Shown: positions 1 through 64,000 of the stretch, in pieces | Layout of the letters: the number at the start of each line of letters is the position of its first letter | Position numbering within the stretch: position 1 is the stretch's first letter | Origin: an uncultured Actinomycetota bacterium | GTDB taxonomy: Bacteria > Actinomycetota > Actinomycetes > Frankiales > Frankiaceae | Direction of reading: 5' to 3' | DNA: 64,000 nucleotides | NCBI GenBank assembly: GCA_963762695.1 | Contig: CAVXLW010000002.1 | Coordinates: 1,853-65,852 of the forward strand | Translations under genes and position numbers: made by a program | The notes under the pieces: model-generated | What the model saw: the letters and a program-made list of their open reading frames with translations, nothing else | Database searches by the model: none | What the model was told of the DNA's origin: nothing

Positions 1-222
1 TCCTGGTGCTGGGGCCTGCAGTGGTGACGGCCGAGGCTTCGCGGGACGTGGCGTGGCCGGGGTCAGGTGCCGGCCCAGCCGACCAGCTCATCTCGGGCGC
101 GGCCACCGTGCGCGGGCTCGCGCCAACGGCTGCCGTCACGCCGGTCTCATCGGACGGCGCGCCTGCTTCGCCTCCTTCGACGGCCCGTTCCGGGAGTCGG
201 GCAGAAGGTGCTCATTCCGAGG

Positions 223-1722
223 ATGTCCCGGTGGTGCCGCACACTCGTGCGAGTGAGGGCTAACGCGGGTGGCGACACGTCGGCATCCGGAAAGCGCTGG
301 ACGCCGTGGTCGTCTGCCCGGGTGCGCATCTTCACCGGCTTCATCCTGCTGCTGGGAGTCGGCTTGACCATGTCCATCGTGTTGGCCCGCCGCGAGCTGT
401 TGATCCACACCAACCATCGCATCGACGCCGAACTCAGTGAACGCGTCGCCGAACTGCAATCGCTGGCCGCAAGCGGTATCGATCCGGCAACGGGACGCAG
501 GCTGACGAGTGTGAGCGAGCTGCTGCGGGCGGGGATGGCACGAAGCGCCCCCGAGCAGAACGCGACCGTCGTCGCGCTGCTCGATGGCCGCGCTTATGCG
601 CGTCTGGCCGGAACGGTGCCGTACCGACTGGATTCCGATCCGCGTTTGGTGGCGTTGTGGTCGAACGCCACCACCTCCCGCCTCGGCGACGTCTCCACCC
701 CTGCGGGCAGCGTGCGCTACGCCGTCGTGCCGGTGTCAGCACCGGGGGATCCCCATCAAGGCCGATTTGTCTCCGCGGTTTTTGCCAGCCGTGAGCGCGC
801 CTCCGTCAACGACGTCACCTCAGTTCTGCTGCGCACGGGTGGCATCGTGCTGCTCCTTGCCCTTGCGGTCGTGTGGGTGGCTGCGGGGCGCGTCCTCGCC
901 CCGGTTCGCCAGGTCACCGAACTCGCCAACACCATCTCCGACACCGATACCCGCCGCCGTATCCCCGTCCGCGGTTCGGACGAGGTCAGCCGGCTCGCTT
1001 CCACGTTCAACGGCATGCTCGATCGGCTGCAGGAGGCTTTTCGCGCGCAACGCGCTTTCATCGACGATGCGGGGCATGAGCTGCGGACGCCGATCACCAT
1101 CGTTCGTGGCCACCTCGAGTTGATGGGGGACGATCCGGTGGAACGCGCAGAAACGCTCGCTCTCGTCGACGACGAGTTGGACAGGATGGCCCGCATGGTT
1201 GACGACCTGCTGACGATCGCCAAGTCGAGCCAGCCGAAATTCTTGCGCCTCGATCTCGTCGACGTGTCGCAACTGGTCCACGACGTGCATACGAAGGCGA
1301 CTGCCCTCGGTCCTCGGGGGTGGCAGACGTCGTGTCCGCGGACCTCCACCGTCGCCATGGACCGGCAGCGGATCACTCAGGCACTGATGCAACTGGCCAC
1401 CAACGCGGTCCAGCACACCCGGGCCGATGACAGCATCACGATCGGCGCGGATCTGGACCACGACTCCGTCACGTTCTGGGTGCGCGACACCGGGACCGGC
1501 ATTCCTGAGGCGGATCAGTCGCGCATCTTTGAGCGTTTCGACCGCGGAGGCATCCGTCAGGGGATGGGCGAGGGAGCCGGTCTCGGGTTGGCGATCGTCG
1601 CGGGCATCGTCGAGGCGCACCACGGGCGGGTCGACGTTTCGTCCTCGCCCGGACGCGGCGCGGAATTTCGCCTGGTGCTGCCACTCGACCAGCCGGCGCC
1701 ATGGACGGATGCGGCACTATGA
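223..1722 (+). CDS. Two-component sensor histidine kinase (TM-HAMP-HisKA-HATPase_c)
   Basis: ORF 67..1722. TM helices IFTGFILLLGVGLTMSIVL and GIVLLLALAVVWVAAG, H-box FIDDAGHELRTPITIVRGHLELM, ATP-lid boxes ATNAVQHT, DTGTGIP, GLGLAIVAGIVEAHHG. Start unresolved (ATG 223 chosen; ORF opens at 67). Stop overlaps the regulator ATG (ATGA 1719-1722). Confidence 0.85.
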   Translation: MSRWCRTLVRVRANAGGDTSASGKRWTPWSSARVRIFTGFILLLGVGLTMSIVLARRELLIHTNHRIDAELSERVAELQSLAASGIDPATGRRLTSVSELLRAGMARSAPEQNATVVALLDGRAYARLAGTVPYRLDSDPRLVALWSNATTSRLGDVSTPAGSVRYAVVPVSAPGDPHQGRFVSAVFASRERASVNDVTSVLLRTGGIVLLLALAVVWVAAGRVLAPVRQVTELANTISDTDTRRRIPVRGSDEVSRLASTFNGMLDRLQEAFRAQRAFIDDAGHELRTPITIVRGHLELMGDDPVERAETLALVDDELDRMARMVDDLLTIAKSSQPKFLRLDLVDVSQLVHDVHTKATALGPRGWQTSCPRTSTVAMDRQRITQALMQLATNAVQHTRADDSITIGADLDHDSVTFWVRDTGTGIPEADQSRIFERFDRGGIRQGMGEGAGLGLAIVAGIVEAHHGRVDVSSSPGRGAEFRLVLPLDQPAPWTDAAL

Positions 1723-2381
1723 GTCAGATCCTCATCGTGGAGGACGAGGAACGCATCGCCAGCTTCGTGCAAAAAGGCTTGCGCGCCAACGGTTTTGCCA
1801 CCACCACGGCCGCTGACGGTCACACCGCGTTCGATCTGGCCACCACCGGCGAATTCGATCTGATCCTGCTCGACCTGGGAATTCCCGGCCGGGACGGCTT
1901 TTCGGTGCTGGCCGAGCTGCGCCGCCGGGGCTCGACAATTCCGGTGATCGTGCTGACGGCGCGAGGCGGGATCGATGACACGGTGGCCGGTCTGGAAGGG
2001 GGTGCTGACGACTACCTCTCCAAGCCGTTTCGATTCGAGGAATTGCTGGCTCGAATCCGGCTACGCCTGCGCGGCGACCGCATACCCGAGACGCATGTCC
2101 TGCGCTGTGGTGGACTCTCGCTGGACTTGCGAACCCGGGTTGCCACCGCCGACGGGCGCAGCGGCGACCTGAGCGCCCGGGAGTTCGCGCTCGCCGAGTT
2201 CTTCCTGCGAAACCCCGGTCGCGTACTCACCCGCGAGCAGCTCCTGAGCCGGGTATGGGGCTATGACTACGACCCCGGAAGCAACGTCGTCGACGTCTAC
2301 GTCCGCTATCTGCGGCAAAAGGTCGGCGCCGCGCGCATCCGAACTGTCCGCGGTGCCGGCTACCGGCTCGTGGAGGTGTAG
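1719..2381 (+). CDS. OmpR/PhoB-family response regulator
   Basis: Within ORF 1701..2381, ATG 1719. Receiver MSQILIVEDEERI..FDLILLDLGIPGRDG..DDYLSKPF. Winged helix LSAREFALAEFFLRNPGRVLTREQLLSRVWGYDYDPGSNVVDVYVRYLRQK. Confidence 0.9.
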   Translation: MSQILIVEDEERIASFVQKGLRANGFATTTAADGHTAFDLATTGEFDLILLDLGIPGRDGFSVLAELRRRGSTIPVIVLTARGGIDDTVAGLEGGADDYLSKPFRFEELLARIRLRLRGDRIPETHVLRCGGLSLDLRTRVATADGRSGDLSAREFALAEFFLRNPGRVLTREQLLSRVWGYDYDPGSNVVDVYVRYLRQKVGAARIRTVRGAGYRLVEV

Positions 2382-2390
2382 CGCGGGTAG

Positions 2391-4247
2391 ATGAGACAGC
2401 CCTCATGGGCTTCTCACTCGCCAGTGCTGCTGGTCGCGCAGGCTCTGTTCGTGCTGACAGAGCGGAGACCGGTGGGCCCGCGCTGGCGCGAATACCTGCG
2501 GCCCCACCGCGGCCTTCTCGCCGTGGTGTCCATCGTCACTGTGCTCGAGACGGCACTGGATCTGCTCGCCCCCTGGCCACTGAAACTGCTCGTGGACAAT
2601 GTCGTCGGAGGCCGCCGACCGCCGCCCTGGCTGAGCCCGGTGGTCGGGACCGGCTGGCTGCGCATCGCCATGACCGCGGGGCTCGCGACCGTTCTGATCA
2701 CCGCAGCGAGTGCCGTCTGCACTTATGTCGCGGTCCGCTTCGTTCGTGTCGCCGGCGAGCGGATCGCCGGGACGTTGCGGGAACGAGTCTTCACCCGGCT
2801 GCTCGAACTGGACCTGCGATTCCATGAAGGCCATCGCAGTTCCGAACTCGTGACCCGCCTTACCGGAGACGTGACCCGGGTGCAGGAAGCGCTGACAGCC
2901 TGGGCAGATGTCCTGGTGCCGCAGACATTGACCCTCCTCGGCATGGCGCTTGTGCTGTTTGTCGTCAGCCCGCCACTGGCCATCGTCTCGGCGCTCGTGG
3001 CGCCGCCACTGGCTGGGTTGACGGTGGCTCGCCGGCGCCGAGTCCAGCGCGCTGAGCTGGGCGCCCGATCCGAGGTCGGAGTGCTCGCGGCCTACATGGG
3101 CGACGTGCTGGGAAACATCCGTGCGGTGACCGCCTTCAGCGAGCAACGGCGCAGCCGCACCCGATTCCGGGCGCTGAACAGCTCCGTGACCCGAGCCGCT
3201 GAACATGCCTCGGTGGTCGAAGCGCGCTTCACTCCGGTGGCGGACGTCATCCTCGCCGCCGGTACCGGAAGTGTCCTGTGCGTCGGTGCGGTGCAGGTCA
3301 AGGCGGGGCACCTGACCCTCGGAACCCTGCTCGTGCTGCTCACCTACGTCGGTCTGATGTACGCGCCGATAAGGTCGCTCGCCCGGCTCGGCAGCGTCTT
3401 CGCCCGCGGAGCGGCGGGCCGGCAAAGGCTTGCGGAGGTGCTGGACAGCCCGCACGTACTTCCCGCGCCTTCCATGCCGTTGACAATCGACTCGTCCGGC
3501 CGTCGCGGCCTACCCATCGAGTTTCGCGGGGTGAGTTTCAGGTACGAGCGCGACCGGCCCATCCTCTCCGGCCTGGACCTACTCATCCCCTCCGGCCAGT
3601 TCGTCTGCCTGGTGGGGCGCAGCGGGGCCGGTAAGACGACCCTGCTCTCCCTGGCCGTCAGGCTGTACGACCCCGACCTGGGAAGCGTTCGCGTCGGCGG
3701 CGTCGACGTGCGTGACTGCGCGATCGAGGACGTGCGTAGCCGTATGGCACTGGTGCCGCAGGACACGTGGCTGCTCGACGCGTCTTTGCTGGACAACGTC
3801 CGCTGGGGGTCGCCGCACGCGACGGCCGAGCAGGCGTACGAAACGCTGCAGATGTGCGGTCTCGGGCCGCTGATCGCCCGGCTGCCGGGCGGGTTGGACA
3901 GCCAGCTCGGTGACGGCGGGCATCGGCTGTCGGGAGGCGAGCGGCGCCGGCTTGCCATCGCCCGGGCCCTGCTCCGCGACTGCCCGATCCTGCTGCTGGA
4001 CGAGCCCATGAGCGGGCTCGACGCGCACAGCGAAGCTCAGGTCGCCGACACCCTTCGCCTTGTCGGACGCGACCGGACCGTCGTCATGGTGACCCACCAG
4101 ATGTCGCTCGCGCGTACTGCCGATCTCGTCGTCGTGATCAATGACGGGGTGGTGGCGGAGACGGGTGCGCCGCAACAGCTGCTTGCTGCCGGCGGCCCGT
4201 TTCGCGAGCTGTGCGACCAGCAGGACACCAAAGCCCTGCTCGTGTGA
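2391..4247 (+). CDS. ABC transporter, fused permease/ATP-binding protein (type I exporter)
   Basis: 618-aa ORF. N-terminal multi-TM exporter domain, Walker A GRSGAGKTTLLS, signature LSGGERRRLAIARALL, Walker B ILLLDEPMSGLD, H-loop VMVTHQ. Confidence 0.85.
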   Translation: MRQPSWASHSPVLLVAQALFVLTERRPVGPRWREYLRPHRGLLAVVSIVTVLETALDLLAPWPLKLLVDNVVGGRRPPPWLSPVVGTGWLRIAMTAGLATVLITAASAVCTYVAVRFVRVAGERIAGTLRERVFTRLLELDLRFHEGHRSSELVTRLTGDVTRVQEALTAWADVLVPQTLTLLGMALVLFVVSPPLAIVSALVAPPLAGLTVARRRRVQRAELGARSEVGVLAAYMGDVLGNIRAVTAFSEQRRSRTRFRALNSSVTRAAEHASVVEARFTPVADVILAAGTGSVLCVGAVQVKAGHLTLGTLLVLLTYVGLMYAPIRSLARLGSVFARGAAGRQRLAEVLDSPHVLPAPSMPLTIDSSGRRGLPIEFRGVSFRYERDRPILSGLDLLIPSGQFVCLVGRSGAGKTTLLSLAVRLYDPDLGSVRVGGVDVRDCAIEDVRSRMALVPQDTWLLDASLLDNVRWGSPHATAEQAYETLQMCGLGPLIARLPGGLDSQLGDGGHRLSGGERRRLAIARALLRDCPILLLDEPMSGLDAHSEAQVADTLRLVGRDRTVVMVTHQMSLARTADLVVVINDGVVAETGAPQQLLAAGGPFRELCDQQDTKALLV

Positions 4248-4316
4248 CCGGTGAGCTGACAGCTCGTCTGCGGATCCCAGGCTGACCGGTGTGCCCCTCT
4301 ATTTCGGGTGGGGCAT

Positions 4317-4361
4317 GCGAAAACGCAGGCCCGCCGTGATCGGCGAAGCCTGCGTTTTCGC
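4317..4361. terminator. Bidirectional stem-loop between convergent genes
   Basis: Perfect 14-bp inverted repeat GCGAAAACGCAGGC (4317-4330) / GCCTGCGTTTTCGC (4348-4361) with a 17-nt loop. It lies between the ABC exporter stop (4247) and the small minus-strand ORF stop (4378). Confidence 0.45.
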
Positions 4362-4377
4362 GTATGGATGGAACCGC

Positions 4378-4464
4378 TCAGCGGTCCCTCCCTCCGTCCT
4401 TGTCCTTGTCCTTCTCGATCTCCTTGTCCTGGTGGCGATCGCGGCTCGTGGGTGCAGTCTGCAT
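4378..4464 (-). CDS. Small ORF, 28 aa, highly charged (MQTAPTSRDRHQDKEIEKDKDKDGGRDR)
   Basis: Not in the ORF track (too short). ATG 4464 is preceded by AAGGGGGGTGA with a 5-nt spacer, and the stop TGA 4378-4380 is followed 16 nt later by the 4317-4361 hairpin. No family recognised. Confidence 0.35.
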   Translation of the reverse strand: MQTAPTSRDRHQDKEIEKDKDKDGGRDR

Positions 4465-4806
4465 GGGAATCACCCCCCTTCGGTTCTTGCTGGTGTGAAA
4501 CCCATACTGCGCAAGGGGAATGGCCCATGGGTGAGCCGATCGTGAGGCCCTTCTCATCGCCGGCGCCCCGGCACGAGCCGGCCGGGCCGGCGCTACATGA
4601 GAGCTTCCTCATCCGTCCGTGCGGCTGTTCTCACAAAGCGGGCCGACGCTATGAATCCGGGTCGACGGGCACTCGCCAGCCTCAAGGGGTGAATGCCCGA
4701 TCGGCCGATGAGGCAGGAGCTGGTCCGGCTCCCGCCCGCACGGTCGAGGCTGTCCGCGCCCCCCGAGGGCGGCCTCGACCGCGCGTTCCCCCAAACGCAA
4801 TGCACC

Positions 4807-5055
4807 ATGGTCGGCATGAGATGGCGGCGGCGCTCCGATCCTGCCGAGCTCATCGCGCAGCTGACCACGCAGCGCGAGCAGCTGGTCGCCGAGCTCGATG
4901 TCGTCGAGTCCGATGCTGCCTGGGCGCGCGCCTCGGACGAACTCGCCGAGCGCGTCGACGGCGAGCGGCTGCAACGGCAAGCGGCCGCGTTACGCGCCGA
5001 GCTGGGCAGGCTCGACACCCGGCTCCTGCGGGCGCAGCTCGACGCGCTGGATTGA
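4807..5055 (+). CDS. Hypothetical small coiled-coil-like protein
   Basis: Within ORF 4693..5055, ATG 4807 (or 4816). Strong G/C third-position bias and a Leu/Glu/Arg-rich heptad-like sequence (AELIAQLTTQREQLVAELD..LRAELGRLDTRLLRAQLDALD). No family recognised. Confidence 0.4.
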   Translation: MVGMRWRRRSDPAELIAQLTTQREQLVAELDVVESDAAWARASDELAERVDGERLQRQAAALRAELGRLDTRLLRAQLDALD

Positions 5056-5075
5056 GCGCCGCTGCCGGCGCCGGT

Positions 5076-6122
5076 TCAGAGCTGGCGGAAGGTCGCGAAG
5101 TGGGCGAGCTCCAGCAGATCGGCCTTCACGGCTTCCGGCGCGTTCAGGGTCTCGACATGACGCTCGGCCGCGCCCAGGTGGTGGCGGGCCTCATCGAGCA
5201 CCCACTTGTGAAAGCCGGCGGCGCTCAGCTCGTCGGCGGCGGCCTCGAGCAGTTCCTCGGGCGGCTGGGCACCTTCACCGAACATGACCGAGCGCAGCGC
5301 GTCGAGCCCGTCCACCCCCGATTCCAGCGCCGCGGTGATGGGGAGGGTCTTCTTGCGTGAGCGCAGATCTCCGAGCACCGGCTTGCCGGTCACGTCGGAG
5401 TCTCCCCAGATGCCGATCGCGTCGTCGACGAGCTGAAAAGCCATCCCGAGTTGCTGGCCGAAGCCCTGCAGGAGTTCGATCTCACCCTCGGGCGCACCGG
5501 AGAGAATCGCGCCCAGCGCCGACGCGCATTCCAGCAGCGACGCCGTTTTCCCCGCTGCCATGCGGCGGCAGTCGTCGAGCGTGACGTCACGGCGGGTCTC
5601 GAATTCCAGGTCGAGCGCCTGTCCCTCGATCAGCTCGCTCACGCAGCGATTGAGGAAGCGAATTCCCTCGAGCGTGCTGGCACTTCCGGAATCCAACACG
5701 CGCCCGATCGCGAGCGACAGCAGGGCATCTCCGGAAATGATGGCGGCGCCGGCGCCATAGGCGACCCAGGCCGTCGGGCGATGCCGGCGGCGGGTGTCGC
5801 CGTCCATCAAATCGTCGTGCAGCAAAGAAAAGTCGTGGACGAGTTCGACAGCTACGGCGGCGGCGATGCCGTATTCGTCAGGGCCCCTGACCGCGCGTGA
5901 CGACAGCACGGCGAGCGCCGATCGCAGGGCCTTGCCGGTGGGGCGCCCGGACGGCTCCCCGTCGACCGTGGTCCAGCCCCGGTGATAGGACTCCACCCGC
6001 TCCAGGCCCAGATGCAGGCGCGACACCGTCTCCCGGATCGCCGGCTCGGTGAGCTCGCGCAGCTCGCCGAGCACCCGGGGCAGCCCCTCGGCCCCGGTCG
6101 TCTGCGGCGCGTAGATCGTCAT
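5076..6122 (-). CDS. Polyprenyl diphosphate synthase (FPP/GGPP synthase family), hopanoid-cluster associated
   Basis: Within ORF 5076..6320. ATG 6122 overlaps the hpnD stop (ATGA 6119-6122). Asp-rich motifs LLHDDLMDGDTRRRHRPT and FQLVDDAIGIWGD. Confidence 0.85.
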   Translation of the reverse strand: MTIYAPQTTGAEGLPRVLGELRELTEPAIRETVSRLHLGLERVESYHRGWTTVDGEPSGRPTGKALRSALAVLSSRAVRGPDEYGIAAAVAVELVHDFSLLHDDLMDGDTRRRHRPTAWVAYGAGAAIISGDALLSLAIGRVLDSGSASTLEGIRFLNRCVSELIEGQALDLEFETRRDVTLDDCRRMAAGKTASLLECASALGAILSGAPEGEIELLQGFGQQLGMAFQLVDDAIGIWGDSDVTGKPVLGDLRSRKKTLPITAALESGVDGLDALRSVMFGEGAQPPEELLEAAADELSAAGFHKWVLDEARHHLGAAERHVETLNAPEAVKADLLELAHFATFRQL

Positions 6123-6994
6123 GGCCGCCTCCCCGCCAGGCTGCGCACGGCGACCTTCGCCTTGTCGCCTCCGGACAACGAAACCCGCTGGGTGCGCACC
6201 GCCGCCGGATCGGCGGCGATCACCCCGTTGAGCCGGTGATAGATGCCGGCCATGGCGGCACAACACGCGAAGCTGCGGCGATCCAGCAGGTCGAGGAGCT
6301 CGAAACCCTCTCGATACCACTGCTCGGCCCGGGCGGTGTCGGCGCGGATCATGTCGGCGAAGGGGCCCACCGGGCCGCGCAGATCGCCCTGCTCGTCGAG
6401 CTCCAGGGTCACCCCGAACCGGTCCAGGTCTTCCTTGGGGAGGTAGACCCGGCCGTTGCCGAGGTCTTCGCGCACGTCACGCAGGATGTTGGTCTGCTGC
6501 AAGGCGACCCCCAGCTGGTCGGCCAGCCTCGGCGCATCCGGATGGGTGGTGCCGCCGAAGATCGACAGGCACAGCCGCCCTACCGTGCCGGCCACCCGGC
6601 GGCAGTACAGCACCAGGTCGTCGAACGTGGCGTAGGTGGTCCCGCGGACATCCATCTCGATGCCGTCGATCAGTTCCTGCAGGGCCTCGAGGGGGAGCGG
6701 GAAGCGCTTGCGGGTGTCGTCGAGCGCCACGAGCACCGGATCGCTCTGCGCCTCGCCGAGATCATCGAGCTGCGCGCGCAACGCGGCGAGGCGCTGGACC
6801 TTCACGTCCTGCGGCAGGTCGGGATCGTCGCCGATGTCATCGGCACGCCGGGCGAATGCGTAGACAGCCGACAGGGAGGAGCGCTTCTGCGCAGGTAGCA
6901 GCCGGATCCCGTACGAGAAGTTACGAGCTTGCTGGTGGGTGATCCGCTTGCACTCGGCGTAGGCCTCGTCCAACGTCGACACGTTCGCCGTCAT
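6119..6994 (-). CDS. hpnD: Presqualene diphosphate synthase HpnD (squalene/phytoene synthase family)
   Basis: 291-aa ORF with ARNFSYGIRLLPAQKRSSLSAVYAFARRADDIGDD, YCRRVAGTVG and ILRDVREDLGNGRVYLP. Assigned HpnD rather than HpnC from the phytoene-synthase-like N-terminus and cluster context. Confidence 0.8.
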   Translation of the reverse strand: MTANVSTLDEAYAECKRITHQQARNFSYGIRLLPAQKRSSLSAVYAFARRADDIGDDPDLPQDVKVQRLAALRAQLDDLGEAQSDPVLVALDDTRKRFPLPLEALQELIDGIEMDVRGTTYATFDDLVLYCRRVAGTVGRLCLSIFGGTTHPDAPRLADQLGVALQQTNILRDVREDLGNGRVYLPKEDLDRFGVTLELDEQGDLRGPVGPFADMIRADTARAEQWYREGFELLDLLDRRSFACCAAMAGIYHRLNGVIAADPAAVRTQRVSLSGGDKAKVAVRSLAGRRP

Positions 6995-7063
6995 CGACCT
7001 CCGTCCGCGAGCCGTCGTTCCCCCCCAGCGACATCTGTCGTCAATTCTGTCATGAGGTCGCTC

Positions 7064-8404
7064 TCATACCGGCAACAACGCTCGTGCTGCTGCCTGGCCG
7101 CTGCGAACCGCCCCCTCCATCGTCGCCGGCCATCCCGTGCGGGTCCACGCGCCGGCCACCACCAGCCCCGGCATGGCGGTGGGGTTCAGCGGCCGGCGTG
7201 CCAGCTGCCCGGGCTGCTGGGCGAACGTGGCGTGGGGCTCGCGCGTCACCAGCACGCGCTGGACGTGCTCGGGCTTCGCGCGCGGCAGCAGCCGGGAGAG
7301 CTCGTCGACGAAGATCTGCTCGATCTCGGCGGCCTTGCGCTGCTGCCAGTCCGCTGCGGCCGACAGCGAGATCGCCAGGTACTGCCCGGCGGTGACGCCG
7401 GCCGCCTGGGTGCGGTCGAAGACCCACTGGACCGGCGACCCGATTGCGGCCGCGAAGGGCTCGTCCATCACGCGACGGTCGTAGAACACGTGGACGTTGA
7501 CGATGGGGCTGCTGCCGAGCGCGCGCAGGCCCGACGTGTCCAGGCACGCCCCGCGCGGCGCCAGATCGGCGACGATGTCATGGGGAACGGCGAGGACGAC
7601 CGCGCCGGTCTGCATGCCCCCGCCGTCCGTCTCGAGGTGCCAACCGTCCGCTGCCCGCCGTAGCTCGCGTACCCGGCACCCGGTACGCAGCTGCGCACCC
7701 AGCGACTCCAGCTTGGCCCGCCCGGCGTCACCGTGCAGCGCGCCGAGGGGCACCCGGCTGTAGCCGATGTCAGCCCCTCCGGAGGTCTCGAGCAGCCCGG
7801 TGCGTACGACCTTGGCCGCGAGGGCCAGGCTTGCCTCCCGCGGCGGCGCGTTCAGCGTCGCGACGGTCAGCAGCTCCCACAGCGCGGGCAGGCTGAGCCC
7901 GCGCTGGCCATGCGCGTCGAGCCAGTCGCCGAAGGACCGGGCGTCGACGGCCGGGTCCTGCTGGTTGAGCCGGGCGAGCGCCAGCACCGCCGGGACGCTG
8001 CGCAGCCGCTGGCCCAGCGGCATCGCGCCATAGCGCAGCAGCCCGCCGGCCAGATGCAGCGGCGGGGGCAGCGGGAAGCGGCTGCGTCGCAGGTGAGCGG
8101 CGCGCACGTCAGATCCCTCGCCGTGCAGCACCGTCACGTCGAGCCGGGGCTGCAGCTGCGTCAGGTGCTCGACGCCGAGCCGTCGCAGGAAGCTGCGGTA
8201 GGCGGTGCAGCAGCGCAGGAAGACGTGCTGGCCGGTGTCGAGCGTCAGGCCGTCGCGGGTGAAGGAGGCGGTCGCGCCGCCCAGCCTCGGTCGCGCCTCC
8301 AGCAGCGTGACCCGCCACCCGGCCTCGGCCAGGTCGAGTGCGGCGGACAGGCCGGCCAGGCCCCCGCCGACCACGACGACCGACTGCGCTGCGGACTCAG
8401 CCAC
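7064..8404 (-). CDS. hpnE: Hydroxysqualene dehydroxylase HpnE (FAD amine-oxidase/phytoene-desaturase family)
   Basis: Within ORF 7064..8524. GTG 8404 overlaps the hpnC stop by 8 nt. Dinucleotide fold VVVVGGGLAGLSAALDLAEAGWRVTLLEARPRLGG; C-terminus GLVVAGAWTRTGWPATMEGAVRSG. Confidence 0.8.
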   Translation of the reverse strand: MAESAAQSVVVVGGGLAGLSAALDLAEAGWRVTLLEARPRLGGATASFTRDGLTLDTGQHVFLRCCTAYRSFLRRLGVEHLTQLQPRLDVTVLHGEGSDVRAAHLRRSRFPLPPPLHLAGGLLRYGAMPLGQRLRSVPAVLALARLNQQDPAVDARSFGDWLDAHGQRGLSLPALWELLTVATLNAPPREASLALAAKVVRTGLLETSGGADIGYSRVPLGALHGDAGRAKLESLGAQLRTGCRVRELRRAADGWHLETDGGGMQTGAVVLAVPHDIVADLAPRGACLDTSGLRALGSSPIVNVHVFYDRRVMDEPFAAAIGSPVQWVFDRTQAAGVTAGQYLAISLSAAADWQQRKAAEIEQIFVDELSRLLPRAKPEHVQRVLVTREPHATFAQQPGQLARRPLNPTAMPGLVVAGAWTRTGWPATMEGAVRSGQAAARALLPV

Positions 8405-9305
8405 GGATTCCCGCCGCCAGGGTGCGAACCGTGTGCCACACCACGCGCCGCTTCTTCGGTCCCGGCGTGACGTGCACCGCGTCGGCGCCCGCGGCCTGGA
8501 CGGCATCCAGCGCCGCCAGCCCACCTGCCGTGAATCCCGCTACAGCTATCCGCGGCGCCCCCCGGACCAGCCGCACCAGCGGCGGGCCGGCGGCCAGCAA
8601 GATCCGCGCCCGCTCGGACACCTCGGCCAGTAGCGACTCGACCCGCGCGCGGTCGGCGGCGGAGAGCCGCCCGGAGCGGGCCAGCAGCTCCGCGGTGACG
8701 CCGTGCCTGGCGAGCGCGTCTTCGGGCAGGTAGAGACGCCCGGCGGCGAGGTCCTCACCCACGTCCTGCAGGTGCTCGGCGATCTGCAGCCCGGTGCAGA
8801 CGTCGTCGGAGAGGGCGACGCGCCGCTCGTCGTCGAGATCCCAGAGTGCCAGCACGAGATGGCCGACCGGTTCGGCGGACAGCCGGCAGTAGCCGCGCAG
8901 CGCGGCGAAGTCGGCGTAGCGCGTGACCTGCTGATCCATCCGATTGGCCGCCACCAGGTCGTGGAAGGGGCGCATCGACAGGCCCCGGTCACGGGCGACC
9001 GGCACCAGCGCCGCGACCGGACCCAGCGTCGGACGGCCCGCGGCGACCAGGTCGAGCTCGTCGTCGATCAGCTCGAGCAGCGCGAGCCGGTCGCCAGGGG
9101 CTTCGTCGCCGACGTCGTCGATCAGGCGCGCGAGCACGTAGACGTCGAGCAGTTCGCGCCTTCGCCGGGCGTGCAGGATGCGGCTGGCCACCGGGAAGTT
9201 CTCGCGCTTGGCCCGGGCCGCATCGAGTTCGGCAATGCGATTTTCGAGCCATTCCCGGTCGGCCGCACTCACCTTGCCGGGCTGCGGAGCGTCAGTTTTC
9301 GGCAT
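8397..9305 (-). CDS. hpnC: Hydroxysqualene synthase HpnC (squalene synthase-like)
   Basis: 302-aa ORF with ENFPVASRIL..LLDVYVLARLIDDVGDEAPGDR, YCRLSAEPVGH and IAEHLQDVGEDLAAGRLYLPED. The ENFPVAS signature is typical of HpnC-type proteins. Confidence 0.8.
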   Translation of the reverse strand: MPKTDAPQPGKVSAADREWLENRIAELDAARAKRENFPVASRILHARRRRELLDVYVLARLIDDVGDEAPGDRLALLELIDDELDLVAAGRPTLGPVAALVPVARDRGLSMRPFHDLVAANRMDQQVTRYADFAALRGYCRLSAEPVGHLVLALWDLDDERRVALSDDVCTGLQIAEHLQDVGEDLAAGRLYLPEDALARHGVTAELLARSGRLSAADRARVESLLAEVSERARILLAAGPPLVRLVRGAPRIAVAGFTAGGLAALDAVQAAGADAVHVTPGPKKRRVVWHTVRTLAAGIRG

Positions 9306-9551
9306 TCTCTTGCACGCAAGGTGCGGCAGATCGACGCATGGGGCCAGAAACGCACAAGAATGGGGGTGGCAACGGAGCCTCCTTGATCGTTCTGCCGTAT
9401 TGCCGGGCCGTGTCCCGCGGGGCGCTTCCCAGTACTACACGGCAGGGCGGGCAGAATGATCCCAAGCGATGAGGAATCGGAGGTCGCCGCCGATGAACCC
9501 AGCCTCGGTGCGATTGTCAGGCCAGCCGCCAACAGTTCCCGAGCGGCGTGC

Positions 9552-11513
9552 ATGAGCGTCGCCTCCGAGCGGATGCCCGCGGGCTCGTCTGATCTGGAAG
9601 TGCATTCCGGTCCTTTCGTTCAGGGTGCGGCGGTCGCGCTCGAGCGCGCCATCGGCTACCTGCGCGAGCAGCAGGATGAGGCCGGGTGGTGGAAGGGCGA
9701 GCTGGAGACGAACGTGACGATGGACGCGGAGGATCTGCTCCTGCGCGAGTTCCTCGGCATCCGTACAGCCGAGGAGACCGCGGCAGGCAGCCGCCTGGAT
9801 CCGTTCCCAGCAGCGCGCCGACGGCACGTGGGCCAACTTCTACGGCGGCCCGGCCGATCTGTCGACGACGATCGAGGCCTAGCTGGCGCTGCGGCTCGCC
9901 GGGAGACGGCGCCGACGCGCCGCACATCGGCGAAGGCTGCCGGCGTGGTCCTGCGCGGCCGGCGGGGTCGAGAGCCCCGCGTCTTCACCCGCATCTGGCT
10001 GGCGCTCTTCGGGCTGTGGTCGTGGGACGAGCTGCCGGACCTGCCGCCGGAGCTGATGTCCTGCTCCGCTGGGCGCCGCTTGAACGTCTACGACTTGGCC
10101 TGCTGGGCCCGCCAGACGATCGTGCCGCTGACCGATCGTGACCACCCTGGGCCGCAGCGGGCGCTGCCCGGCATCGACGAGCTGCCGCACGGGTGCCGCT
10201 GCCCCGGCATTCCTGTCCGCGCGCTCCTGGCGGCGGCTGCTTCCAGCGGCTCGACCGTCGTGCTGCACCGCTACGCGCGGCGGCCGCTGGCTGGCTGCGG
10301 CGGCTCGGCAGCCGGCGCGCGTGTGCGGTGGATCATCACCCGCCAGGAGGCCGACGGCGGCGTGGGGCGGGATCCAGCCGCCCTGGGTGTACTCGCTGCT
10401 GGCGCTGCACCTGAGCGGTTACGCGCTCGACTCCCCGGTCATGGCCGCGGGCATCAGGGCCTCGAGGGCTTCCTGGTGCACGAGGAGACGCCGCCGGCAC
10501 GGTTCGCCGGCTCGAGGCCTGCCAGTCGCCGGTCTGGGACACCGCGCTCGCGCTCGATCGGGCTGCTCGACGCCGGCGTGGACCCGCAGGATCCGATGGT
10601 TTCGCGGGCGGCGCGCTGGGTGGAGTCGACGAGGAGATCCGCGTCAGCGGCGACTGGGCGGTGCGGCGGCCGCAGCTCGCACCGGGCGGCTGGGCGTTCG
10701 AGTTCGAGAACGACGATTACCCCGACACCGACGACACCGCCGAGGTCGTGCTCGCGCTGCGACCGGGTGCTGCCGCGACCGGCGCGGATCGCGGCGCGAT
10801 CGAGCCGCGGGGTCGCCTGGACGGGCGGGATGGAGTGCCGCGGCGGCGGCTTGGGCGCGTTCGACGCCGACAACACCCGCGAGCTGGCCTACAAGCTGCC
10901 GTTCTGTGACTTCGGTGCGGTCATCGATCCGCCGTCGGCTGACGTCACCGCTCACGTGTCGAGGTGCTCGGCCGCCGAGGGGCGGGCTCGATACCCCGCG
11001 TGCCAGCCCGGGCGTCGCCTGGCTGCTCGCGCGAGCAGGAGCCCGACGGTTCCTGGTTCGGACGCTGGGGCTGCCAATCACGTCTACGGGGTCGGGGCCG
11101 CCGTGCCGGCGCTGGTCGCGGCCGGTGTCGAGGCGTCAGCGCCGGCGATCGTGCGGGCCGTTCGCTGGCTGCAGCGAACATCAGAACGAGGACGGCGGTT
11201 GGGGCGAGGACATGCGCTCCTACGACGACCCGGCCTGGGCCGGCCGCGGCGAGTCGACCGCGTCGCAGACCGCCTGGGCGCTGCTTGGCGCTGCTGGCGG
11301 CGAGAGGGTCGAGCAGGCAAGCTCGATCGCGGGAGTGGCCTGGCTCGATCGCCCATCAGACCGCTGCCGGGACCTGGGACGAGCCGCAGTTCACCGGCAC
11401 CGGGTTTCCCGGCGACTTCTACATCAACTATCACCTGTACCGGCACGTGTTCCCGGTGTCGGCGCTCGGCCGGTACTGCCGCGGCGGAGGGACGGTGGCG
11501 ACGATGGCAATGA
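9552..11513 (+). pseudogene. shc: Squalene-hopene cyclase, multiply frameshifted with one in-frame TAG
   Basis: ATG 9552 (MSVASERM..). Cyclase fragments lie in all three plus frames: AVALERAIGYLREQQDEAGWWKGELETNVTMDAEDLLLREFLG; WIRSQQRADGTWANFYGGPADLSTTIEA-TAG-LALRLAG; RVFTRIWLALFGLWSWDELPDLPPELM; NVYDLACWARQTIVPLT; GGWAFEFENDDYPDTDDTAEVVLAL (DxDDTA at 10724-10741); QNEDGGWGEDMRSYDDPAWAGRGESTASQTAWALLG; FTGTGFPGDFYINYHLYRHVFPVSALGRY. At least 7 frame changes between 9785 and 10085. The end is taken as TGA 11511-11513, overlapping the next ATG. Confidence 0.85.
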
Positions 11514-12105
11514 GCCGGGCGCTCGCGCGTGTTGGCCCCGTTGCGGGTCGAGGCGTCCGCGCCGTGCGCGCGGTGCTGCCGGCGCTGCCGTCGTGCGCAC
11601 CGGGATGGGCCGCGGCCGCGCGCCGACGCGCGCCGTCGGGCGCGCCGGTCCGGCGCACGGGGCCGGTGGCGGTCGTCGGCGTCTGCGGTGGGCTCGCGCC
11701 GCCCTGCGCGCCGGGCGACGTCGTCGTCGCCAGTCGGTGGTTCGCGGCGACGGCAGGTCGACGTCCCGTGCCCGTCCGCCCCGCTGCTCGCGGCGCTGCT
11801 GCGCCGGCGCCGGACTGCGCGTGCACGTCGGCCCGCTCGTCACGATCAGCGCAACGAAGCCCGCGCACCGACCCGCGCGACGCGCGGCAACTCGCAGGAC
11901 TCGGGCGCGATCGCCGTCGACATGGAGACGGCGGCGGTCGCCGCGGCCGCTGCGGCCGCCGGCGGCCCGCTCGCGGCCGTGGCCGTCGTCGTGCGCCGAC
12001 ACCGCCGCCGCTCCGCTGCTGGCATCCCGGCATCATCGAGCGCGGCATCGTCGCCCTGCCACGCTGCGCGAGATCGCGCCGCTGCTCGAGCAGTGGGCGG
12101 CGGCC
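11510..12105 (+). pseudogene. hpnG: Hopanoid-associated nucleosidase/phosphorylase HpnG, frameshifted
   Basis: ATG 11510 (ATGA with the shc stop). Fragments in three frames: LAPLRVEASA, AAVVRTGMGRGRA, VAVVGVCGGLAPPCAPGDVVVAS, GLRVHVGPLVT, SGAIAVDMETAAVA, TLREIAPLLEQWAAAAG. The 3' boundary is approximate. Confidence 0.6.
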
Positions 12106-13047
12106 GCCGGCGCCCGCGAGGTCGTGCTCGCCGTCGCCGCGCTCGTTCTGCGCCGGGGTCGAGCGTGCGATCGACACCGTCGCCGCTGCACTCGAACGCT
12201 TCGGGGCGCCGGTCTACGTGCGCCGCCAGATCGTCCACAACACTCACGTCGTGCGCCGAGCTCGAGCAGCGCGGGGCGCGGTGTTCGTCGAGGAGCTGGA
12301 CGAGGTGCCCGACGGGTGCGCGTTCATGTTCGCCGCGCACGGCGTCGCGCCCCAGGTGCGTTCCGAAGCGGTCGACAGCGGCGCTGGCTGTCATCGACGC
12401 GACGTGCCCGCTCGTCGCGAAGGTCCACAGCGAGGCGCGCCGGCACGCGCGAGCAGGCGACGCACCGTCGTGCTGGTCGGCCACGACGACCACGAGGAAG
12501 TCGGCGGGACGGTCGGCGAGGCGGAGGGCCGGATCCGGTGGTCGGCACGGCCGAGGAGGCCGACGCGGTGGAGGTCGAGCGACCCGAGCACGGGTCGCCT
12601 ACGCTGACGCAGACGACGCTGGCCGTCGACGAGGCCGAGCAGGTCGTCGCCGCGCTGCGGGAGCGATTCCCCGCGCTCGTCGGCGCCGCCGCCCGAGGAC
12701 ATCTGCTACGCCACGACCGAACCGGCAGAAGGCGGTGCGCGAGGTCGCGGCCGACGCCGACCTCGTCTCGTCGTCGGCTCGCCGAACTCGTCGAACTCGC
12801 GCGCGCCTCGTCGAGGTGGCCGAGCGGCGCGGGCGCCGCGCGCACTGCTCGTCGACGAGGCGCGCGGGCTCGACCTGGGTCGGCTGCGCGGCGTGCGCGC
12901 GGATCGGGCATCACCGCCGGCGCCTCGGCGCCGCAGAGTCTGGTCGATGAGGTGGTCGCACGCCTCGCCGGGCTCGGCCCGATCGCGTGCCGAGCGGCGC
13001 ACAGTGACCGAGGACATCCGTTCGCCCTGCCCAAGGAGGTGCCGTGA
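12106..13047 (+). pseudogene. ispH: 4-hydroxy-3-methylbut-2-enyl diphosphate reductase IspH/LytB, frameshifted
   Basis: Fragments in three frames: PRSFCAGVERAIDTVAAALERFGAPVYVRRQIVHNTHVV, GAVFVEELDEVPDG, FAAHGVAPQVRSEA, LAVIDATCPLVAKVHSEARRHA, VVLVGHDDHEEVGGTVGEA, TLTQTTLAVDEAEQVVAALRERFPAL, NRQKAVREVAADADLV, RLVEVAERRG, GITAGASAPQSLVDEVVARLAGLGP, FALPKEVP-stop (13045-13047). The 5' boundary is approximate. Confidence 0.75.
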
Positions 13048-13048
13048 C

Positions 13049-14057
13049 ATGGCCATGCCGTGCGTCAGAGCGCTGCGCATCGGGTGCGTATCTGGCTCAA
13101 GCAGAAGCTCGCCGGACGGAGAGGTTCCCGCTCGATCGTCGAGCTCGAGCCGCTGTTCGCGTGCAACCTGGCGTGCGCCGGGCTGCGGCAAGATCCAGCA
13201 GCCGGCCGAGTCCTGCTGAAGCAGCGGATGCCGGTCGAGCAGGCGCTCGCGGCGATACGAGAGTGCGGCGCGCCCGATGGTCTCGATCGCCGGCGGCGAG
13301 CCGCTGATGCACCCGCAGATCGACGAGATGGTCAACGCGCTGGTCGGCCGACAAGCGCTTCGTCTGCTGTGCACGAACGCGGTGCTGCTGCGCCAAGCAA
13401 GCTGGACCTGTTCCCCCGTCGCCGTACTTCACGTTGGCCATCCACATCGACGGCCTGCGCGAGCGCCACGACGAGTCGGTTGACAAGGACGGCGTGTTCG
13501 ACGAGGCCGTGGCGGCCGTGAACCTGGCGCAAGGCCAAGGGCTTCCGGGTCGCGACGAACACGACGTTCTTCAACACCGACACCCCGCAGACCGTCATCG
13601 AGGTGCTCGACTACCTCAACGACGAGCTCGAGGTCGACAACATGAGATCTCCCCGGCTACGCGTACTCGAAGGCGCCCGACCAGGACCACTTCCTCGGCG
13701 TCACGCAGACCCGTGAGCTGTTCAAGAAGGCGTTCGCCGAGGGACGCCGCAAGCGGTGGCGGCTGAACCACTCGCCGCTGTTCCTCGACTTCCTCGAGGG
13801 CAAGGCCGACTTCGAGTGCACGCCGTGGGGAATCCCCAGCTACTCGCTGTTCGGCTGGCAGAAGCCGTGCTACCTGATGGGCGACGGCTACACCGCGACT
13901 ACCAGGAGCTGCTCGACACCACCGACTGGGACAGCTACGGGCGGGGCAGGACCCGCGCTGCGACAACTGCATGGCCCACTGCGGCTACGAGCCGACGGCG
14001 GTGATCGCGACGATGGGCTCGCTGCGCCAGTCGATCCGGGCGGCGCTCGGGGGGTAG
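13049..14057 (+). pseudogene. hpnH: Radical-SAM adenosylhopane synthase HpnH, frameshifted
   Basis: ATG 13049 with GGAGG about 10 nt upstream. Fragments: MAMP..LRIG, KQKLAGR, IVELEPLFACNLACAG followed by CGKIQQPAE (the CxxxCxxC motif is split by a shift), LKQRMPVEQALAAIRECGAP, MVSIAGGEPLMHPQIDEMVNALV, AIHIDGLRERHDESVDKDGVFDEAVAAV, VATNTTFFNTDTPQTVIEVLDYLNDELEVDNM, PGYAYSKAPDQDHFLGVTQTRELFKKAFAEGRRKRWRLNHSPLFLDFLEGKADFECTPWGIPSYSLFGWQKPCYLMGDGY, YQELLDTTDWDSYGRG, DPRCDNCMAHCGYEPTAVIATMGSLRQSIRAALGG-stop 14055-14057. At least 7 frame changes between about 13080 and 13280. Confidence 0.8.
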
Positions 14058-14070
14058 CCCGCACGCAGGC

Positions 14071-15944
14071 TCAGCCCGGGACGCGATCCGCTGCGTCGTC
14101 GTGCCACGCGCTGCGGTCACGGCCGAGTTGCTTGGCCACGTACAGCGCCTGATCCGCCTTGTGGACGAGGGAGCCGACGTCGTCGTCGGGTGCGGAGTAG
14201 CTGACGCCGATGCTGCAGCGAAGGGGTACCGAGCTCGGCGCCGACGGCCAGCCGGCTGGCCGCGACGGTGCGGCGCAGCCGGTCTGCCAGCGCCTGTACC
14301 TCGTCGTGCGCTGCGGCCGGACCCGCCACGAGGTACTCGTCGCCGCCGACCCTGGCCACGATGTCGGACTCCCGCGCGGCAGTGCGAAGCGCCTGGCCGG
14401 TGAGGCGGATCGCGTCGTCCCCGACTTTGTGGCCGTAGCTGTCGTTGATGCCCTTGAGGTTGTCGAGGTCGATGTAGAGCATCATCACGGCCCGCGACTC
14501 GCGCCGCGCCATCGCGAGTTCGCGGATGACGGCCGACCGCGCGGCTTGCCGGTTGAGCAAGCCGGTGAGCGAGTCGTGGGTGGCCATCTCGTGCAGGATC
14601 ACCCGCTGGCGCTCGGCGTGGCGCACGGATTCCCGCAGCCGGTTGAGCGTGGTCTGCAGCGCCTGCCCGGTGCGGCCGGGAAGCGGTTCGTCGAGTGAGG
14701 GAAGCGTCCGGGTTCTCCGCGAGCGTCACCGTGAAGGCCTCGACGGCGCTGAAGACCGACGTCATCTCATCGACGGCAGCGATCGTGTCGGCAACCTCGC
14801 GGGGGCCGCCGGGCCGCACGCTCTGGAGCGCGAAATCGCCCTCGGCCACGCGACGCGCCGACGCCGACAGCCGCCGGAGCGGTCGCACGACCGCACGTGC
14901 CAGCAGGACCGTGGCACCGGCCGCGATCAGGACGCTGAGGGCAAAGATCGTCAGCTCGTTGCGGTAGCTGCGGGCCGCCGAAAGCGCCTCGCGGTGGGCG
15001 ACCTCGCGCATGTCGGTCGAGGCGCCTACCGTCACGGCGGTCAGCTCGTTCAGCCAGTGCGGCTCCTTGGTGAACGCGACACCGTACGCGAGGGTATTGG
15101 TCGCCAGCGGCGAGCGGAGTCCGGCCAGGGCCGTGTCGACTGTCTGGGCGATCGTCTGCTCCCAGGCTCGTGACTGCGGGTCCTTCTCCCACGCGGTCCA
15201 TGCCTCGGTGGCCTTGGGGCCCAGCCCGGCCGGGAAGCCCGCGGTGCTCGCGGCGAATGTGCCGTTCGCCTCGATCAGAGCCTTGGCGGCCGCCGGGGTG
15301 CCCGGGCCGTTCACCACCAGGTCGCTCTGCTGGGCCCGGCTCGTCGCGGCCATCAGCACGGCGAAGGAGTGCGACAGCGCGTCGACCCGCTCGGCCACCA
15401 GCCCGGTCTTGCCCGTCAGTTGCTCGATGTCGCCCTGCATGCTCTGAAAGCGGGCACGCCAGACGTTGTCGATGTCGATCTCGAAGTTCTCGAAGAACGC
15501 CCTGATCGTTTCGGCGTCACCACGACCCGTTCCGATCGAGGGGCGCAACTGGTGCAGCCGCTCGAGGTCGGCGATCAGGACCGGGTCCGAGCGCAGCGCC
15601 GGGCTGGCATCGACCAGCGGGCGAGCGGCACGGAGTTGTTTCGGGAAGTCGATCCCGAAGAGTTTCTTCACCTGCTCGTCGGTGATCTTGAACTGGGCTG
15701 CGGCCGCGAGTGCCGAGGACGGCACGTACTCGTTCACGATCATGGCGCGCGCGGCCATCAGCGCGCCGAGTTCGGTGGAATCGCGCTCCACCCGCGCGGA
15801 AATCTGCTGCTGCGCCCGGCTCCTGACAGCGGACCCTCCGGTCAGCGCCGCCAGCGCGGTCAGCGGCACCAGCAGCGCCAGGGCGAGCAGTAGCGCCACT
15901 CGGGGTCGACGCCATCGTCGGCCCGGCGACCTTGCGACCGTCAC
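14071..15944 (-). pseudogene. Membrane sensor diguanylate cyclase (TM, extracytoplasmic domain, TM, HAMP, GGDEF), two frameshifts
   Basis: The N-terminal two thirds lie in ORF 13935..16016: TM VALLLALALLVPLTALAAL, an extracytoplasmic region of about 300 aa, TM IFALSVLIAAGATVLLARAVV, HAMP RPLRRLSASARRVAEGDF. The GGDEF domain lies in ORF 14117..14626: HDSLTGLLNR, LYIDLDNLKGINDSYGH, RESD I-site, ARVGGDEYLV. The C-terminus is in the third frame: IGVSYSAPDDDVGSLVHKADQALYVAKQLGRDRSAW, stop 14071-14073. Frame changes are near 14693 and 14225. The likely start is GTG 15944, preceded by GGAGG (the ORF opens at TTG 16016). Confidence 0.75.
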
Positions 15945-16041
15945 GGGGGCCTCCAGATCAATGACAATCACGTCATCGGCGCTGGAAGCGGGCCGCCGGT
16001 CACCCGAACGGCGCAATCTCTCCGGCTATGTGCCCGGCCGG

Positions 16042-16485
16042 TCAGCCTGGCGGGGCGTCGAGCCGCACCCGGCCGCCGGGTTCCACGTGCCATCCCGGGT
16101 TGTGCGCGACCTCCCAGATCACTCCGTTGGGATCGCGGAAGTGCCCGTGATAGCCGCCGAACGAGGCGAACTGGGGTGCCTTCACGATGGTGGCTCCCGC
16201 GTTCGTGGCGTTCGCGATCACGGCATCGACCTCGGCCGGGCTGCCGACGTTCTGCGACAACGTGATGCCCTGGATCGGCACCGACGCAGTGCCGGGAGCA
16301 TCGAGGTCGGCGCTGAAGTGCGCCTCCTCGAACAGGCCGAGCATCAGGCCGTGGCCGACCTGGAAGAAGATGATCTCGCCCGGCACGTCGAGCGTCGGGG
16401 TCCAGCCGAGGCCCTCGACGTAGAACGCGCGAGCCGCGTCGAGATCTGCAGTGGCGAGGGTGACGAAGCTGGCCGCCTGGTTCAC
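16042..16485 (-). CDS. VOC (glyoxalase/bleomycin-resistance/dioxygenase) family protein
   Basis: C-terminal part of ORF 16042..17016. GTG 16485 overlaps the upstream gene's stop (GTGA). Sequence VNQAASFVTLATADLDAARAFYVEGLGWTP..GYHGHFRDPNGVIWEVAHNPG. Confidence 0.75.
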   Translation of the reverse strand: MNQAASFVTLATADLDAARAFYVEGLGWTPTLDVPGEIIFFQVGHGLMLGLFEEAHFSADLDAPGTASVPIQGITLSQNVGSPAEVDAVIANATNAGATIVKAPQFASFGGYHGHFRDPNGVIWEVAHNPGWHVEPGGRVRLDAPPG

Positions 16486-17984
16486 CGCGCGGCCTTCTGG
16501 CGCTGGCGGCCCAGCGTCTCCAGCAGGCGCAGCCAGATCTCGCTCGGGGTCGGGTAGCTCGGCACCGCGTGCCACAGCGCCGCGAGGGGCACCTTGCCGA
16601 TGATCGCGATGGTGGCGGCGTGCACCAGGTCGGCGATCTCGGAGCCGACGAACGTGGCGCCGACGATGGTGTCGGTGCCGCGGTCGATCACGAGCTTCGC
16701 GCGTCCGACGTAGTCCTCCCGCGCGACGTACGTGCCCGCGAGCGCCGCGAGGTCGTAGTCGACCGTCTCGACGTCGATGTCGGCCTCGCGGGCGGCATGC
16801 TCGGTCAGCCCGACCGAGCCGACCTCGGGATTGGTGAACGTCACTTGCGGGACTCGGTCGTGGTCGGCCAGGTCGGAGTGCCGGCTGTAGACGCTCGGGT
16901 CGAGGGCGACGCCGGTGGCTCGCGCGGCGATGACGTCTCCGGCCACCCGGGCCTGGTACTTGCCCATATGGGTGAGCAGTGCCCGGCCGGTGAGGTCGCC
17001 GATGGCGTACAGCCACTCACCCGGGACCGCCGTCACGGTCATGTGGTCGTCCACCGTGACGAAGCCGCCCTCCTCGACGCCGACCGTGTCCAGGCCGATG
17101 CCGGTGCTGTTGGGCCGGCGCCCGACGGCGACGACGATCTCGTCGGCGGTGATGACGGTGCCGGTGTTCAGCGTCACGGTGACCTCGCCGCCGTGCGGCA
17201 CCCCGTAACCCTCCTCGTTGACGTGCGGGCGGGAGACGGACGTGAGACGCGAGTTGAGCTCCAGCCGCACTCCCGCCCCGCGCAGGTAGTCGGCGACCAG
17301 CTCGCTCGCGAACGGCTCGTTGCGCTCCAGCAGCCGGTCGGGGGCCTGCACGATCGTGAGCTCTTCGACGCCGAGCCCGTTCAGCCAGGTCGCCGCCTCA
17401 CACGCCACGACGCCGCCGCCGATGATCACGACGCGTTGCGGAATGGTGTGGATGTTGGTGACGTCGCGGGAGATCCAGGGCCGGGCGGCCCGCAGCCCGT
17501 CGATGTCCGGGACCGCAGCGGACGAGCCGGTGTCGAGCACGACCGCATGGCGGGCGGTGATGGTGCGGGTGGTGCCGTCGGGCTTGGTGACGACGACCGT
17601 CTTCTCGCCGGCCAGGCTGCCGTGGCCCCGGATCACGTCGATCCCGGTGTTGATGCACCAGTCCACCTGCGACTGGTCATCGAGATGGTTGACGATCGTG
17701 TCGCGGCGAGCGAGGACGGCGTTCACGTCGAGGTCGCGGCCCAGCAGCGCCTGTTTGATGCCCGGCAGGTGGCGGCCGATCTCGAGCACCTCGACCGGCC
17801 GCAGCAGGCCCTTGCTCGGCATGCATGCCCAGAACGAGCATTCCCCGCCGAGGAGCGCCTCCTCGACGATGACCGCTTCCAGACCGGAGTCCTGCGTGGC
17901 GTACTGGGCGGCGTTCTCGCCCGGGGGAGCCCCGCCGATGACGATGACATCCCATTCGGAACGATCCGGGTCAAGTGAGGCCAC
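16482..17984 (-). CDS. FAD-dependent pyridine nucleotide-disulfide oxidoreductase (class I, dihydrolipoamide dehydrogenase/mycothione reductase-like)
   Basis: 500-aa ORF with a GTG start. FAD fold WDVIVIGGAPPGENAA, redox-active pair GGECSFWACMPSK, second Rossmann fold RVVIIGGGVVACEAATWL, and a dimerisation C-terminus. Confidence 0.85.
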   Translation of the reverse strand: MASLDPDRSEWDVIVIGGAPPGENAAQYATQDSGLEAVIVEEALLGGECSFWACMPSKGLLRPVEVLEIGRHLPGIKQALLGRDLDVNAVLARRDTIVNHLDDQSQVDWCINTGIDVIRGHGSLAGEKTVVVTKPDGTTRTITARHAVVLDTGSSAAVPDIDGLRAARPWISRDVTNIHTIPQRVVIIGGGVVACEAATWLNGLGVEELTIVQAPDRLLERNEPFASELVADYLRGAGVRLELNSRLTSVSRPHVNEEGYGVPHGGEVTVTLNTGTVITADEIVVAVGRRPNSTGIGLDTVGVEEGGFVTVDDHMTVTAVPGEWLYAIGDLTGRALLTHMGKYQARVAGDVIAARATGVALDPSVYSRHSDLADHDRVPQVTFTNPEVGSVGLTEHAAREADIDVETVDYDLAALAGTYVAREDYVGRAKLVIDRGTDTIVGATFVGSEIADLVHAATIAIIGKVPLAALWHAVPSYPTPSEIWLRLLETLGRQRQKAAR

Positions 17985-18066
17985 GCGAGCACGCTAGCGC
18001 AGCCTGATCACGCTCGCGACAGATTGGGGGTTGACAAGGTTGTGAGTCATCACTAACTTCGTCCCC

Positions 18067-18612
18067 ATGGCAAGCCGGAGCACCGCCGAAGAGCGTCGCG
18101 AAGACGTGCTGCAGGCAGCTCTCATCGAGTTCGCCTCCGGCGGGCTCGACGGCACCAGCACTGATGCCATTGCTCGCCGGGCCGGCATCAGCCAGCCCTA
18201 TCTCTTCCGGCTCTTTCCGACCAAGAAGGAGCTCTTCGTCGCCGCGGTGGAGCGCACGTTCCAGCGCGTCCTGGAGGCCTTTCGCGAGGCGGCGGAGGGT
18301 TACACCGGCATGGAGGCGAAGGAGAAGCTGGGGGATGCGTACGTCGAGCTCCTGCGCGACGAGACGTTCCTGAAGCTCCAGCTCCATGCGTACGCGGCCG
18401 CCTGCGATGACGCAGACGTTCGCGAGGCCACCCGGCGCGGCTTCGGCCGGCTCTGGGACGAGGCCATCGTGCTGACGGGCATGTCGGCCGAGCAGTCCCG
18501 CGACTTCATGGCGATCGGCATGCTGCTGAACGTCGCCGCGGCGATGGGTCTCGGCGTGGACTGCCCCGCAGACCTTGCCGAGCGATTGCTCGGCGCCGCC
18601 ACCGCGGCCTGA
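18067..18612 (+). CDS. TetR/AcrR-family transcriptional regulator
   Basis: 181-aa ORF. HTH region RREDVLQAALIEFASGGLDGTSTDAIARRAGISQPYLFRLFPTKKELF. It sits immediately upstream of an MFS efflux gene. Confidence 0.85.
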   Translation: MASRSTAEERREDVLQAALIEFASGGLDGTSTDAIARRAGISQPYLFRLFPTKKELFVAAVERTFQRVLEAFREAAEGYTGMEAKEKLGDAYVELLRDETFLKLQLHAYAAACDDADVREATRRGFGRLWDEAIVLTGMSAEQSRDFMAIGMLLNVAAAMGLGVDCPADLAERLLGAATAA

Positions 18613-18710
18613 CCGAGCCCGACCCCTCGATATTTGCTTGCCCCTCCTTCCGTCAGCCCCTCAAAGTGAGTGGCTAGTCACTAGCCACCTCCCCGACAGG
18701 AGAACGTCCG

Positions 18711-20156
18711 ATGGCTCTCACCGACGCCGGGAAAGGCCGGCCCGCCAGTGCCGTAGCGACGATCGTCGTCACCTCGGTGGCGGCCTTCATGGTTGCCCTC
18801 GACAACCTCGTCGTGACGACGGCGTTGCCCTCGATCCGCGAGCACCTGCACGCCGGGCTGGAAGGCCTGGAATGGACGGTGAACGCGTACACCCTGACCT
18901 TCGCGGTGCTCCTGCTCCCGGCCGCCGCGCTGGGCGACCGGCTCGGCCGCCGCCGCGTCTTCCTCGCCGGCCTCACGCTCTTCACGTTGGCATCGGCCGC
19001 CGCCGCGCTCTCGACCAACGCCGAGATGCTGATCATCGCCCGCGCGCTGCAGGGCATCGGAGGGGCAGCCGTCATGCCGCTCTCGCTCACCCTGCTGTCG
19101 GCCTCGGTCCCGGCGCATCGCCGCGGTGCCGCTCTCGGTGTCTGGGGCGCCGCCTCGGGACTCGCGGTCGCGCTCGGCCCCGTGGTCGGTGGAGCGGTGA
19201 CGCAGGGCGCGAGTTGGGAGTTCATCTTCTGGCTCAACGTCCCGATCGGGCTGCTGCTCATCCCCGCCGCGCGGCGCGTCCTCAACGAGGCTGCCGGCCC
19301 CACCAAGCACCTCGATCTCCCCGGCCTGCTGCTGATCAGCGGGGGACTGTTCGGGATCGTCTTCGGGATCGTGCGGGGCAACGGGCACGGCTGGACCAGC
19401 ACCCAGGTACTCACCGCGCTCGCCGCCGGTGCCGTGCTGGTGGCTGCCTTCCTGGTCCGCGAGAACGTCGCCGCTGCCCCGATGCTGCCGCTGCGCCTGT
19501 TCCGCAGCCGCGCGTTCACCGCGGTCAACATCGCCGCTCTGCTCATGAGCTTCGGGATGTTCGGCAGCGTCTTCCTGCTCTCGCAGTTCCTGCAGACCGC
19601 CATGGGCTACTCACCGTTCGCGGCCGGCCTGCGCACGCTTCCCTGGACGGCGATGCCGGTACTGGTGGCACCCATCGCCGGGCCGTTGAGCGACCGGATC
19701 GGCGGCAAGCCGTTACTGGCCACCGGCCTGGCGCTGCAGACGGCAGGTCTCGCCTGGATCGCGATCCTGACCAGCACCTCGGTCAGCTACGGCTCGCTGA
19801 TCCCCGCGTTCGTGCTCTCCGGAGTCGGTATGGGCCTGTTCTTCGTGCCGGTCGCGACCGTCGTCTTCGGCAGCGTCTCGGTCAGCGAGCAGGGCGTGGC
19901 CAGCGGCACCAACAACTCCTTCCGTGAGCTCGGCGGCACCATGGGCGTCGCGGTGCTGGGGTCGGTGTTCAGCGCCGCCGGCAGCTTCGGCTCGAAGGCC
20001 GCGTTCGTCGCCGGGCTACGGCCCGCGCTGCTGGTCGGGACGATCGTGCTCGGGCTCGGCGCGGTCGCGGCGACGCTCATCCCCGGCCGGCGCCCGACCG
20101 GCTCGATCCCGGAGCAGGAAGGTGCGGAGCTCGCCTCAGAGCTGGTCACCGTCTGA
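18711..20156 (+). CDS. MFS transporter, DHA2 (14-TMS drug:H+ antiporter) family
   Basis: 481-aa ORF with AGGAGA upstream of the ATG. Motifs LDNLVVTTALPSI, GDRLGRRRVFLAGL, LQGIGGAAVMPLSL. Multiple hydrophobic segments throughout. Confidence 0.85.
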   Translation: MALTDAGKGRPASAVATIVVTSVAAFMVALDNLVVTTALPSIREHLHAGLEGLEWTVNAYTLTFAVLLLPAAALGDRLGRRRVFLAGLTLFTLASAAAALSTNAEMLIIARALQGIGGAAVMPLSLTLLSASVPAHRRGAALGVWGAASGLAVALGPVVGGAVTQGASWEFIFWLNVPIGLLLIPAARRVLNEAAGPTKHLDLPGLLLISGGLFGIVFGIVRGNGHGWTSTQVLTALAAGAVLVAAFLVRENVAAAPMLPLRLFRSRAFTAVNIAALLMSFGMFGSVFLLSQFLQTAMGYSPFAAGLRTLPWTAMPVLVAPIAGPLSDRIGGKPLLATGLALQTAGLAWIAILTSTSVSYGSLIPAFVLSGVGMGLFFVPVATVVFGSVSVSEQGVASGTNNSFRELGGTMGVAVLGSVFSAAGSFGSKAAFVAGLRPALLVGTIVLGLGAVAATLIPGRRPTGSIPEQEGAELASELVTV

Positions 20157-20213
20157 CCGCTTCACCAGCAACGGGCCGGCGCGTGCAAGCGCGCCGGCCC
20201 GTTGCTGTCTTTG

Positions 20214-21224
20214 TCAGACGACGCCGTGCAGTTCGGAGGTCGGACGCACCTTGCCCAGCCCGCGGTAGGCCTGCTGGGCGGTGCGCTCACCGCGGACGAC
20301 GGCCGCGACCTCCTCGGCGACGGGCACGTCGACCCCCTGCTGATGAGCGATCTCGACGACGCTCTGGGCACTCTTGGTGCCCTCGGCGACCATGCCGAGC
20401 TGGGTGGTGATCTCGTCGACCGTGCGGCCGCGGGCGATCTCCTCACCCACCCGCCTGTTGCGCGAAAGCGGCGAGAGACAGGTGGCCATCAGGTCGCCGA
20501 GCCCGGTCAGGCCCGCGAACGTGCGGGGGTCGCCTCCCATCGCGACGCCGAGGCGGGTCATCTCCGCCAGACCGCGGGTGATGACCATCGCGCGGGTGTT
20601 GTCGCCCACGCCGAGCCCCTCGGCCATCCCGGCGGCGATCGCGATGACGTTCTTCAGCGCGCCGCCGAGCTCGCAGCCGATCACGTCGGTGTTGGTGTAG
20701 ACGCGAAAGACGGTGCTCGCGAAGACCCGTTGCAGCGATTCGGCCAGATGCTGGTCGGGCATGGCGATCACGGCCGCCGCGGCAAAGCCCTGCAGCACTT
20801 CCCGCGCCAGGTTGGGTCCGGAGAGCACCCCGCACGGATGGCCCGGAAGGACGTCTTCGATCACTTGGGTCATCCGCATGTGCGTGCCGCGCTCCAGCCC
20901 CTTCGACAGGCTCACCAGCGGGATCCACGGTCGCAGGAACGCGGCGATCTCCGTGAGGGTGGCGCGGAAGGACTGGGAGGGGACGGCGACGACGACGACG
21001 TCCGCCTCGTACACCGCGTCCTTCAGCGACGTGGTGGCGGTCAGCCGCGGGTGCAGGGCGAGACCTGCGAGATAGTCCGGATTCTCGTGCCGCTCGTTGA
21101 TCGCGTCGACGGTGCTCTGCCGCCGGGCCCACAGCACGGTCTCGGTGCGGGCGGCGGCGAGCGATGCCACGGTCGTGCCCCAGGAGCCGCCGCCGAGGAC
21201 GGCAACGCGGATGTCGCGGGTCAT
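20214..21224 (-). CDS. gpsA: NAD(P)H-dependent glycerol-3-phosphate dehydrogenase
   Basis: 336-aa ORF with [50 protein letters not shown] and [15 protein letters not shown]. Confidence 0.9.
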
Positions 21225-21283
21225 GAGCGGCTCCTTCGCTGTCGCCCGTGATTCAACACGGGAAGGTGGGCAGACTGGGAGCC

Positions 21284-21745
21284 ATGCCGAAGATCGCCAC
21301 CGCCGACCGGGTCGGACGCGAGCAGATGCTGGAATTCGTCCGCTCGCGTCACCACTGCCTGCTGCTGACGACCCGGGCCGACGGTTCCCCTCAGCTCAGT
21401 CCCGTCACGTGCGGGGTCGACGACGAGGGCCGGCTGGTGATCTCCACCTATCCCGAGCGTGCGAAGACGGTTAACGCACGCCGCAATCCGACCGTCTCGG
21501 CCTGCGTCCTCTCCGATGATTTCGGCGGCCCCTGGATCCAGCTGGACGGGGTGGCTGAGGTGCTCGACATGCCCGCCGCGCTCGAAGGTCTCGTCGAGTA
21601 CTACCGCAGCATTTCGGGTGAGCACCCCGACTGGGACGACTACCGCGAGGCGATGAAGCGGCAGGGAAAGAGCCTGCTGCGTATGACGATCGAGCGCTGG
21701 GGTCCGGTGGCGACGGGCGGGTTCCCGGCACGGCTGGCGAGCTGA
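21284..21745 (+). CDS. PPOX-class (FMN/F420-binding) pyridoxamine 5'-phosphate oxidase family protein
   Basis: Within ORF 21248..21745, ATG 21284. Sequence [64 protein letters not shown]. Confidence 0.7.
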
Positions 21746-21774
21746 CGCATCGACGCATTGGCCGACGTGTTGTC

Positions 21775-22607
21775 CTAGCGCCAGTTCTCGCCGGCAGCGC
21801 ACGCGGCGAACGCGAGCCGGAAGGCGTCGCGCACGGCCCGTGAGACCTCGCGCAGCGCCTCACTGCGCCGGGCATCGGCAGCAGCGCTCAGCGGCTGCTC
21901 GCCCGCTGCCAGCTCGACGACCGCTTCGAGGCGCTGCGCCGTCGTCAGCACCCGGATCGCCTCCGGCGGCGACCCCGGTGGTAGCGGCAGCTTCAGGCCG
22001 CTGCGCTTGCGCAACGACTGGATCGCCGCGACGATCTCCGGGCTCAGCCGCCCGACCTGACCGATCTCGGCGATGACGTCGGCGGCCGCCGTCACGCTCT
22101 CGGACAGCACTCGCTCTGCCTCGCGGAGGCTGTCGGCATCAGCAGCGCCGCCGGTCAGGCGGCCGGGGATCGGGCAGAGCTCCCACTCGACGGTGACCAG
22201 CGGCTCCAGTGAACTGCCGCGCACGTCGACCTCGGGGTGAGCAGCCACCCATGGCCGGCGGGATCTTGCGGCTGCACGGCCACGGCCTCGCCGGCCCGCA
22301 GGGCTCGCGCCAGCGCCAGTCCCGTCATCCCGGCGGGATCGCCGGGAACGGGAAGGCGCAGCGAGACGTCGGCGGGCGCGGTGCGGCGCAGCAGCGGCAG
22401 CACCCGCGACAGCGGCACGGGGCCCGACTCGTCGGGCAACCCGCGCACGGTGTGAGGGGCATCGCCGCGCTGGGCGCCGGCGAGCAGGTCGTCGCTGGCG
22501 GCGCGGCCCGCCAGCCAGGCGCCGAGCCAGGCCACCATGAGCCCGCCGAGCAGCAAAGGCGCGGGCGGCCGGGTGGCTGGCCGGATGTCCGGGGAAGGAA
22601 AAGTCAT
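21775..22607 (-). pseudogene. Hypothetical protein, one frameshift
   Basis: The N-terminal half (MTFPSPDIRP..AGHGWLLTP) lies in ORF 22155..22994. The C-terminal half (EVDVRGSSLEPLVTVEWELCPIPG..AAGENWR) lies in ORF 21775..22839. The junction is near 22245. No family recognised. Confidence 0.5.
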
Positions 22608-22876
22608 CCGCAACAACGCTACCGGGCGATGGTCCGGCTCGCTGACGCCACCAGATCCGGGTGTTCTGCGCGTGAGGTGGCGCCGGTAGTTGGGGGGCCC
22701 GCAGCGGAGCGGCTGATAGCCTTGCACGTGGCGGGACGTTTTTTCCGCCGCTCCCGCGGGCGAGTGGCCCGCGAGGTCGCTTGTTCCGAGAGTTCGCTTC
22801 CCGGCTGGCCACGAGCCAGCCGCTGCCGACCGTCTCCAAGCATGTCGCGGCCTACAACCGCTGATGGAGTTTCTCC

Positions 22877-24403
22877 TTGCCTGAACACGTTCGTCGCCCT
22901 CGGGCGGCCGTGTCCCATTCCAACAACCCTTCTTTCTCCAGCAACCGCAAGCGTTCTGCTCCGGGCCGCCGGCCCGCAGGCCGCTCGTCCGCACCGGCCC
23001 CCCGGCGCAAGCAGCCGTCCGAGCTCGATCTCGCGCTCACGGCGGCACTGTCGGCGCCGGCTCCCGCCGCTGACATGACCTTCGCTCAGCTGGGCCTGCC
23101 CGAGGCGCTCGTCACGGGGCTGACCCGGCGAGGCATGCACGCCCCGTTCGCCATCCAGGCTCGCACCCTGCCCGACGCTCTCGCCGGGCGTGACATCCTG
23201 GGCCGCGCCCAGACCGGATCCGGCAAGACGCTGGGCTTCGGGCTCCCGATGCTGGCCCGGCTCGCCGACACCGTGGGGGAGCGCGTCGAGCGGTCCCCGC
23301 GCGGGCTGGTTCTCGTGCCGACCCGCGAGCTCGCGCGGCAGGTGGCCGACGTGCTGGCCCCGCTCGGCCACGCCGTCGGTGTCCGCCTCACCACCGTCTA
23401 CGGCGGCGCCCCCATGGGCAAGCAGATCGATGCCCTCCGCCGCGGGGTCGACCTCGTGGTCGCCACTCCCGGCCGGCTGATCGATCTGCTCGAGCGCGGC
23501 GCGGTGCGCCTCGATCGCGTGGTCATCACCGTTCTCGACGAGGCCGACCACATGGCTGACCTCGGCTTCCTGCCGGCGGTCACCCAGCTGCTCGACGAGA
23601 CCGTGCCGGGCGGGCAGCGCATGCTGTTCTCCGCCACGCTCGACCGCGGCGTCGACAAGCTCGTCACCCGTTACCTCACCGACCCGGGCATCCACGCCGT
23701 CGCGTCGGCCAACGCTCCGGTGGAGCTGGCCGATCACCGCGTCTTCGTCACGCCCGGCGCCGACAAGGTGGCCATCGCGGCGGAGATCGCGAGCCGTCCG
23801 GCCCGCACACTGTTCTTCGTGCGCACCAAGCACGGCGCCGATCGCCTGGCGCTGCAGCTCACCCGGGCCGGCGCGCCTGCGGCCGCCATCCACGGCAACC
23901 TCAACCAGAACCAGCGCCAGCGCGCGCTGGCCGGCTTCGCCGCCGGACACCCCCGGGTGCTGGTGGCCACCGATGTCGCCGCGCGTGGCATTCACGTCGA
24001 CGATGTCGATCTGGTCGTGCACTTCGATCCGCCGAACGACTCGAAGGACTACCTGCACCGTTCCGGACGCACCGCGCGTGCGGGCGCCAGCGGCACGGTG
24101 CTGTCCCTGGTGGAGCCGGGCCAGGTGCGGCTGCTCGCCAGCATGCACGACGAGGCCGGGGTCACCCCGGTGAGCCATCGGGTCGCGTCGGGCCATGAGG
24201 CCGTGCAGGAGATCGCCGCCTCCGGCGAGCCGGTACCGCCGCCGCCGCCGATCCCGGTGCGCACGTCGACCTCGGCAGGTTCGGGACGTCCGGCAGGTCG
24301 CTCGGGGTACTCCTCGCGCGGCCGGCGGCCGTCGTACGGCAGCAGTGCTCGCCCGCAGGGCAGCGCAGCTCGTCGCCAGGCCCCCACCCGGGCCGGCGGC
24401 TAG
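22877..24403 (+). CDS. DEAD-box ATP-dependent RNA helicase
   Basis: 508-aa ORF. Q-motif region FAQLGLP..PFAIQ, motif I AQTGSGKT, motif II DEAD (VLDEADHM), SAT, HGNLNQNQR, HRSGRTARAG, and a basic/Pro-rich tail. TTG 22877 opens the ORF; the alternative ATG 23075 would drop the basic N-terminal extension. Confidence 0.85.
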   Translation: MPEHVRRPRAAVSHSNNPSFSSNRKRSAPGRRPAGRSSAPAPRRKQPSELDLALTAALSAPAPAADMTFAQLGLPEALVTGLTRRGMHAPFAIQARTLPDALAGRDILGRAQTGSGKTLGFGLPMLARLADTVGERVERSPRGLVLVPTRELARQVADVLAPLGHAVGVRLTTVYGGAPMGKQIDALRRGVDLVVATPGRLIDLLERGAVRLDRVVITVLDEADHMADLGFLPAVTQLLDETVPGGQRMLFSATLDRGVDKLVTRYLTDPGIHAVASANAPVELADHRVFVTPGADKVAIAAEIASRPARTLFFVRTKHGADRLALQLTRAGAPAAAIHGNLNQNQRQRALAGFAAGHPRVLVATDVAARGIHVDDVDLVVHFDPPNDSKDYLHRSGRTARAGASGTVLSLVEPGQVRLLASMHDEAGVTPVSHRVASGHEAVQEIAASGEPVPPPPPIPVRTSTSAGSGRPAGRSGYSSRGRRPSYGSSARPQGSAARRQAPTRAGG

Positions 24404-24407
24404 CCGC

Positions 24408-25575
24408 TCAGCTCACCAGCGAGCGTTCCAGCGCAGTACGAAAGCGGGGCGTGACGCGGACCCTGCCGAAGAACTCGGCGGTCCGCGCCGCCTCGCTTTC
24501 GACGTCCTCGGCCCCCTCCTTGCCGATGTCGGTCAGCAGCCGGAAGGCGATCTCGCCGTCCTTGCGCTGCGCCCAGCCGCCGACGATCTGCCCGCCCCAC
24601 CAGACGGTCGGGCCCGGATTGCCGGAACGGTCGAACAAGGCGGCCTCGCGGGTGTGGTCGCGATGCTCGGGATCGAGGTAGAAGGCGCGGCCGGTCCAGC
24701 CCATCACCGTCGGGTCGAGGGCGGGTAGCAGCCTGGCCCGCGGCGGCGGGCGGCGCAGGGTCCGCGGACGGATCGTCGTCGGCGAGCACGAACGCCGGCC
24801 CCTGGTCGATCGCCACCTCGAGGGTCGGCAGCTGCGCGAGCGCCCGCTTGGTGACACCGGCCGTCCAGCCGGTCCACCACTGGACGTCCGCCGCCGTCGC
24901 CGGCCCGTAGGACGCGAGGTAGGCCCGTACGAGCTGAACCTGCGCCTCGGCGGTCGGCAATTGTTCCGCCGTTGCAGGCGGTTTCGGCGCGGGAGACCAG
25001 CGGTACTGGCTGCTGATCCACGAGCCCTTCGGCCGCCCGCGCACGATCCTTCCCTCGGCGGCCAGGATGAAGAGCACCCGCGTCGTCATGCTCTGCGTGC
25101 CGCCGGCGATCTCGATCTGCTGACGGAGGCCCGGGACGGCGGCGCCCAGTTCGGTCCCGTACGCCTCCCCGCGCTCGATCAGCGCGTCCATGGTCGCGCT
25201 TTCCAGCCCTATCAGGTACTTCTCGCCGTTCGTGGCGAGCCCGGCAGCCTCGATGAAGCCGATGAGACGCGATCGCTCCCGGTCGGCGACGGCGCGGGTC
25301 GCGGCCGCGTGGACCACCGGCGCGAAATCGGTCGTGACGACGAACATCGTGCGGCGCATCCCGAGCATCCGCACCAGCGATCGGTCCTCGTAGAGCGCCT
25401 TCTCCAGCGCTCCGGTCGCCGGCGGGCAGCCGCGCGCCGCCGCCGACAGGTACACCGACGCGGGGTCCGTGGAGTGCAGCGCCACCAGCGCCGATGTGAT
25501 CGCCACCGGGTCGCCCTCAGGCTTGTCGAGCAGCTGCCGCCGTACGAGCCGGGCGCGTCGCTGCTCGTCGCTCAT
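24408..25575 (-). pseudogene. Winged-helix DNA glycosylase family protein (DUF1006, YcaQ/AlkZ-like), one frameshift
   Basis: N-terminus in ORF 24400..25593 (MSDEQRRARLVRRQLL..ALHSTDPASVYLS..RMLGMRRTMFVV). C-terminus in ORF 24408..24857 (LLPALDPTVMGWTGRAFYLDPEHRD..FDRSGNPGPTVWWGGQIVGGW). The junction is near 24750. Confidence 0.65.
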
Positions 25576-25678
25576 GACTATTGCGGACGTCACGTGAGCA
25601 TCCTGCCGGGAAGACGGACGCGGGACACAAAGTTGTAGCCTCTAAAAGGTTGCCAGAGAGCAAGGACTTGGAGGACGC

Positions 25679-27128
25679 ATGCCCGAGCTTTCGCCGCGCC
25701 GGCGTCTGCTCGTGCTGGCGATCTGCTGCTCGAGCCTGTTCATCGTCGGGCTTGACGTCACGATCGTGAACATCGCGCTGCCGTCCATCAAAACCGATCT
25801 CCACGCGTCGGTTTCCGGCCTGCAGTGGACGCTCGACGCCTACACGGTGGTGCTCGCGAGCCTGCTCATGCTGGCCGGCTCGACGGCCGATCGGCTCGGC
25901 CGGCGAAGGGTCTTCCAGACCGGGCTGCTGCTCTTCACGCTCGCGTCGGTGCTCTGCAGCGTGGCGCCGAGCCTGGGCTGGCTCATCGCCTTCCGGATGC
26001 TGCAGGCGGTCGGCGGATCGATGCTCAACCCCGTCGCCATGTCGATCATCACGAATACGTTCACCGACCCGCGCGAGCGAGCCCGGGCCATCGGCGTCTG
26101 GGGCGGCGTGGTGGGGATCAGCCTCGCGCTCGGCCCGGTCATCGGCGGCGGGCTGGTGGAGTCGGTCGGCTGGCGGTCGATCTTCTGGATCAACATCCCG
26201 GTCGGCCTGGCCGCGGTGGTGCTCGCCTCGCGTTTCGTGCCCGAGTCGAGGGCGCCGCACCCGCGTCGCCTCGACCCGGTGGGTCAGGTGCTGGTCATCG
26301 CGGTGCTCGCCAGCGTGACGTACGCGATCATCGAAGGGCCGTCCGCCGGCTTCCGTTCGGCGAGAACTCTGGGAATGTTCGCGTTTGCCGCCGTGAGCCT
26401 CGTCGGCCTCATTGCCTACGAGCGCCGCCGGCCGCAGCCGCTGGTCGAGGTCCGGCTCTTTCGGAGCGCACCCTTCAGCGGCGCGACGGCGATCGCCGTG
26501 TTCGCGTTCGCCTCACTGGGCGGCTTCCTGTTCCTGAACACGCTGTATTTGCAGGACGTTCGGGGGCTCTCGGCCTTTCATGCCGGCCTCTACACGCTCC
26601 CGATGGCGGGCATGACCTTGATCTTCGCGCCGATCTCGGGCCGGCTCGTGGGCAGCCACGGCCCGCGACCGTCACTGGTCGCCGCGGGGGTCGCCATGAC
26701 CGTCGCGACGCCTGATGCTGACCCGGCTGCAGACCCACACCTCGCTCGGCTGGCTGTTCACCGCGTACGCGATCTTCGGTTTCGGCTTCGGGGTGGTGAA
26801 CGCGCCGATCACCAATACGGCCGTCTCGGGCTTGCCGCGCGAGCAGGCCGGCGTGGCGGCGGCGTTCGCGTCGACCAGCCGGCAGATCGGCGCCTCGCTC
26901 GGCGTGGCCGTCATCGGATCGGCAGCTACCGCCCGGGTGGTCGGGAGCTTTCGCAGCGGCTTCGCCGAGGCGAGCCACGTCGGCTGGTGGATCCTCACCG
27001 GTTGCGCCGTCGCGGTCCTGGCCCTGGGTGTTCTGACGACGGGCCGATGGGCTCGTACCACTGCCGAGGCGGCGGCCGAGCGGCTGCTCGAGCCGGCGCC
27101 CGAGGCCCAGCTCGCCGGGGTCGGCTGA
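25679..27128 (+). pseudogene. MFS transporter, DHA2 family, one frameshift
   Basis: ORF 25679..27208 reads as an MFS protein up to AAGVAMTVA. The remaining TMs are in ORF 26715..27128 (LGWLFTAYAIFGFGFGVVNAPITNTAVSGLPREQAGVAAAFASTSRQIG). The junction is near 26705. Confidence 0.75.
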
Positions 27129-27131
27129 CCG

Positions 27132-30100
27132 TCAGCCGTCGAGCAGGCGCCAGATCCGCTGCACCGATACGGGCTGGCGGGTTCCGAGCGACTGCGCGAA
27201 CAGGCTGACCCGCAGTTCCTCGATCAGCCACCGGACCTGCGCGGCAACGGGTCCACGGGCCTTCTCGGCGGCCGCCTGCAGCTCCTGCACCTCGTGCATG
27301 CGCACCCGGTCACGCGCCGGGTCGGACGCGACCTGATCGAGCCGGCGCTTGATCGCGCGCACGTAGCGCTGCAGATCGGGCAGCCGCGCGGCGCCCGACC
27401 GCGTGACGAAACCGGCGCCGACCAGCGCGTCGAGCTGGGCCCGGACATCCGCCTGCGCTTCAGCGACGGCGGCGGGTGCGGGACGGCCCAGGACCGCCAG
27501 CACGTCGGCGGCTCCGGCCACTATTTCCTCGACCTGACCCGCGATGGCGCCGGCGGCGCCCGCCACGCCGTGACGCACCTGCGCCTGCAGGCGGTCCCAG
27601 CCCGGCTCGTCCCACGCCGGGCCGCCCGCCGTGCTCATCAGCTCATCGACCGCGGCGGCGTGGCAATCAGCCAGGAGTGCGGGCACGTTCGCGTACGGGT
27701 AGGCCGCGAGGACGAGCTTGGCCCGGGTGCCGAGGCGTGACGTGATGGCCTTCAGCGGCGACGGTGTCGTGAGGATGAGCAGCCGGCGAGTGCCCGTCCA
27801 CATCGCCGCTTCCTGCTCGGTTTCCGACGCCAGGATCCGCAGGTCGACGCTCTCGCCGCGATCGACAAGTGCCGGGTAGGCCGTGATCACCCCGTTGGCC
27901 ACCTCCCGCGTGATCGTGCGCGCGATCGTGCCCCCCGGCCAGGAGCGCAGGCCGGTGCGCTCGATTCCGCCTCCGGCTTGCGCGACGGCTGCCTGCACCG
28001 CCGGCGCCAGCCGCGTACGCAATTCCGCCAGGTCCTTGCCGGTGGCGATGATCTCGCCGCTCGCGTCCTGCACCGCAAAGGTCGGGCCGCAGGTCCGGCG
28101 GCAGCTTGTCCAGCTGCCAGGCCTCTCGCGGGACGGTGATGCCGGTGCGCCGGCGTAGCACCCGCTCGAGCCCGTCGAGCAGCGGCTCGCCGGGATCGAG
28201 CTCGGGCAGCACCTCGGCGGCGATCGTGGTCGGCGGCGTGAAGTGGCGTCGCAGCGCCTTCGGCAACGAGCGCAGCAGGGCGACGAGGAGTTCCTGGCGG
28301 CGTCCCGGCACCTGCCAGCCCAGCTCGTCGCGGCCGTTGGCAGCCACTTGCGGGAGGAGCGCCAGCGGCACGTGGACAGTCACGCCGTCCTGCTCGGTGC
28401 CGGGTTCGAACGCGTAGCTCACCGGGAAGCGCACCCCGTCGCGGGCCACCTCGTCGGGGTACGACTGCACATCGACGTCGCCCGCGGTGTCACCCGTCGC
28501 GAGCAGCGCCTCGGGCGTCAGGGTCAGCAGGTCCGGATCGCGCCGTCGCTCGCGCTTCCACCAGCTGTCGAAATGGGCTCCTGAGACGACATCGGGACCG
28601 ATACGCCGGTCGTAGAAATCGAAGAGCGTCTCGTCGTCGACGAGCAGGCCGCGCCGGCGTGCCCGGTGTTCCAGCTCGGCCACCTCGTCGCGCAGCTGCT
28701 GGTTCGCGGCGAAGAACGCGTGGTGCGTGCGCCATTCGCCCTCCACCAGCGCCCGCCGGATGAACAGCTCGCGCGACAGTGCGGGGTCGACTTTTCCGTA
28801 GCCCACCTTCCGGCCGGTGACGAGCGGCAGCCCGTAGAGCGTGACCCGCTCGAACGCCATCACCTGCCCCCGCCGCTTCTCCCAGTGCGGCTCGCTGTAC
28901 GTGCGCGTGATCAGGTGCTCGGCGAGCGGAAGCGCCCACTCGGGTTCGATGCGCGCGACGACGCGAGCCCACAGCCGCGAGGTCTCCACGAGCTCGGCGG
29001 CCATCGCCCACTGCGGGGGCTTCTTGACCAGGGCCGAGCCCGGGAAGATCGCGAAGCGGGTGCCGCGGGCGCCGACATACTCGCGGCGCTCGCCCTCGCG
29101 CATCCCGAGGTGTGAGAGCAGCCCCGCGAGCAACGCCTGGTGCACCGCATCCGGATCGGCCGCCGGCCCGTCCGACGAGCCGGCAGCACTCGCGCCCGGC
29201 AGATCGAGCCCCTCGGCGGCGCCCCGCAGCTGGCTCACCAGGTCCTGCCACTCGCGTACCCGCAGATAGTGCAGGAACTCGGCCGTGCACATCCGCCGGA
29301 AGCTGCTGGAGGAGCGGCTGCGCTGCTGCTCCGAAACGTGACGCCAGAGGTTGAGCATGCCGAGGAAGTCCGAGGTGGGATCGGCGAATCGGGCGTGGCT
29401 CGCGTCGGCGGCCTGCTGGCGATCGACCGGACGCTCGCGCGGGTCCTGGATCGAGAGCGCGGCGGCGATGACGATGACCTCGGACAGGCAGCCCAGCCGG
29501 CCGGCTTCGAGCACCATGCGCCCGAGCCGCGGGTCGATCGGCAGCCGGGTGAGCTGACGGCCGACGGCGGTGAGTTTCGCGTGCCCACCCCCGCCGGGGC
29601 GGGTGAGCGCGCCGAGCTCGTAGAGCAGCGCCAGCCCGTCGCGAATCCCGCGCCGGTCGGGGGCATCGACGAACGGGAAGTCCTCGACCTCACCGGGATC
29701 GCCGAGGCCGAGAGAGGCCATCTGCAGCAGCACGGACGCCAGGTTGGTGCGGGTGATCTCCGGATCGGTGTACGGGGGCCGGCTGTCGTGATCCTCCTGC
29801 GAATACAGGCGAATGCAGATGCCGTCCTCGAGCCGCCCGCATCGTCCGGCGCGCTGCAACGCCGATGCCTGCGACACCCGTTCGATCGGCAGCCGCTGGA
29901 CCTTGGTGCGGAAGCTGTAGCGCGAGATGCGCGCGTTGCCGGTGTCGACGACGTAGCGGATCCCCGGCACGGTCAGCGAGGTCTCCGCGACGTTGGTGGC
30001 GAGCACGACCCGCCGCCCCGGGTGCGGCGCGAAGACGCGATGCTGCTCGGCGACAGACAGCCGGGCGTAGAGCGGGATGATCTCGTCGGCGAGCCGCGCC

Positions 30101-31014
30101 GCGCCCTTGCCGCGCTCCAAAGCGTCTGCAGCGTCTCGGATCTCCCGCTCGCCGGAGCAGAACACGAGGATGTCGCCCGGCCCCTCCGCCGACAGCTCGC
30201 GTACCGCCTCGACGATCGCCTGGGGCTGGTCGAGCTCGCGACCGCCCTCCCGCTCGAGCGGGCGATAGCGCAGCTCGACCGGATAGCTGCGGCCGGAGAC
30301 CTCGATGATCGGGACGGTCCTGCCGGGAGCGCTGAAGTGGGCGGCGAAGCGCTCGGTGTCGATGGTCGCCGAAGTGATGATCACTTTGAGGTCGGGGCGG
30401 CGGGGGAGCAGTTGCGCGAGGTAGCCGAGCAGCAGATCGATGTTGAGGCTGCGCTCGTGGGCCTCGTCGATGATGATCGTGTCGTAGCGGCGCAGCAGCC
30501 GGTCGTGGGCGATCTCGGTCAGCAGGATGCCATCGGTCATGATCTTGATGAGCGTCCGGTCGCTGAGCGTGGTGTTGAACCGCACCTGGTACCCGACGAT
30601 GTCACCGAGCTGGCCGCCGAGCTCCTGGGCGATGCGGTCAGCCACGGTGCGGGCAGCGATCCGGCGCGGCTGGGTATGGCCGATGAGGCCGCGGATGCCG
30701 AGGCCGAGATCCAGGCAGATCTTGGGCAGCTGGGTGGTCTTTCCCGACCCGGTCTCGCCTGCCACGACGACGACCTGGTGGTCGCGGATGGCGGCGCGCA
30801 GATCATCGACGCGTGAGGCGATCGGCAGCTGCGGGGGATAGCTGACGGCAGGAACGGCCGCCTGCCGCGCCGCCACCCGGGCTTTGGCTGCCGTGACGGC
30901 GTCGGCGACCGCTGCGAGCGCGTGCTCGTCCGTCGCCTCGGCGATCCGCCGCCGCAACCGATGAGCGTCGCGCAGCATGAGGCCCGGGAGCTCCTCGAGC
31001 AGCGGGCCGGCCAT
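27132..31014 (-). pseudogene. hrpA: ATP-dependent RNA helicase HrpA (DEAH box), single frameshift
   Basis: ORF 27667..31170 (ATG 31014) carries GETGSGKTTQLP, IIIDEAHERS, TSATID, TNVAETSLT and QRAGRCGR. The C-terminal domain continues in ORF 27132..28073 (QDASGEIIATGKDLAEL..). The junction is consistent with RPTFAVQ disrupted by one extra G/C at 28084-28086. Confidence 0.85.
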
Positions 31015-31312
31015 GCTCTTCAGGCTGCCATGAACAGCCGCGCGCGATGCGGGCCAAGGTCGCGTCCGCGGGGGTGGGGTTGCCGCCGGCCAAAGCACAC
31101 GCAAGGCCGCGTACGGTCTCGTGGCGGCACCTGGCCTGAAGGCATCCATCGCCGAGACGTCATGCGGCAAGGTCGATTCCCGTCGCCGCTACGCGGGCAC
31201 GTATGCGCGTGTGGCCCCGGGGCGACATCGCGTATCCATTCGATAACGGCGCCCCGGTATGGGCGTGCCCGCGCCTACCCTCTGCGTTGTCGGCGGCGAA
31301 CAGGATGGCCTC

Positions 31313-31840
31313 ATGGCGACAGTTTCCAGGTGCCCGAGACGGTTCCGTGCTGTTGGCGTGATGGGCGTCGCGGCTACCGTCACCATGTTCGCGACCGGGT
31401 GCGACAAGGCTGGTCAACGATTCATGGAAGGGCCGGCGCTCGCCGACTGCGGGCAGCAGATCGGCAACTCTTCGATCGACAGCACCGTGAACTTCACTCC
31501 TGGTGGCGTAGTCGAACCGAACTCCGTCATCGAGCTCGTCGGTAACTGCGACGTCGGCGCCCAAGTAGCCGTCAGTGGCACTGACTTCGTGGTAGGAGCT
31601 GCCATTCACACTAAGGACGGCGCGTACCAAGCAGTGCTAATCAGCCTCTTTCAAGGCACGCCGGGCGCGAACGGGATCCTGACCGTCAGCCAGCATGGGC
31701 GCCGGCTCGGGCAGATGACGGTGCTCGGTCGATGGGTCCCGCCAAGCAGCGGGCCGCCCAACTTCTGCGACCCGTTGGATCCGCATAACTATGGGTCATT
31801 ACCCAAGGGCTTTTGCCCGCCCGGGTGGCGGATGGGTTAG
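31313..31840 (+). CDS. Putative lipoprotein, atypical composition
   Basis: Within ORF 31259..31840, ATG 31313. Signal peptide and lipobox MATVSRCPRRFRAVGVMGVAATVTMFATGC. The mature part is Cys-containing. Third-position G/C usage is visibly lower than in neighbouring genes. Confidence 0.55.
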   Translation: MATVSRCPRRFRAVGVMGVAATVTMFATGCDKAGQRFMEGPALADCGQQIGNSSIDSTVNFTPGGVVEPNSVIELVGNCDVGAQVAVSGTDFVVGAAIHTKDGAYQAVLISLFQGTPGANGILTVSQHGRRLGQMTVLGRWVPPSSGPPNFCDPLDPHNYGSLPKGFCPPGWRMG

Positions 31841-31939
31841 ACCAAGCTTCGAAGCGTCCGCTATTGCCCGATACATCGCGCGGCCGAAGCGCGCGCCTCG
31901 CGTGCAGTGGCCGCCGACTGTGCTGCCAGGGTCGGCCCC

Positions 31940-32077
31940 ACACGCAATCCGCTGTCCCCGGGGAGGTGGGGATTGTTTGGGGGATACACGCAATCCGTTG
32001 TAGCGGCAGGGTTCTTACATCGGATCGCATGTACGCCCGAAAAACGGTCGACGGCCTGAGTACATCGGATTGCGTGT
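31940..32077. repeat. Four copies of a 16-bp motif, two direct plus two inverted
   Basis: ACACGCAATCCGCTGT (31940-31955) and ACACGCAATCCGTTGT (31986-32001) on the top strand. ACATCGGATCGCATGT (32017-32032; reverse complement matches 13/16) and ACATCGGATTGCGTGT (32062-32077; reverse complement matches 15/16) in inverted orientation. Spacings are 46, 31 and 45 nt. Confidence 0.8.
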
Positions 32078-32199
32078 ACGGACAGAGCGCACCCGCGGGC
32101 GGTTCCCCGCATCACCGATGCGCGGCGTGGGGCGCGGAGTGCCGGCTATGGAGCACCAGTCGCACTCGCATCTTCCGATCCAAGTCGCTCGCTGATTTC

Positions 32200-33513
32200 T
32201 CATGTTCTGCTGGGTGTTTCGATGTGAACGGCGGGTTCGGGGTGCAGGCGTCTGTCGAGGTCTCGGGCGAGGAAGGGTCGGCGTTTGCTGGTGAGTGGGG
32301 GTCCGCCGTCGGGTGGGAAGAATTTCAGGGTGTTGGTGTCGATGATCGTGTAGGTCCAGCCGCCTTCGTGGACGAGGTGGTGGTGGAAAAGGCAGTAGGA
32401 GTCGAGGTTTTGTTCGGTGGTGGGGCCGCCGTCGATCCAGTGCAGCCGGTGGTGTGCTTCGGTGCAGGCGGGGGGTCGGTCGCAGCCGGGGAACAGGCAT
32501 CCGCCGTCGCGCAGGGCGAGGTGGCGGCGCATGAGGGGGGTCGCGAGCCGGTTAGGGGTGGCGAGGTCGAGGATTTCGGACTCGCCGCCGAGCACGGCGG
32601 GGATGATGCCGCTGTCGCAGGCGAGGCGGCGGGCCGCACCGGCGGTCAGGGTGCCGTGGCCTTGGATGTCGGCGGCGCCGATCCCGGACTGCAACGCTTG
32701 CAGGGTGGTGGCGACGATGAGACTGCGCCGGCCGCTGCTGCTGCCGGTGCCGGTGCCTTGCTGTTGCAGTGGTCGGCATGGTTGGTCGCGTGACGGGCCA
32801 TCTGCAGCAGGGCTTCGGCGCGGCGTTTACCGATCGGGTCCTCGAACGGGGAAAGGTTGGGATCGCGTTTGCGCAGTAGCGCTTCGATGGTGGCGGCGAT
32901 CTCGGCGCCGGCTTCGGTGTCGAGCCAGCCGTCGACGCGGTACATGCCGTCAAACGTCCTGGAGATGCTCAGACTCTGGTTGGCATGGTTTTTCTTCGCC
33001 GCCGCCTCAGCATCTTCCGGGGCGGCCGCAGCCTTGACTACCTGCGCCAGATCGGCGAGCTGGGCCTGGGTGATGTGCGGCGCCGCTTCGGCCAGGGCCT
33101 GTTCGATGTCGGCGGCGAGATCGTCCTCCAGCGTGGCCACCGCTTTGCGAATCACCGAAGCTGCCCGAGGCCAATGTCGCCGGCTTCCCAGGCAGCGGCG
33201 GTGGCGGGCATCCGATCGGCAAGGGCCCGGCCGAGCAGCACGCGTTCGGACGCCCACCCGTTCGCCTCGCCCGACACGTTGCGCAGATACGCCACCGACG
33301 AGCGCGGAGCCGTCGACACCGAACTCGCCGCTGCGGTCGACCCGCTGCACGAGCCGGCACGTCGCGAGCTCCCCGGCCCGTACCGCGGCGAGCACTTCGG
33401 CCAGCGCATCGGCGGCCAACGGCCCCGCCGGTCTCGGCGGTGACGGCGGCGGCGATCCGCTGCCCGAGCACGGCGTACTGCGCCGCGTCAGCCAGCAGAT
33501 CACCCTCGAACAT
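32200..33513 (-). pseudogene. DUF222 + HNH endonuclease (REP13E12-like), multiple frameshifts
   Basis: Pieces in three frames: MFEGDLLADAAQYAVLGQRIAAAVTAE; LAEVLAAVRAGELATCRLVQRVDRSGEFGVDGS; SSVAYLRNVSGEANGWASERVLLGRALADRMPATAAAWEAGDIGLGQ; VIRKAVATLEDDL..RVDGWLDTEAGAEIAATIEAL; and the HNH region DGGCLFPGCDRPPACTEAHHRLHWIDGGPTTEQNLDSYCLFHHHLVHEGGW. At least 4 frame changes. Confidence 0.8.
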
Positions 33514-33611
33514 GTGTGCGAGTCTAGCCGAGACCTGCCAGCTCAGCCACCCATTTAAGAGCCGCCTGGAACCGTTTGTGAGTTGCCCGCAACCCTCTTG
33601 CGAGAGGACCC

Positions 33612-34454
33612 TCAGGTGGCGTTGAAGTGATCCGGGTCAGGCCCGATGCGGCCCGCGTGCTCCCCGCCGGAAAGGCTCGACAGGACCGCCATCTCACCGT
33701 CGTCGAGCTCGAAGTCGAACACCTCGAGGTTCTCCCGAATGCGCTGCGGCGTCACGGATTTCGGGATCACGACGTTCCCGAGCTGCAGGTGCCAGCGCAG
33801 CACCACCTGGGCCGGCGACTTGCCGTGCGCGTGCGCGACGGTCTTGACCGTCGGATCATCAAGCAGGCCCTGGCCCTGCCCGATGGGGCTCCAGGCCTCG
33901 GTCGCGATCTGGTGCTCCCGGTGGTAGGCCCGCAGCTCGTCCTGAGGAAATCGCGGGTGGAGCTCGATCTGGTTGACGGCCGGGACCACGGTCGCTTCCG
34001 ACCGCAGCCGGTTCAGGTGATGGACCGTGAAGTTCGACACGCCGATGGAGCGGGCGCGGCCCTCGGCGTAGATCTTCTCCAGCGCCTTCCAGGTCTCGAC
34101 GAAGTCGCCGCGCCCCGGGGTCGGCCAATGGATGAGATACAGATCGACGACGTCGAGCCCGAGCTTGCTCAAGCTGGTGTCGAACGCGCGAAGGGCGTTG
34201 TCGTAGCCGTGATCGGCGTTCCACAGCTTGGTGGTGACGAAGAGCTCGTCCCGGTCGATGCCGGAGTTGGCCAGGGCCTTCCCGACGCCGTCTTCGTTGC
34301 CGTACGCCGCCGCGGTGTCGATCAGCCGGTAGCCCGCCTCGAGGGCGGTCTCGACGGGCTCGATGACCTGGTCAGGGGGCACCTGGAAGACGCCGAAGCC
34401 GAGCTGGGGAATCGTGTGGCCGTTATTGAGCGTGAGTGTGGGGATGGGGGGCAT
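33612..34454 (-). CDS. Aldo/keto reductase
   Basis: Within ORF 33612..34550. ATG 34454 has GAGGAA upstream. Sequence LNNGHTIPQLGFGVFQVP, IDTAAAYGNE, LFVTTKLW, DLYLIHWP, IGVSNF, NQIELHP, VIPKSVTPQRIRENL. Confidence 0.9.
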   Translation of the reverse strand: MPPIPTLTLNNGHTIPQLGFGVFQVPPDQVIEPVETALEAGYRLIDTAAAYGNEDGVGKALANSGIDRDELFVTTKLWNADHGYDNALRAFDTSLSKLGLDVVDLYLIHWPTPGRGDFVETWKALEKIYAEGRARSIGVSNFTVHHLNRLRSEATVVPAVNQIELHPRFPQDELRAYHREHQIATEAWSPIGQGQGLLDDPTVKTVAHAHGKSPAQVVLRWHLQLGNVVIPKSVTPQRIRENLEVFDFELDDGEMAVLSSLSGGEHAGRIGPDPDHFNAT

Positions 34455-34655
34455 ATGAGGATTCCTCACTGTTTGCACATATTCGCTAGCTACGTCTAGG
34501 TTCGTGGTTTGCCACGCATCTAGAACCCTTTCCGATTTGCGGGCAGCCAATCGCGTTCACCCGATCGGGTGTGACCTCGCGTCGGTGCGTGCTATCCGCC
34601 GATAAATGCGGGATCCTGAGAACTGCATCACCGTCAGATGCAAGAAGGAGAGTCG

Positions 34656-35498
34656 GTGTCTCCCGGCCGTTTCGCCAAGCTCGCGCCCCGACCCGCGCGA
34701 CGCGGTGTTGCGTTACTCGCAGCACTCGTGGTGGGGGCCTTCACGATGCTGACGAGTTGCGCGCCCGTCCAGGTGATGTCGCTCGCCTCCACCGGCGATT
34801 CGATCGCGCGCGGTTTTGACGCCTGCGGCTTCTTCAGCGACTGCCCGGCGGTCTCGTACTCCACCGGAAGCGATCCCGTTTCGCAAAGCCTGTATCAGCG
34901 GCTGTTGCCGACGAACCGCGGCCTCGCGGGCCACGAGTACAACGACGCCGAGGTCGGCGCCCAGGCTGTCGATCTCTACGGGCAGATGGGCATCGCGATC
35001 TGGCAGAAGGCCGATGTGGTCACGGTGCTGATCGGCGCCAACGACGCGTGCACCGCGACGGTCGGTGCCATGACGCCGGTGCCCGCCTTCACCAATTCGA
35101 TCGAGTCGGCGCTGGCGTATTTCTTCAGCAGCCGGCCGGGCGCGCGGGTCGTGCTGTCCTCGATCCCGAACCTCTACCGGGTCTGGCAGGTCGCTCATAC
35201 CAACGCGAGGGCGCGGCAGATCTGGCGCATCAGTCAGCTCTGCCCGTCGATGCTGCAGAGTCCGACCTCGACGACTGCCGCCGACAACCTGCGTCGCGAT
35301 TTCGTGAACATGCAGGTCATCAAGTACAACGCAGCGCTCGCGTCGGTCTGCGCGCAGTTCAGGGGTTGCCGCTGGGACGGCGGCGCGCTCTACCGGTATC
35401 CCTTCCAGCTCTCGCAGCTGAGCGCCTATGACTACTTCCACCCGAACGCGCTCGGCCAGCGCGTGATGTCGGAGTTGCTCTGGAAGACCTACAGCTGA
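34656..35498 (+). CDS. SGNH/GDSL-family hydrolase, probable lipoprotein
   Basis: Within ORF 34638..35498. GTG 34656 is preceded by GAAGGAGAG. Signal peptide and lipobox ALLAALVVGAFTMLTSC. Block I STGDSIARG, block III IGANDA, block V DYFHPN. Confidence 0.8.
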   Translation: MSPGRFAKLAPRPARRGVALLAALVVGAFTMLTSCAPVQVMSLASTGDSIARGFDACGFFSDCPAVSYSTGSDPVSQSLYQRLLPTNRGLAGHEYNDAEVGAQAVDLYGQMGIAIWQKADVVTVLIGANDACTATVGAMTPVPAFTNSIESALAYFFSSRPGARVVLSSIPNLYRVWQVAHTNARARQIWRISQLCPSMLQSPTSTTAADNLRRDFVNMQVIKYNAALASVCAQFRGCRWDGGALYRYPFQLSQLSAYDYFHPNALGQRVMSELLWKTYS

Positions 35499-35686
35499 CG
35501 CGTCAGCCGATCGTGCCCAGCAGCGTGCCGCTGAGGTAGCGGTCGGCGACCTCGATGGTTGCCGCTCCGCCTTCCCATCGCTACCGATTGGCCGACGACA
35601 GCTGCTACCCGTTCGGCGCAACGCCGCGCCGATGACCTCGCCGATGACGTAGATGACCTGAAATGTCGTCTGGCCGGGGGTGGTGC

Positions 35687-36868
35687 ATGGGCTCCAGGCG
35701 TACCGCCCTGCGCCGAACCGCGACCGTCGCGGCGATCGTCGCCCTGTGTTCGGGCGGCGGGATCGCGTCAGCGCAGCCAGGCCGGTCCATCGCAGCGGCG
35801 ACACCGGCACCTCACGGCATGGGAGCCGTGCGTTCCCCGGGGGCGACGTCGGCTCCCGTCCTGGGTACGCGTGCGCTGTCGGTCGTCGCGACCACCACCA
35901 AGGCGGTGCCGGCGTCGGTCGACCTCTCGCGTTACGACCCGAAGGTGGGCGACCAGGGGGCGGTCAACTCGTGCGCGGCCTGGGCCATCGGCTACGGCAT
36001 GCTGGGGTGGTTCGCCAACCGGCAGGGTCATGCGGGCGCCCCGTTCGCGCCGATGTACCCCTACTCGCAGGTGACCGGCCGCGCAGACACCGGCAGCTCA
36101 CCGATGGCGGTGCTGGAGATCCTTCGCACGCAGGGCATCGCCACGTCGGCGAAGTACGCGACCGACCACGGCGGGACAGCCCGCGCACCGTACGACTGGA
36201 ACCACCGGCCGAGCGCGAGGGACAAGGCGGCGGCAGCGGCCAACAAGATCACCGGGTGGGTGACGCTCTACAACACCTTCGGCTCGCCAGGAGCCATGGC
36301 CGTCGCCAAGCTGAAGCAGACCCTCGCCTCCGGGCGTCCGGTGGCGATCACGATCGGCGTGTTCAGCCGATTCGAGCTGGCGCAAGGTCCTGGCGTGATC
36401 TCCTCCGCCGGCAGCCTCGGCCGGATGCTCGGCCTGCACGAGGTGCTGGCCGTCGGCTACGACAGCCGCGGGCTGCGCATCGAGAACTCGTGGGGGACCG
36501 GCTGGGGCAACGCCGGCTACGGGATCCTCGACTGGAACTACATCGCCAGGTACAGCTACGAGGCCGAGACCGCGGCAGGCTTCGCGACGACGACCGGCCG
36601 GCAGCATCCAACCGTCAACGCAGTGGGCCCTGCGGCAGGGTCCGTGCGCGGTGGTCAGACGGTCACCATCACCGGCACCAACCTGACCGCCGGTTCCATC
36701 GTGAGCGTCGGCTCGCAGAGCGTCGTCGCCTCGACGATCACCACCGACCACAAGAGGCTCACGTTCAAAGCTCCCCGGGCTGCGCCCGGCCTCGATGTGG
36801 TACGCGTCAGCACGCCTGACGGGGTGAGCCCGCAGACCTGGCTGACCGGCTACCGCTACGCGAACTGA
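35687..36868 (+). CDS. Secreted papain-like cysteine peptidase (C1 family) with C-terminal IPT/TIG-like domain
   Basis: Within ORF 35663..36868, ATG 35687. Signal peptide RRTATVAAIVALCSGGGIASAQ. Catalytic motifs DQGAVNSCAAWAIGY and HEVLAVGYD..ENSWGTGWGNAGYG. C-terminal beta-sandwich-like PTVNAVGPAAGSVRGGQTVTITGTNL..VVRVSTPDGVS. Confidence 0.75.
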   Translation: MGSRRTALRRTATVAAIVALCSGGGIASAQPGRSIAAATPAPHGMGAVRSPGATSAPVLGTRALSVVATTTKAVPASVDLSRYDPKVGDQGAVNSCAAWAIGYGMLGWFANRQGHAGAPFAPMYPYSQVTGRADTGSSPMAVLEILRTQGIATSAKYATDHGGTARAPYDWNHRPSARDKAAAAANKITGWVTLYNTFGSPGAMAVAKLKQTLASGRPVAITIGVFSRFELAQGPGVISSAGSLGRMLGLHEVLAVGYDSRGLRIENSWGTGWGNAGYGILDWNYIARYSYEAETAAGFATTTGRQHPTVNAVGPAAGSVRGGQTVTITGTNLTAGSIVSVGSQSVVASTITTDHKRLTFKAPRAAPGLDVVRVSTPDGVSPQTWLTGYRYAN

Positions 36869-36871
36869 GCG

Positions 36872-38296
36872 TCAGCTGACGTTGCCTGGCTCGCCGGGCA
36901 CGTGCCAGCCCCGCGGGTCCAGGCCACCCGGGACGTCGGCCCGCGGATCGTAGGGCGTCCGGGCGAAGACGAAGGACGCGAGGTCCAGCGCGACGGGCTC
37001 GCGCGAGCCACCGCTGCCGCTCCAGCGGATACGCAGCGTCTCACCGCTGAAGTAGCCGTCCTGACCGATCCAGTTGCCGTTGCCGTCGCGGTGGAAGCGG
37101 GCGGACCGGCCGCCCGCGGGCTCGGGTTCGAGCGACAGTTCCGCCGATCCCTTGGCGCGCAGCGTGAACGCGGAGGTGCCCCAGAACCAGCGGCCCAGCG
37201 CGGCCAACGTGCCTTCCGGAGCACCGGCGGGAACCCAAGCGGCGACGGGCAGCGGTTCGCGCTCGGCGAGGATGCGGGAGAGCTCCTCGGCGATGGCAGG
37301 CCGCAGGCCAGAGGTCGCGTTCGCCATCACGACGCCACCCTCACCCGAGTCCGGTGCCATCCTCATGATCGCGAGGAACCCCGGCATCGAGCCGCCGTGA
37401 CCGAAGCTGCGCACGCCGCCGGCGTTCCAGACCTGCAGGCCCAATCCGTGGGCGCCGGTCCACGGCTCACCGCGCCGGTCGTCGAGCGCCAGCGGCTCGC
37501 GCATCTCGGCGAGCGTCGAGGCGGCCAGCACGTCATCGCCACCGCTGGGACCACTGCCGTCGCACAGGAAAGCCGTCCAGGACGCCAGATCGGCGACCGT
37601 GGTCCACAACTGGCCGGCCGGGGCCATCGCCCCGGCGTCGTGCTCGGGCTCGAGCAGCAGCATGTCGGCGTACGGATGGACGGCGTAGCCGATGGCACTC
37701 GGCGCCTGCGGCCGAAGCGTCGTGCGGGTCAGGCCCAGCGGGTCGAGCACGTCCTGCTGGAGCGCCTGCGCCCACGGCATCCCGCGCAGCCGCGCGACGA
37801 GCTCGCCAAGGATCGCGAAACCGACGTTGGAGTAGTGAAAACGCCGTCCTGGCCGGGTGATCCGCGCGGGGCTCGGCGCCGGCCGAGCAGGTCGGTGCGG
37901 ATGCAGCGACTGCGTCGCGAGATCCTCGAAGCCGCCGCCGGCAGTGCGCTCCCACCACGGGCCGGCGGTCTCGGCGCGCAGTCCCGACGAGTGGGAGAGC
38001 AGCTGGGCGATGGTGACGCCGTCGAAGGCGCCGGGAAGGTGACGCTCCAGCGGGTCGGTGAGCGCGAGCCGGCCCTCGTCGCGAAGGCGCATCACCTGGA
38101 CGGCGACGAACGTCTTGGTGATCGAACCGCAGCGGTACTGCACGTCATCGCGGCGTCGGCCGGCGAGGCTTCCCGCGCCGCCCGACCAGACCAGCTCGCC
38201 GCCGCGGATCAGTCCCGCGACGACGGATGGCAGCCGCTGCTCGGACTGCTCACGGGCCAGCCGCGCCTGCAGCGCGTCGGCGGTCTCCGGCTTCAC
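36872..38296 (-). CDS. Serine hydrolase, beta-lactamase/PBP-like family
   Basis: C-terminal 474 codons of ORF 36872..39259, GTG 38296. SxxK CGSITK, YxN HYSNVG, HGG (FGHGGSMPGF). Carries an extra C-terminal domain of about 120 aa. Confidence 0.75.
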   Translation of the reverse strand: MKPETADALQARLAREQSEQRLPSVVAGLIRGGELVWSGGAGSLAGRRRDDVQYRCGSITKTFVAVQVMRLRDEGRLALTDPLERHLPGAFDGVTIAQLLSHSSGLRAETAGPWWERTAGGGFEDLATQSLHPHRPARPAPSPARITRPGRRFHYSNVGFAILGELVARLRGMPWAQALQQDVLDPLGLTRTTLRPQAPSAIGYAVHPYADMLLLEPEHDAGAMAPAGQLWTTVADLASWTAFLCDGSGPSGGDDVLAASTLAEMREPLALDDRRGEPWTGAHGLGLQVWNAGGVRSFGHGGSMPGFLAIMRMAPDSGEGGVVMANATSGLRPAIAEELSRILAEREPLPVAAWVPAGAPEGTLAALGRWFWGTSAFTLRAKGSAELSLEPEPAGGRSARFHRDGNGNWIGQDGYFSGETLRIRWSGSGGSREPVALDLASFVFARTPYDPRADVPGGLDPRGWHVPGEPGNVS

Positions 38297-38346
38297 GTCA
38301 ACAGAGGGTAACCGGGTGGTGGCAGAGTCGATGGCAGCGCCCAGCC

Positions 38347-39060
38347 TCAGTGGAGCGCTGAGCCGATGAGGTGACCGAGCGCGTACGTCGCTGCCGGTCG
38401 CCGCCGTGACCATCAGCAGCTGGGTGAGAGCACCGCGCACCGGGCGCTCGTTGGTCAGGCGCGAGACCAGGGCCCCGCCGACCACCGCCGCGACTCCTGC
38501 GCACACCAGCGCGAGCCACAGCGCCGCGGAGCCGAACAGGATCGGCAGCAGCGGGATGCAGGCGCCGAAGGCGAACGCCAGGAAGCTCGAGCCGGCGGCG
38601 ACCCGGGCCGACGGCAGCTCGTCGGGATCGATCCCGAGCTCCTCGCGGGCGTGGAAGCGCAGCGCGAGGTCGGTGTCGGCGGCGATCTCGTGCCGCGGCC
38701 GCCCGGGCGGTCTCCAGGTCAGCCCGTGGCGCATGAGCATCTCGGCCAGCTCGGCCTTCTCGGCGTCAGGACGGCGCAGCAGCTCGCGGCGCTCGGAGGC
38801 GAGCTCGCGGGCCACCATCCCGTTCTGGGCGTGCACGCTCGTCCACTCTCCGGCTGCCATGCTGAGGGCGCCCGCGACGAGGCCGGCCAGCCCGCCGACG
38901 AGAGGAAATGGTGCGACGCGCCGCCGCCGCCGACACCGGCGATCAGGCTGGTGTTCGTGACCAGGCCATCCATGGCCCCGAACACCGCTGCCCGTAGCCA
39001 GCCGCCGCTGACCTTGCGGTGGATGTGATGGCGGTCGCTCGGCGAGCTGCGCGGCGTCAC
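38347..39060 (-). pseudogene. VIT1/CCC1-family iron/manganese transporter, frameshifted
   Basis: GTG 39060. WLRAAVFGAMDGLVTNTSLIAGVGGGG lies in ORF 38719..39162. GGLAGLVAGALSMAAGEWTSVHAQ..HAREELGIDPDELPS..SFLAFAFGACIPLLP lies in ORF 36872..39259. The tail AATYALGHLIGSALH-stop (38347-38349) is in the third frame. At least 2 frame changes. Confidence 0.7.
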
Positions 39061-39192
39061 CGCTTCGCCGAGACGTCTCGGCGGCAGCGGCGGCCATGGG
39101 TCTATTGCACCCAAACAATTCAAGATCGTCCAGGAAGGGAAACATGCCCTTCCTCGCCGCACCGCGAGGTATGGCCCTCGTCTGTGGGGAGA

Positions 39193-39962
39193 TCAGACCG
39201 CCCTTCGGTAGGCGCGGGCGGCGAGCGGCACGAAGACGATCGAGATCCCGGCGATCCATGCGACCGATTGCAGGAAGTGAACGGTGGTGGGGCCGCCGAG
39301 CGTGAGGTCGCGCAGCACGTTGCAGATCACCGTGACCGGATTGACCTTCGCGAACGCCTGCAACCAGCCCGGCATCGACGCAACCGGGTACGAACGCCGC
39401 GCTCGCGAACGTCAGCGGGAACAGCCAGATCGAGTCCGGCCGACTGCACCGTCTCAGGATCGCGAATCGTCAGGCCGATGAACGCGGCGACGGTGCAGAT
39501 CGCGACGCCGAACGCGGTCGCGACGCCGACCAGCAGGACCGCGGCGAAGAAGTTGGTGTGGATCCGGAAGCCCACCGCGTAGCCGACCGCGATCATCAGC
39601 AAGACGCTGAACAAGCTGTGGACCGTGTCGGCCCCGAGCCGGCCGAGCAGCACCGCCGAGCGGCTCATCGGCAGCGAGCGGAAGCGCTCGACGAGACCGT
39701 TCTTCAGGTCGTCGGCCAGGCCGATGGCGGTGCCGAAGCAGGTGAAGCTCGCGGTCTGCACGATGATGCCCGGGCAGCAGGAAGTCGACGTAGCTGCCGT
39801 TCGGGACCTTGATCGCGCCGCCGAAGACGTAGCGGAACAGCAGGACGAACATGACGGGCTGGATCGCCGAGAAGACGATGAAGGCCGGGACGCGGACGTA
39901 GCGCAGCAGGTAGCGCTTGGCGAGGACGGTCGAGTCTGCACTGACCCAGGGCAGCTGCTCAT
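39193..39962 (-). pseudogene. ABC-2 type transporter permease (DrrB-like), frameshifted
   Basis: ATG 39962 has GAAGGAGA upstream, but the frame is lost within codons 2-3. Fragments: QLPWVSADSTVLAKRYLLRYVRVPAFIVFSAIQPVMFVLLFRYVFGGAIKVPNGSYVDFLLPG; IIVQTASFTCFGTAIGLADDLKNGLVERFRSLPMSRSAVLLGR..; LIWLFPLTFASAAFVP; MPGWLQAFAKVNPVTVICNVLRDL..AARAYRRAV-stop. At least 4 frame changes. Confidence 0.75.
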
Positions 39963-39972
39963 ACCGTCTCCT

Positions 39973-41000
39973 TCACGGTGCCTGGTCGGCGGCCGGGACA
40001 ACTGTGCGGCCTCCGGCTCGGCGGGTGCTCGGCTCCTCGCTCGCGGTGCGGCCGGTGAGGCTGAGGAAGACGTCGTCCAGGCTCGGCCGGCGCAACTCCA
40101 GGGCAAGGATCGGAAGGCACGCCGCGTCGAGCCGGCGGACGAGCTCGGTCAGCAGCGCCGGGCCCTCCTGGCCGGCGGGAACCGCGAGCGAGCCGTCGAT
40201 TCGTCGTCGCGATGGGCCTCCCCGTGGCCGAGAGCCGGCGAGCGCGGTAAGCGCCTCGCTCGACCTGCTCGGGCGCCACCTGGACGGCGAGCACGTCGCC
40301 GCCGATGGAGTCCTTCAGCTCCTGGCTGGTGCCGCGGGCGATGACGCGTGCCGTGGTCGAGCACCACGATGGCGTCGGCGAGCTGATCGGCCTCCTCGAG
40401 GTACTGGGTGGTCAGCAGCACGGACGCGCCGTCGCTCACCAGGTCTCGGATGAAGTCCCACAGCTCGGCGCGGCTGCGCGGGTCGAGGCCGGTGGTCGGC
40501 TCGTCCAGCAGCAGCACCTTCGGCTGGGCGACGAGGCTCGCCCCGAGGTCGAGGCGGCGCCGCATGCCGCCGGAGTACGTGCGCACCGGGCGGTCGGCGG
40601 CATCGGACAGGCGCAGCCGCTCGAGGACGTCACCCGCCCGCCGGCGGGCCTGCTTGGTGCCGAGGTGATACAGGCGTCCGACCATCTCGACGTTTTCGCG
40701 GCCGGTCAGATTCTCGTCGACGGCCGCGAACTGGCCGGCGAGCCCGATCACCTTGCGCACCTCGGCGGGCGAGCGCACGACATCGATCCCTTCGATCTCG
40801 GCGCGTCCCCTGTCGGGCGGAATCAACGTGGTCAACACCCGGACCGCGGTCGTCTTGCCGGATCCGTTGGGACCGAGCAGGCCGAGCACCTGACCTCGCG
40901 GGACTTCGAGGCTGATGCCGCGTAAGGCCTGCACCTGCTTGGGCGGCTTGCCGAACGCCTTCCAGACGTCGTCGACGAGCACTGCCGTCGAACTACTCAC
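39973..41000 (-). pseudogene. ABC transporter ATP-binding protein (DrrA-like), frameshifted in the C-terminal third
   Basis: ORF 40149..41000 carries GPNGSGKTT, LSGGMRRRLDLGASLV, LLLDEPTTGLDP and LTTQYLEEADQLADAIVVLDHG. The remainder is in other frames: VLAVQVAPEQVE; IDGSLAVPAGQEGPALLTELVRRLDAACLPILALELRRPSLDDVFLSLTGR. Stop TGA 39973-39975. Confidence 0.8.
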
Positions 41001-41129
41001 CTGAGCTCCTTTGACCGGTGCCGGCGGTGGGCCCGGCGGGTGCCGGGTTGCTGCCGGGATTGCGCGGAATGGGCAGGTTGTTGCGAGGTTCTCAGGACGT
41101 GACGCCGCGAGGCGACCGAATTAATCGCC

Positions 41130-41869
41130 TCACGCCAGCCGGTCGAGAAAGATGTCGAGCGACTCCCGGGTGCTTTCGCGCTGCTGCTCGAGCAGGTGCG
41201 CGGTGCCCCGGTAGCCGCCGCCGGCCGCGAGCGCTGCGAGCGGGCGTGCCGATCAAGCCCAGTTCGAGCGAGCTCTCCACGAGGCCGCCGATTCCCAGTC
41301 CGAGGCCCACGACGGCCGGGATGCCGACCAGGAAGCCCAGCAGCTGGCTGCGGTAGCTGGGAGATGTCGGCCGTGAGCGTCACCCGGCTGTCATCGAGCC
41401 CGATCGGCTGCACGTCCACCTTGATCCGGTTCACGTCCTTGAGCATCAGCGCGCCGCGAAAGTCCAGCCGGCGGCGCAGATCGGCGAACATGCCGCTGCG
41501 CGGCACCCACTCGCCGCCCAGCCCGTTGCGCCGTCCCCGCAGGAACAGGTGGCGGCTGAGCGCGGTATCGAGGACGTCAGCCACCCGCTCGGACGGGATC
41601 GGGAGCCGGCGGGCGACGGCGGCCGTCGGGTCCATCGCCGAGCGCGGCATCGGCGCCGGAAGCGTGATCCCGTGCTCGAGGCTCCCGCGGCGCCACTCCG
41701 ACAACGCCTGCCCGGCCGCGTCTTTCGAGACGCCGGCCTCCTGCAGCACGGCGAGCACGGCGTCCTCGTCGAGCATGGCCGCGTCCGGATGCCCGGCGCC
41801 CGCCAGGTGCAATTCGGCCGCGCGTTTCACGACAAGGGCCAGGTCATCCTGGGAAAGCCGCCTTGCCAT
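41130..41869 (-). pseudogene. Hypothetical membrane protein, frameshifted
   Basis: The N-terminal 170 aa or so lie in ORF 40997..41869 (MARRLSQDDLALVVKRAAELH..). The TM segment QLLGFLVGIPAVVGLGLGIGGLVES lies in ORF 41092..41310. The tail RPLAALAAGGGYRGTAHLLEQQRESTRESLDIFLDRLA-stop (41130-41132) is in the third frame. No family recognised. Confidence 0.5.
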
Positions 41870-41899
41870 GGGTCCAGGATAGGCGCCTTCAGCGCGCGT

Positions 41900-42058
41900 T
41901 CAGGGTGTGAGCGGGAGCGGCAGGGGCACGCGTCGCCCGCATCCCGGGCAGACGGCGACATCGATTCCCTGCTCCTCGTCGGACGCGGCGAACCGGCTCA
42001 GCGCGATCGCGCCGCCGCACCACGGGCAGCTGATTTCCGGCGCCTGCGGAATCTGCAT
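41900..42058 (-). CDS. Small zinc-ribbon protein, 52 aa
   Basis: Within ORF 41900..42127. ATG 42058 is preceded by GGAGG with a 7-nt spacer. Sequence MQIPQAPEISCPWCGGAIALSRFAASDEEQGIDVAVCPGCGRRVPLPLPLTP (CxxC..CxxC). About 85% G/C at third positions. It is the first gene of the minus-strand operon ending at 39193. Confidence 0.5.
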   Translation of the reverse strand: MQIPQAPEISCPWCGGAIALSRFAASDEEQGIDVAVCPGCGRRVPLPLPLTP

Positions 42059-42137
42059 CGGCGAGCCTCCAGTCCGTATGCGGGGTCCTGTCCGCGTTGC
42101 TGCGATCATCGGCGGCGTGCCGGCCACCGAAGCTGCT

Positions 42138-43541
42138 GTGAATGCTGACGTCCTGATGGCCCTGCAGTTCTGGCCGCGCGGCGGTTCGGCGCAGGTGGTC
42201 CGCTACCTCGCTCCCGAGATCGTGCGGGCCGGCTGGCCGCTTTCGCTGGTGACCGGTTCGCTGGGCCGGCCGGGGGATGACGGTTACGCGCCGGAATTCT
42301 TCGCGCCCTTGCCCGTCACGGCCGTCGACTACACCGCAGCGATGGATTCCTGGCGTTCCGGGGGCGATCCTTTCGCTGCCGACACCCCGCTGCACCCGTC
42401 CTACGAGGACCGGGAGGGTGCGCCCGACCGGGTGTACGCGAGCGTGGACGACGCCGATTTCGAACGCCAGGTGGCCGCCTGGTCGCGGGGGCTCGCCCGG
42501 GGCGGGCTGGAGTCGGCTCGCGTCGCACATCTGCATCACCTGACCCCGATCAGCGAAGCCGTCCACCGACTGCGCCCCGAGTTGCCCGTCGTGGTCTCGC
42601 TGCACGGCACCGAGATGAACATGATCGAGGCGATCGAGCGCGGCGATTCGGCGGCGGCGGGCTGGGATCACGCGCAGCAGTGGGCGGCGCGGATGCGGGC
42701 CTGGGCGGCACAGGCCGGCCGGGTCATCGTGGACTCGCCGACCGACAAGGCCCGCACTCTCGCGCTGTTCGACGTCGCCGCCGAGCACATCACCATCGAG
42801 GCGCCCGGCGTCGACCAGGAGCGCTTCCGCCCGCAGCACCCGACACCCGATGAGCGGGTGGCGTTGCTACGCACGTGGCTGGTCGACGAGCCGCGGGGCT
42901 GGGACGAGTCGGGCGTGCCGGGTTCGGTGCGCTACACCGAGGCCGACCTGGCGCCGTTCGCCGAACCCGGACTGCCGTTGCTCATCTTCGTCGGCCGCTT
43001 CACCGAGCAGAAGCGCTTGCCCTTGCTGCTGCGGGCTTATGCCCGGGCGCGGCGCGAGCACGGAGTTCGCGCGCCGCTGCTGGTCTGGGGAGGCTTTCCG
43101 GGCGAGTTCGAGGGCGAGCACCCGGTCACGGTCGTGCGCTCGGAAGGCATCGACGGGGTCTTCTTCACCGGCTGGCACGGGCACGAGGAACTGCCGACCG
43201 GGCTGGGGTGCGCCGACGTCTTCGTGTCGCCGTCGGTCGGTGAGGCCTTCGGGCAGGTGTTCATCGAGGCGATGGCCTGTGGGGTGCCGGTGATCGCGGC
43301 GGCCTCGGGAGGTCCGCTGTCGTTCGTGAACGACGTCCCGGGGGCGCCCAACGGCTGGCTCGTCGAGCCGGACGACGAGGGCTCGCTCGCACGGGCGCTG
43401 GCCGATTCGACCACCGGTCCCGGGGCAGCGGCCGAGCGGGCATCGCGGGCGGCGAACGGCTTGGAGCAGGTGCGGGCCCGGTTCTCCTGGTCGGCGGCGG
43501 CACGTCAAGTTGTGGGGCTCTACGAGGAGGTGGCCCGATGA
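42138..43541 (+). CDS. Glycosyltransferase family 4 (GT-B, group 1)
   Basis: Within ORF 41907..43541. The start is uncertain (GTG 42138 chosen; ATG 42078 or 42156 possible). Sequence RGGSAQVVRYLAPEI, LLIFVGRFTEQKRLPLLL, and E-x7-E region VSPSVGEAFGQVFIEAMACGVPVIAAASGG. Confidence 0.8.
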   Translation: MNADVLMALQFWPRGGSAQVVRYLAPEIVRAGWPLSLVTGSLGRPGDDGYAPEFFAPLPVTAVDYTAAMDSWRSGGDPFAADTPLHPSYEDREGAPDRVYASVDDADFERQVAAWSRGLARGGLESARVAHLHHLTPISEAVHRLRPELPVVVSLHGTEMNMIEAIERGDSAAAGWDHAQQWAARMRAWAAQAGRVIVDSPTDKARTLALFDVAAEHITIEAPGVDQERFRPQHPTPDERVALLRTWLVDEPRGWDESGVPGSVRYTEADLAPFAEPGLPLLIFVGRFTEQKRLPLLLRAYARARREHGVRAPLLVWGGFPGEFEGEHPVTVVRSEGIDGVFFTGWHGHEELPTGLGCADVFVSPSVGEAFGQVFIEAMACGVPVIAAASGGPLSFVNDVPGAPNGWLVEPDDEGSLARALADSTTGPGAAAERASRAANGLEQVRARFSWSAAARQVVGLYEEVAR

Positions 43542-44434
43542 TCGCCCAGGCTCCGAGCGGCCGGCAGGTCGAGATGCGCCACGGGGAGCAGCGTGCCGTC
43601 ATCGTCGAGAACGGGGGCGGCCTGCGCGTCTACGAGGCCGATGGCCGCGCCGTGCTCGACGGCTACGGGGAAGGCGACCTGGCCGGCGGCGGTCGCGGGC
43701 AGGTGCTCTTCCCGTGGCCCAACCGGCTCGAAGGGGGCCGCTGGGAGGACGAGGGCGAAAGCCGTCAGCTGCCGCTGTCCGAAGCCGGCGCCGGCAACGC
43801 GATCCACGGGCTGGTGCGCTGGGCGGGCTGGGACGTCAAGCGGGACGGTGAGGCGGCGGCGACCGCGACCCACACCCTCATGCCGCAGCCGGGCTACCCG
43901 TTCCGGTTGGAGTGCCGGATCGACTACCGGCTGAGCTCGGGCGGCTTGACCGTGACGACGACCGTGCGCAACGACTCGCCCCGGCAGGCCCCGTTCGGAC
44001 TCGGCTTCCACCCGTACCTGGCGGCGGGGGACGGCCTGGTCGACGCGCTGGAGCTGACGGTTCCGGCCGAGACCCGGCTCCTGCTGAAGGGCGGGATCCC
44101 GGTCGGGCGCGAGCCCGTCGCCGGCAGCGCCATGGATTTCCGCGCGGGCCGGCTGATCGGTGACGCCGTGCTCGACGACGCCTTCACCGACGTCCAGCGC
44201 GGCGCCGGCGAACTGGCGCGCGTCTCCGTCGGGCATGCCCACCTCTGGGCCGGGCCCGGCTTCGACTACCTGCAGGTCTTCACCGGCGACACGCTCTCGC
44301 CGGGTACTCGCCGCCGCGGGCTCGCCGTCGAACCCATGACCTGCCCCCCGAACGCCCTCGCCACCGGCGAAGGCCTCATCCGCCTCGACCCCGCCGCCTC
44401 CGTGGAACTCTCCTGGGGCATCGAACCCGCCTGA
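43538..44434 (+). CDS. Aldose 1-epimerase family protein
   Basis: 298-aa ORF whose ATG overlaps the GT4 stop (ATGA 43538-43541). Sequence GGGRGQVLFPWPNRLEGG, NAIHGLVRW, PFGLGFHPYL, LAVEPMTCPPNA. Confidence 0.8.
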   Translation: MIAQAPSGRQVEMRHGEQRAVIVENGGGLRVYEADGRAVLDGYGEGDLAGGGRGQVLFPWPNRLEGGRWEDEGESRQLPLSEAGAGNAIHGLVRWAGWDVKRDGEAAATATHTLMPQPGYPFRLECRIDYRLSSGGLTVTTTVRNDSPRQAPFGLGFHPYLAAGDGLVDALELTVPAETRLLLKGGIPVGREPVAGSAMDFRAGRLIGDAVLDDAFTDVQRGAGELARVSVGHAHLWAGPGFDYLQVFTGDTLSPGTRRRGLAVEPMTCPPNALATGEGLIRLDPAASVELSWGIEPA

Positions 44435-44440
44435 GTTCAA

Positions 44441-44511
44441 GATCAACGCGCCCATGATCATGGTTTGGGGCCTCTCAAACGGCTGAGAGCATGATCATGG
44501 GCGCGTTGATC
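44441..44511. terminator. Perfect 22-bp inverted repeat with a nested hairpin, between convergent genes
   Basis: GATCAACGCGCCCATGATCATG (44441-44462) pairs with CATGATCATGGGCGCGTTGATC (44490-44511). The 27-nt spacer contains CTCTCA-aacggc-TGAGAG (44472-44489). Each arm ends in the self-complementary CATGATCATG. The right arm overlaps the methyltransferase stop (44510-44512). Confidence 0.5.
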
Positions 44512-46018
44512 ATGGGGCGAGGGTGAGGTGGCCGGTCTCGACGAGGTGGGCGGCGACGCGGTGGATCTGGGCGGGGTCGATCCCCGACGCGACGGCGAGC
44601 AGTTCGGCGACGGTCTCCAGCGGGAGCCGGCCGTCGCACCCGGCCAGCAGGGCTGACGTGATCGGGTCGATGCCGACCGTCTCCGGCAGTGCCGTCGGGC
44701 AGACGACGCGGCGTGCACTCAGCTCCCAGCCGGCGTCGTCGCGTTCGGACTCCTCCACGAGCCGGGCGCCCGGATTCACGGTCAGCCGCGAGCTCAGCAG
44801 ATCGCGATCGTCGCCGACGCGATCGAGCCAGCCGCCGATACGAAAACCACTCGGGCTCGAGGCCTCGGCGCGCAGGTCGAGCAGCCGGGTCCGGGGCTGC
44901 GCATCGGTGCGGCGCAGCACGACCATGCCGTACGCGATCGCGTCGGCCCCCAGGGCGGCCAGGTGGGCGAGCCAGCGCAGCGCGCGTTGCGTCGCCTGCG
45001 GTTCGGGCTCGTCGTCGTCGCGCCAGAGCGCCACATGCTCAGCCGGATCGAGCACCTCCCGCAGCAGCACCAGGGCGTCGCAGCCGGAGGGCAGCATCTG
45101 CGCCGGGCGCGATTGCCAGTCGCCGCTCGCGTCGATCACCCAGGAGGTGAGCACCTGAGCGACCCCGCCCGGGGCCAGCACCTGCGCGGCTTCGCCGAGC
45201 AGCCGGGTCAGCCCGCCGTCGGCACCGGCCGCGTCGCGATAGGTCAGCGGATCACTGCCGGCAGGCGCGAGCACGAACGGCGGATTGCTGACGACCAGAT
45301 CGAACTGCCGGCCGGCCACCGGCGCCAGCAGGTCGCCGCACAGCAGCTCGACGGCATCCGGGGCCAGGCCGCTGAGGGCGAAGGAGAGCCGGGCCATCGC
45401 GACCGCCCGCGGAACCGAGTCGGTGGCCGTGACGCTCCGGCAATGGCGTAGCAGATGAAGGGCCTGGATGCCGCCGCCGGTCCCTACGTCCAGCGCCGCG
45501 CCCACGTCACGGCGAACGGTCGCGGCGAGCAGCGTGGTGGAGGCGGCGCCGATCCCGATGACATGGTCGGTGGGCGGGGGATGGCGGCGGGCGATGTCCG
45601 ACGCGAGCCACCAGTCGTCCTCGTGGGGGCGCAGGTCCAGCGCGGCGCGCACGCGGCCGGGCCCGCATGCTTCGAGCACTGCCGGCGGGAGGAACGCGGC
45701 GAGCGGCGCGGGCTCCTCCTGGCCGAGCAGGAACAGCCGGATGCAGACCTCGAGCGGCCCGTCTCCGGAAGCGGCAGCCAGCGCCGGGACCGGATCACCG
45801 CGTCCCATCGCCGCCGTCGCCAGCGGGCCGAGAGCCGCATCCACCCCGTCGACGGTGTAGCCGGTCTCGCGAAAGAGCGCGCGCAGGCCGGCGGCGAACG
45901 GCAGCAGCCGGTCCGGGTGAACGCTCACCCGGACCAGCTTGCCCTGCGCCTTCAGCTTCCGGACGCCGCCGCCGGGTATCAGCCGCCATCGGACTTCGGT
46001 CCTGGTACCGCCGCACAC
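44510..46018 (-). CDS. Class I SAM-dependent methyltransferase (NPPF-motif, N5-glutamine/N6-adenine MTase-like core)
   Basis: 502-aa ORF. SAM motif ALDVGTGGGIQAL, catalytic FDLVVSNPPF, and long N- and C-terminal extensions. The alternative start GTG 45928 would leave a more realistic divergent intergenic region. Confidence 0.7.
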   Translation of the reverse strand: MCGGTRTEVRWRLIPGGGVRKLKAQGKLVRVSVHPDRLLPFAAGLRALFRETGYTVDGVDAALGPLATAAMGRGDPVPALAAASGDGPLEVCIRLFLLGQEEPAPLAAFLPPAVLEACGPGRVRAALDLRPHEDDWWLASDIARRHPPPTDHVIGIGAASTTLLAATVRRDVGAALDVGTGGGIQALHLLRHCRSVTATDSVPRAVAMARLSFALSGLAPDAVELLCGDLLAPVAGRQFDLVVSNPPFVLAPAGSDPLTYRDAAGADGGLTRLLGEAAQVLAPGGVAQVLTSWVIDASGDWQSRPAQMLPSGCDALVLLREVLDPAEHVALWRDDDEPEPQATQRALRWLAHLAALGADAIAYGMVVLRRTDAQPRTRLLDLRAEASSPSGFRIGGWLDRVGDDRDLLSSRLTVNPGARLVEESERDDAGWELSARRVVCPTALPETVGIDPITSALLAGCDGRLPLETVAELLAVASGIDPAQIHRVAAHLVETGHLTLAP

Positions 46019-46049
46019 GATCCGCGTCGCTTACGGCACCATCGGGGCT

Positions 46050-47298
46050 GTGCGATCCACCGGTGCGCTGTCGCGTCGGCAGGCCCGCCGGGTCGCTCTG
46101 GCCGCTCAGGGTTTCGGCCGTTCCCGGCCCGCCCTGCCGACGGCGCGGCATCTGCGAGCGACCGTGGATCGCCTGCATCTATTGCAGATCGACTCGGTCA
46201 GCGCCCTCGTCCGCAGCCACTATCTGCCGCTGTTCAGCCGGCTCGGGTCCTACGACCGGGCAGCCCTCGACAAGCTCGCCTGGCCCGCGCGCGGAGAGCG
46301 GCACTTCTTCGAGACCTGGGCGCATGAGGCGTCACTGATGCCCGTCGACTACGAGCCCTTGCTGCGCTGGCGCAAGGCTCGGGCCCGCAACCACGAAGGC
46401 ATCTGGGGTGGACCGTCGCGGCTCGCCCGGGACCGGCCCGAGCTCGTCGCCGAACTGCTGGACCGGGTGCGGCGTGAGGGCCCGCTGTCGGCAAGCGAGG
46501 TGACCAAGCCACGCGAGAGGAACGCCCGGTCAGATGTGGGACTGGTCGGAAGAAAAGCGCGCACTCGAATGGCTTTTCGTCACCGGGCAGTTGCACGTCT
46601 CCTCGCGGCGTTCGTCGTTCGAACGGCTCTATGACGTCCCCGAGCGGGTGCTGCCCGCTGCCGTCCTCAACGCGCCGACGCCGCCGGAGGACGAGGCGCG
46701 CGCGCAGCTGCTCCTGCATGCCGCCGAGGCGCTCGGCGTCGCCACCCTCGGAGATCTGGCGGACTACTTCCGGATGACCGTTCCCACCGCGCGGCCGGTC
46801 GTCGCCGAGCTCGTGGCGGCCGGCGAGCTGGTGCCGACCTCGGTCGAGGGGTGGAAGCAGCCGGCGTACGTCAGAGCAGGGCTGGTGGTGCCCCGCCGGG
46901 TCGACGCCGGCGCGTTGCTCACCCCCTTCGATCCCGTCGTGTGGGAGCGCAGCCGGGCCGCGCGGCTCTTCGATTTCGACTACCGCATCGAGATCTACAC
47001 GCCGGCGCCCAAGCGGGTGTTCGGCTACTACGTCCTGCCGTTCCTGCTCGGTGACACGCTCGTCGCGCGGGTGGATCTGAAGGCCGACCGGGCTCGCGGC
47101 GTGCCGACGCTTCACGTGAAGGGAGCGTTCGCCGAGCCGGGTGTGGAGCACGCCGCGGTGGCTCCTGCGCTCGCGTCCGAACTGGCCGAGATGGCGCGCT
47201 GGCTGAACCTTGCCGACATCGCGGTGGATGAGCGCGGAGACCTGGCACGCGGGCTGCGGCGCGCGGTCGCCGCTACGGGTGGTCCATCATCAATGTGA
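46050..47298 (+). pseudogene. Winged-helix DNA glycosylase family protein (DUF1006, YcaQ-like), one frameshift
   Basis: GTG 46050 in ORF 45939..46634: RRQARRVALAAQGF..LHLLQIDSV (Q-I-D at 46185-46193)..FFETWAHEASLMP. The C-terminus lies in ORF 46534..47298: WDWSEEKRALEWLFVTGQL..FDPVVWERSRAARLFDFDYRIEIYTPAPKRVFGYYVLPFL. The junction is near 46530. Confidence 0.7.
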
Positions 47299-47506
47299 TT
47301 CCGACCACGTTCACCTTCCGGCAACCCCGGCAAATGTTCGATGGACCTGCACAGGGAGGACAAATCGTGGTTTCCGCCGCGAGGCGATCGCTCCAGGTGC
47401 CGCGCCATGCACACCTGACGCGATATGAACTGTTGGGCGGCGGAGACTGCTGTGAGCCGCCCGCCCGATCTCCCATGGCGGCGGATCGCTCGAGGAACGG
47501 AGACCC

Positions 47507-48329
47507 ATGGCCCTGACGACCCCGGAGCGAGGACGAGCCCCGGTCTCCCCGGCGCCCGAGCGCAGCAGGGTCCGCGCGGACGTCAAGGCGCGCACCTACC
47601 GCACCGACCGGTGGTGGGTTCCGCCGCTTGGTGCAGTTCCTGGGGCTGATGGCCTTCATCGTGTACGGCACGATCGCGGCGTTCCGTAACGGCCACTACT
47701 TCGTGTACTCGTACCTGTCGCCGTTCTACTCGCCGTGCCTGACGAACAAGTGCGTCGACCACTACACGCCCGAGTTCCTCGGCGGGTGGTGGCACTTCTC
47801 GCCGGCGTTCCTGATCCTGATCTTCCCGCTCGGCTTCCGCTTCACCTGCTACTACTACCGGAAGGCCTACTACCGGGCCTTCTGGCTGTCACCGCCGGCC
47901 TGCGCGGTGCCCGACGGCCACAAGAAGTACACCGGCGAGAGCCGCTTCCCGCTCCTGATCCAGAACATCCACCGCTACTTCTTCTACATCGCGGGGCTGT
48001 TCGCGATCCTGCTGACGTATGACCTCGGCCGGTCCTTCGACATCCACGGCCACTTCTTCATCGGCGTGGGCACCGCGGTCCTTGCCATCAACGTCGCGCT
48101 CATCTGGATCTACACGCTGTCGTGCCACTCCTGCCGCCACATCATCGGCGGCAAGCTGAAGTCGTTCAGCAAGCACCCGATGCGCTACGGCTATTGGAAG
48201 TTCGTCAGCAAGCTCAACGCCCGGCACATGCTCCTGGCGTGGCTGAGCCTGATCTGGATCGGCGTCGCCGATCTCTACATCTGGCTCGTCTCGAACGGGA
48301 CCATCACCGACTACCACTGGATCTCTTGA
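47507..48329 (+). pseudogene. Succinate dehydrogenase/fumarate reductase membrane anchor (single multi-TM cytochrome-b-type subunit), frameshift near the N-terminus
   Basis: ATG 47507 has GGAACGGAGA upstream and gives ..KARTYRTDRWWVPPL. The TM body is in ORF 47628..48329 (VQFLGLMAFIVYGT..HSCRHIIGG..). One extra G at 47630-47631 separates the two parts. The stop overlaps the next ATG (TGATG 48327-48331). Alternatively the gene is intact from GTG 47628. Confidence 0.6.
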
Positions 48330-50222
48330 TGAGCGAATCCTCGAACGTGCACACCGCCCCGATCCATGCGACGGCTGCTGAGGTTCACGACTACGACGTC
48401 ATCGTGATCGGGGCCGGCGGCGCCGGCTTGCGTGCCGCGATCGAGGCCCACGAGAGCGGCGCCCGTACGGCGATCGTCTGCAAGAGCCTGCTCGGCAAGG
48501 CCCACACCGTCATGGCCGAGGGCGGCGTGGCTGCCGCGATGGGCAACGTGTGGCCCGAGGACAACTGGCGCGTGCATTTCCGCGACACCATGCGCGGCGG
48601 GAAGATGCTCAACAACTGGCGCATGGCGCAGCTGCATGCCCAGGAGGCGCCGGACCGCGTCAGGAGCTCGAGGACTGGGGCGCGGCGTTCGACCGCACGC
48701 CCGACGGCCGCATCCTGCAGCGTGACTTCGGTGGCCACCGCTACGCGCGGCTCGCCCACGTCGGTGACCGCACCGGCCTGGAGATGATCCGGACCCTGCA
48801 GAACCGTGCTGTGGCGCTCGCGCATCGACGTCTTCATGGAGTGCACCGTCCTGCGCCTGCTGACCGAGGGCGGGCCAGCCGGGTAACCGGATTGCGGGTG
48901 CCTACGCGTACTGGCGCGAGTCGGGAACGTTCGTGCAGTTCATCGGCGCCTTCGGTGGTGCTCGCTACCGGCGGCATCGGCAAGTCCTACAAGGTGACGT
49001 CGAACTCCTGGGAGTACACCGGCGACGGCCAATCGCTCGCGATCGAGGCCGGCGCCGACCTGATGGACATGGAGTTCGTCCAGTTCCACCCGACGGGCAT
49101 GGTCTGGCCGCCGTCGGTGAAGGGAATCCTGGTCACCGAGGGTGTGCGCGGTGACGGCGGCGATCCTGTAGCAACAGCGAGGGCAAGCGCTTCATGTTCG
49201 ACTACATCCCCGAGGTGTTCGCCTCCGAGACGGCCGACACCGAGGAAGAAGGCGACCGCTGGTACACCGACAAGAAGACCGCGCGGCGCCCACCCGAGCT
49301 GCTGCCGCGTGACGAGGTCGCCCGGGCGATCAACTCCGAGATCAAGGCCGGCCGGGGATCCCCCCACGGCGGCGTTTTCCTCGACATCGCCTCGCGCCGG
49401 CCGGCGGAGTACATCGAGCGCCGACTGCCGTCGATGTACCACCAGTTCAAGGAGCTGGCGGACGTCGACATCACCGAAGGAGGCGATGGAGGTCGGGCCG
49501 ACCTGCCACTACGTGATGGGCGGCATCCGGGTCGACGCCGACACCGCAGCGACCACCCTTCCCGGGCTGTTCGCCGCCGGTGAGTGCGCGGCAGGCCTGC
49601 ACGGTTCCAACCGGCTCGGTGGTAACTCGCTGGGCGACCTGCTCGTCTTCGGCCGGCGAGCCGGCGGCGTCCGCCGCGGAGTACGCCCACGCGCTGCCGC
49701 CGGGCAAGCGGCCGAAGGTCGATGAAAAGCAGGTGAAGGCACCGTGGCCGCGGAGGCGCTCGCGCCGTTCGAGCGCGACCCGCGCCAACAACCCCTACAC
49801 GGTTCACGCGAAGCTGCAGAACACGATGAACGAGCTGGTCGGGATCATCCGGACCGAGGCGGAGCTCGAGCGGGCGCTCAAGGAACTCGCTGTGCTGCGC
49901 GAGGAGGCCGCTACGGTCGGTGTCGAGGGACACCGCCAGTTCAACCCCGGCTGGCACCTCGCGGTCGACTTGCGCAACATGATGCGCGTCTCGCGAGTGC
50001 ATCGCGACAGCTGCACTCGCTCGCCACGAGAGCCGCGGCGGCCACACCCGGGACGACTATCCGGCCCCGATCCTGAGGTGTTCGGAAAGATCAACCACGT
50101 TTTGCGCTTGCGCGGTGGTGAGCTGCAATTGCGAGCCGAGCCACTGCCGCAGATGCCTGATGACCTGCGGGTGTTGTTCGAAACGCCTCCTGCGCACAGC
50201 CGAGACGAAGGCGGATTCCTGA
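48329..50222 (+). pseudogene. sdhA: Succinate dehydrogenase/fumarate reductase flavoprotein subunit, multiply frameshifted
   Basis: ATG 48329. Fragments in three frames: YDVIVIGAGGAGLRAAIEA..SLLGKAHTVMAEGG; ELEDWGAAFDRTPDGRILQRDFGGHRYARLAHVGDRTGLEMIRTL; VVLATGGIGKSYKVTSNSWEYTGDG..DMEFVQFHPTGMVWPPSVKGILVTEGVRGDGG; MFDYIPEVF..PPELLPRDEVARAINSEIKAGRGSPHGGVFLDI..LPSMYHQFKELADVDIT; MEVGPTCHYVMGGIRVD..GLFAAGECAAGLHGSNRLGGNSLGDLLVFGRRAG; NPYTVHAKLQNTMNELVGIIRTEAEL. At least 8 frame changes. Stop taken as TGA 50220-50222. Confidence 0.8.
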
Positions 50223-50981
50223 TGGGCTACGACCTGTCCATGCGCGTGTGGCGCGGTGATGCCGACGGCGGCGATCTGCGCGACTACACCGTGGCCGTGG
50301 AGGAGGGCGAGGTCGTCCTTGACGCCATCCACCGCATCCAGGCCACGCAGGCCGGGCGACCTTGCTGTCCGCTGGAACTGCAAGGCGGGCAAGTGCGGCT
50401 CCTGCAGCATGGAGATCAACGGCAAGCCGCGCCTCGCCTGCATGAGCCGGCTGTCGACCTTCGACCCGGCCGAGACCATCACGGTGACGCCGCTGCGCAC
50501 CTTCCCGGTCATCCGCGACCTGGTCACCGACGTCTCGTTCAACTACGAAATGGCCAGCCGGGTACCGGCTTTCGCACCCCGCCCGCGGGAGAAGGACGGC
50601 ACCCACCGGATTTCGCAGATCGACATCGACCGGGTGCAGGAGTTCCACAAGTGCATCGAGTGCTTCCTGTGCCAGACGGTGTGCCACGTCATCCGCGACC
50701 ACGACGAGAACAAGGAAGAGTTCGCCGGGCCGCGCATGTTCATCAAGTACGCCGAGCTCGAGATGCACCCGCTGGACACGAACGACCGGCGCGATCTGCT
50801 CCGTGAGAAGGCCGGCCTCGGGATGTGCAACATCACCAAGTGCTGCACCGAGGTCTGCCCGGAGCACATCAAAATCACGGACAACGCGATCATCCCGTTG
50901 AAGGAACGTGTCGTCGACAACTCCTATGACCCGCTCGTCTGGCTCGGACGCAAGATCAGGCGCCGGAGCAAGTCCGACTAG
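50222..50981 (+). pseudogene. sdhB: Succinate dehydrogenase/fumarate reductase iron-sulfur subunit, one frameshift
   Basis: ATG 50222 (MGYDLSMRVWRGDADGGDLRDYTV..). After about 50355 the sequence continues in ORF 50256..50981: DLAVRWNCKAGKCGSCSMEINGKPRLAC; CIECFLCQTVC; CNITKCCTEVCP. Confidence 0.8.
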
Positions 50982-51035
50982 CCGCGCGGGTCGCGCCCCG
51001 AGTCACCGCCCGAGTGCGGGCATAACGTCGCAGGC

Positions 51036-51887
51036 ATGGCGGAACCGGTTCTGGTCCTTCGGGATGTCACCGTGCGCCGCGGAACTTCCACCTTGCTCGA
51101 CGGGGTGGACTGGACCGTCCGGGACGGCCAGGCGTGGGCGGTGCTCGGCTCCAACGGCGCCGGCAAGACGACCCTGCTCCAGGTGGCAGCCACGACCCTC
51201 CGCCCGACTTCCGGCGCGGTCGAGGTGCTCGGCGAGCGGCTGGGCCCGCAGTCCGAAGTCGACGTCTACGAGCTGCGGCCGCGGATCGGGCTGGCGAGCA
51301 CGTCAGTCGGTGAGCGGATGCCGGCGGGCGAGCTGGTGCGCGATGCCGTCGTGACCGCGGGCTACGCGGTCATCGGGCGGGGCAGCGAGTACTACGACCC
51401 CGCCGACGACGAGCGGGCTCTGCGCATCCTCGAGCAGCTGGGCTGCCGTCGCATCGCCGAGCGGGCGTACGGCACGCTTTCCGAGGGCGAGCGCAAGCGC
51501 GTGCAGATCGCCCGGGCGCTGATGACCGACCCCGAGCTCCTGCTGCTCGACGAGCCGGCCGCCGGTCTCGACCTCGGTGCCCGGGAAGCCCTGCTACGCC
51601 GGCTCACTCGCGTAATGGCCGACCCCGGAGGCCCGGTGCTGGTCATGGTGAGCCATCACGTCGAGGAGATCCCGCCGGGGATCACCCACGTGCTGCTGCT
51701 GCGGGCCGGCGCCGTCGTAGCCGCGGGGCCGATCGAAGAAGTCCTTACGGGCGAGCCACTTTCGCGCTGTTTCGGGCTGCCTCTCGCGGTCGAACAGGTG
51801 GGCGTCGGTCGTTACGCCGCACGGCTCGCGCCCCCGCGGCTGCTCGCCACCGTGCCGCAGCCGCCGCCGATCCGCCGCGCCGTCTAG
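51036..51887 (+). CDS. ABC transporter ATP-binding protein (stand-alone ATPase, ModF-like)
   Basis: 283-aa ORF with Walker A GSNGAGKTTLLQ, signature LSEGERKRVQIARAL, Walker B LLLLDEPAAGLD and H-loop VSHH. No adjacent permease gene. Confidence 0.8.
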   Translation: MAEPVLVLRDVTVRRGTSTLLDGVDWTVRDGQAWAVLGSNGAGKTTLLQVAATTLRPTSGAVEVLGERLGPQSEVDVYELRPRIGLASTSVGERMPAGELVRDAVVTAGYAVIGRGSEYYDPADDERALRILEQLGCRRIAERAYGTLSEGERKRVQIARALMTDPELLLLDEPAAGLDLGAREALLRRLTRVMADPGGPVLVMVSHHVEEIPPGITHVLLLRAGAVVAAGPIEEVLTGEPLSRCFGLPLAVEQVGVGRYAARLAPPRLLATVPQPPPIRRAV

Positions 51888-51907
51888 CGAGCGCCACCGG
51901 ACCGGCG

Positions 51908-53128
51908 TCAGGTCTGACGCGCCTGCAGTGTCGCTGCGGGAACGCGGGGCAGCGGGGCCAGCAGCCTGGCGCCGCCGAGGGCGACGAGGGCACCGAGACC
52001 GGCCGCGACCGGACCCACGATGAACGCGACCCGTACCGAGAACGCGTCGATCAGCACGCCGCCCAGCGCAGCGCCGGCCGCGACGCCGACGTTGATGCCC
52101 GTCGATTGCCAGGTGAAGCCTTCGGTGCGGCTGTGAGCCGGTACGACGCGTGCCACCAGACCGCTGCTGGCGATCAGGGTCGGGGCGATGGAGACGCCGA
52201 TCAGCAGGGCTGCCGGGGCGAGCTGCCCGAGTGTCATCGCCGCGAGCGCAGGCAGGCTGCCCACCGCGAGGGTCGCCAGCGAAAGCCGGTAGCGCACCGC
52301 GAGGTCCAGCCGCCAGCGGCGCGCGCCGTACCAGAGACCGGCTGCCATGCTCCCGAAAGCGATCAGCCCGAGCAGCAGTCCGGCGAGCCCGGCGGCGCCG
52401 TGGCGCTGGGCGAACGCGATCACCGACACCTCGACGTTGCCGAACACCACGCCGATCAGCACGCTGCTGGTGATGAGCACCCACATGGCCCGGATGCGCC
52501 AGGCGCCGGAGCCGGCTTGCGCGGCGAACGGGGGCGGCTCGCTGCTGCGCGCACCGACGAAGACCACGCTTCCGACCAGCGCCAGGCCGCCCGCGAGGAG
52601 CGGAGCCACCAGCGGATTCCACGCTGACAGCGCCGTCACCACCACCGGCCCGATGATGAAAATCGCTTCATCTGCGGCACTTTCCAGCGCCAGAGCTGTC
52701 GACAACTGCGCGTTGGTGGCGAGCAGATGGGTCCAGCGGGCACGCACCAGCGACGGATAGGGCAGCTGCCCGGCGCCCGCCACGACCGCTCCGGCGAACA
52801 GCACGGCGACAGGAGCGTGCACGGCCGCGGCGATGGTCAGGATCGCGATGCCGGCGAGGAAGAGCGCCAGCAGGCGCGGGACGACGACCGACTGCCCGAG
52901 GCGGTCGACGAGCCGTCCCACCACAGGGGTCATGGCGGCCTGGGTGAGCGTGTGGGCCGCGCTGGCCGCACCGCCCAGGCCGTACGAACCGGTCCGGTGC
53001 CGGACGACGAGCAGGATGGCGATCGTCATCATCGCCATCGGCACCCGGCCGACGAAACCCGGCACGGCGAAGCGCATCGCACCGGGCGTGCGCAACACGC
53101 TGCGGTACGGGCTGGTCACCAAGGCCAT
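51908..53128 (-). CDS. MFS transporter
   Basis: 406-aa ORF with about 12 hydrophobic segments and MFS loop motif VVGRLVDRLGQSVVVP. Confidence 0.8.
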   Translation of the reverse strand: MALVTSPYRSVLRTPGAMRFAVPGFVGRVPMAMMTIAILLVVRHRTGSYGLGGAASAAHTLTQAAMTPVVGRLVDRLGQSVVVPRLLALFLAGIAILTIAAAVHAPVAVLFAGAVVAGAGQLPYPSLVRARWTHLLATNAQLSTALALESAADEAIFIIGPVVVTALSAWNPLVAPLLAGGLALVGSVVFVGARSSEPPPFAAQAGSGAWRIRAMWVLITSSVLIGVVFGNVEVSVIAFAQRHGAAGLAGLLLGLIAFGSMAAGLWYGARRWRLDLAVRYRLSLATLAVGSLPALAAMTLGQLAPAALLIGVSIAPTLIASSGLVARVVPAHSRTEGFTWQSTGINVGVAAGAALGGVLIDAFSVRVAFIVGPVAAGLGALVALGGARLLAPLPRVPAATLQARQT

Positions 53129-53165
53129 GCTGCCAGGAGAGCCGGTCGGTCACCGGCTCCGGCGA

Positions 53166-54779
53166 TCAGGGCTGCCGGGAGCGCACCGGGTCCGACGGGA
53201 GCACGACGGTCTGGCTCGGCTCGGCGGGCTCCTCGTCCTCGACGTCCTCGACGGCCACAGCGTCCGGGACGAGGTCGACGGACTCGGCTTCGCTCGCGCG
53301 ACCGGTGATGACCCCGCCGTCGGCCGTCACGGCGGGCTGGAAGAGGGGCTCGGCGCGCCGCGGCGAGGCCTTGGCGCGCAGCGTGCGCGGCTGGCGCAGC
53401 AGGGTCCGGCAGTGCTCGGCGAGCGCGTCAGCCTCGTTCTCGAGGGCCAGCACGTCGTCAGGGTCGGCGACCTCGCGCAGCTGGCGTCCGATATCTGACA
53501 GCTGGGCCAGCGCCTCGGCGAAACTGAACTGGGTGACCGTCACCGGCCTCCTCCTCTTGGTGCGCAGACGCGGAGCAGCTAGGGCAAGGGCGAGGGGCAC
53601 GATCAGCGCGGCCAGGATCAGCCATTGTCGGGTGATCACCGCACCGGCGATGACCGCCAGGGCCAGCACGCCGGCCAGGAGGCGAATCCGCCGCAGCCGG
53701 CGGGTCCGGATGCCCATCGTGCGCGTGGTCGCCAGGCGGATGTCCTCGGCGAGGCCGTGACGGGTCTGCTCGAGCCGCCGGGCGGCGCGGCGGATGGCCT
53801 CGTCGGCCGCATCGGCCACCTCGAGCACGGTGTCCTCGACCAGATCGTGCGCCCGCTGCAGCCGGCGGATCACCGAGATCGTGGCCTCGTGAGCACTGGG
53901 ATACGCCTGGTGGGAGACCTCCTCGACGGCCGCCGGCTCCTCGGGCGAGCCCAGGCCGGAGAGCACCGGGGTGGTGGACGTCGCGACGGCGCGCACGACG
54001 GCCTCGGAATCGAAAGGAGCGAGGCTGAGGGGTCGTCCGTCCTGGCGCAGCAGCAGGATGAGGTCGTGGCCGGCGAGCGCCGCTTCGCGCAGCCCGTTAG
54101 CAAGCTGATCGCCGGCGGCCGAACCGGCGACCGTGGGGGCGTAGACCTTCACCTCGACGTCGAAGCCGCACCCGGTGAGCAGCTCGCGGGAGGCCTCCAG
54201 GGCCGGATCGCCGCAGGCGGCCACCAGCGCGATCGAGGACGGAGCGGTGGGGACGCGCAGGTCACGCTGGCGTTCGGCGAGCCGGGCGGACGATGCGGCG
54301 CTGCGGACCTGCTCGCGCCGATCGGCCAGCCAGGCCGCCGTCGGCTGCGGGTCGAGCGCCGTGACTTCGAAGATCGCGCAATGGCGCGTGGGGTCGTAGC
54401 TGAGCAGGCCGCCGGCGCGTACGAAATGGCCGTCGACCAGCAAATCGTCGACGGCGACGTCATGCAGGCGGCGCAGCGAATCATCGATGGCGAGCCTGGC
54501 CTCCGGAAGCAACTCGCAGGGCAGCGTGCGCATGCCGTCGTCGGCCTCTTCGATCAGGACGAACGCGTCGATCCCGCGACCGTCGGGCGCCTCGAGGTCG
54601 GGCATGCCTCCGCGCAGGCCACGAAGGATCCCGCAGACCCAGATCCGGCGCGGAAAGGCGGTGTGGAACTGATCTTCGATGGCGCGCAGGACATCGCCCA
54701 CCTGAAGGAGACGCCGCTCCCCGTCCAGCCGCGCGCCACGCTCCGTCACGGCGCCGAGGATACGGATCCCAGGTGTCAT
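53166..54779 (-). CDS. Membrane-anchored protein with a degenerate exonuclease VII large-subunit (XseA)-like N-terminal region
   Basis: Within ORF 53166..54824, ATG 54779. The order of elements parallels XseA. OB-like: VGDVLRAIEDQFHTAFPRRIWVCGILRGL, GHFVRAGGLLSYDPTRHCAIFEVTALDP. Core: SIALVAACGDPALEASREL..VYAPTVAGSAAGDQL..HDLILLLRQDGRPLSLAPFDSEAVVRAVATSTTPVLSGLGSPEE. The RGGGS and GHExD positions read RQDGR and GSPEE. This is followed by a coiled region, two TM helices (LLAGVLALAVIAGAVI, LILAALIVPLALALAAP) and an acidic tail. The call rests on remembered motif order only. Confidence 0.45.
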   Translation of the reverse strand: MTPGIRILGAVTERGARLDGERRLLQVGDVLRAIEDQFHTAFPRRIWVCGILRGLRGGMPDLEAPDGRGIDAFVLIEEADDGMRTLPCELLPEARLAIDDSLRRLHDVAVDDLLVDGHFVRAGGLLSYDPTRHCAIFEVTALDPQPTAAWLADRREQVRSAASSARLAERQRDLRVPTAPSSIALVAACGDPALEASRELLTGCGFDVEVKVYAPTVAGSAAGDQLANGLREAALAGHDLILLLRQDGRPLSLAPFDSEAVVRAVATSTTPVLSGLGSPEEPAAVEEVSHQAYPSAHEATISVIRRLQRAHDLVEDTVLEVADAADEAIRRAARRLEQTRHGLAEDIRLATTRTMGIRTRRLRRIRLLAGVLALAVIAGAVITRQWLILAALIVPLALALAAPRLRTKRRRPVTVTQFSFAEALAQLSDIGRQLREVADPDDVLALENEADALAEHCRTLLRQPRTLRAKASPRRAEPLFQPAVTADGGVITGRASEAESVDLVPDAVAVEDVEDEEPAEPSQTVVLPSDPVRSRQP

Positions 54780-54889
54780 CCGAGGGGCGGCGCGCCACAA
54801 TCTCACAGTCCGGCTTCTACGCATTCTGTTTCCGGCTGAAGCAGCAAGCGTGTCGCGGCCGGATCAGGCGCTCGGCTAGCCTGGGGATC

Positions 54890-55465
54890 ATGGGGATGTA
54901 CCTGGCCAGGGTGCCCGAGGCCGACGCTTTGCTCGACGAAGATCCGCTGGCGCTGCTCATCGGGATGCTGCTTGATCAGCAAATTCCCTTGGAGAAAGCG
55001 TTTTCGGGCCCGCTCGTGCTCAAGGAGCGCCTTGGTGGCTCGCTCGACGCCGCGGAGATCGCCCGCTACGAACCCGAGGCCTTTGCCGCTCTGTGCGCGA
55101 CGCCGCCGGCGATCCATCGCTTCCCCAAGTCCATGGCCGCCCGGGTGCAGACGCTGTGCCGGATCGTCAGCGACGAGTACGACGGCGATGCCGCTGCGGT
55201 CTGGGCCAAGGCGAAGGACGGGCCCGACGTGCTGAAGCGGCTCGCTGCCCTGCCCGGCTTCGGCAAGCAGAAGGCTCAGATCTTCCTGGCGCTGCTGGGC
55301 AAGCAGCGCGGCATGAAGGCTAAGGGATGGCGCGAGGCGGCCGGCGATTTCGGGGTGAAGGGCAGCTACAAGTCCGTCGCCGACATCGTCGACGATGCCT
55401 CACTCGGGCGCGTGCGTGCGTACAAGAAGGACATGAAGGCCAAGGCCAAAGAGTCCGCCGGATAG
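54890..55465 (+). CDS. HhH-GPD superfamily base-excision repair protein (small, Lys-rich tail)
   Basis: Within ORF 54773..55465, ATG 54890. Sequence DPLALLIGMLLDQQIPLEKAF, helix-hairpin-helix LAALPGFGKQKAQIFLALLG, basic tail RAYKKDMKAKAKES. Confidence 0.65.
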   Translation: MGMYLARVPEADALLDEDPLALLIGMLLDQQIPLEKAFSGPLVLKERLGGSLDAAEIARYEPEAFAALCATPPAIHRFPKSMAARVQTLCRIVSDEYDGDAAAVWAKAKDGPDVLKRLAALPGFGKQKAQIFLALLGKQRGMKAKGWREAAGDFGVKGSYKSVADIVDDASLGRVRAYKKDMKAKAKESAG

Positions 55466-55482
55466 CGCTTGGCCGGGTGCCC

Positions 55483-56289
55483 TCACGGGGTCGGCGAGAT
55501 GGCGACTACGGCCTCGGTCGTCTGCACGATGAACGTCAGCGACTCCTGGAGGTAGAGCTGACGTGCTCGGCGTCGTGGGAGAGGTAGCCGATCGACAAGT
55601 CCTGGCCGAGGTGCAGTTCGAAGTCCCGCCACGGGTGGAGAGCAGGAATGCGCCCTCGATCGCCGGCGCCCAGATGATCTCGCCGTCCTGGATCACGCGC
55701 GCGATGTGATCGTGGATCGGGTAGCCGTGGTCGGTCGTCTCGGCGACAGCGGTGTACGCCTCGGCTGACAGCAGCAGGCTGTACGGGCCGTCGACGCCGG
55801 CGAGCCGCAGCGAGGTGAGGGCCTGCGCGACGACGTGTCGGGAACTCCAGCTCGTCGGCCGGAAGCGAGAACGCCGGGTTCGAACTGCTGGCCCGGAGCC
55901 CGGCGATTCCGGCCGCCGTGAAACCGTCGGCGATGGCCCGGTCCTCGGCGAAGGCGATCTGTTTGGCGGCGTCTTTGACCGGCTGCCAGTCGGCGTCCTT
56001 GGCGCCGCGTTCGACCTCGTCGACCGCTTGCCGGTCGATCACGAACGGCACCCGGAACTCCACGATCGGCTGGGCGATTCGCGGCGCGGGCGCGGACCCC
56101 TGGGCGGGGCATCGAGCTCGCTGCAGGTGCCCGGTGCCCACGGCGGCCAGCCCCTCGCCGTCGGGCCCGACGACATCCACCACGCGCCGCCCGGCAACGT
56201 GGCGGGTGAACGTGCGATGCGCCTCGGCCTCGAGATCGGCCCAGGCGGCATCGGAGATCGGGCGCGAGTTCGCGATGCAGGTTGTTCAT
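55483..56289 (-). pseudogene. Family 1 encapsulin shell protein (linocin M18-like), multiply frameshifted
   Basis: ATG 56289 (MNNLHRELAP) overlaps the DyP stop (ATGA). Fragments in three frames: VDVVGPDGEGLAAVGTGHLQ..IVEFRVPFVIDRQAVDEVERGAKDADWQPVKDAAKQIAFAEDRAIADGFTAAGIAGL; VIQDGEIIWAPAIEGAFLLSTRGG; DFELHLGQDLSIGYLSHDAEHV; QLYLQESLTFIVQTTEAVVAISPTP-stop (55483-55485). The span of 807 nt is native size. Confidence 0.8.
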
Positions 56290-57351
56290 GCCGTGCTTCC
56301 CTTCAAACTGCCGATGCCGAGCGAATGGTCGACGGCGACGGCGCATGCTTCGGACTGATCGGTGGGTCAACGCGGACTGCACCGAAGGCCGCTCGGCGGG
56401 TCGTCCAGGAAGTCCGCCGACTCGGATGAAGAAGAGCGTGCCGGTGACCGGCGTGGAGAAGTCGAGGATGCGGTCGTAATTGCCCGGCGGATCGCCGAGG
56501 AACATGTTCGTGAGCATCTGCTCGGTGAGCTCGGGATGGCGGCGTAGCCGATGAAATACGTGCCGAACTCCGCCGTCGCCGACGCGATCCGAACGGCATG
56601 TTGTCGCGCACGATCTGACGCTGTTCGGCCATCTGGACCGACGATGGTGTTGAGCGCGACGTGCGAGTTCGACGGCTTGACGTCGTCGGCCAGTTCGATG
56701 TCGTCGAGCTTGGTGCGCCCGACGACGCGCTCCTGCTCCTCGACCGGGATGGCGCTGCCAGGCATCCAGGTCGTGCAGGTACTTCTGGACGATGACATAG
56801 CTGCCGCCCTCGAAGTCCGGATCCTCGTCGCCGATGAGCACGGCAGCTGCTGCCGACGGTCCGGTCGGGATTCTCGGTGCCGTCGACGAAACCCAGCAGG
56901 TCGCGCTCGTCGAAGTACTTGAAGCCGTGGACCTCATCCACGACCGTGGCCTGCGCGCCAAGCCGCCCGGTCAGCTTGCCACGCGAGCTCGAAGCACAGA
57001 TCCAGCGGCGGGCGCGCAGGTGGAAGAACAGATCCGCCGGGTCGTGGTCACGGTCTGATGACGCGGTCCGGCGATCTCCGGCAGCACGTGCAGCGCCGCC
57101 GGGCGAGGCGTCCCGAACATCCGGTCCCACAGCTCGGTGCCGATGCCGGCGCACGCAGGCGAGCTCGCCGCTCGGGGATCCGAAAGCCCACCGAGCGGCT
57201 CGAGCCCGGCGACGTCGGCGAGCAGGTCGCGGACGGTCTCCTCGGCGCCGTCCGCGATCGTGAGGACGAGGAAGATCGCCGCCTCGGTCAGCGGGGTGAG
57301 GATCGGCTGCGCCTGCACCGGGGGACCCACGGGCGGGGTCGGTGTCACCAT
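56286..57351 (-). pseudogene. DyP-type peroxidase with C-terminal encapsulin cargo-loading peptide, multiply frameshifted
   Basis: ATG 57351 (MVTPTPPVGPPVQAQPILTPLTEAAIFLVLTIADGAEETVRDLL). Fragments: TVVDEVHGFKYFDERDLLGFVDGTENP; VLIGDEDPDFEGGSYVIVQKYLHDLDAW; VEEQERVVGRTKLDDIELADDVKPSNSHVALN; FGTYFIGYA; MLTNMFLGDPPGNYDRILDFSTPVTGTLFFI. The terminal SLGIGSLKGSTA-stop lies at 56286-56324. Confidence 0.8.
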
Positions 57352-57618
57352 CTCGGCCGCTCCCTCCGGCTTCCCTCGGTCTCTGCTTCGGTGCCATGCT
57401 GTCAGAGGTTGATCGATGAGCGAATACCGGCTGGCTGTCACGCGCCGGCGGGGCATCGGCGGGTGCTGTCGTTGTGGACCGAGCGCGCTCGTCCACAGTC
57501 TCGGCCGGGACGGCTGCGCGGGGTTCGGCGAGCAGGCAGGCTCGGCTTCGTGCCCAGGTATTCGAGCAGCCCCGCGAGGTCTTCACGGCGAGCACCCGCA
57601 TCCCCGGAGGAGGCGGAA

Positions 57619-58353
57619 GTGCTGCGCGTCGCGGCCCGGTCCGCGGAGGATGCCGGAGATTTCTGCGGGGCGATGCGGCTGGTGTGCCGGCTGCCCGATT
57701 CCGGCGGGGCGCGGCGCTGGCTCAGCCAGCTGGAGGAGGTGCTCCGGCTGCCCGAGCAGGCGCCTGCGCGCGTGACGTGGCTGGTGTATCCCGCGGTGCG
57801 CTGGGCGCGTGAGCGCGCGGCCGGAGAGGTGCTCGAGCGTTACGCCAGGCTGCTCCTGCTGACGCTGGGGGTGCTGGGTGCCGAGCGGGAGAAGCTCCTG
57901 GGTCTCGTGGCGTCGACCGATCCGGTGGTGCTCGATGCGGGCCTGTTCGACGCCGGGCTGTTCGCGCGCTACGTGAGCGAGGCCATGAGTCCGCAATGGC
58001 GTGGGCGCTGCGGGCCGCTGGAGCTGTGGCAGGCCCAGCCACCGTCCGTCTTCCGCATCGAGGAGCGGCGCGAGACCTCGGTGCTGCTGCACGATCTGTG
58101 GTCCGCGCAGGCGCTGGAGTGCCTGCCGTGGGCGGCGGAGCGGTCGACCCCGGCGGGCACCCTCATGTTCGGCCGCCTGGTTCCGGTGGCCGGCCGCGTG
58201 GGTCAGGCGTTCGCGCTGGCGCCGCTACGGGTCGATCAGCGTTGTGCCGTCAGGCTCGGGCGGGCGCGCCAGCGCGGCGAGGGTCCCGAAGAGCGGCTGC
58301 GGGCCGTCGCCCGCTTTCGGCGGCGCGATCAGCGAGGGCAGGCGGCGGCATGA
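57619..58353 (+). CDS. Hypothetical protein
   Basis: C-terminal 244 codons of ORF 57058..58353. GTG 57619 is preceded by GGAGGAGG with a 5-nt spacer. Leu/Arg/Ala-rich. No family recognised. Confidence 0.45.
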   Translation: MLRVAARSAEDAGDFCGAMRLVCRLPDSGGARRWLSQLEEVLRLPEQAPARVTWLVYPAVRWARERAAGEVLERYARLLLLTLGVLGAEREKLLGLVASTDPVVLDAGLFDAGLFARYVSEAMSPQWRGRCGPLELWQAQPPSVFRIEERRETSVLLHDLWSAQALECLPWAAERSTPAGTLMFGRLVPVAGRVGQAFALAPLRVDQRCAVRLGRARQRGEGPEERLRAVARFRRRDQRGQAAA

Positions 58354-58376
58354 GCGCCGTCCTGCGCCGGGTGCTT

Positions 58377-59881
58377 TCAGCCCTGCAGCTCGCGTACCCA
58401 CTCCTCGACGTCGTCGGCGGCGCGCGGCAGCGCGTCCGAGAGCACCCGGCATCCGCCGGCGGTCACCAGGACGTCGTCCTCGATCCGCACTCCGATGCCG
58501 CGGAATTCGGGCGGCACGGTCTCGTCGTCGGCCTGGAAGTAGAGCCCCGGCTCGACCGTGAGCACCATGCCCTCGGCCAGCGGTCCGCGCTGATAGTTCT
58601 CCGCTCGGGCGTGTGCGCAGTCATGCACGTCCAGGCCCAGCATGTGCGAGGTGCTGTGCAGCGTGTAGCGGCGGTGCAGGCCCACGTCCTCCTGCAACGA
58701 TTCCGCCGCCGGGATCCCGAGGATGCCCCACTCCTCGAGGGCTTCCGCGATCACCGCCATCGCGGCGCGGTGTGGATCGAGGAAGTCCGCACCCGGCTTC
58801 GTCGCGTCGATCCCGGCCTGCTGTGCCGCCAGCACCACGTCGTAGACCTGGCGCTGCACGTCGCGGAAGTGGCCGTCGATGGGCAGCGTGCGGGTGAGGT
58901 CGGCGGTGTAGAAGCTGTCGACCTCCACCCCCATGTCGAGCAGGGCCAGATCGCCGGCCTGCACCGGACCGTCGTTGCGGACCCAATGCAGCGTGGTCGC
59001 GTGCGCTCCGGCGGCCACGATGGATCCGTAGCCCACGTCGTTGCCTTCGAGCCGGGCGCGGCGCCAGAAAGTGCCCTCGATCCAGCGCTCACCGCGATCC
59101 AGGGACGACGCGACGGGCATCTCGCGTATGCACTCGGCGAAGCCCCGCCCGGTCGCAGCGATGGCGCGCTCGAGCTCCGCTACTTCGAACGGGTCCTTCA
59201 GCAGGCGCAGCTCGCTGCTGGCGATCGCCAGCGCCTGCTCGCGGGCGCGGTCACCGGCACGGCGCACCTTGCGGTCGACCCGCCGGTCGATGTCGCGCAT
59301 CACCCGGGTGGTGCCCGGGGCCAGCCCGTCGAGGGCCGCGCCGAGCTCCTCGAGCGGCCGGCACGTGATGTCGAGCGCTGCCGCGGTCTCTTTCACGCCC
59401 CGGCGGGGGCCGACCCACAGCTCGCCGTAGCGGCGGTCGGTGTAGAAGGCCGACGTATCGCGGCTTGCGCGGTCGGCGAGGAACAGCACGCCCTCGCCTC
59501 CGGGGTGCACGATCAGCACCGCGTCGGGTTCGGCGCAGCCAGTCAGCCAGACGAAGTCGCTGTCGGGGCCGAAACGGGTAGTCGGTGTCGTTGGCGCGGA
59601 TCTTCAACGGCCCGCTGGGGACGACGAGCGTGTCGCCGGGGAAGTGCTGGGAGAGCGTGAGGCGGCGCTGCCGGGCGCGTCCGGCAGCCGGCTCCGGCTC
59701 GGTTGCCAGCGCGGCAGGCAGCAGCCTCCCAGCCGGTGGCCATCCATTGCTCGAGACGGCCGGCAGGGGGAAGGTCGTGGGTAGCCGGAAGGGTTGGCCC
59801 GCCTATGGATGACGCGTTCCCGGCGGGCGCGGAGGCGGATTCCGAGCCTCGCGTGGCCGCTCGCTTGGGATCGAGTTGCAT
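58377..59881 (-). pseudogene. Xaa-Pro aminopeptidase (M24B, aminopeptidase P family), two frameshifts in the N-terminal domain
   Basis: The catalytic domain is intact in ORF 58377..59519: DLALLDMGVE..YTADLTRT, HSTSHMLGLDVHD, LTVEPGLY, GVRIEDDV. The N-terminal pieces are MQLDPKR..RLEQWMATGWEAA (ATG 59881) and ALATEPEPAAGRARQRRLTLSQHFPGDTLVVPSGPLKIRANDTDYPFRP. Junctions are near 59735 and at the G-run 59565-59568. Confidence 0.75.
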
Positions 59882-59964
59882 CTATGCAGAGTAGGCCCTG
59901 ACACGTCCCACTCAGGTTGACGCCACGTCGCAGCGCCCGCAGCGTTGACAGTAAGTTGACCCAA

Positions 59965-61107
59965 ATGAGCGGGTCAGGACCATTGGCGGGCGTGCTCGTC
60001 GTCGATCTCAGTCGCGTATTGGCAGGCCCTTTCGCCACGATGCTGATGGCCGACCTGGGCGCGCGCGTCATCAAAGTCGAGCGGCCCGGCGGGGGAGACG
60101 ACAGCCGGACCTACGGCCCGTTCATCGGTGGTGACTCGCTCTATTTCGCCCGGGTCAATCGCGGCAAGGAATCCATCGCCCTCGACCTGCGCAGCGCGGC
60201 TGACATCGACCTGCTGCACGCCATGCTGGGCCGGGCCGACGTCCTGGTGGAGAACTTCCGTCCCGGTGTCATGGACCGTCTGGGATCGGGCTACGAGACG
60301 CTCGCCGCCCGCTACCCCGGCCTGGTCTACGCCAGCATCTCCGGCTTCGGGCAGACCGGGCCGTGGCGGCTGCGCCCGGCCTATGACTCCGTGGTGCAAG
60401 GCACCAGCGGGCTGATGTCGATCACCGGCGCGCCTGACGGTGAGCCGACGAAGCCGGGGCTTCCGATCAGCGACCTGTCGGCGGGGCTGTACGCGTTCGG
60501 CGCGATCCTGGCGGCGCTGCGCGGCCGCGACGCCGCACCCGGTCAGGGCCGGGGAAGCCGGGTCGACATCGCCATGCACGACGCGACGGTGTCGTTGCTG
60601 GAGGGCGCGGCCCTCGCCTACCTCGCCTCGGGACAGGCGCCGCCGCGTATCGGCAATGCGCACTACGCGATCGCCCCGTTCGACACCTTTCGCGCGAGCG
60701 ACGGCCCGCTGGTCATCTGCGCCGCCAACGACGGCCTCTTCGCGGCCCTCGCGGCGACGCTCGAGCGCTCCGATCTGGTCACCAACCCGCTGTTCGTCAC
60801 CAACGCTCTGCGCCACGACCATCGGGAGGCGCTGAAGAAGGAGATCGAGGCCGCGCTCGCGGTGCGTACGGCTGCGCAATGGCTGGAGATCCTCGGCGCC
60901 GAAGGGGTGCCCTGCGGCCCGGTGTCGAGCATCGATGAAGCGCTCTCCTCCGAGCAGGCCGCTGCGCGCGGGCTGGTCATCGACGTCGGCGGGCTGCCGA
61001 TGCCGGGTAACCCCATGAAGCTCGGCGGCTACCCCGAACTGCGTCCCGACCCGGCCCCCCGGCTTGATGAGCAGGGCGATCAGCTGCGCGCGGAGTTCGC
61101 CGGCTGA
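59965..61107 (+). CDS. CoA transferase, family III (CaiB/BaiF)
   Basis: Within ORF 59917..61107, ATG 59965. Sequence GVLVVDLSRVLAGPFATMLMADLGARVIKVERPGGGD, NRGKESIALDL, ADVLVENFRPG, GLPISDLSAGLYA. Confidence 0.85.
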   Translation: MSGSGPLAGVLVVDLSRVLAGPFATMLMADLGARVIKVERPGGGDDSRTYGPFIGGDSLYFARVNRGKESIALDLRSAADIDLLHAMLGRADVLVENFRPGVMDRLGSGYETLAARYPGLVYASISGFGQTGPWRLRPAYDSVVQGTSGLMSITGAPDGEPTKPGLPISDLSAGLYAFGAILAALRGRDAAPGQGRGSRVDIAMHDATVSLLEGAALAYLASGQAPPRIGNAHYAIAPFDTFRASDGPLVICAANDGLFAALAATLERSDLVTNPLFVTNALRHDHREALKKEIEAALAVRTAAQWLEILGAEGVPCGPVSSIDEALSSEQAAARGLVIDVGGLPMPGNPMKLGGYPELRPDPAPRLDEQGDQLRAEFAG

Positions 61108-61214
61108 CGTTCACCCGGTCGCGCATCAGCTTTGGTGCCAGGCGCCGATAGGTACTCCTACGTCGCGAGCGGGTACTCGAGCAGCAGGCGACCCGCGCCG
61201 CGGAAGGGAGGCGC

Positions 61215-62026
61215 ATGGTGATCACCAAGCCGGCTCCCTTGCCGCGCTCGTGGCGGCCGCTGTCGCGCTCGGGCTGGGCCTGAGCGCCTGCGGCCCGGGA
61301 AGCGGTACTCACGTCGCCGCACCGAGCCCCACCTCGGCGGCGCCGGCCACGCCGACCCCGCCGTCCCTCGCCCCGTCCACGACAGCGTCCCCCGAGCCGG
61401 CGCCCACTGCCGCGAGCCCGTCGCCGACCCATGTCGGACTCGCCGTGGGTGACGAGGGCCCCGCGGTCCTGGCCTTGCAGCACAGGCTTATCCAGCTCGG
61501 CTTCTGGCTGAGCGCCACCGACGGTTCCTACGGGAACACCACTCAGCAAGCCGTCCTCGCGTTCCAGAAGGCGAAAGGCCTCGAGCGAGACGGGGTCGCC
61601 GGCCCGCAGACGATGAAGGCCCTCGCCACCGGGGTCGCGATCACGCCGCGCAGCACCGCAGGACACGTGCTCGAGATCGACAAGACCCGCCAGCTGCTGC
61701 TCATCGTGAACGACGGCAAGATCGCCGACATCCTCAACACGTCGACCGGCAGCGGCCAGCCCTACCAGCAGGGTGGGCAGACCTACCTCGCGCTGACACC
61801 CTCGGGCCAGTTCACGATCTTTCGCCAGGTCGACGGCGACGACCCCGGACCGCTCGGTGATCTCTGGCGTCCGAAGTACTTCAACGGCGGCATCGCCATC
61901 CACGGGGCTGCGGATGTGCCCGGCTATCCCGCCAGCCACGGCTGCGCCCGGCTCAGCAACGCCGCGATCGACTGGATCTGGAGCGCCGACCTGGCGCCCA
62001 TCGGCACCAACGTGTGGGTCTACTAG
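61215..62026 (+). pseudogene. L,D-transpeptidase lipoprotein with peptidoglycan-binding domain, frameshift just after the start
   Basis: ATG 61215 (GGGAGG upstream) gives MVITKPA.. in one frame. The signal/lipobox SLAALVAAAVALGLGLSAC and the rest are in ORF 61064..62026: PG_binding_1 GDEGPAVLALQHRLIQLGF..DGSYGNTTQQAVLAFQ, and YkuD region IAIHGAADVPGYPASHGCARLS. The shift is near 61235. Confidence 0.7.
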
Positions 62027-63067
62027 CCCGCTGCGGTGGGGGGCACGGGCCCTGGCTGCGCGCCGGGTTTGTCGAACTGGACCGGAGCCAGCGGTCCTGG
62101 GCACCGGTTCCGTGCGCAGCCCCCTGGCTCCGGCCGCTGCCGACGCACCGGCGGCCGCTCCGAGCACGGCGGCATGGACCGCGTCCTCGCGCTCCAGTTC
62201 CTCGCGCGAGAGGTCGAGCGTGGCGTTGAGCTCGGCGCCGAGCAGCACCGCGAGTGCGGTGACGTACAGGAACAGCAGCACGGCGACCGGAGCGGCGAGC
62301 GCCCCGTAGGCGATCGTCCGCGAGAAGACGAAGCGAATGTAGGAGCGCAGCCCCCAGCTGCCCAGGTACCAGATCACCAGTGCGAAGACGGCGCCGGGCA
62401 GCGCCGATCGCCATCGCCGCCGGTGTGGGACCGACATGTGGTAGAGCGTCGCCAGGATGATCAGCGACACCACCGCGGCGATCGGCCAGTAGACCAGGGT
62501 CACCGCGTGATGGACCCACGGGGTGGTGTGCTTGCCCAGCAGACGGTCGATGGCGGTGGGGCCGAGCACCAGGGCCGGCAGCAGGAGGACGGCGGAGGGC
62601 ACCTGCAGGATGTAGACCGGGGCGCTAGCAGGCGGCTCTTGACCGCGCCGCGCTCGTGCCGCTCGCCGTACGCGATCGTGATGGTGTTCACATACGTGGC
62701 CATGGCCGACGAGCCCGACCACAACGACGTGATGAAGCCGATCGAAATGACGTCGGGGCGGCCCTTGCGCAGGATGTCGTCGATCGTGGGTTTGACCTGT
62801 TCTGCAGGTCGACTGGTCAGGAAGTGCCCGGCGGCCTGCAAGATGCTGTGTTCGATGCTGTCGACGGTGGAGTGGCCGGTCAGCCCCGGCGAAGTAGCCG
62901 ACGGTCCCGAGTACCGCCAGCAGCAGCGGCGGGAGCGAGAGCAGCTGCCAGAAACCGGCCTCGGCGGCGAGTCCGAGGACCCGGTCGTGCCAGGCGCGCA
63001 CCAGCGTGCGGCGCATGCGTTCCCACGGTGTACAGCCGGCGATGGCGCCGCACCATGGGCTTATCAT
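62023..63067 (-). pseudogene. YihY/BrkB-family membrane protein, frameshifted
   Basis: N-terminus and TM body lie in ORF 60977..63118: RTLVRAWHDRVLGLAAEAGFWQLLSLPPLLLAVLG; VYILQVPSAVLLLPALVLGP..LYHMSVPHRRRWRSALPGAVFALVIWYLGSWGLRSYI..AAPVAVLLFLYVTALAVLLGAELNA. The middle piece is in ORF 62500..62841: DVISIGFITSLWSGSSAMATYVNTITIAYGE. The probable stop is TAG 62023-62025 in a third frame. Start is ATG 63067 or 63016. Confidence 0.6.
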
Positions 63068-63210
63068 GACGCCCCAGTGTGACCGACGATGCGCCAGGTG
63101 CTGGTCATGGGCCAGCACTCGCGGGACGCGATCGGCGCCGGCCGAGCGCAGAAATCAAACACCCGCCGGCGCCTGGGTGGGCGCGGGCGGGGGTTTGAAA
63201 AGGCTGTTGA

Positions 63211-63429
63211 TCAGCCGCGGGTCGAGGACAAGTCGAGCTGGTCGGACTCGTCGTGAATTTCGACAGCGACCTGGCCGAGCTTGTCGCCGTGGGCACGAGC
63301 GTGGTGGCGGCAGAACATGAGATCGCCGCCACCGGCGAGAACAACGCGTACATATGCTTGCGCGCCGCAGCGGTCACAACGGTCGGTCGCGGTCAGAACT
63401 GGAGTCGGTGCGGGAACGGTACCTGTCAC
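63211..63429 (-). CDS. Small conserved actinobacterial Cys/His-containing protein
   Basis: Within ORF 63211..63441. GTG 63429 is preceded by GGAGG with a 5-nt spacer. Sequence VTGTVPAPTPVLTATDRCDRCGAQAYVRVVLAGGGDLMFCRHHARAHGDKL. I recall this pattern from small hypothetical proteins of Streptomyces and mycobacteria. Confidence 0.65.
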   Translation of the reverse strand: MTGTVPAPTPVLTATDRCDRCGAQAYVRVVLAGGGDLMFCRHHARAHGDKLGQVAVEIHDESDQLDLSSTRG

Positions 63430-63579
63430 GCTTACCTCCAACAGTCGGTCGCCCGCATTCCTTCCGGGCCGTCAGTCGCACGCATCGATCCTGACTATGC
63501 CTGCTCTATCGGCATTCAAGCCTTCCCGGACGCGAGAACGCTCACAGACACCGAACGTTTTGAAATCGAAACCAGCTTG

Positions 63580-64000
63580 TTACGACCGCCGGGCTCCGAA
63601 GAGGATGTCGTCCCAGGCCGGGACGGCACTGCGGCGCCGTGCGGACTTCGCGGGCTGGCGCGCCGGACGCTCTGCTGCGGAGCGCGCCGCGTCGGTGTCG
63701 TCGGCATCATCGCCGGCCGACGCCGAAGGCTCAGCGCCTCATGACGCGCCGGGGCACTGCCGGAGCCGGGGACCTCGTTCTCGCCCGGAGTCCAGTCAGG
63801 GGCGGCGGTCCTCGGGGCCGCGGGTGCGCTGGTGCCGGGAATGTCGTCCAGGGTGGGGGCGGCGGCGCCGGCCTGTGACCTCGCCTCCGCGGGTGCCGCC
63901 GAACCGCCCTCGCCTGCGAGCACGACGAGCCCGGAACGCGGCGAAGCCGACCGGCTCGGGGCGGAGCCGGACATCGTGGACTCGCCGACGGCCCGCGCGG
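63580..64000 (-). pseudogene. 3' part of a gene for a Pro/Ala-rich protein with a basic W-D-D-I-L-F-G C-terminus (SepH/DUF3071-like tail?), frameshifted and truncated by the window edge
   Basis: ORF 63516..63974 carries low-complexity SAPSRSASPRS..APAAPRTAAPDWTPGENE. The last 50 codons or so read in another frame: SAGDDADDTDAARSAAERPARQPAKSARRRSAVPAWDDILFGARRS-stop (TAA 63580-63582). The junction is near 63730. The family call is tentative. Confidence 0.3.

Follow-up and report, generated by a model that had tools for sequence, protein, structure and literature searches.

Mycobacterium leprae is an example of pseudogene decay in reductive evolution, and metagenome assemblies are known for strain mosaicism and for a consensus of collapsed haplotypes. 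In the pseudogenes of leaf-nodule Burkholderia, the ratio of insertions to deletions is 0.76, and deletions have a mean length of ~19 nt with a broad range of sizes (PMC6054270). Gene-fragmenting indel errors are known from long-read (Nanopore) assemblies and low-coverage metagenome-assembled genomes (MAGs) (PMC9262707; PMC12007338; PMC12313526), and frameshift-causing indels persist in Nanopore bins below ~40x (PMC9262707). The MFD-LR MAGs were obtained from Nanopore reads only, by Flye assembly and one Medaka round (PMC12313526).

We analyzed a stretch of 64,000 nt (hereafter the window) from a contig of an uncultured Actinomycetota bacterium. It resembles Nanopore assembly errors in that one-base indels split conserved genes, that these indels are missing from short-read assemblies of close relatives, and that Nanopore-only Flye and Medaka sister MAGs are damaged likewise in other genes. 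Unlike usual Nanopore errors, however, the indels are without homopolymer link, extremely blocky, and dominated by insertions. As in pseudogene decay, neighboring genes carry multiple frameshifts yet stay recognizable. But such decay brings AT-biased, nonsense and nonsynonymous changes, whereas genes of the window have 0–1 stops, most blocks are constrained, and the worst one is GC-enriching. The likeness to strain mosaicism lies in the different or more divergent ancestry of lesion blocks (sdhAB, encapsulin, and hopanoid cluster), which could also be true recombination. Judging from sequence comparisons, we put at about 0.9 the probability that the lesions are assembly or consensus errors of the deposited contig, and not mutations in the organism.

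Clustering, spectrum, and polarity of the indels

Three- and four-way alignments revealed about 150 window-private indels of 1–2 nt in the ~51 kb alignable to relatives, and about 23 broken genes, close to the 24 or so counted in the first-pass annotation. The variance-to-mean ratio of the indels was 4.5, whereas 10,000 random placements never gave more than 1.76, and 58 of the 102 bins of 500 nt contained no indel versus 23 expected if placed randomly. This confirmed that frameshift-dense blocks are truly present in the sequence record, separated, as had been described, by clean stretches, in which the few events observed were intergenic. Dense blocks were located at ~9677–14430 (shc, hpnG-ispH, hpnH, and the 3′ third of a GGDEF gene), ~37.9–41.4 kb, 48.66–50.35 kb (sdhA), 55.56–57.36 kb (encapsulin and DyP), and 62.08–63.5 kb (BrkB), with a further one, judged by eye, at 32200–33513 (a DUF222/HNH gene). 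The stretch 58377–59881, previously listed as dense, contained only 2–3 events. Lesion tracts followed position and not gene or operon borders or strand, their edges falling inside genes. Once indels were removed, all affected genes were full length, with 0–1 internal stop each.

One-nucleotide events comprised 95 insertions and 42 deletions (about 2.3:1), and 78% of frameshifting events were of 1 nt. The largest window-private deletion was 20 nt; the broad deletional spectrum of pseudogene decay was not encountered. A possibility was that the organism underwent genuine and very recent pseudogenization, that is, frameshift decay after selection was lost on hopanoid synthesis, Sdh/Frd, DyP-encapsulin, and several transporters. 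The lesions do stand in the public record, where the deposited hrpA call is truncated at the same place, and several of the hit genes have dispensable accessory functions. We nevertheless hold this to be very unlikely. A 2.3:1 excess of insertions, nearly all of 1 nt, is the reverse of the deletional bias of real pseudogenes (PMC6054270), nonsense codons number 0–1 per gene, blocks begin and end within genes and run across convergent genes, and relatives at 96–98% identity are fully intact. The first-pass annotation had also argued that there were too many indels per substitution for neutral decay, and this holds quantitatively.

Homopolymer association, the classic Nanopore signature, was tested by run-length context and did not differ from background: 65%, 23%, and 12% of indels lay in runs of length 1, 2, and ≥3, respectively, versus 58%, 29%, and 12% for the background. 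The earlier impression that shifts occur in short G/C runs did not survive this comparison, and low-depth or mixed-read noise fits better than systematic homopolymer error.

When polarized with outgroups, all block indels mapped to the window branch. Two close relatives together carry every affected gene intact: L001, a contig at 96% amino acid identity used for the 9.5–14 kb comparison, and L019, an independent megahit short-read soil contig with 97–98% nucleotide identity in the flanks. In L019, 15 of 15 genes were intact, whereas the window has 13 frameshifts in sdhA, 8 in encapsulin, 16 in DyP, and 7 in BrkB. No gene-breaking damage was found in the short-read contigs L015 and L019. The sister long-read MAG MFD09671.bin.1.125 has truncated calls for VIT1, beta-lactamase, APH, hrpA, DEAD, and PNPOx, its hrpA frameshift (998 aa) differing from that of the window, and in L001 the GGDEF and RNR genes are split. 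The link with sequencing technology is imperfect, since the short-read relative L003 has seven private 1-nt deletions. The nearest neighbors, L001, L004, L014, and L018, have contig names of the Flye type and belong to the Microflora Danica Nanopore catalogue (PMC12313526). Because its nearest database neighbors are of that kind, we infer that the contig most likely belongs to a soil MAG built from long reads only (Nanopore, Flye, and one Medaka round).

The hopanoid block

The block at 9677–14430 was the worst of all, window-private substitutions and indels affecting ~11% of sites. Its onset was sharp, at 9677–9704, that is, ~220 nt into shc, and it faded by 14100–14430, within the 3′ part of a convergent GGDEF gene. 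The squalene-hopene cyclase gene shc (9456–11498, + strand) has 28 frameshifting indels (22 insertions, 7 deletions, net +18) and is intact in L001 (674 aa) and L014 (640 aa). Its span, first given as 1962 nt, is actually 2043 nt, versus 2025 nt in the relative. The hpnG-ispH fusion gene (PNP_UDP_1 and LYTB; 11491–13047, + strand) has 32 frameshifting indels (net +27), and the radical SAM gene hpnH (13049–14057, + strand) has 15; both L001 and L014 have them intact, at 509 and 334 aa, respectively. The HAMP-GGDEF gene (14089–15929, − strand), intact at 616 aa in L014, carries two +1 insertions in its 3′ third, one at 14229 and one at 14702. Seven shifts had been reported in 13080–13280 and were reproduced; for the at least seven reported in 9785–10085, BLAST gave about 7 and multiple alignment only 4–5.

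Substitutions were also in excess here: 375 were private to the window branch versus ~110 to the L001 branch, and private indels amounted to ~85–115 in the window versus 0 in L001 (9.5–14 kb). Window-private substitutions were spread near-uniformly over codon positions (109/113/158), with a nonsynonymous excess (237 versus 143 synonymous) as relaxed selection, and hence pseudogenization, predicts. Yet their spectrum was transversion-rich (Ts/Tv 0.57), 41% being C<->G, and biased from AT to GC, whereas the bacterial mutational bias goes from GC to AT (PMC2936535). GC content was 0.733 in the window versus 0.701 in L001 (+3.2 points), because the private changes themselves raise it. Runs of adjacent substitutions were found (54 doublets, 19 triplets, and 10 quadruplets), when all 117 of the 117 L001-private changes were singletons. 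Finally, 7.3% of codon positions 1 and 2 were changed, versus a synonymous divergence of ~2.4% as estimated from counts in flanking genes on the window branch. Since this change is about threefold above the synonymous divergence of the lineage, neutral decay since the split cannot yield the hopanoid block. Judged on their pattern, the extra substitutions look non-biological. The view that there was almost no amino acid decay was wrong for this block: with indels removed, its proteins are 78–89% identical to the closest relative, as compared with 97–99.7% for flanking genes.

The ~8% of substitution-like, GC-enriching noise is worse than residual polishing error, which suggests that the hopanoid block is essentially unpolished or derived from mixed reads. 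As points against the artifact reading, the overall mix of ~8% substitution-like and ~2.5% indel error differs from the textbook raw Nanopore or PacBio profile, and the GC-enriching bias is left without explanation by it.

The sdh, encapsulin, DyP, and BrkB blocks

Two genes at 46164–48328 (+ strand) have one +1 insertion each, a further AlkZ-like gene (the second; at 46518) and a gene for an SdhC-like membrane subunit (at 47628). They are followed at 48330–50981 (+ strand) by sdhA and by sdhB, the latter with a single indel at 50350; L019 has sdhA and sdhB intact at 629 and 252 aa. The encapsulin gene (Linocin_M18; 55483–56289, − strand) has eight frameshifting 1-nt indels with a net of 0, and the 807-nt span noted initially was confirmed; L019 has an intact version of 268 aa. 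Its presumed decay would be expected to show in substitutions, but window-private changes (8/3/18 by codon position; 18 synonymous, 11 nonsynonymous) parallel L019-private ones (6/2/18; 18 synonymous, 8 nonsynonymous). The adjacent DyP-type peroxidase gene, an encapsulin cargo (56290–57351, − strand; frameshifting indels net +25), has an intact 346-aa counterpart in L019, and its private substitutions show a modest nonsynonymous excess. At 61218–63056, a YkuD gene (+ strand) has one deletion at 61234 and precedes the BrkB gene (− strand). Private substitutions in sdhA, relative to three relatives, were distributed 1/3/16 over codon positions.

Thus, encapsulin and sdhA keep constrained substitution patterns despite their frameshifts, and the dN/dS pattern of encapsulin is unchanged. 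Across the blocks of sdhA, encapsulin, DyP, and BrkB, the substitutions suggest that selection was relaxed slightly at most, and in encapsulin not at all. The near-simultaneous loss of hopanoid cyclization, Sdh/Frd, encapsulin, and exporters that the first-pass annotation had envisaged is contradicted by the insertion bias and the substitution spectrum, as well as by the constrained substitutions of most blocks, the few nonsense codons, and the gene-cutting edges. Unless reads bear them out, losses of genes for hopanoid synthesis, succinate dehydrogenase, and encapsulin should not be accepted.

The sdhAB segment had an ancestry unlike that of its flanks. Identity between the window and L019 was 87% versus 97–98% in the flanks, L003 became the nearest to the window (92.7%), and L004 was the nearest to L019 (95.2%). 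In the encapsulin block, identity with L019 was 90.9% versus 98% in the flanks. These switches argue for one particular form of the artifact, a chimeric mosaic assembly in which the contig switches back and forth between one abundant strain and less common strains or species related to it. Dense blocks would then be segments of the rarer strain, real in ancestry and with very few reads behind them. However, the discordance could equally come from true homologous recombination, in one lineage or the other, or from a chimeric L019 contig, and in the hopanoid block L001 is still the nearest to the window. Moreover, the 38–41 kb blocks lack raised substitution divergence, as judged against more distant relatives only. 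We give this sub-mechanism slightly less than an even chance.

Placement of the blocks

The block positions had been tentatively ascribed to very GC-rich, short-read-poor patches, but GC richness fails to account for them. In relatives, the counterpart of the hopanoid block has a GC content of 0.701, versus 0.711 and 0.701 in its flanks, and the sdh and encapsulin blocks, at 0.66–0.69, are among the lowest in the window. Placement followed divergence: the branch of the intact relative had 11.4 substitutions per 500 nt in dense bins versus 4.5 elsewhere, a 2.5-fold difference that is also in line with a chimeric mosaic, and dense bins correlated with relative-branch divergence (Spearman 0.67, p = 6e-9). 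The blocks coincide with truly more divergent segments. This suggests stretches that vary among strains, have poor coverage, or draw on mixed reads.

Mutagenic recombination tracts would likewise be expected where divergence is raised or ancestry is mosaic. Error-prone synthesis, for instance accompanying recombinational repair or the import of diverged DNA, might have showered such tracts with +/−1 indels. Such localized hypermutation is vanishingly unlikely: one indel per 40–100 nt over kilobases matches no known bacterial process, and a single short branch would have to have acquired six to seven separate tracts within 64 kb. Besides, the GC-enriching, C<->G-rich, adjacent-run substitutions resemble misregistration noise, and the same type of damage occurs in other genes of sister long-read assemblies. 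The more specific proposal, that imported or recombined tracts (sdhAB, encapsulin-DyP, and hopanoid cluster) were resynthesized by an error-prone polymerase and that the showers are real, we regard as extremely unlikely. If true, the showers would amount to a recombination-linked counterpart of kataegis in bacteria, here in a soil Frankiaceae-like actinobacterium.

We therefore return to consensus error, toward which the first-pass annotation already leaned and which the private, clustered, and insertion-biased indels strongly support. Most of the contig would have been polished well, the consensus being faulty only in a few segments of 0.4–5 kb. There, too few or mixed reads may have left random 1-nt insertions and deletions, and, in the worst segment (9.7–14.4 kb), dense substitution and misregistration noise as well. 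Such segments are probably strain-variable, with recombinant or divergent alleles, so that reads of co-occurring related populations would conflict with the contig or fail to pile up, and local depth and consensus quality would fall. On the sequence pattern, low depth or strain mixture is probably the cause of the blocks.

Other affected genes

The block at 38327–41359 (− strand) holds about 20 private events, all of them indels, and breaks VIT1 (38390–39145), ABC2_membrane (39196–39951), ABC_tran (39979–41000), and the gene next to it (40997–41869), all on the − strand. No substitution excess was seen there against the relatives available, and the short-read contig L015 has intact versions of all these genes. 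A DUF222/HNH (13E12-type) gene at 32200–33513 (− strand) has at least four frame changes, three frames being read by eye; it is missing at the same position in relatives, and its frame changes are hence unpolarized. In a sparse stretch, the peptidase M24 gene (58377–59743, − strand) has two insertions, at 59565 and 59720.

The account of 22–29 kb was corrected to four isolated single frameshifts. These are a 1-nt deletion at 22236 in an Rv1486c-like gene (21784–22625, − strand) and +1 insertions at 24757 in an AlkZ-like gene (24411–25593, − strand), at 26710 in an MFS transporter gene (25679–27122, + strand), and at 28084 in the helicase gene hrpA (27135–31014, − strand), where a G was added to a GG run. 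The public hrpA call, cut at this last lesion, is 1115 aa long, for an intact length of ~1290 aa. A few such lone frameshifts, for instance that of hrpA in its G run, could be genuine.

Indels private to the window and their distribution

The window, with a GC content of ~70% over 64 kb, was compared with relatives labelled Frankiaceae, Mycobacteriales or "uncultured Actinomycetota" MAGs in the genome collection. L001 (ENA ERZ25039489, contig_80256) spans window 4.8-18.4 kb, and its squalene-associated desaturase HpnE is 96% identical. L014, L018 and L004 are three stretches of contig_5746 of MAG MFD09671.bin.1.125. The short-read JGI contig L015 spans 17-41 kb, and the megahit "SMAG" Frankiaceae contigs L002 and L003 span 43-64 kb. 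Last, L019 is a megahit soil contig (SRR5487326) from an independent, unrelated study, with 97-98% nucleotide identity to the window over 45.9-63.1 kb. The window was aligned with two or three relatives at once, and a change was called private when the relatives agreed and the window differed. For 43-64 kb, trimmed alignments were used; an initial six-way MAFFT alignment had many uncovered columns. Indels were called at the DNA level, as tblastn frame maps made with the relatives' proteins were too coarse, because off-frame HSPs continue without stops in 70% GC DNA.

About 150 private indels of 1-2 nt were found across ~51 kb, and they were strongly clustered. Indeed, 58 of 102 bins of 500 nt had no private indel, against 23 expected, and the variance/mean ratio was 4.5, whereas the highest value in 10,000 random placements was 1.76. 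This confirmed that the dense frameshift pattern is present in the window sequence. We counted about 23 broken genes, in line with the "about 24" of the first-pass annotation. The stretches that it described as clean were clean as well, the few events inside them being intergenic. In contrast, 58.4-59.9 kb, listed there as a dense block, held only 2-3 events.

The largest block (9677-14430) carried 28 indels in shc, 32 in hpnG-ispH, 15 in hpnH and 2 in the 3' third of the GGDEF gene. It starts ~220 nt inside shc, which measured 2043 nt rather than the 1962 nt first reported, and stops inside the 3' part of the convergently transcribed GGDEF gene. Private indels also hit VIT1, two ABC genes and the next gene (~37.9-41.4 kb). 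There were 13 frameshifts in sdhA (48.66-50.35 kb), 8 in the encapsulin gene and 16 in DyP (55.56-57.36 kb), and 7 in BrkB (62.1-63.5 kb). Isolated single frameshifts lie at 22236, 24757, 26710, 28084, 46518, 47628, 50350, 59565, 59720 and 61234, and a few of these may be real. Net indel lengths were multiples of 3 for encapsulin (0), shc (+18) and hpnG-ispH (+27). We took this apparent length conservation as coincidence, since the nets for DyP (+25), hpnH (+4) and sdhA (+4) were not.

Two loci deserve a separate mention. The hopanoid cluster contains a fusion gene of 509 aa (window 11491-13047) that joins hpnG (a PNP_UDP_1 nucleosidase) to ispH/lytB and is kept in both relatives (L001 5404-6933; L014 5297-6826). 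Compared with L015 and L018, window 31030-33600 is inserted DNA; it contains a DUF222/HNH "13E12-type" gene as well as a lipoprotein-like ORF (31259-31840). The DUF222/HNH gene (32.2-33.5 kb) needs at least 4 frame changes to be read; these are unpolarised, the relatives having no ortholog at the locus. Strand composition at 32-33 kb is unusually strong (GC skew +0.22, AT skew -0.21).

Polarity of the changes

A relative-rate test gave a clear-cut answer. In clean bins, private substitutions were equal in number for the window and for L001, ~5 per 500 nt each. In 9.5-14 kb, the window had 23-62 per 500 nt and L001 9-19. All of the ~85-115 indels of that region fell on the window branch, and none on the L001 branch. 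Likewise, every frameshift between the window and L019 in sdhA, sdhB, encapsulin, DyP, PepM24, YkuD and BrkB was the window's, and 15 of 15 genes were full length in L019, a short-read assembly. In the sdhA block, a four-way comparison replaced the relative-rate test with L019, which was confounded because the segment differs in ancestry.

Private changes do not resemble mutations

One possibility, raised in the first-pass annotation, was genuine gene loss. Among window-private events, 1-nt insertions outnumbered 1-nt deletions (95 vs 42), 1-nt events made up 78% of the frameshifting ones, and the biggest private deletion was 20 nt. In curated pseudogenes of bacteria, the insertion:deletion ratio is 0.76 and the mean deletion ~19 nt, only one third of deletions being of 1 nt (PMC6054270). 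The shifts that the first-pass annotation could pin to a base lay in short G/C runs. Over the private indels as a whole, G/C runs were not preferred: the homopolymer context equalled background, and slippage, whether biological or the classic Nanopore error, was rejected.

A gene dead for long enough to gather 8-16 frameshifts should show relaxed constraint. Yet the window-private substitutions in encapsulin (8 frameshifts) were distributed 8/3/18 by codon position (18 synonymous, 11 non-synonymous), much as in the intact L019 gene (6/2/18; 18 and 8). In sdhA (13 frameshifts), the comparison with three relatives gave 1/3/16 private substitutions by codon position. Once private insertions were deleted and private deletions padded, internal stops were 0-1 per gene in all genes.

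The hopanoid block behaved differently. The lesions had been described as leaving almost no amino-acid decay, but its frame-repaired proteins were 78-89% identical, versus 97-99.7% in neighbouring genes. Window-private substitutions were near-uniform by codon position (109/113/158), against 29/5/81 in these genes for those private to L001. The Ts/Tv ratio was 0.57 versus ~1-1.5 in the flanks, and C<->G exchanges made up 41% of window-private substitutions. AT sites had changed twice as often as GC sites, mostly to G or C, which accounts for a block GC of 0.733 in the window against 0.701 in L001 and 0.693 in L014, flank GC being equal. Mutation in bacteria is biased towards AT (PMC2936535). 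This spectrum is that of a base set against a random base of local composition, and it points either to misregistration where compensating indels lie close together or to random noise in the consensus. In agreement with this, the private differences were grouped at adjoining sites (54 doublets, 19 triplets, 10 quadruplets and a few of 8-9), whereas all 117 L001-private changes were singletons.

The amount of change was also too high. At codon positions 1 and 2 of the block, 7.3% of sites had changed (222 of ~3040), about 3 times the synonymous divergence of the window lineage in flanking genes, which we estimate at ~2.4% (51 changes in roughly 2100 sites). Pseudogenisation, even dating back to the split from L001, could not have produced this at a normal mutation rate. 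The window-private changes do not look like mutations, and we rejected gene loss on polarity, indel and substitution spectra, selection and block geometry.

A very probable consensus-quality artefact

We conclude, with a probability of about 0.9, that the frameshift blocks are a consensus-quality artefact. Among the closest neighbours, those whose contigs are named in Flye style come from the Microflora Danica long-read catalogue (PMC12313526). This catalogue rests on Nanopore reads alone, assembled with Flye --meta --nano-hq and given one Medaka round, and its authors report that MAGs of lower coverage have a low coding density linked to errors. The same group found that Nanopore bins below ~40x keep frameshift-causing indels (PMC9262707). 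The window itself probably comes from a Nanopore-only assembly of the Flye/Medaka type.

Frameshift damage of this class is also present in sister long-read assemblies, in other genes. MFD09671.bin.1.125, a Nanopore MAG and GTDB species representative, has shortened VIT1, beta-lactamase, APH, hrpA (998 aa vs ~1290), DEAD-box helicase and PNPOx calls relative to short-read L015, with damage at 2900-7200, 10001-12997 and 15765-18713 of contig_5746 (L018). In Flye-named L001 (at 2509-4384 and 17139-19483), the HAMP-GGDEF gene is in three pieces, a class II ribonucleotide reductase is in two, and a pyridine-nucleotide oxidoreductase is joined to the downstream glyoxalase gene. No such truncated or split genes were seen in the short-read contigs L015 and L019. 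The link to long reads is imperfect, as short-read L003 has 7 private 1-nt deletions.

At face value, the window would describe a soil actinobacterium in which hopanoid cyclisation, a succinate dehydrogenase/fumarate reductase, several exporters and a DyP-encapsulin nanocompartment had recently been lost. Such a conclusion would be wrong, and these losses should not be reported without read-level confirmation. Caution is due for gene calls, metabolic reconstructions and pseudogene counts from the window's MAG and from similar low-coverage long-read MAGs. The case also offers a recipe for telling a consensus artefact from true decay without reads. A relative-rate test is run with two relatives, private changes are broken down by codon position and into transitions and transversions, and the insertion:deletion ratio, GC drift and the position of tracts relative to gene boundaries are examined.

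Blocks coincide with divergent segments

GC-rich patches had been suggested as the cause of the blocks. We rejected this, since relatives have no higher GC in the hopanoid block and the other blocks are low-GC. Instead, block positions follow true divergence. The intact relative's branch had 11.4 substitutions per 500 nt in dense bins versus 4.5 in clean bins (Spearman 0.67, p = 6e-9). Such substitutions represent true divergence, because errors in the window cannot create them.

There are roughly even odds that the blocks are strain-variable or recombinant segments with poor read support. Where the sequence is conserved, reads of several co-occurring, nearly identical strains would stack, and the consensus would come out clean. 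Where it varies, the path would be backed by few reads of its own strain, or by conflicting reads, and the draft would be left poorly polished or unpolished. At 0.4-5 kb, the blocks are of the same order of length as reads. The GC-enriching bias and high substitution-like component of the hopanoid block fall outside this explanation. The link of error blocks with strain-divergent segments is a useful hint as to where long-read metagenome consensus fails.

Two segments illustrate the mosaicism. Across sdhAB (48500-50900), window-L019 identity is 87%, versus 97-98% on both sides; here the window is nearest L003/L005 (92-93%; L003 92.7%) and L019 nearest L004 (95.2%). The source of this is either homologous replacement of sdhAB between related soil lineages or a chimeric assembly, whether of the window or of L019. 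In the encapsulin block, window-L019 identity falls to 90.9%. At 55500-56500, divergence from the otherwise 98% identical L019 reaches 9% on both branches over ~1 kb, making this segment a candidate second recombination tract.

In the same region (55483-57351), the DyP-type peroxidase gene lies directly upstream of the Linocin_M18 encapsulin gene with a 4-nt overlap, the classic cargo-shell operon, which is intact in L019. Between the HhH-GPD glycosylase and encapsulin genes (window 55466-55487), L002 (8049-9360) and L003 (6574-9375) hold an extra 1.3-2.8 kb absent from the window, with a ~414-aa ORF that weakly resembles the beta-lactamase-family gene of the window. At this junction, the alignment of L004 and L019 with the window is uninterrupted.
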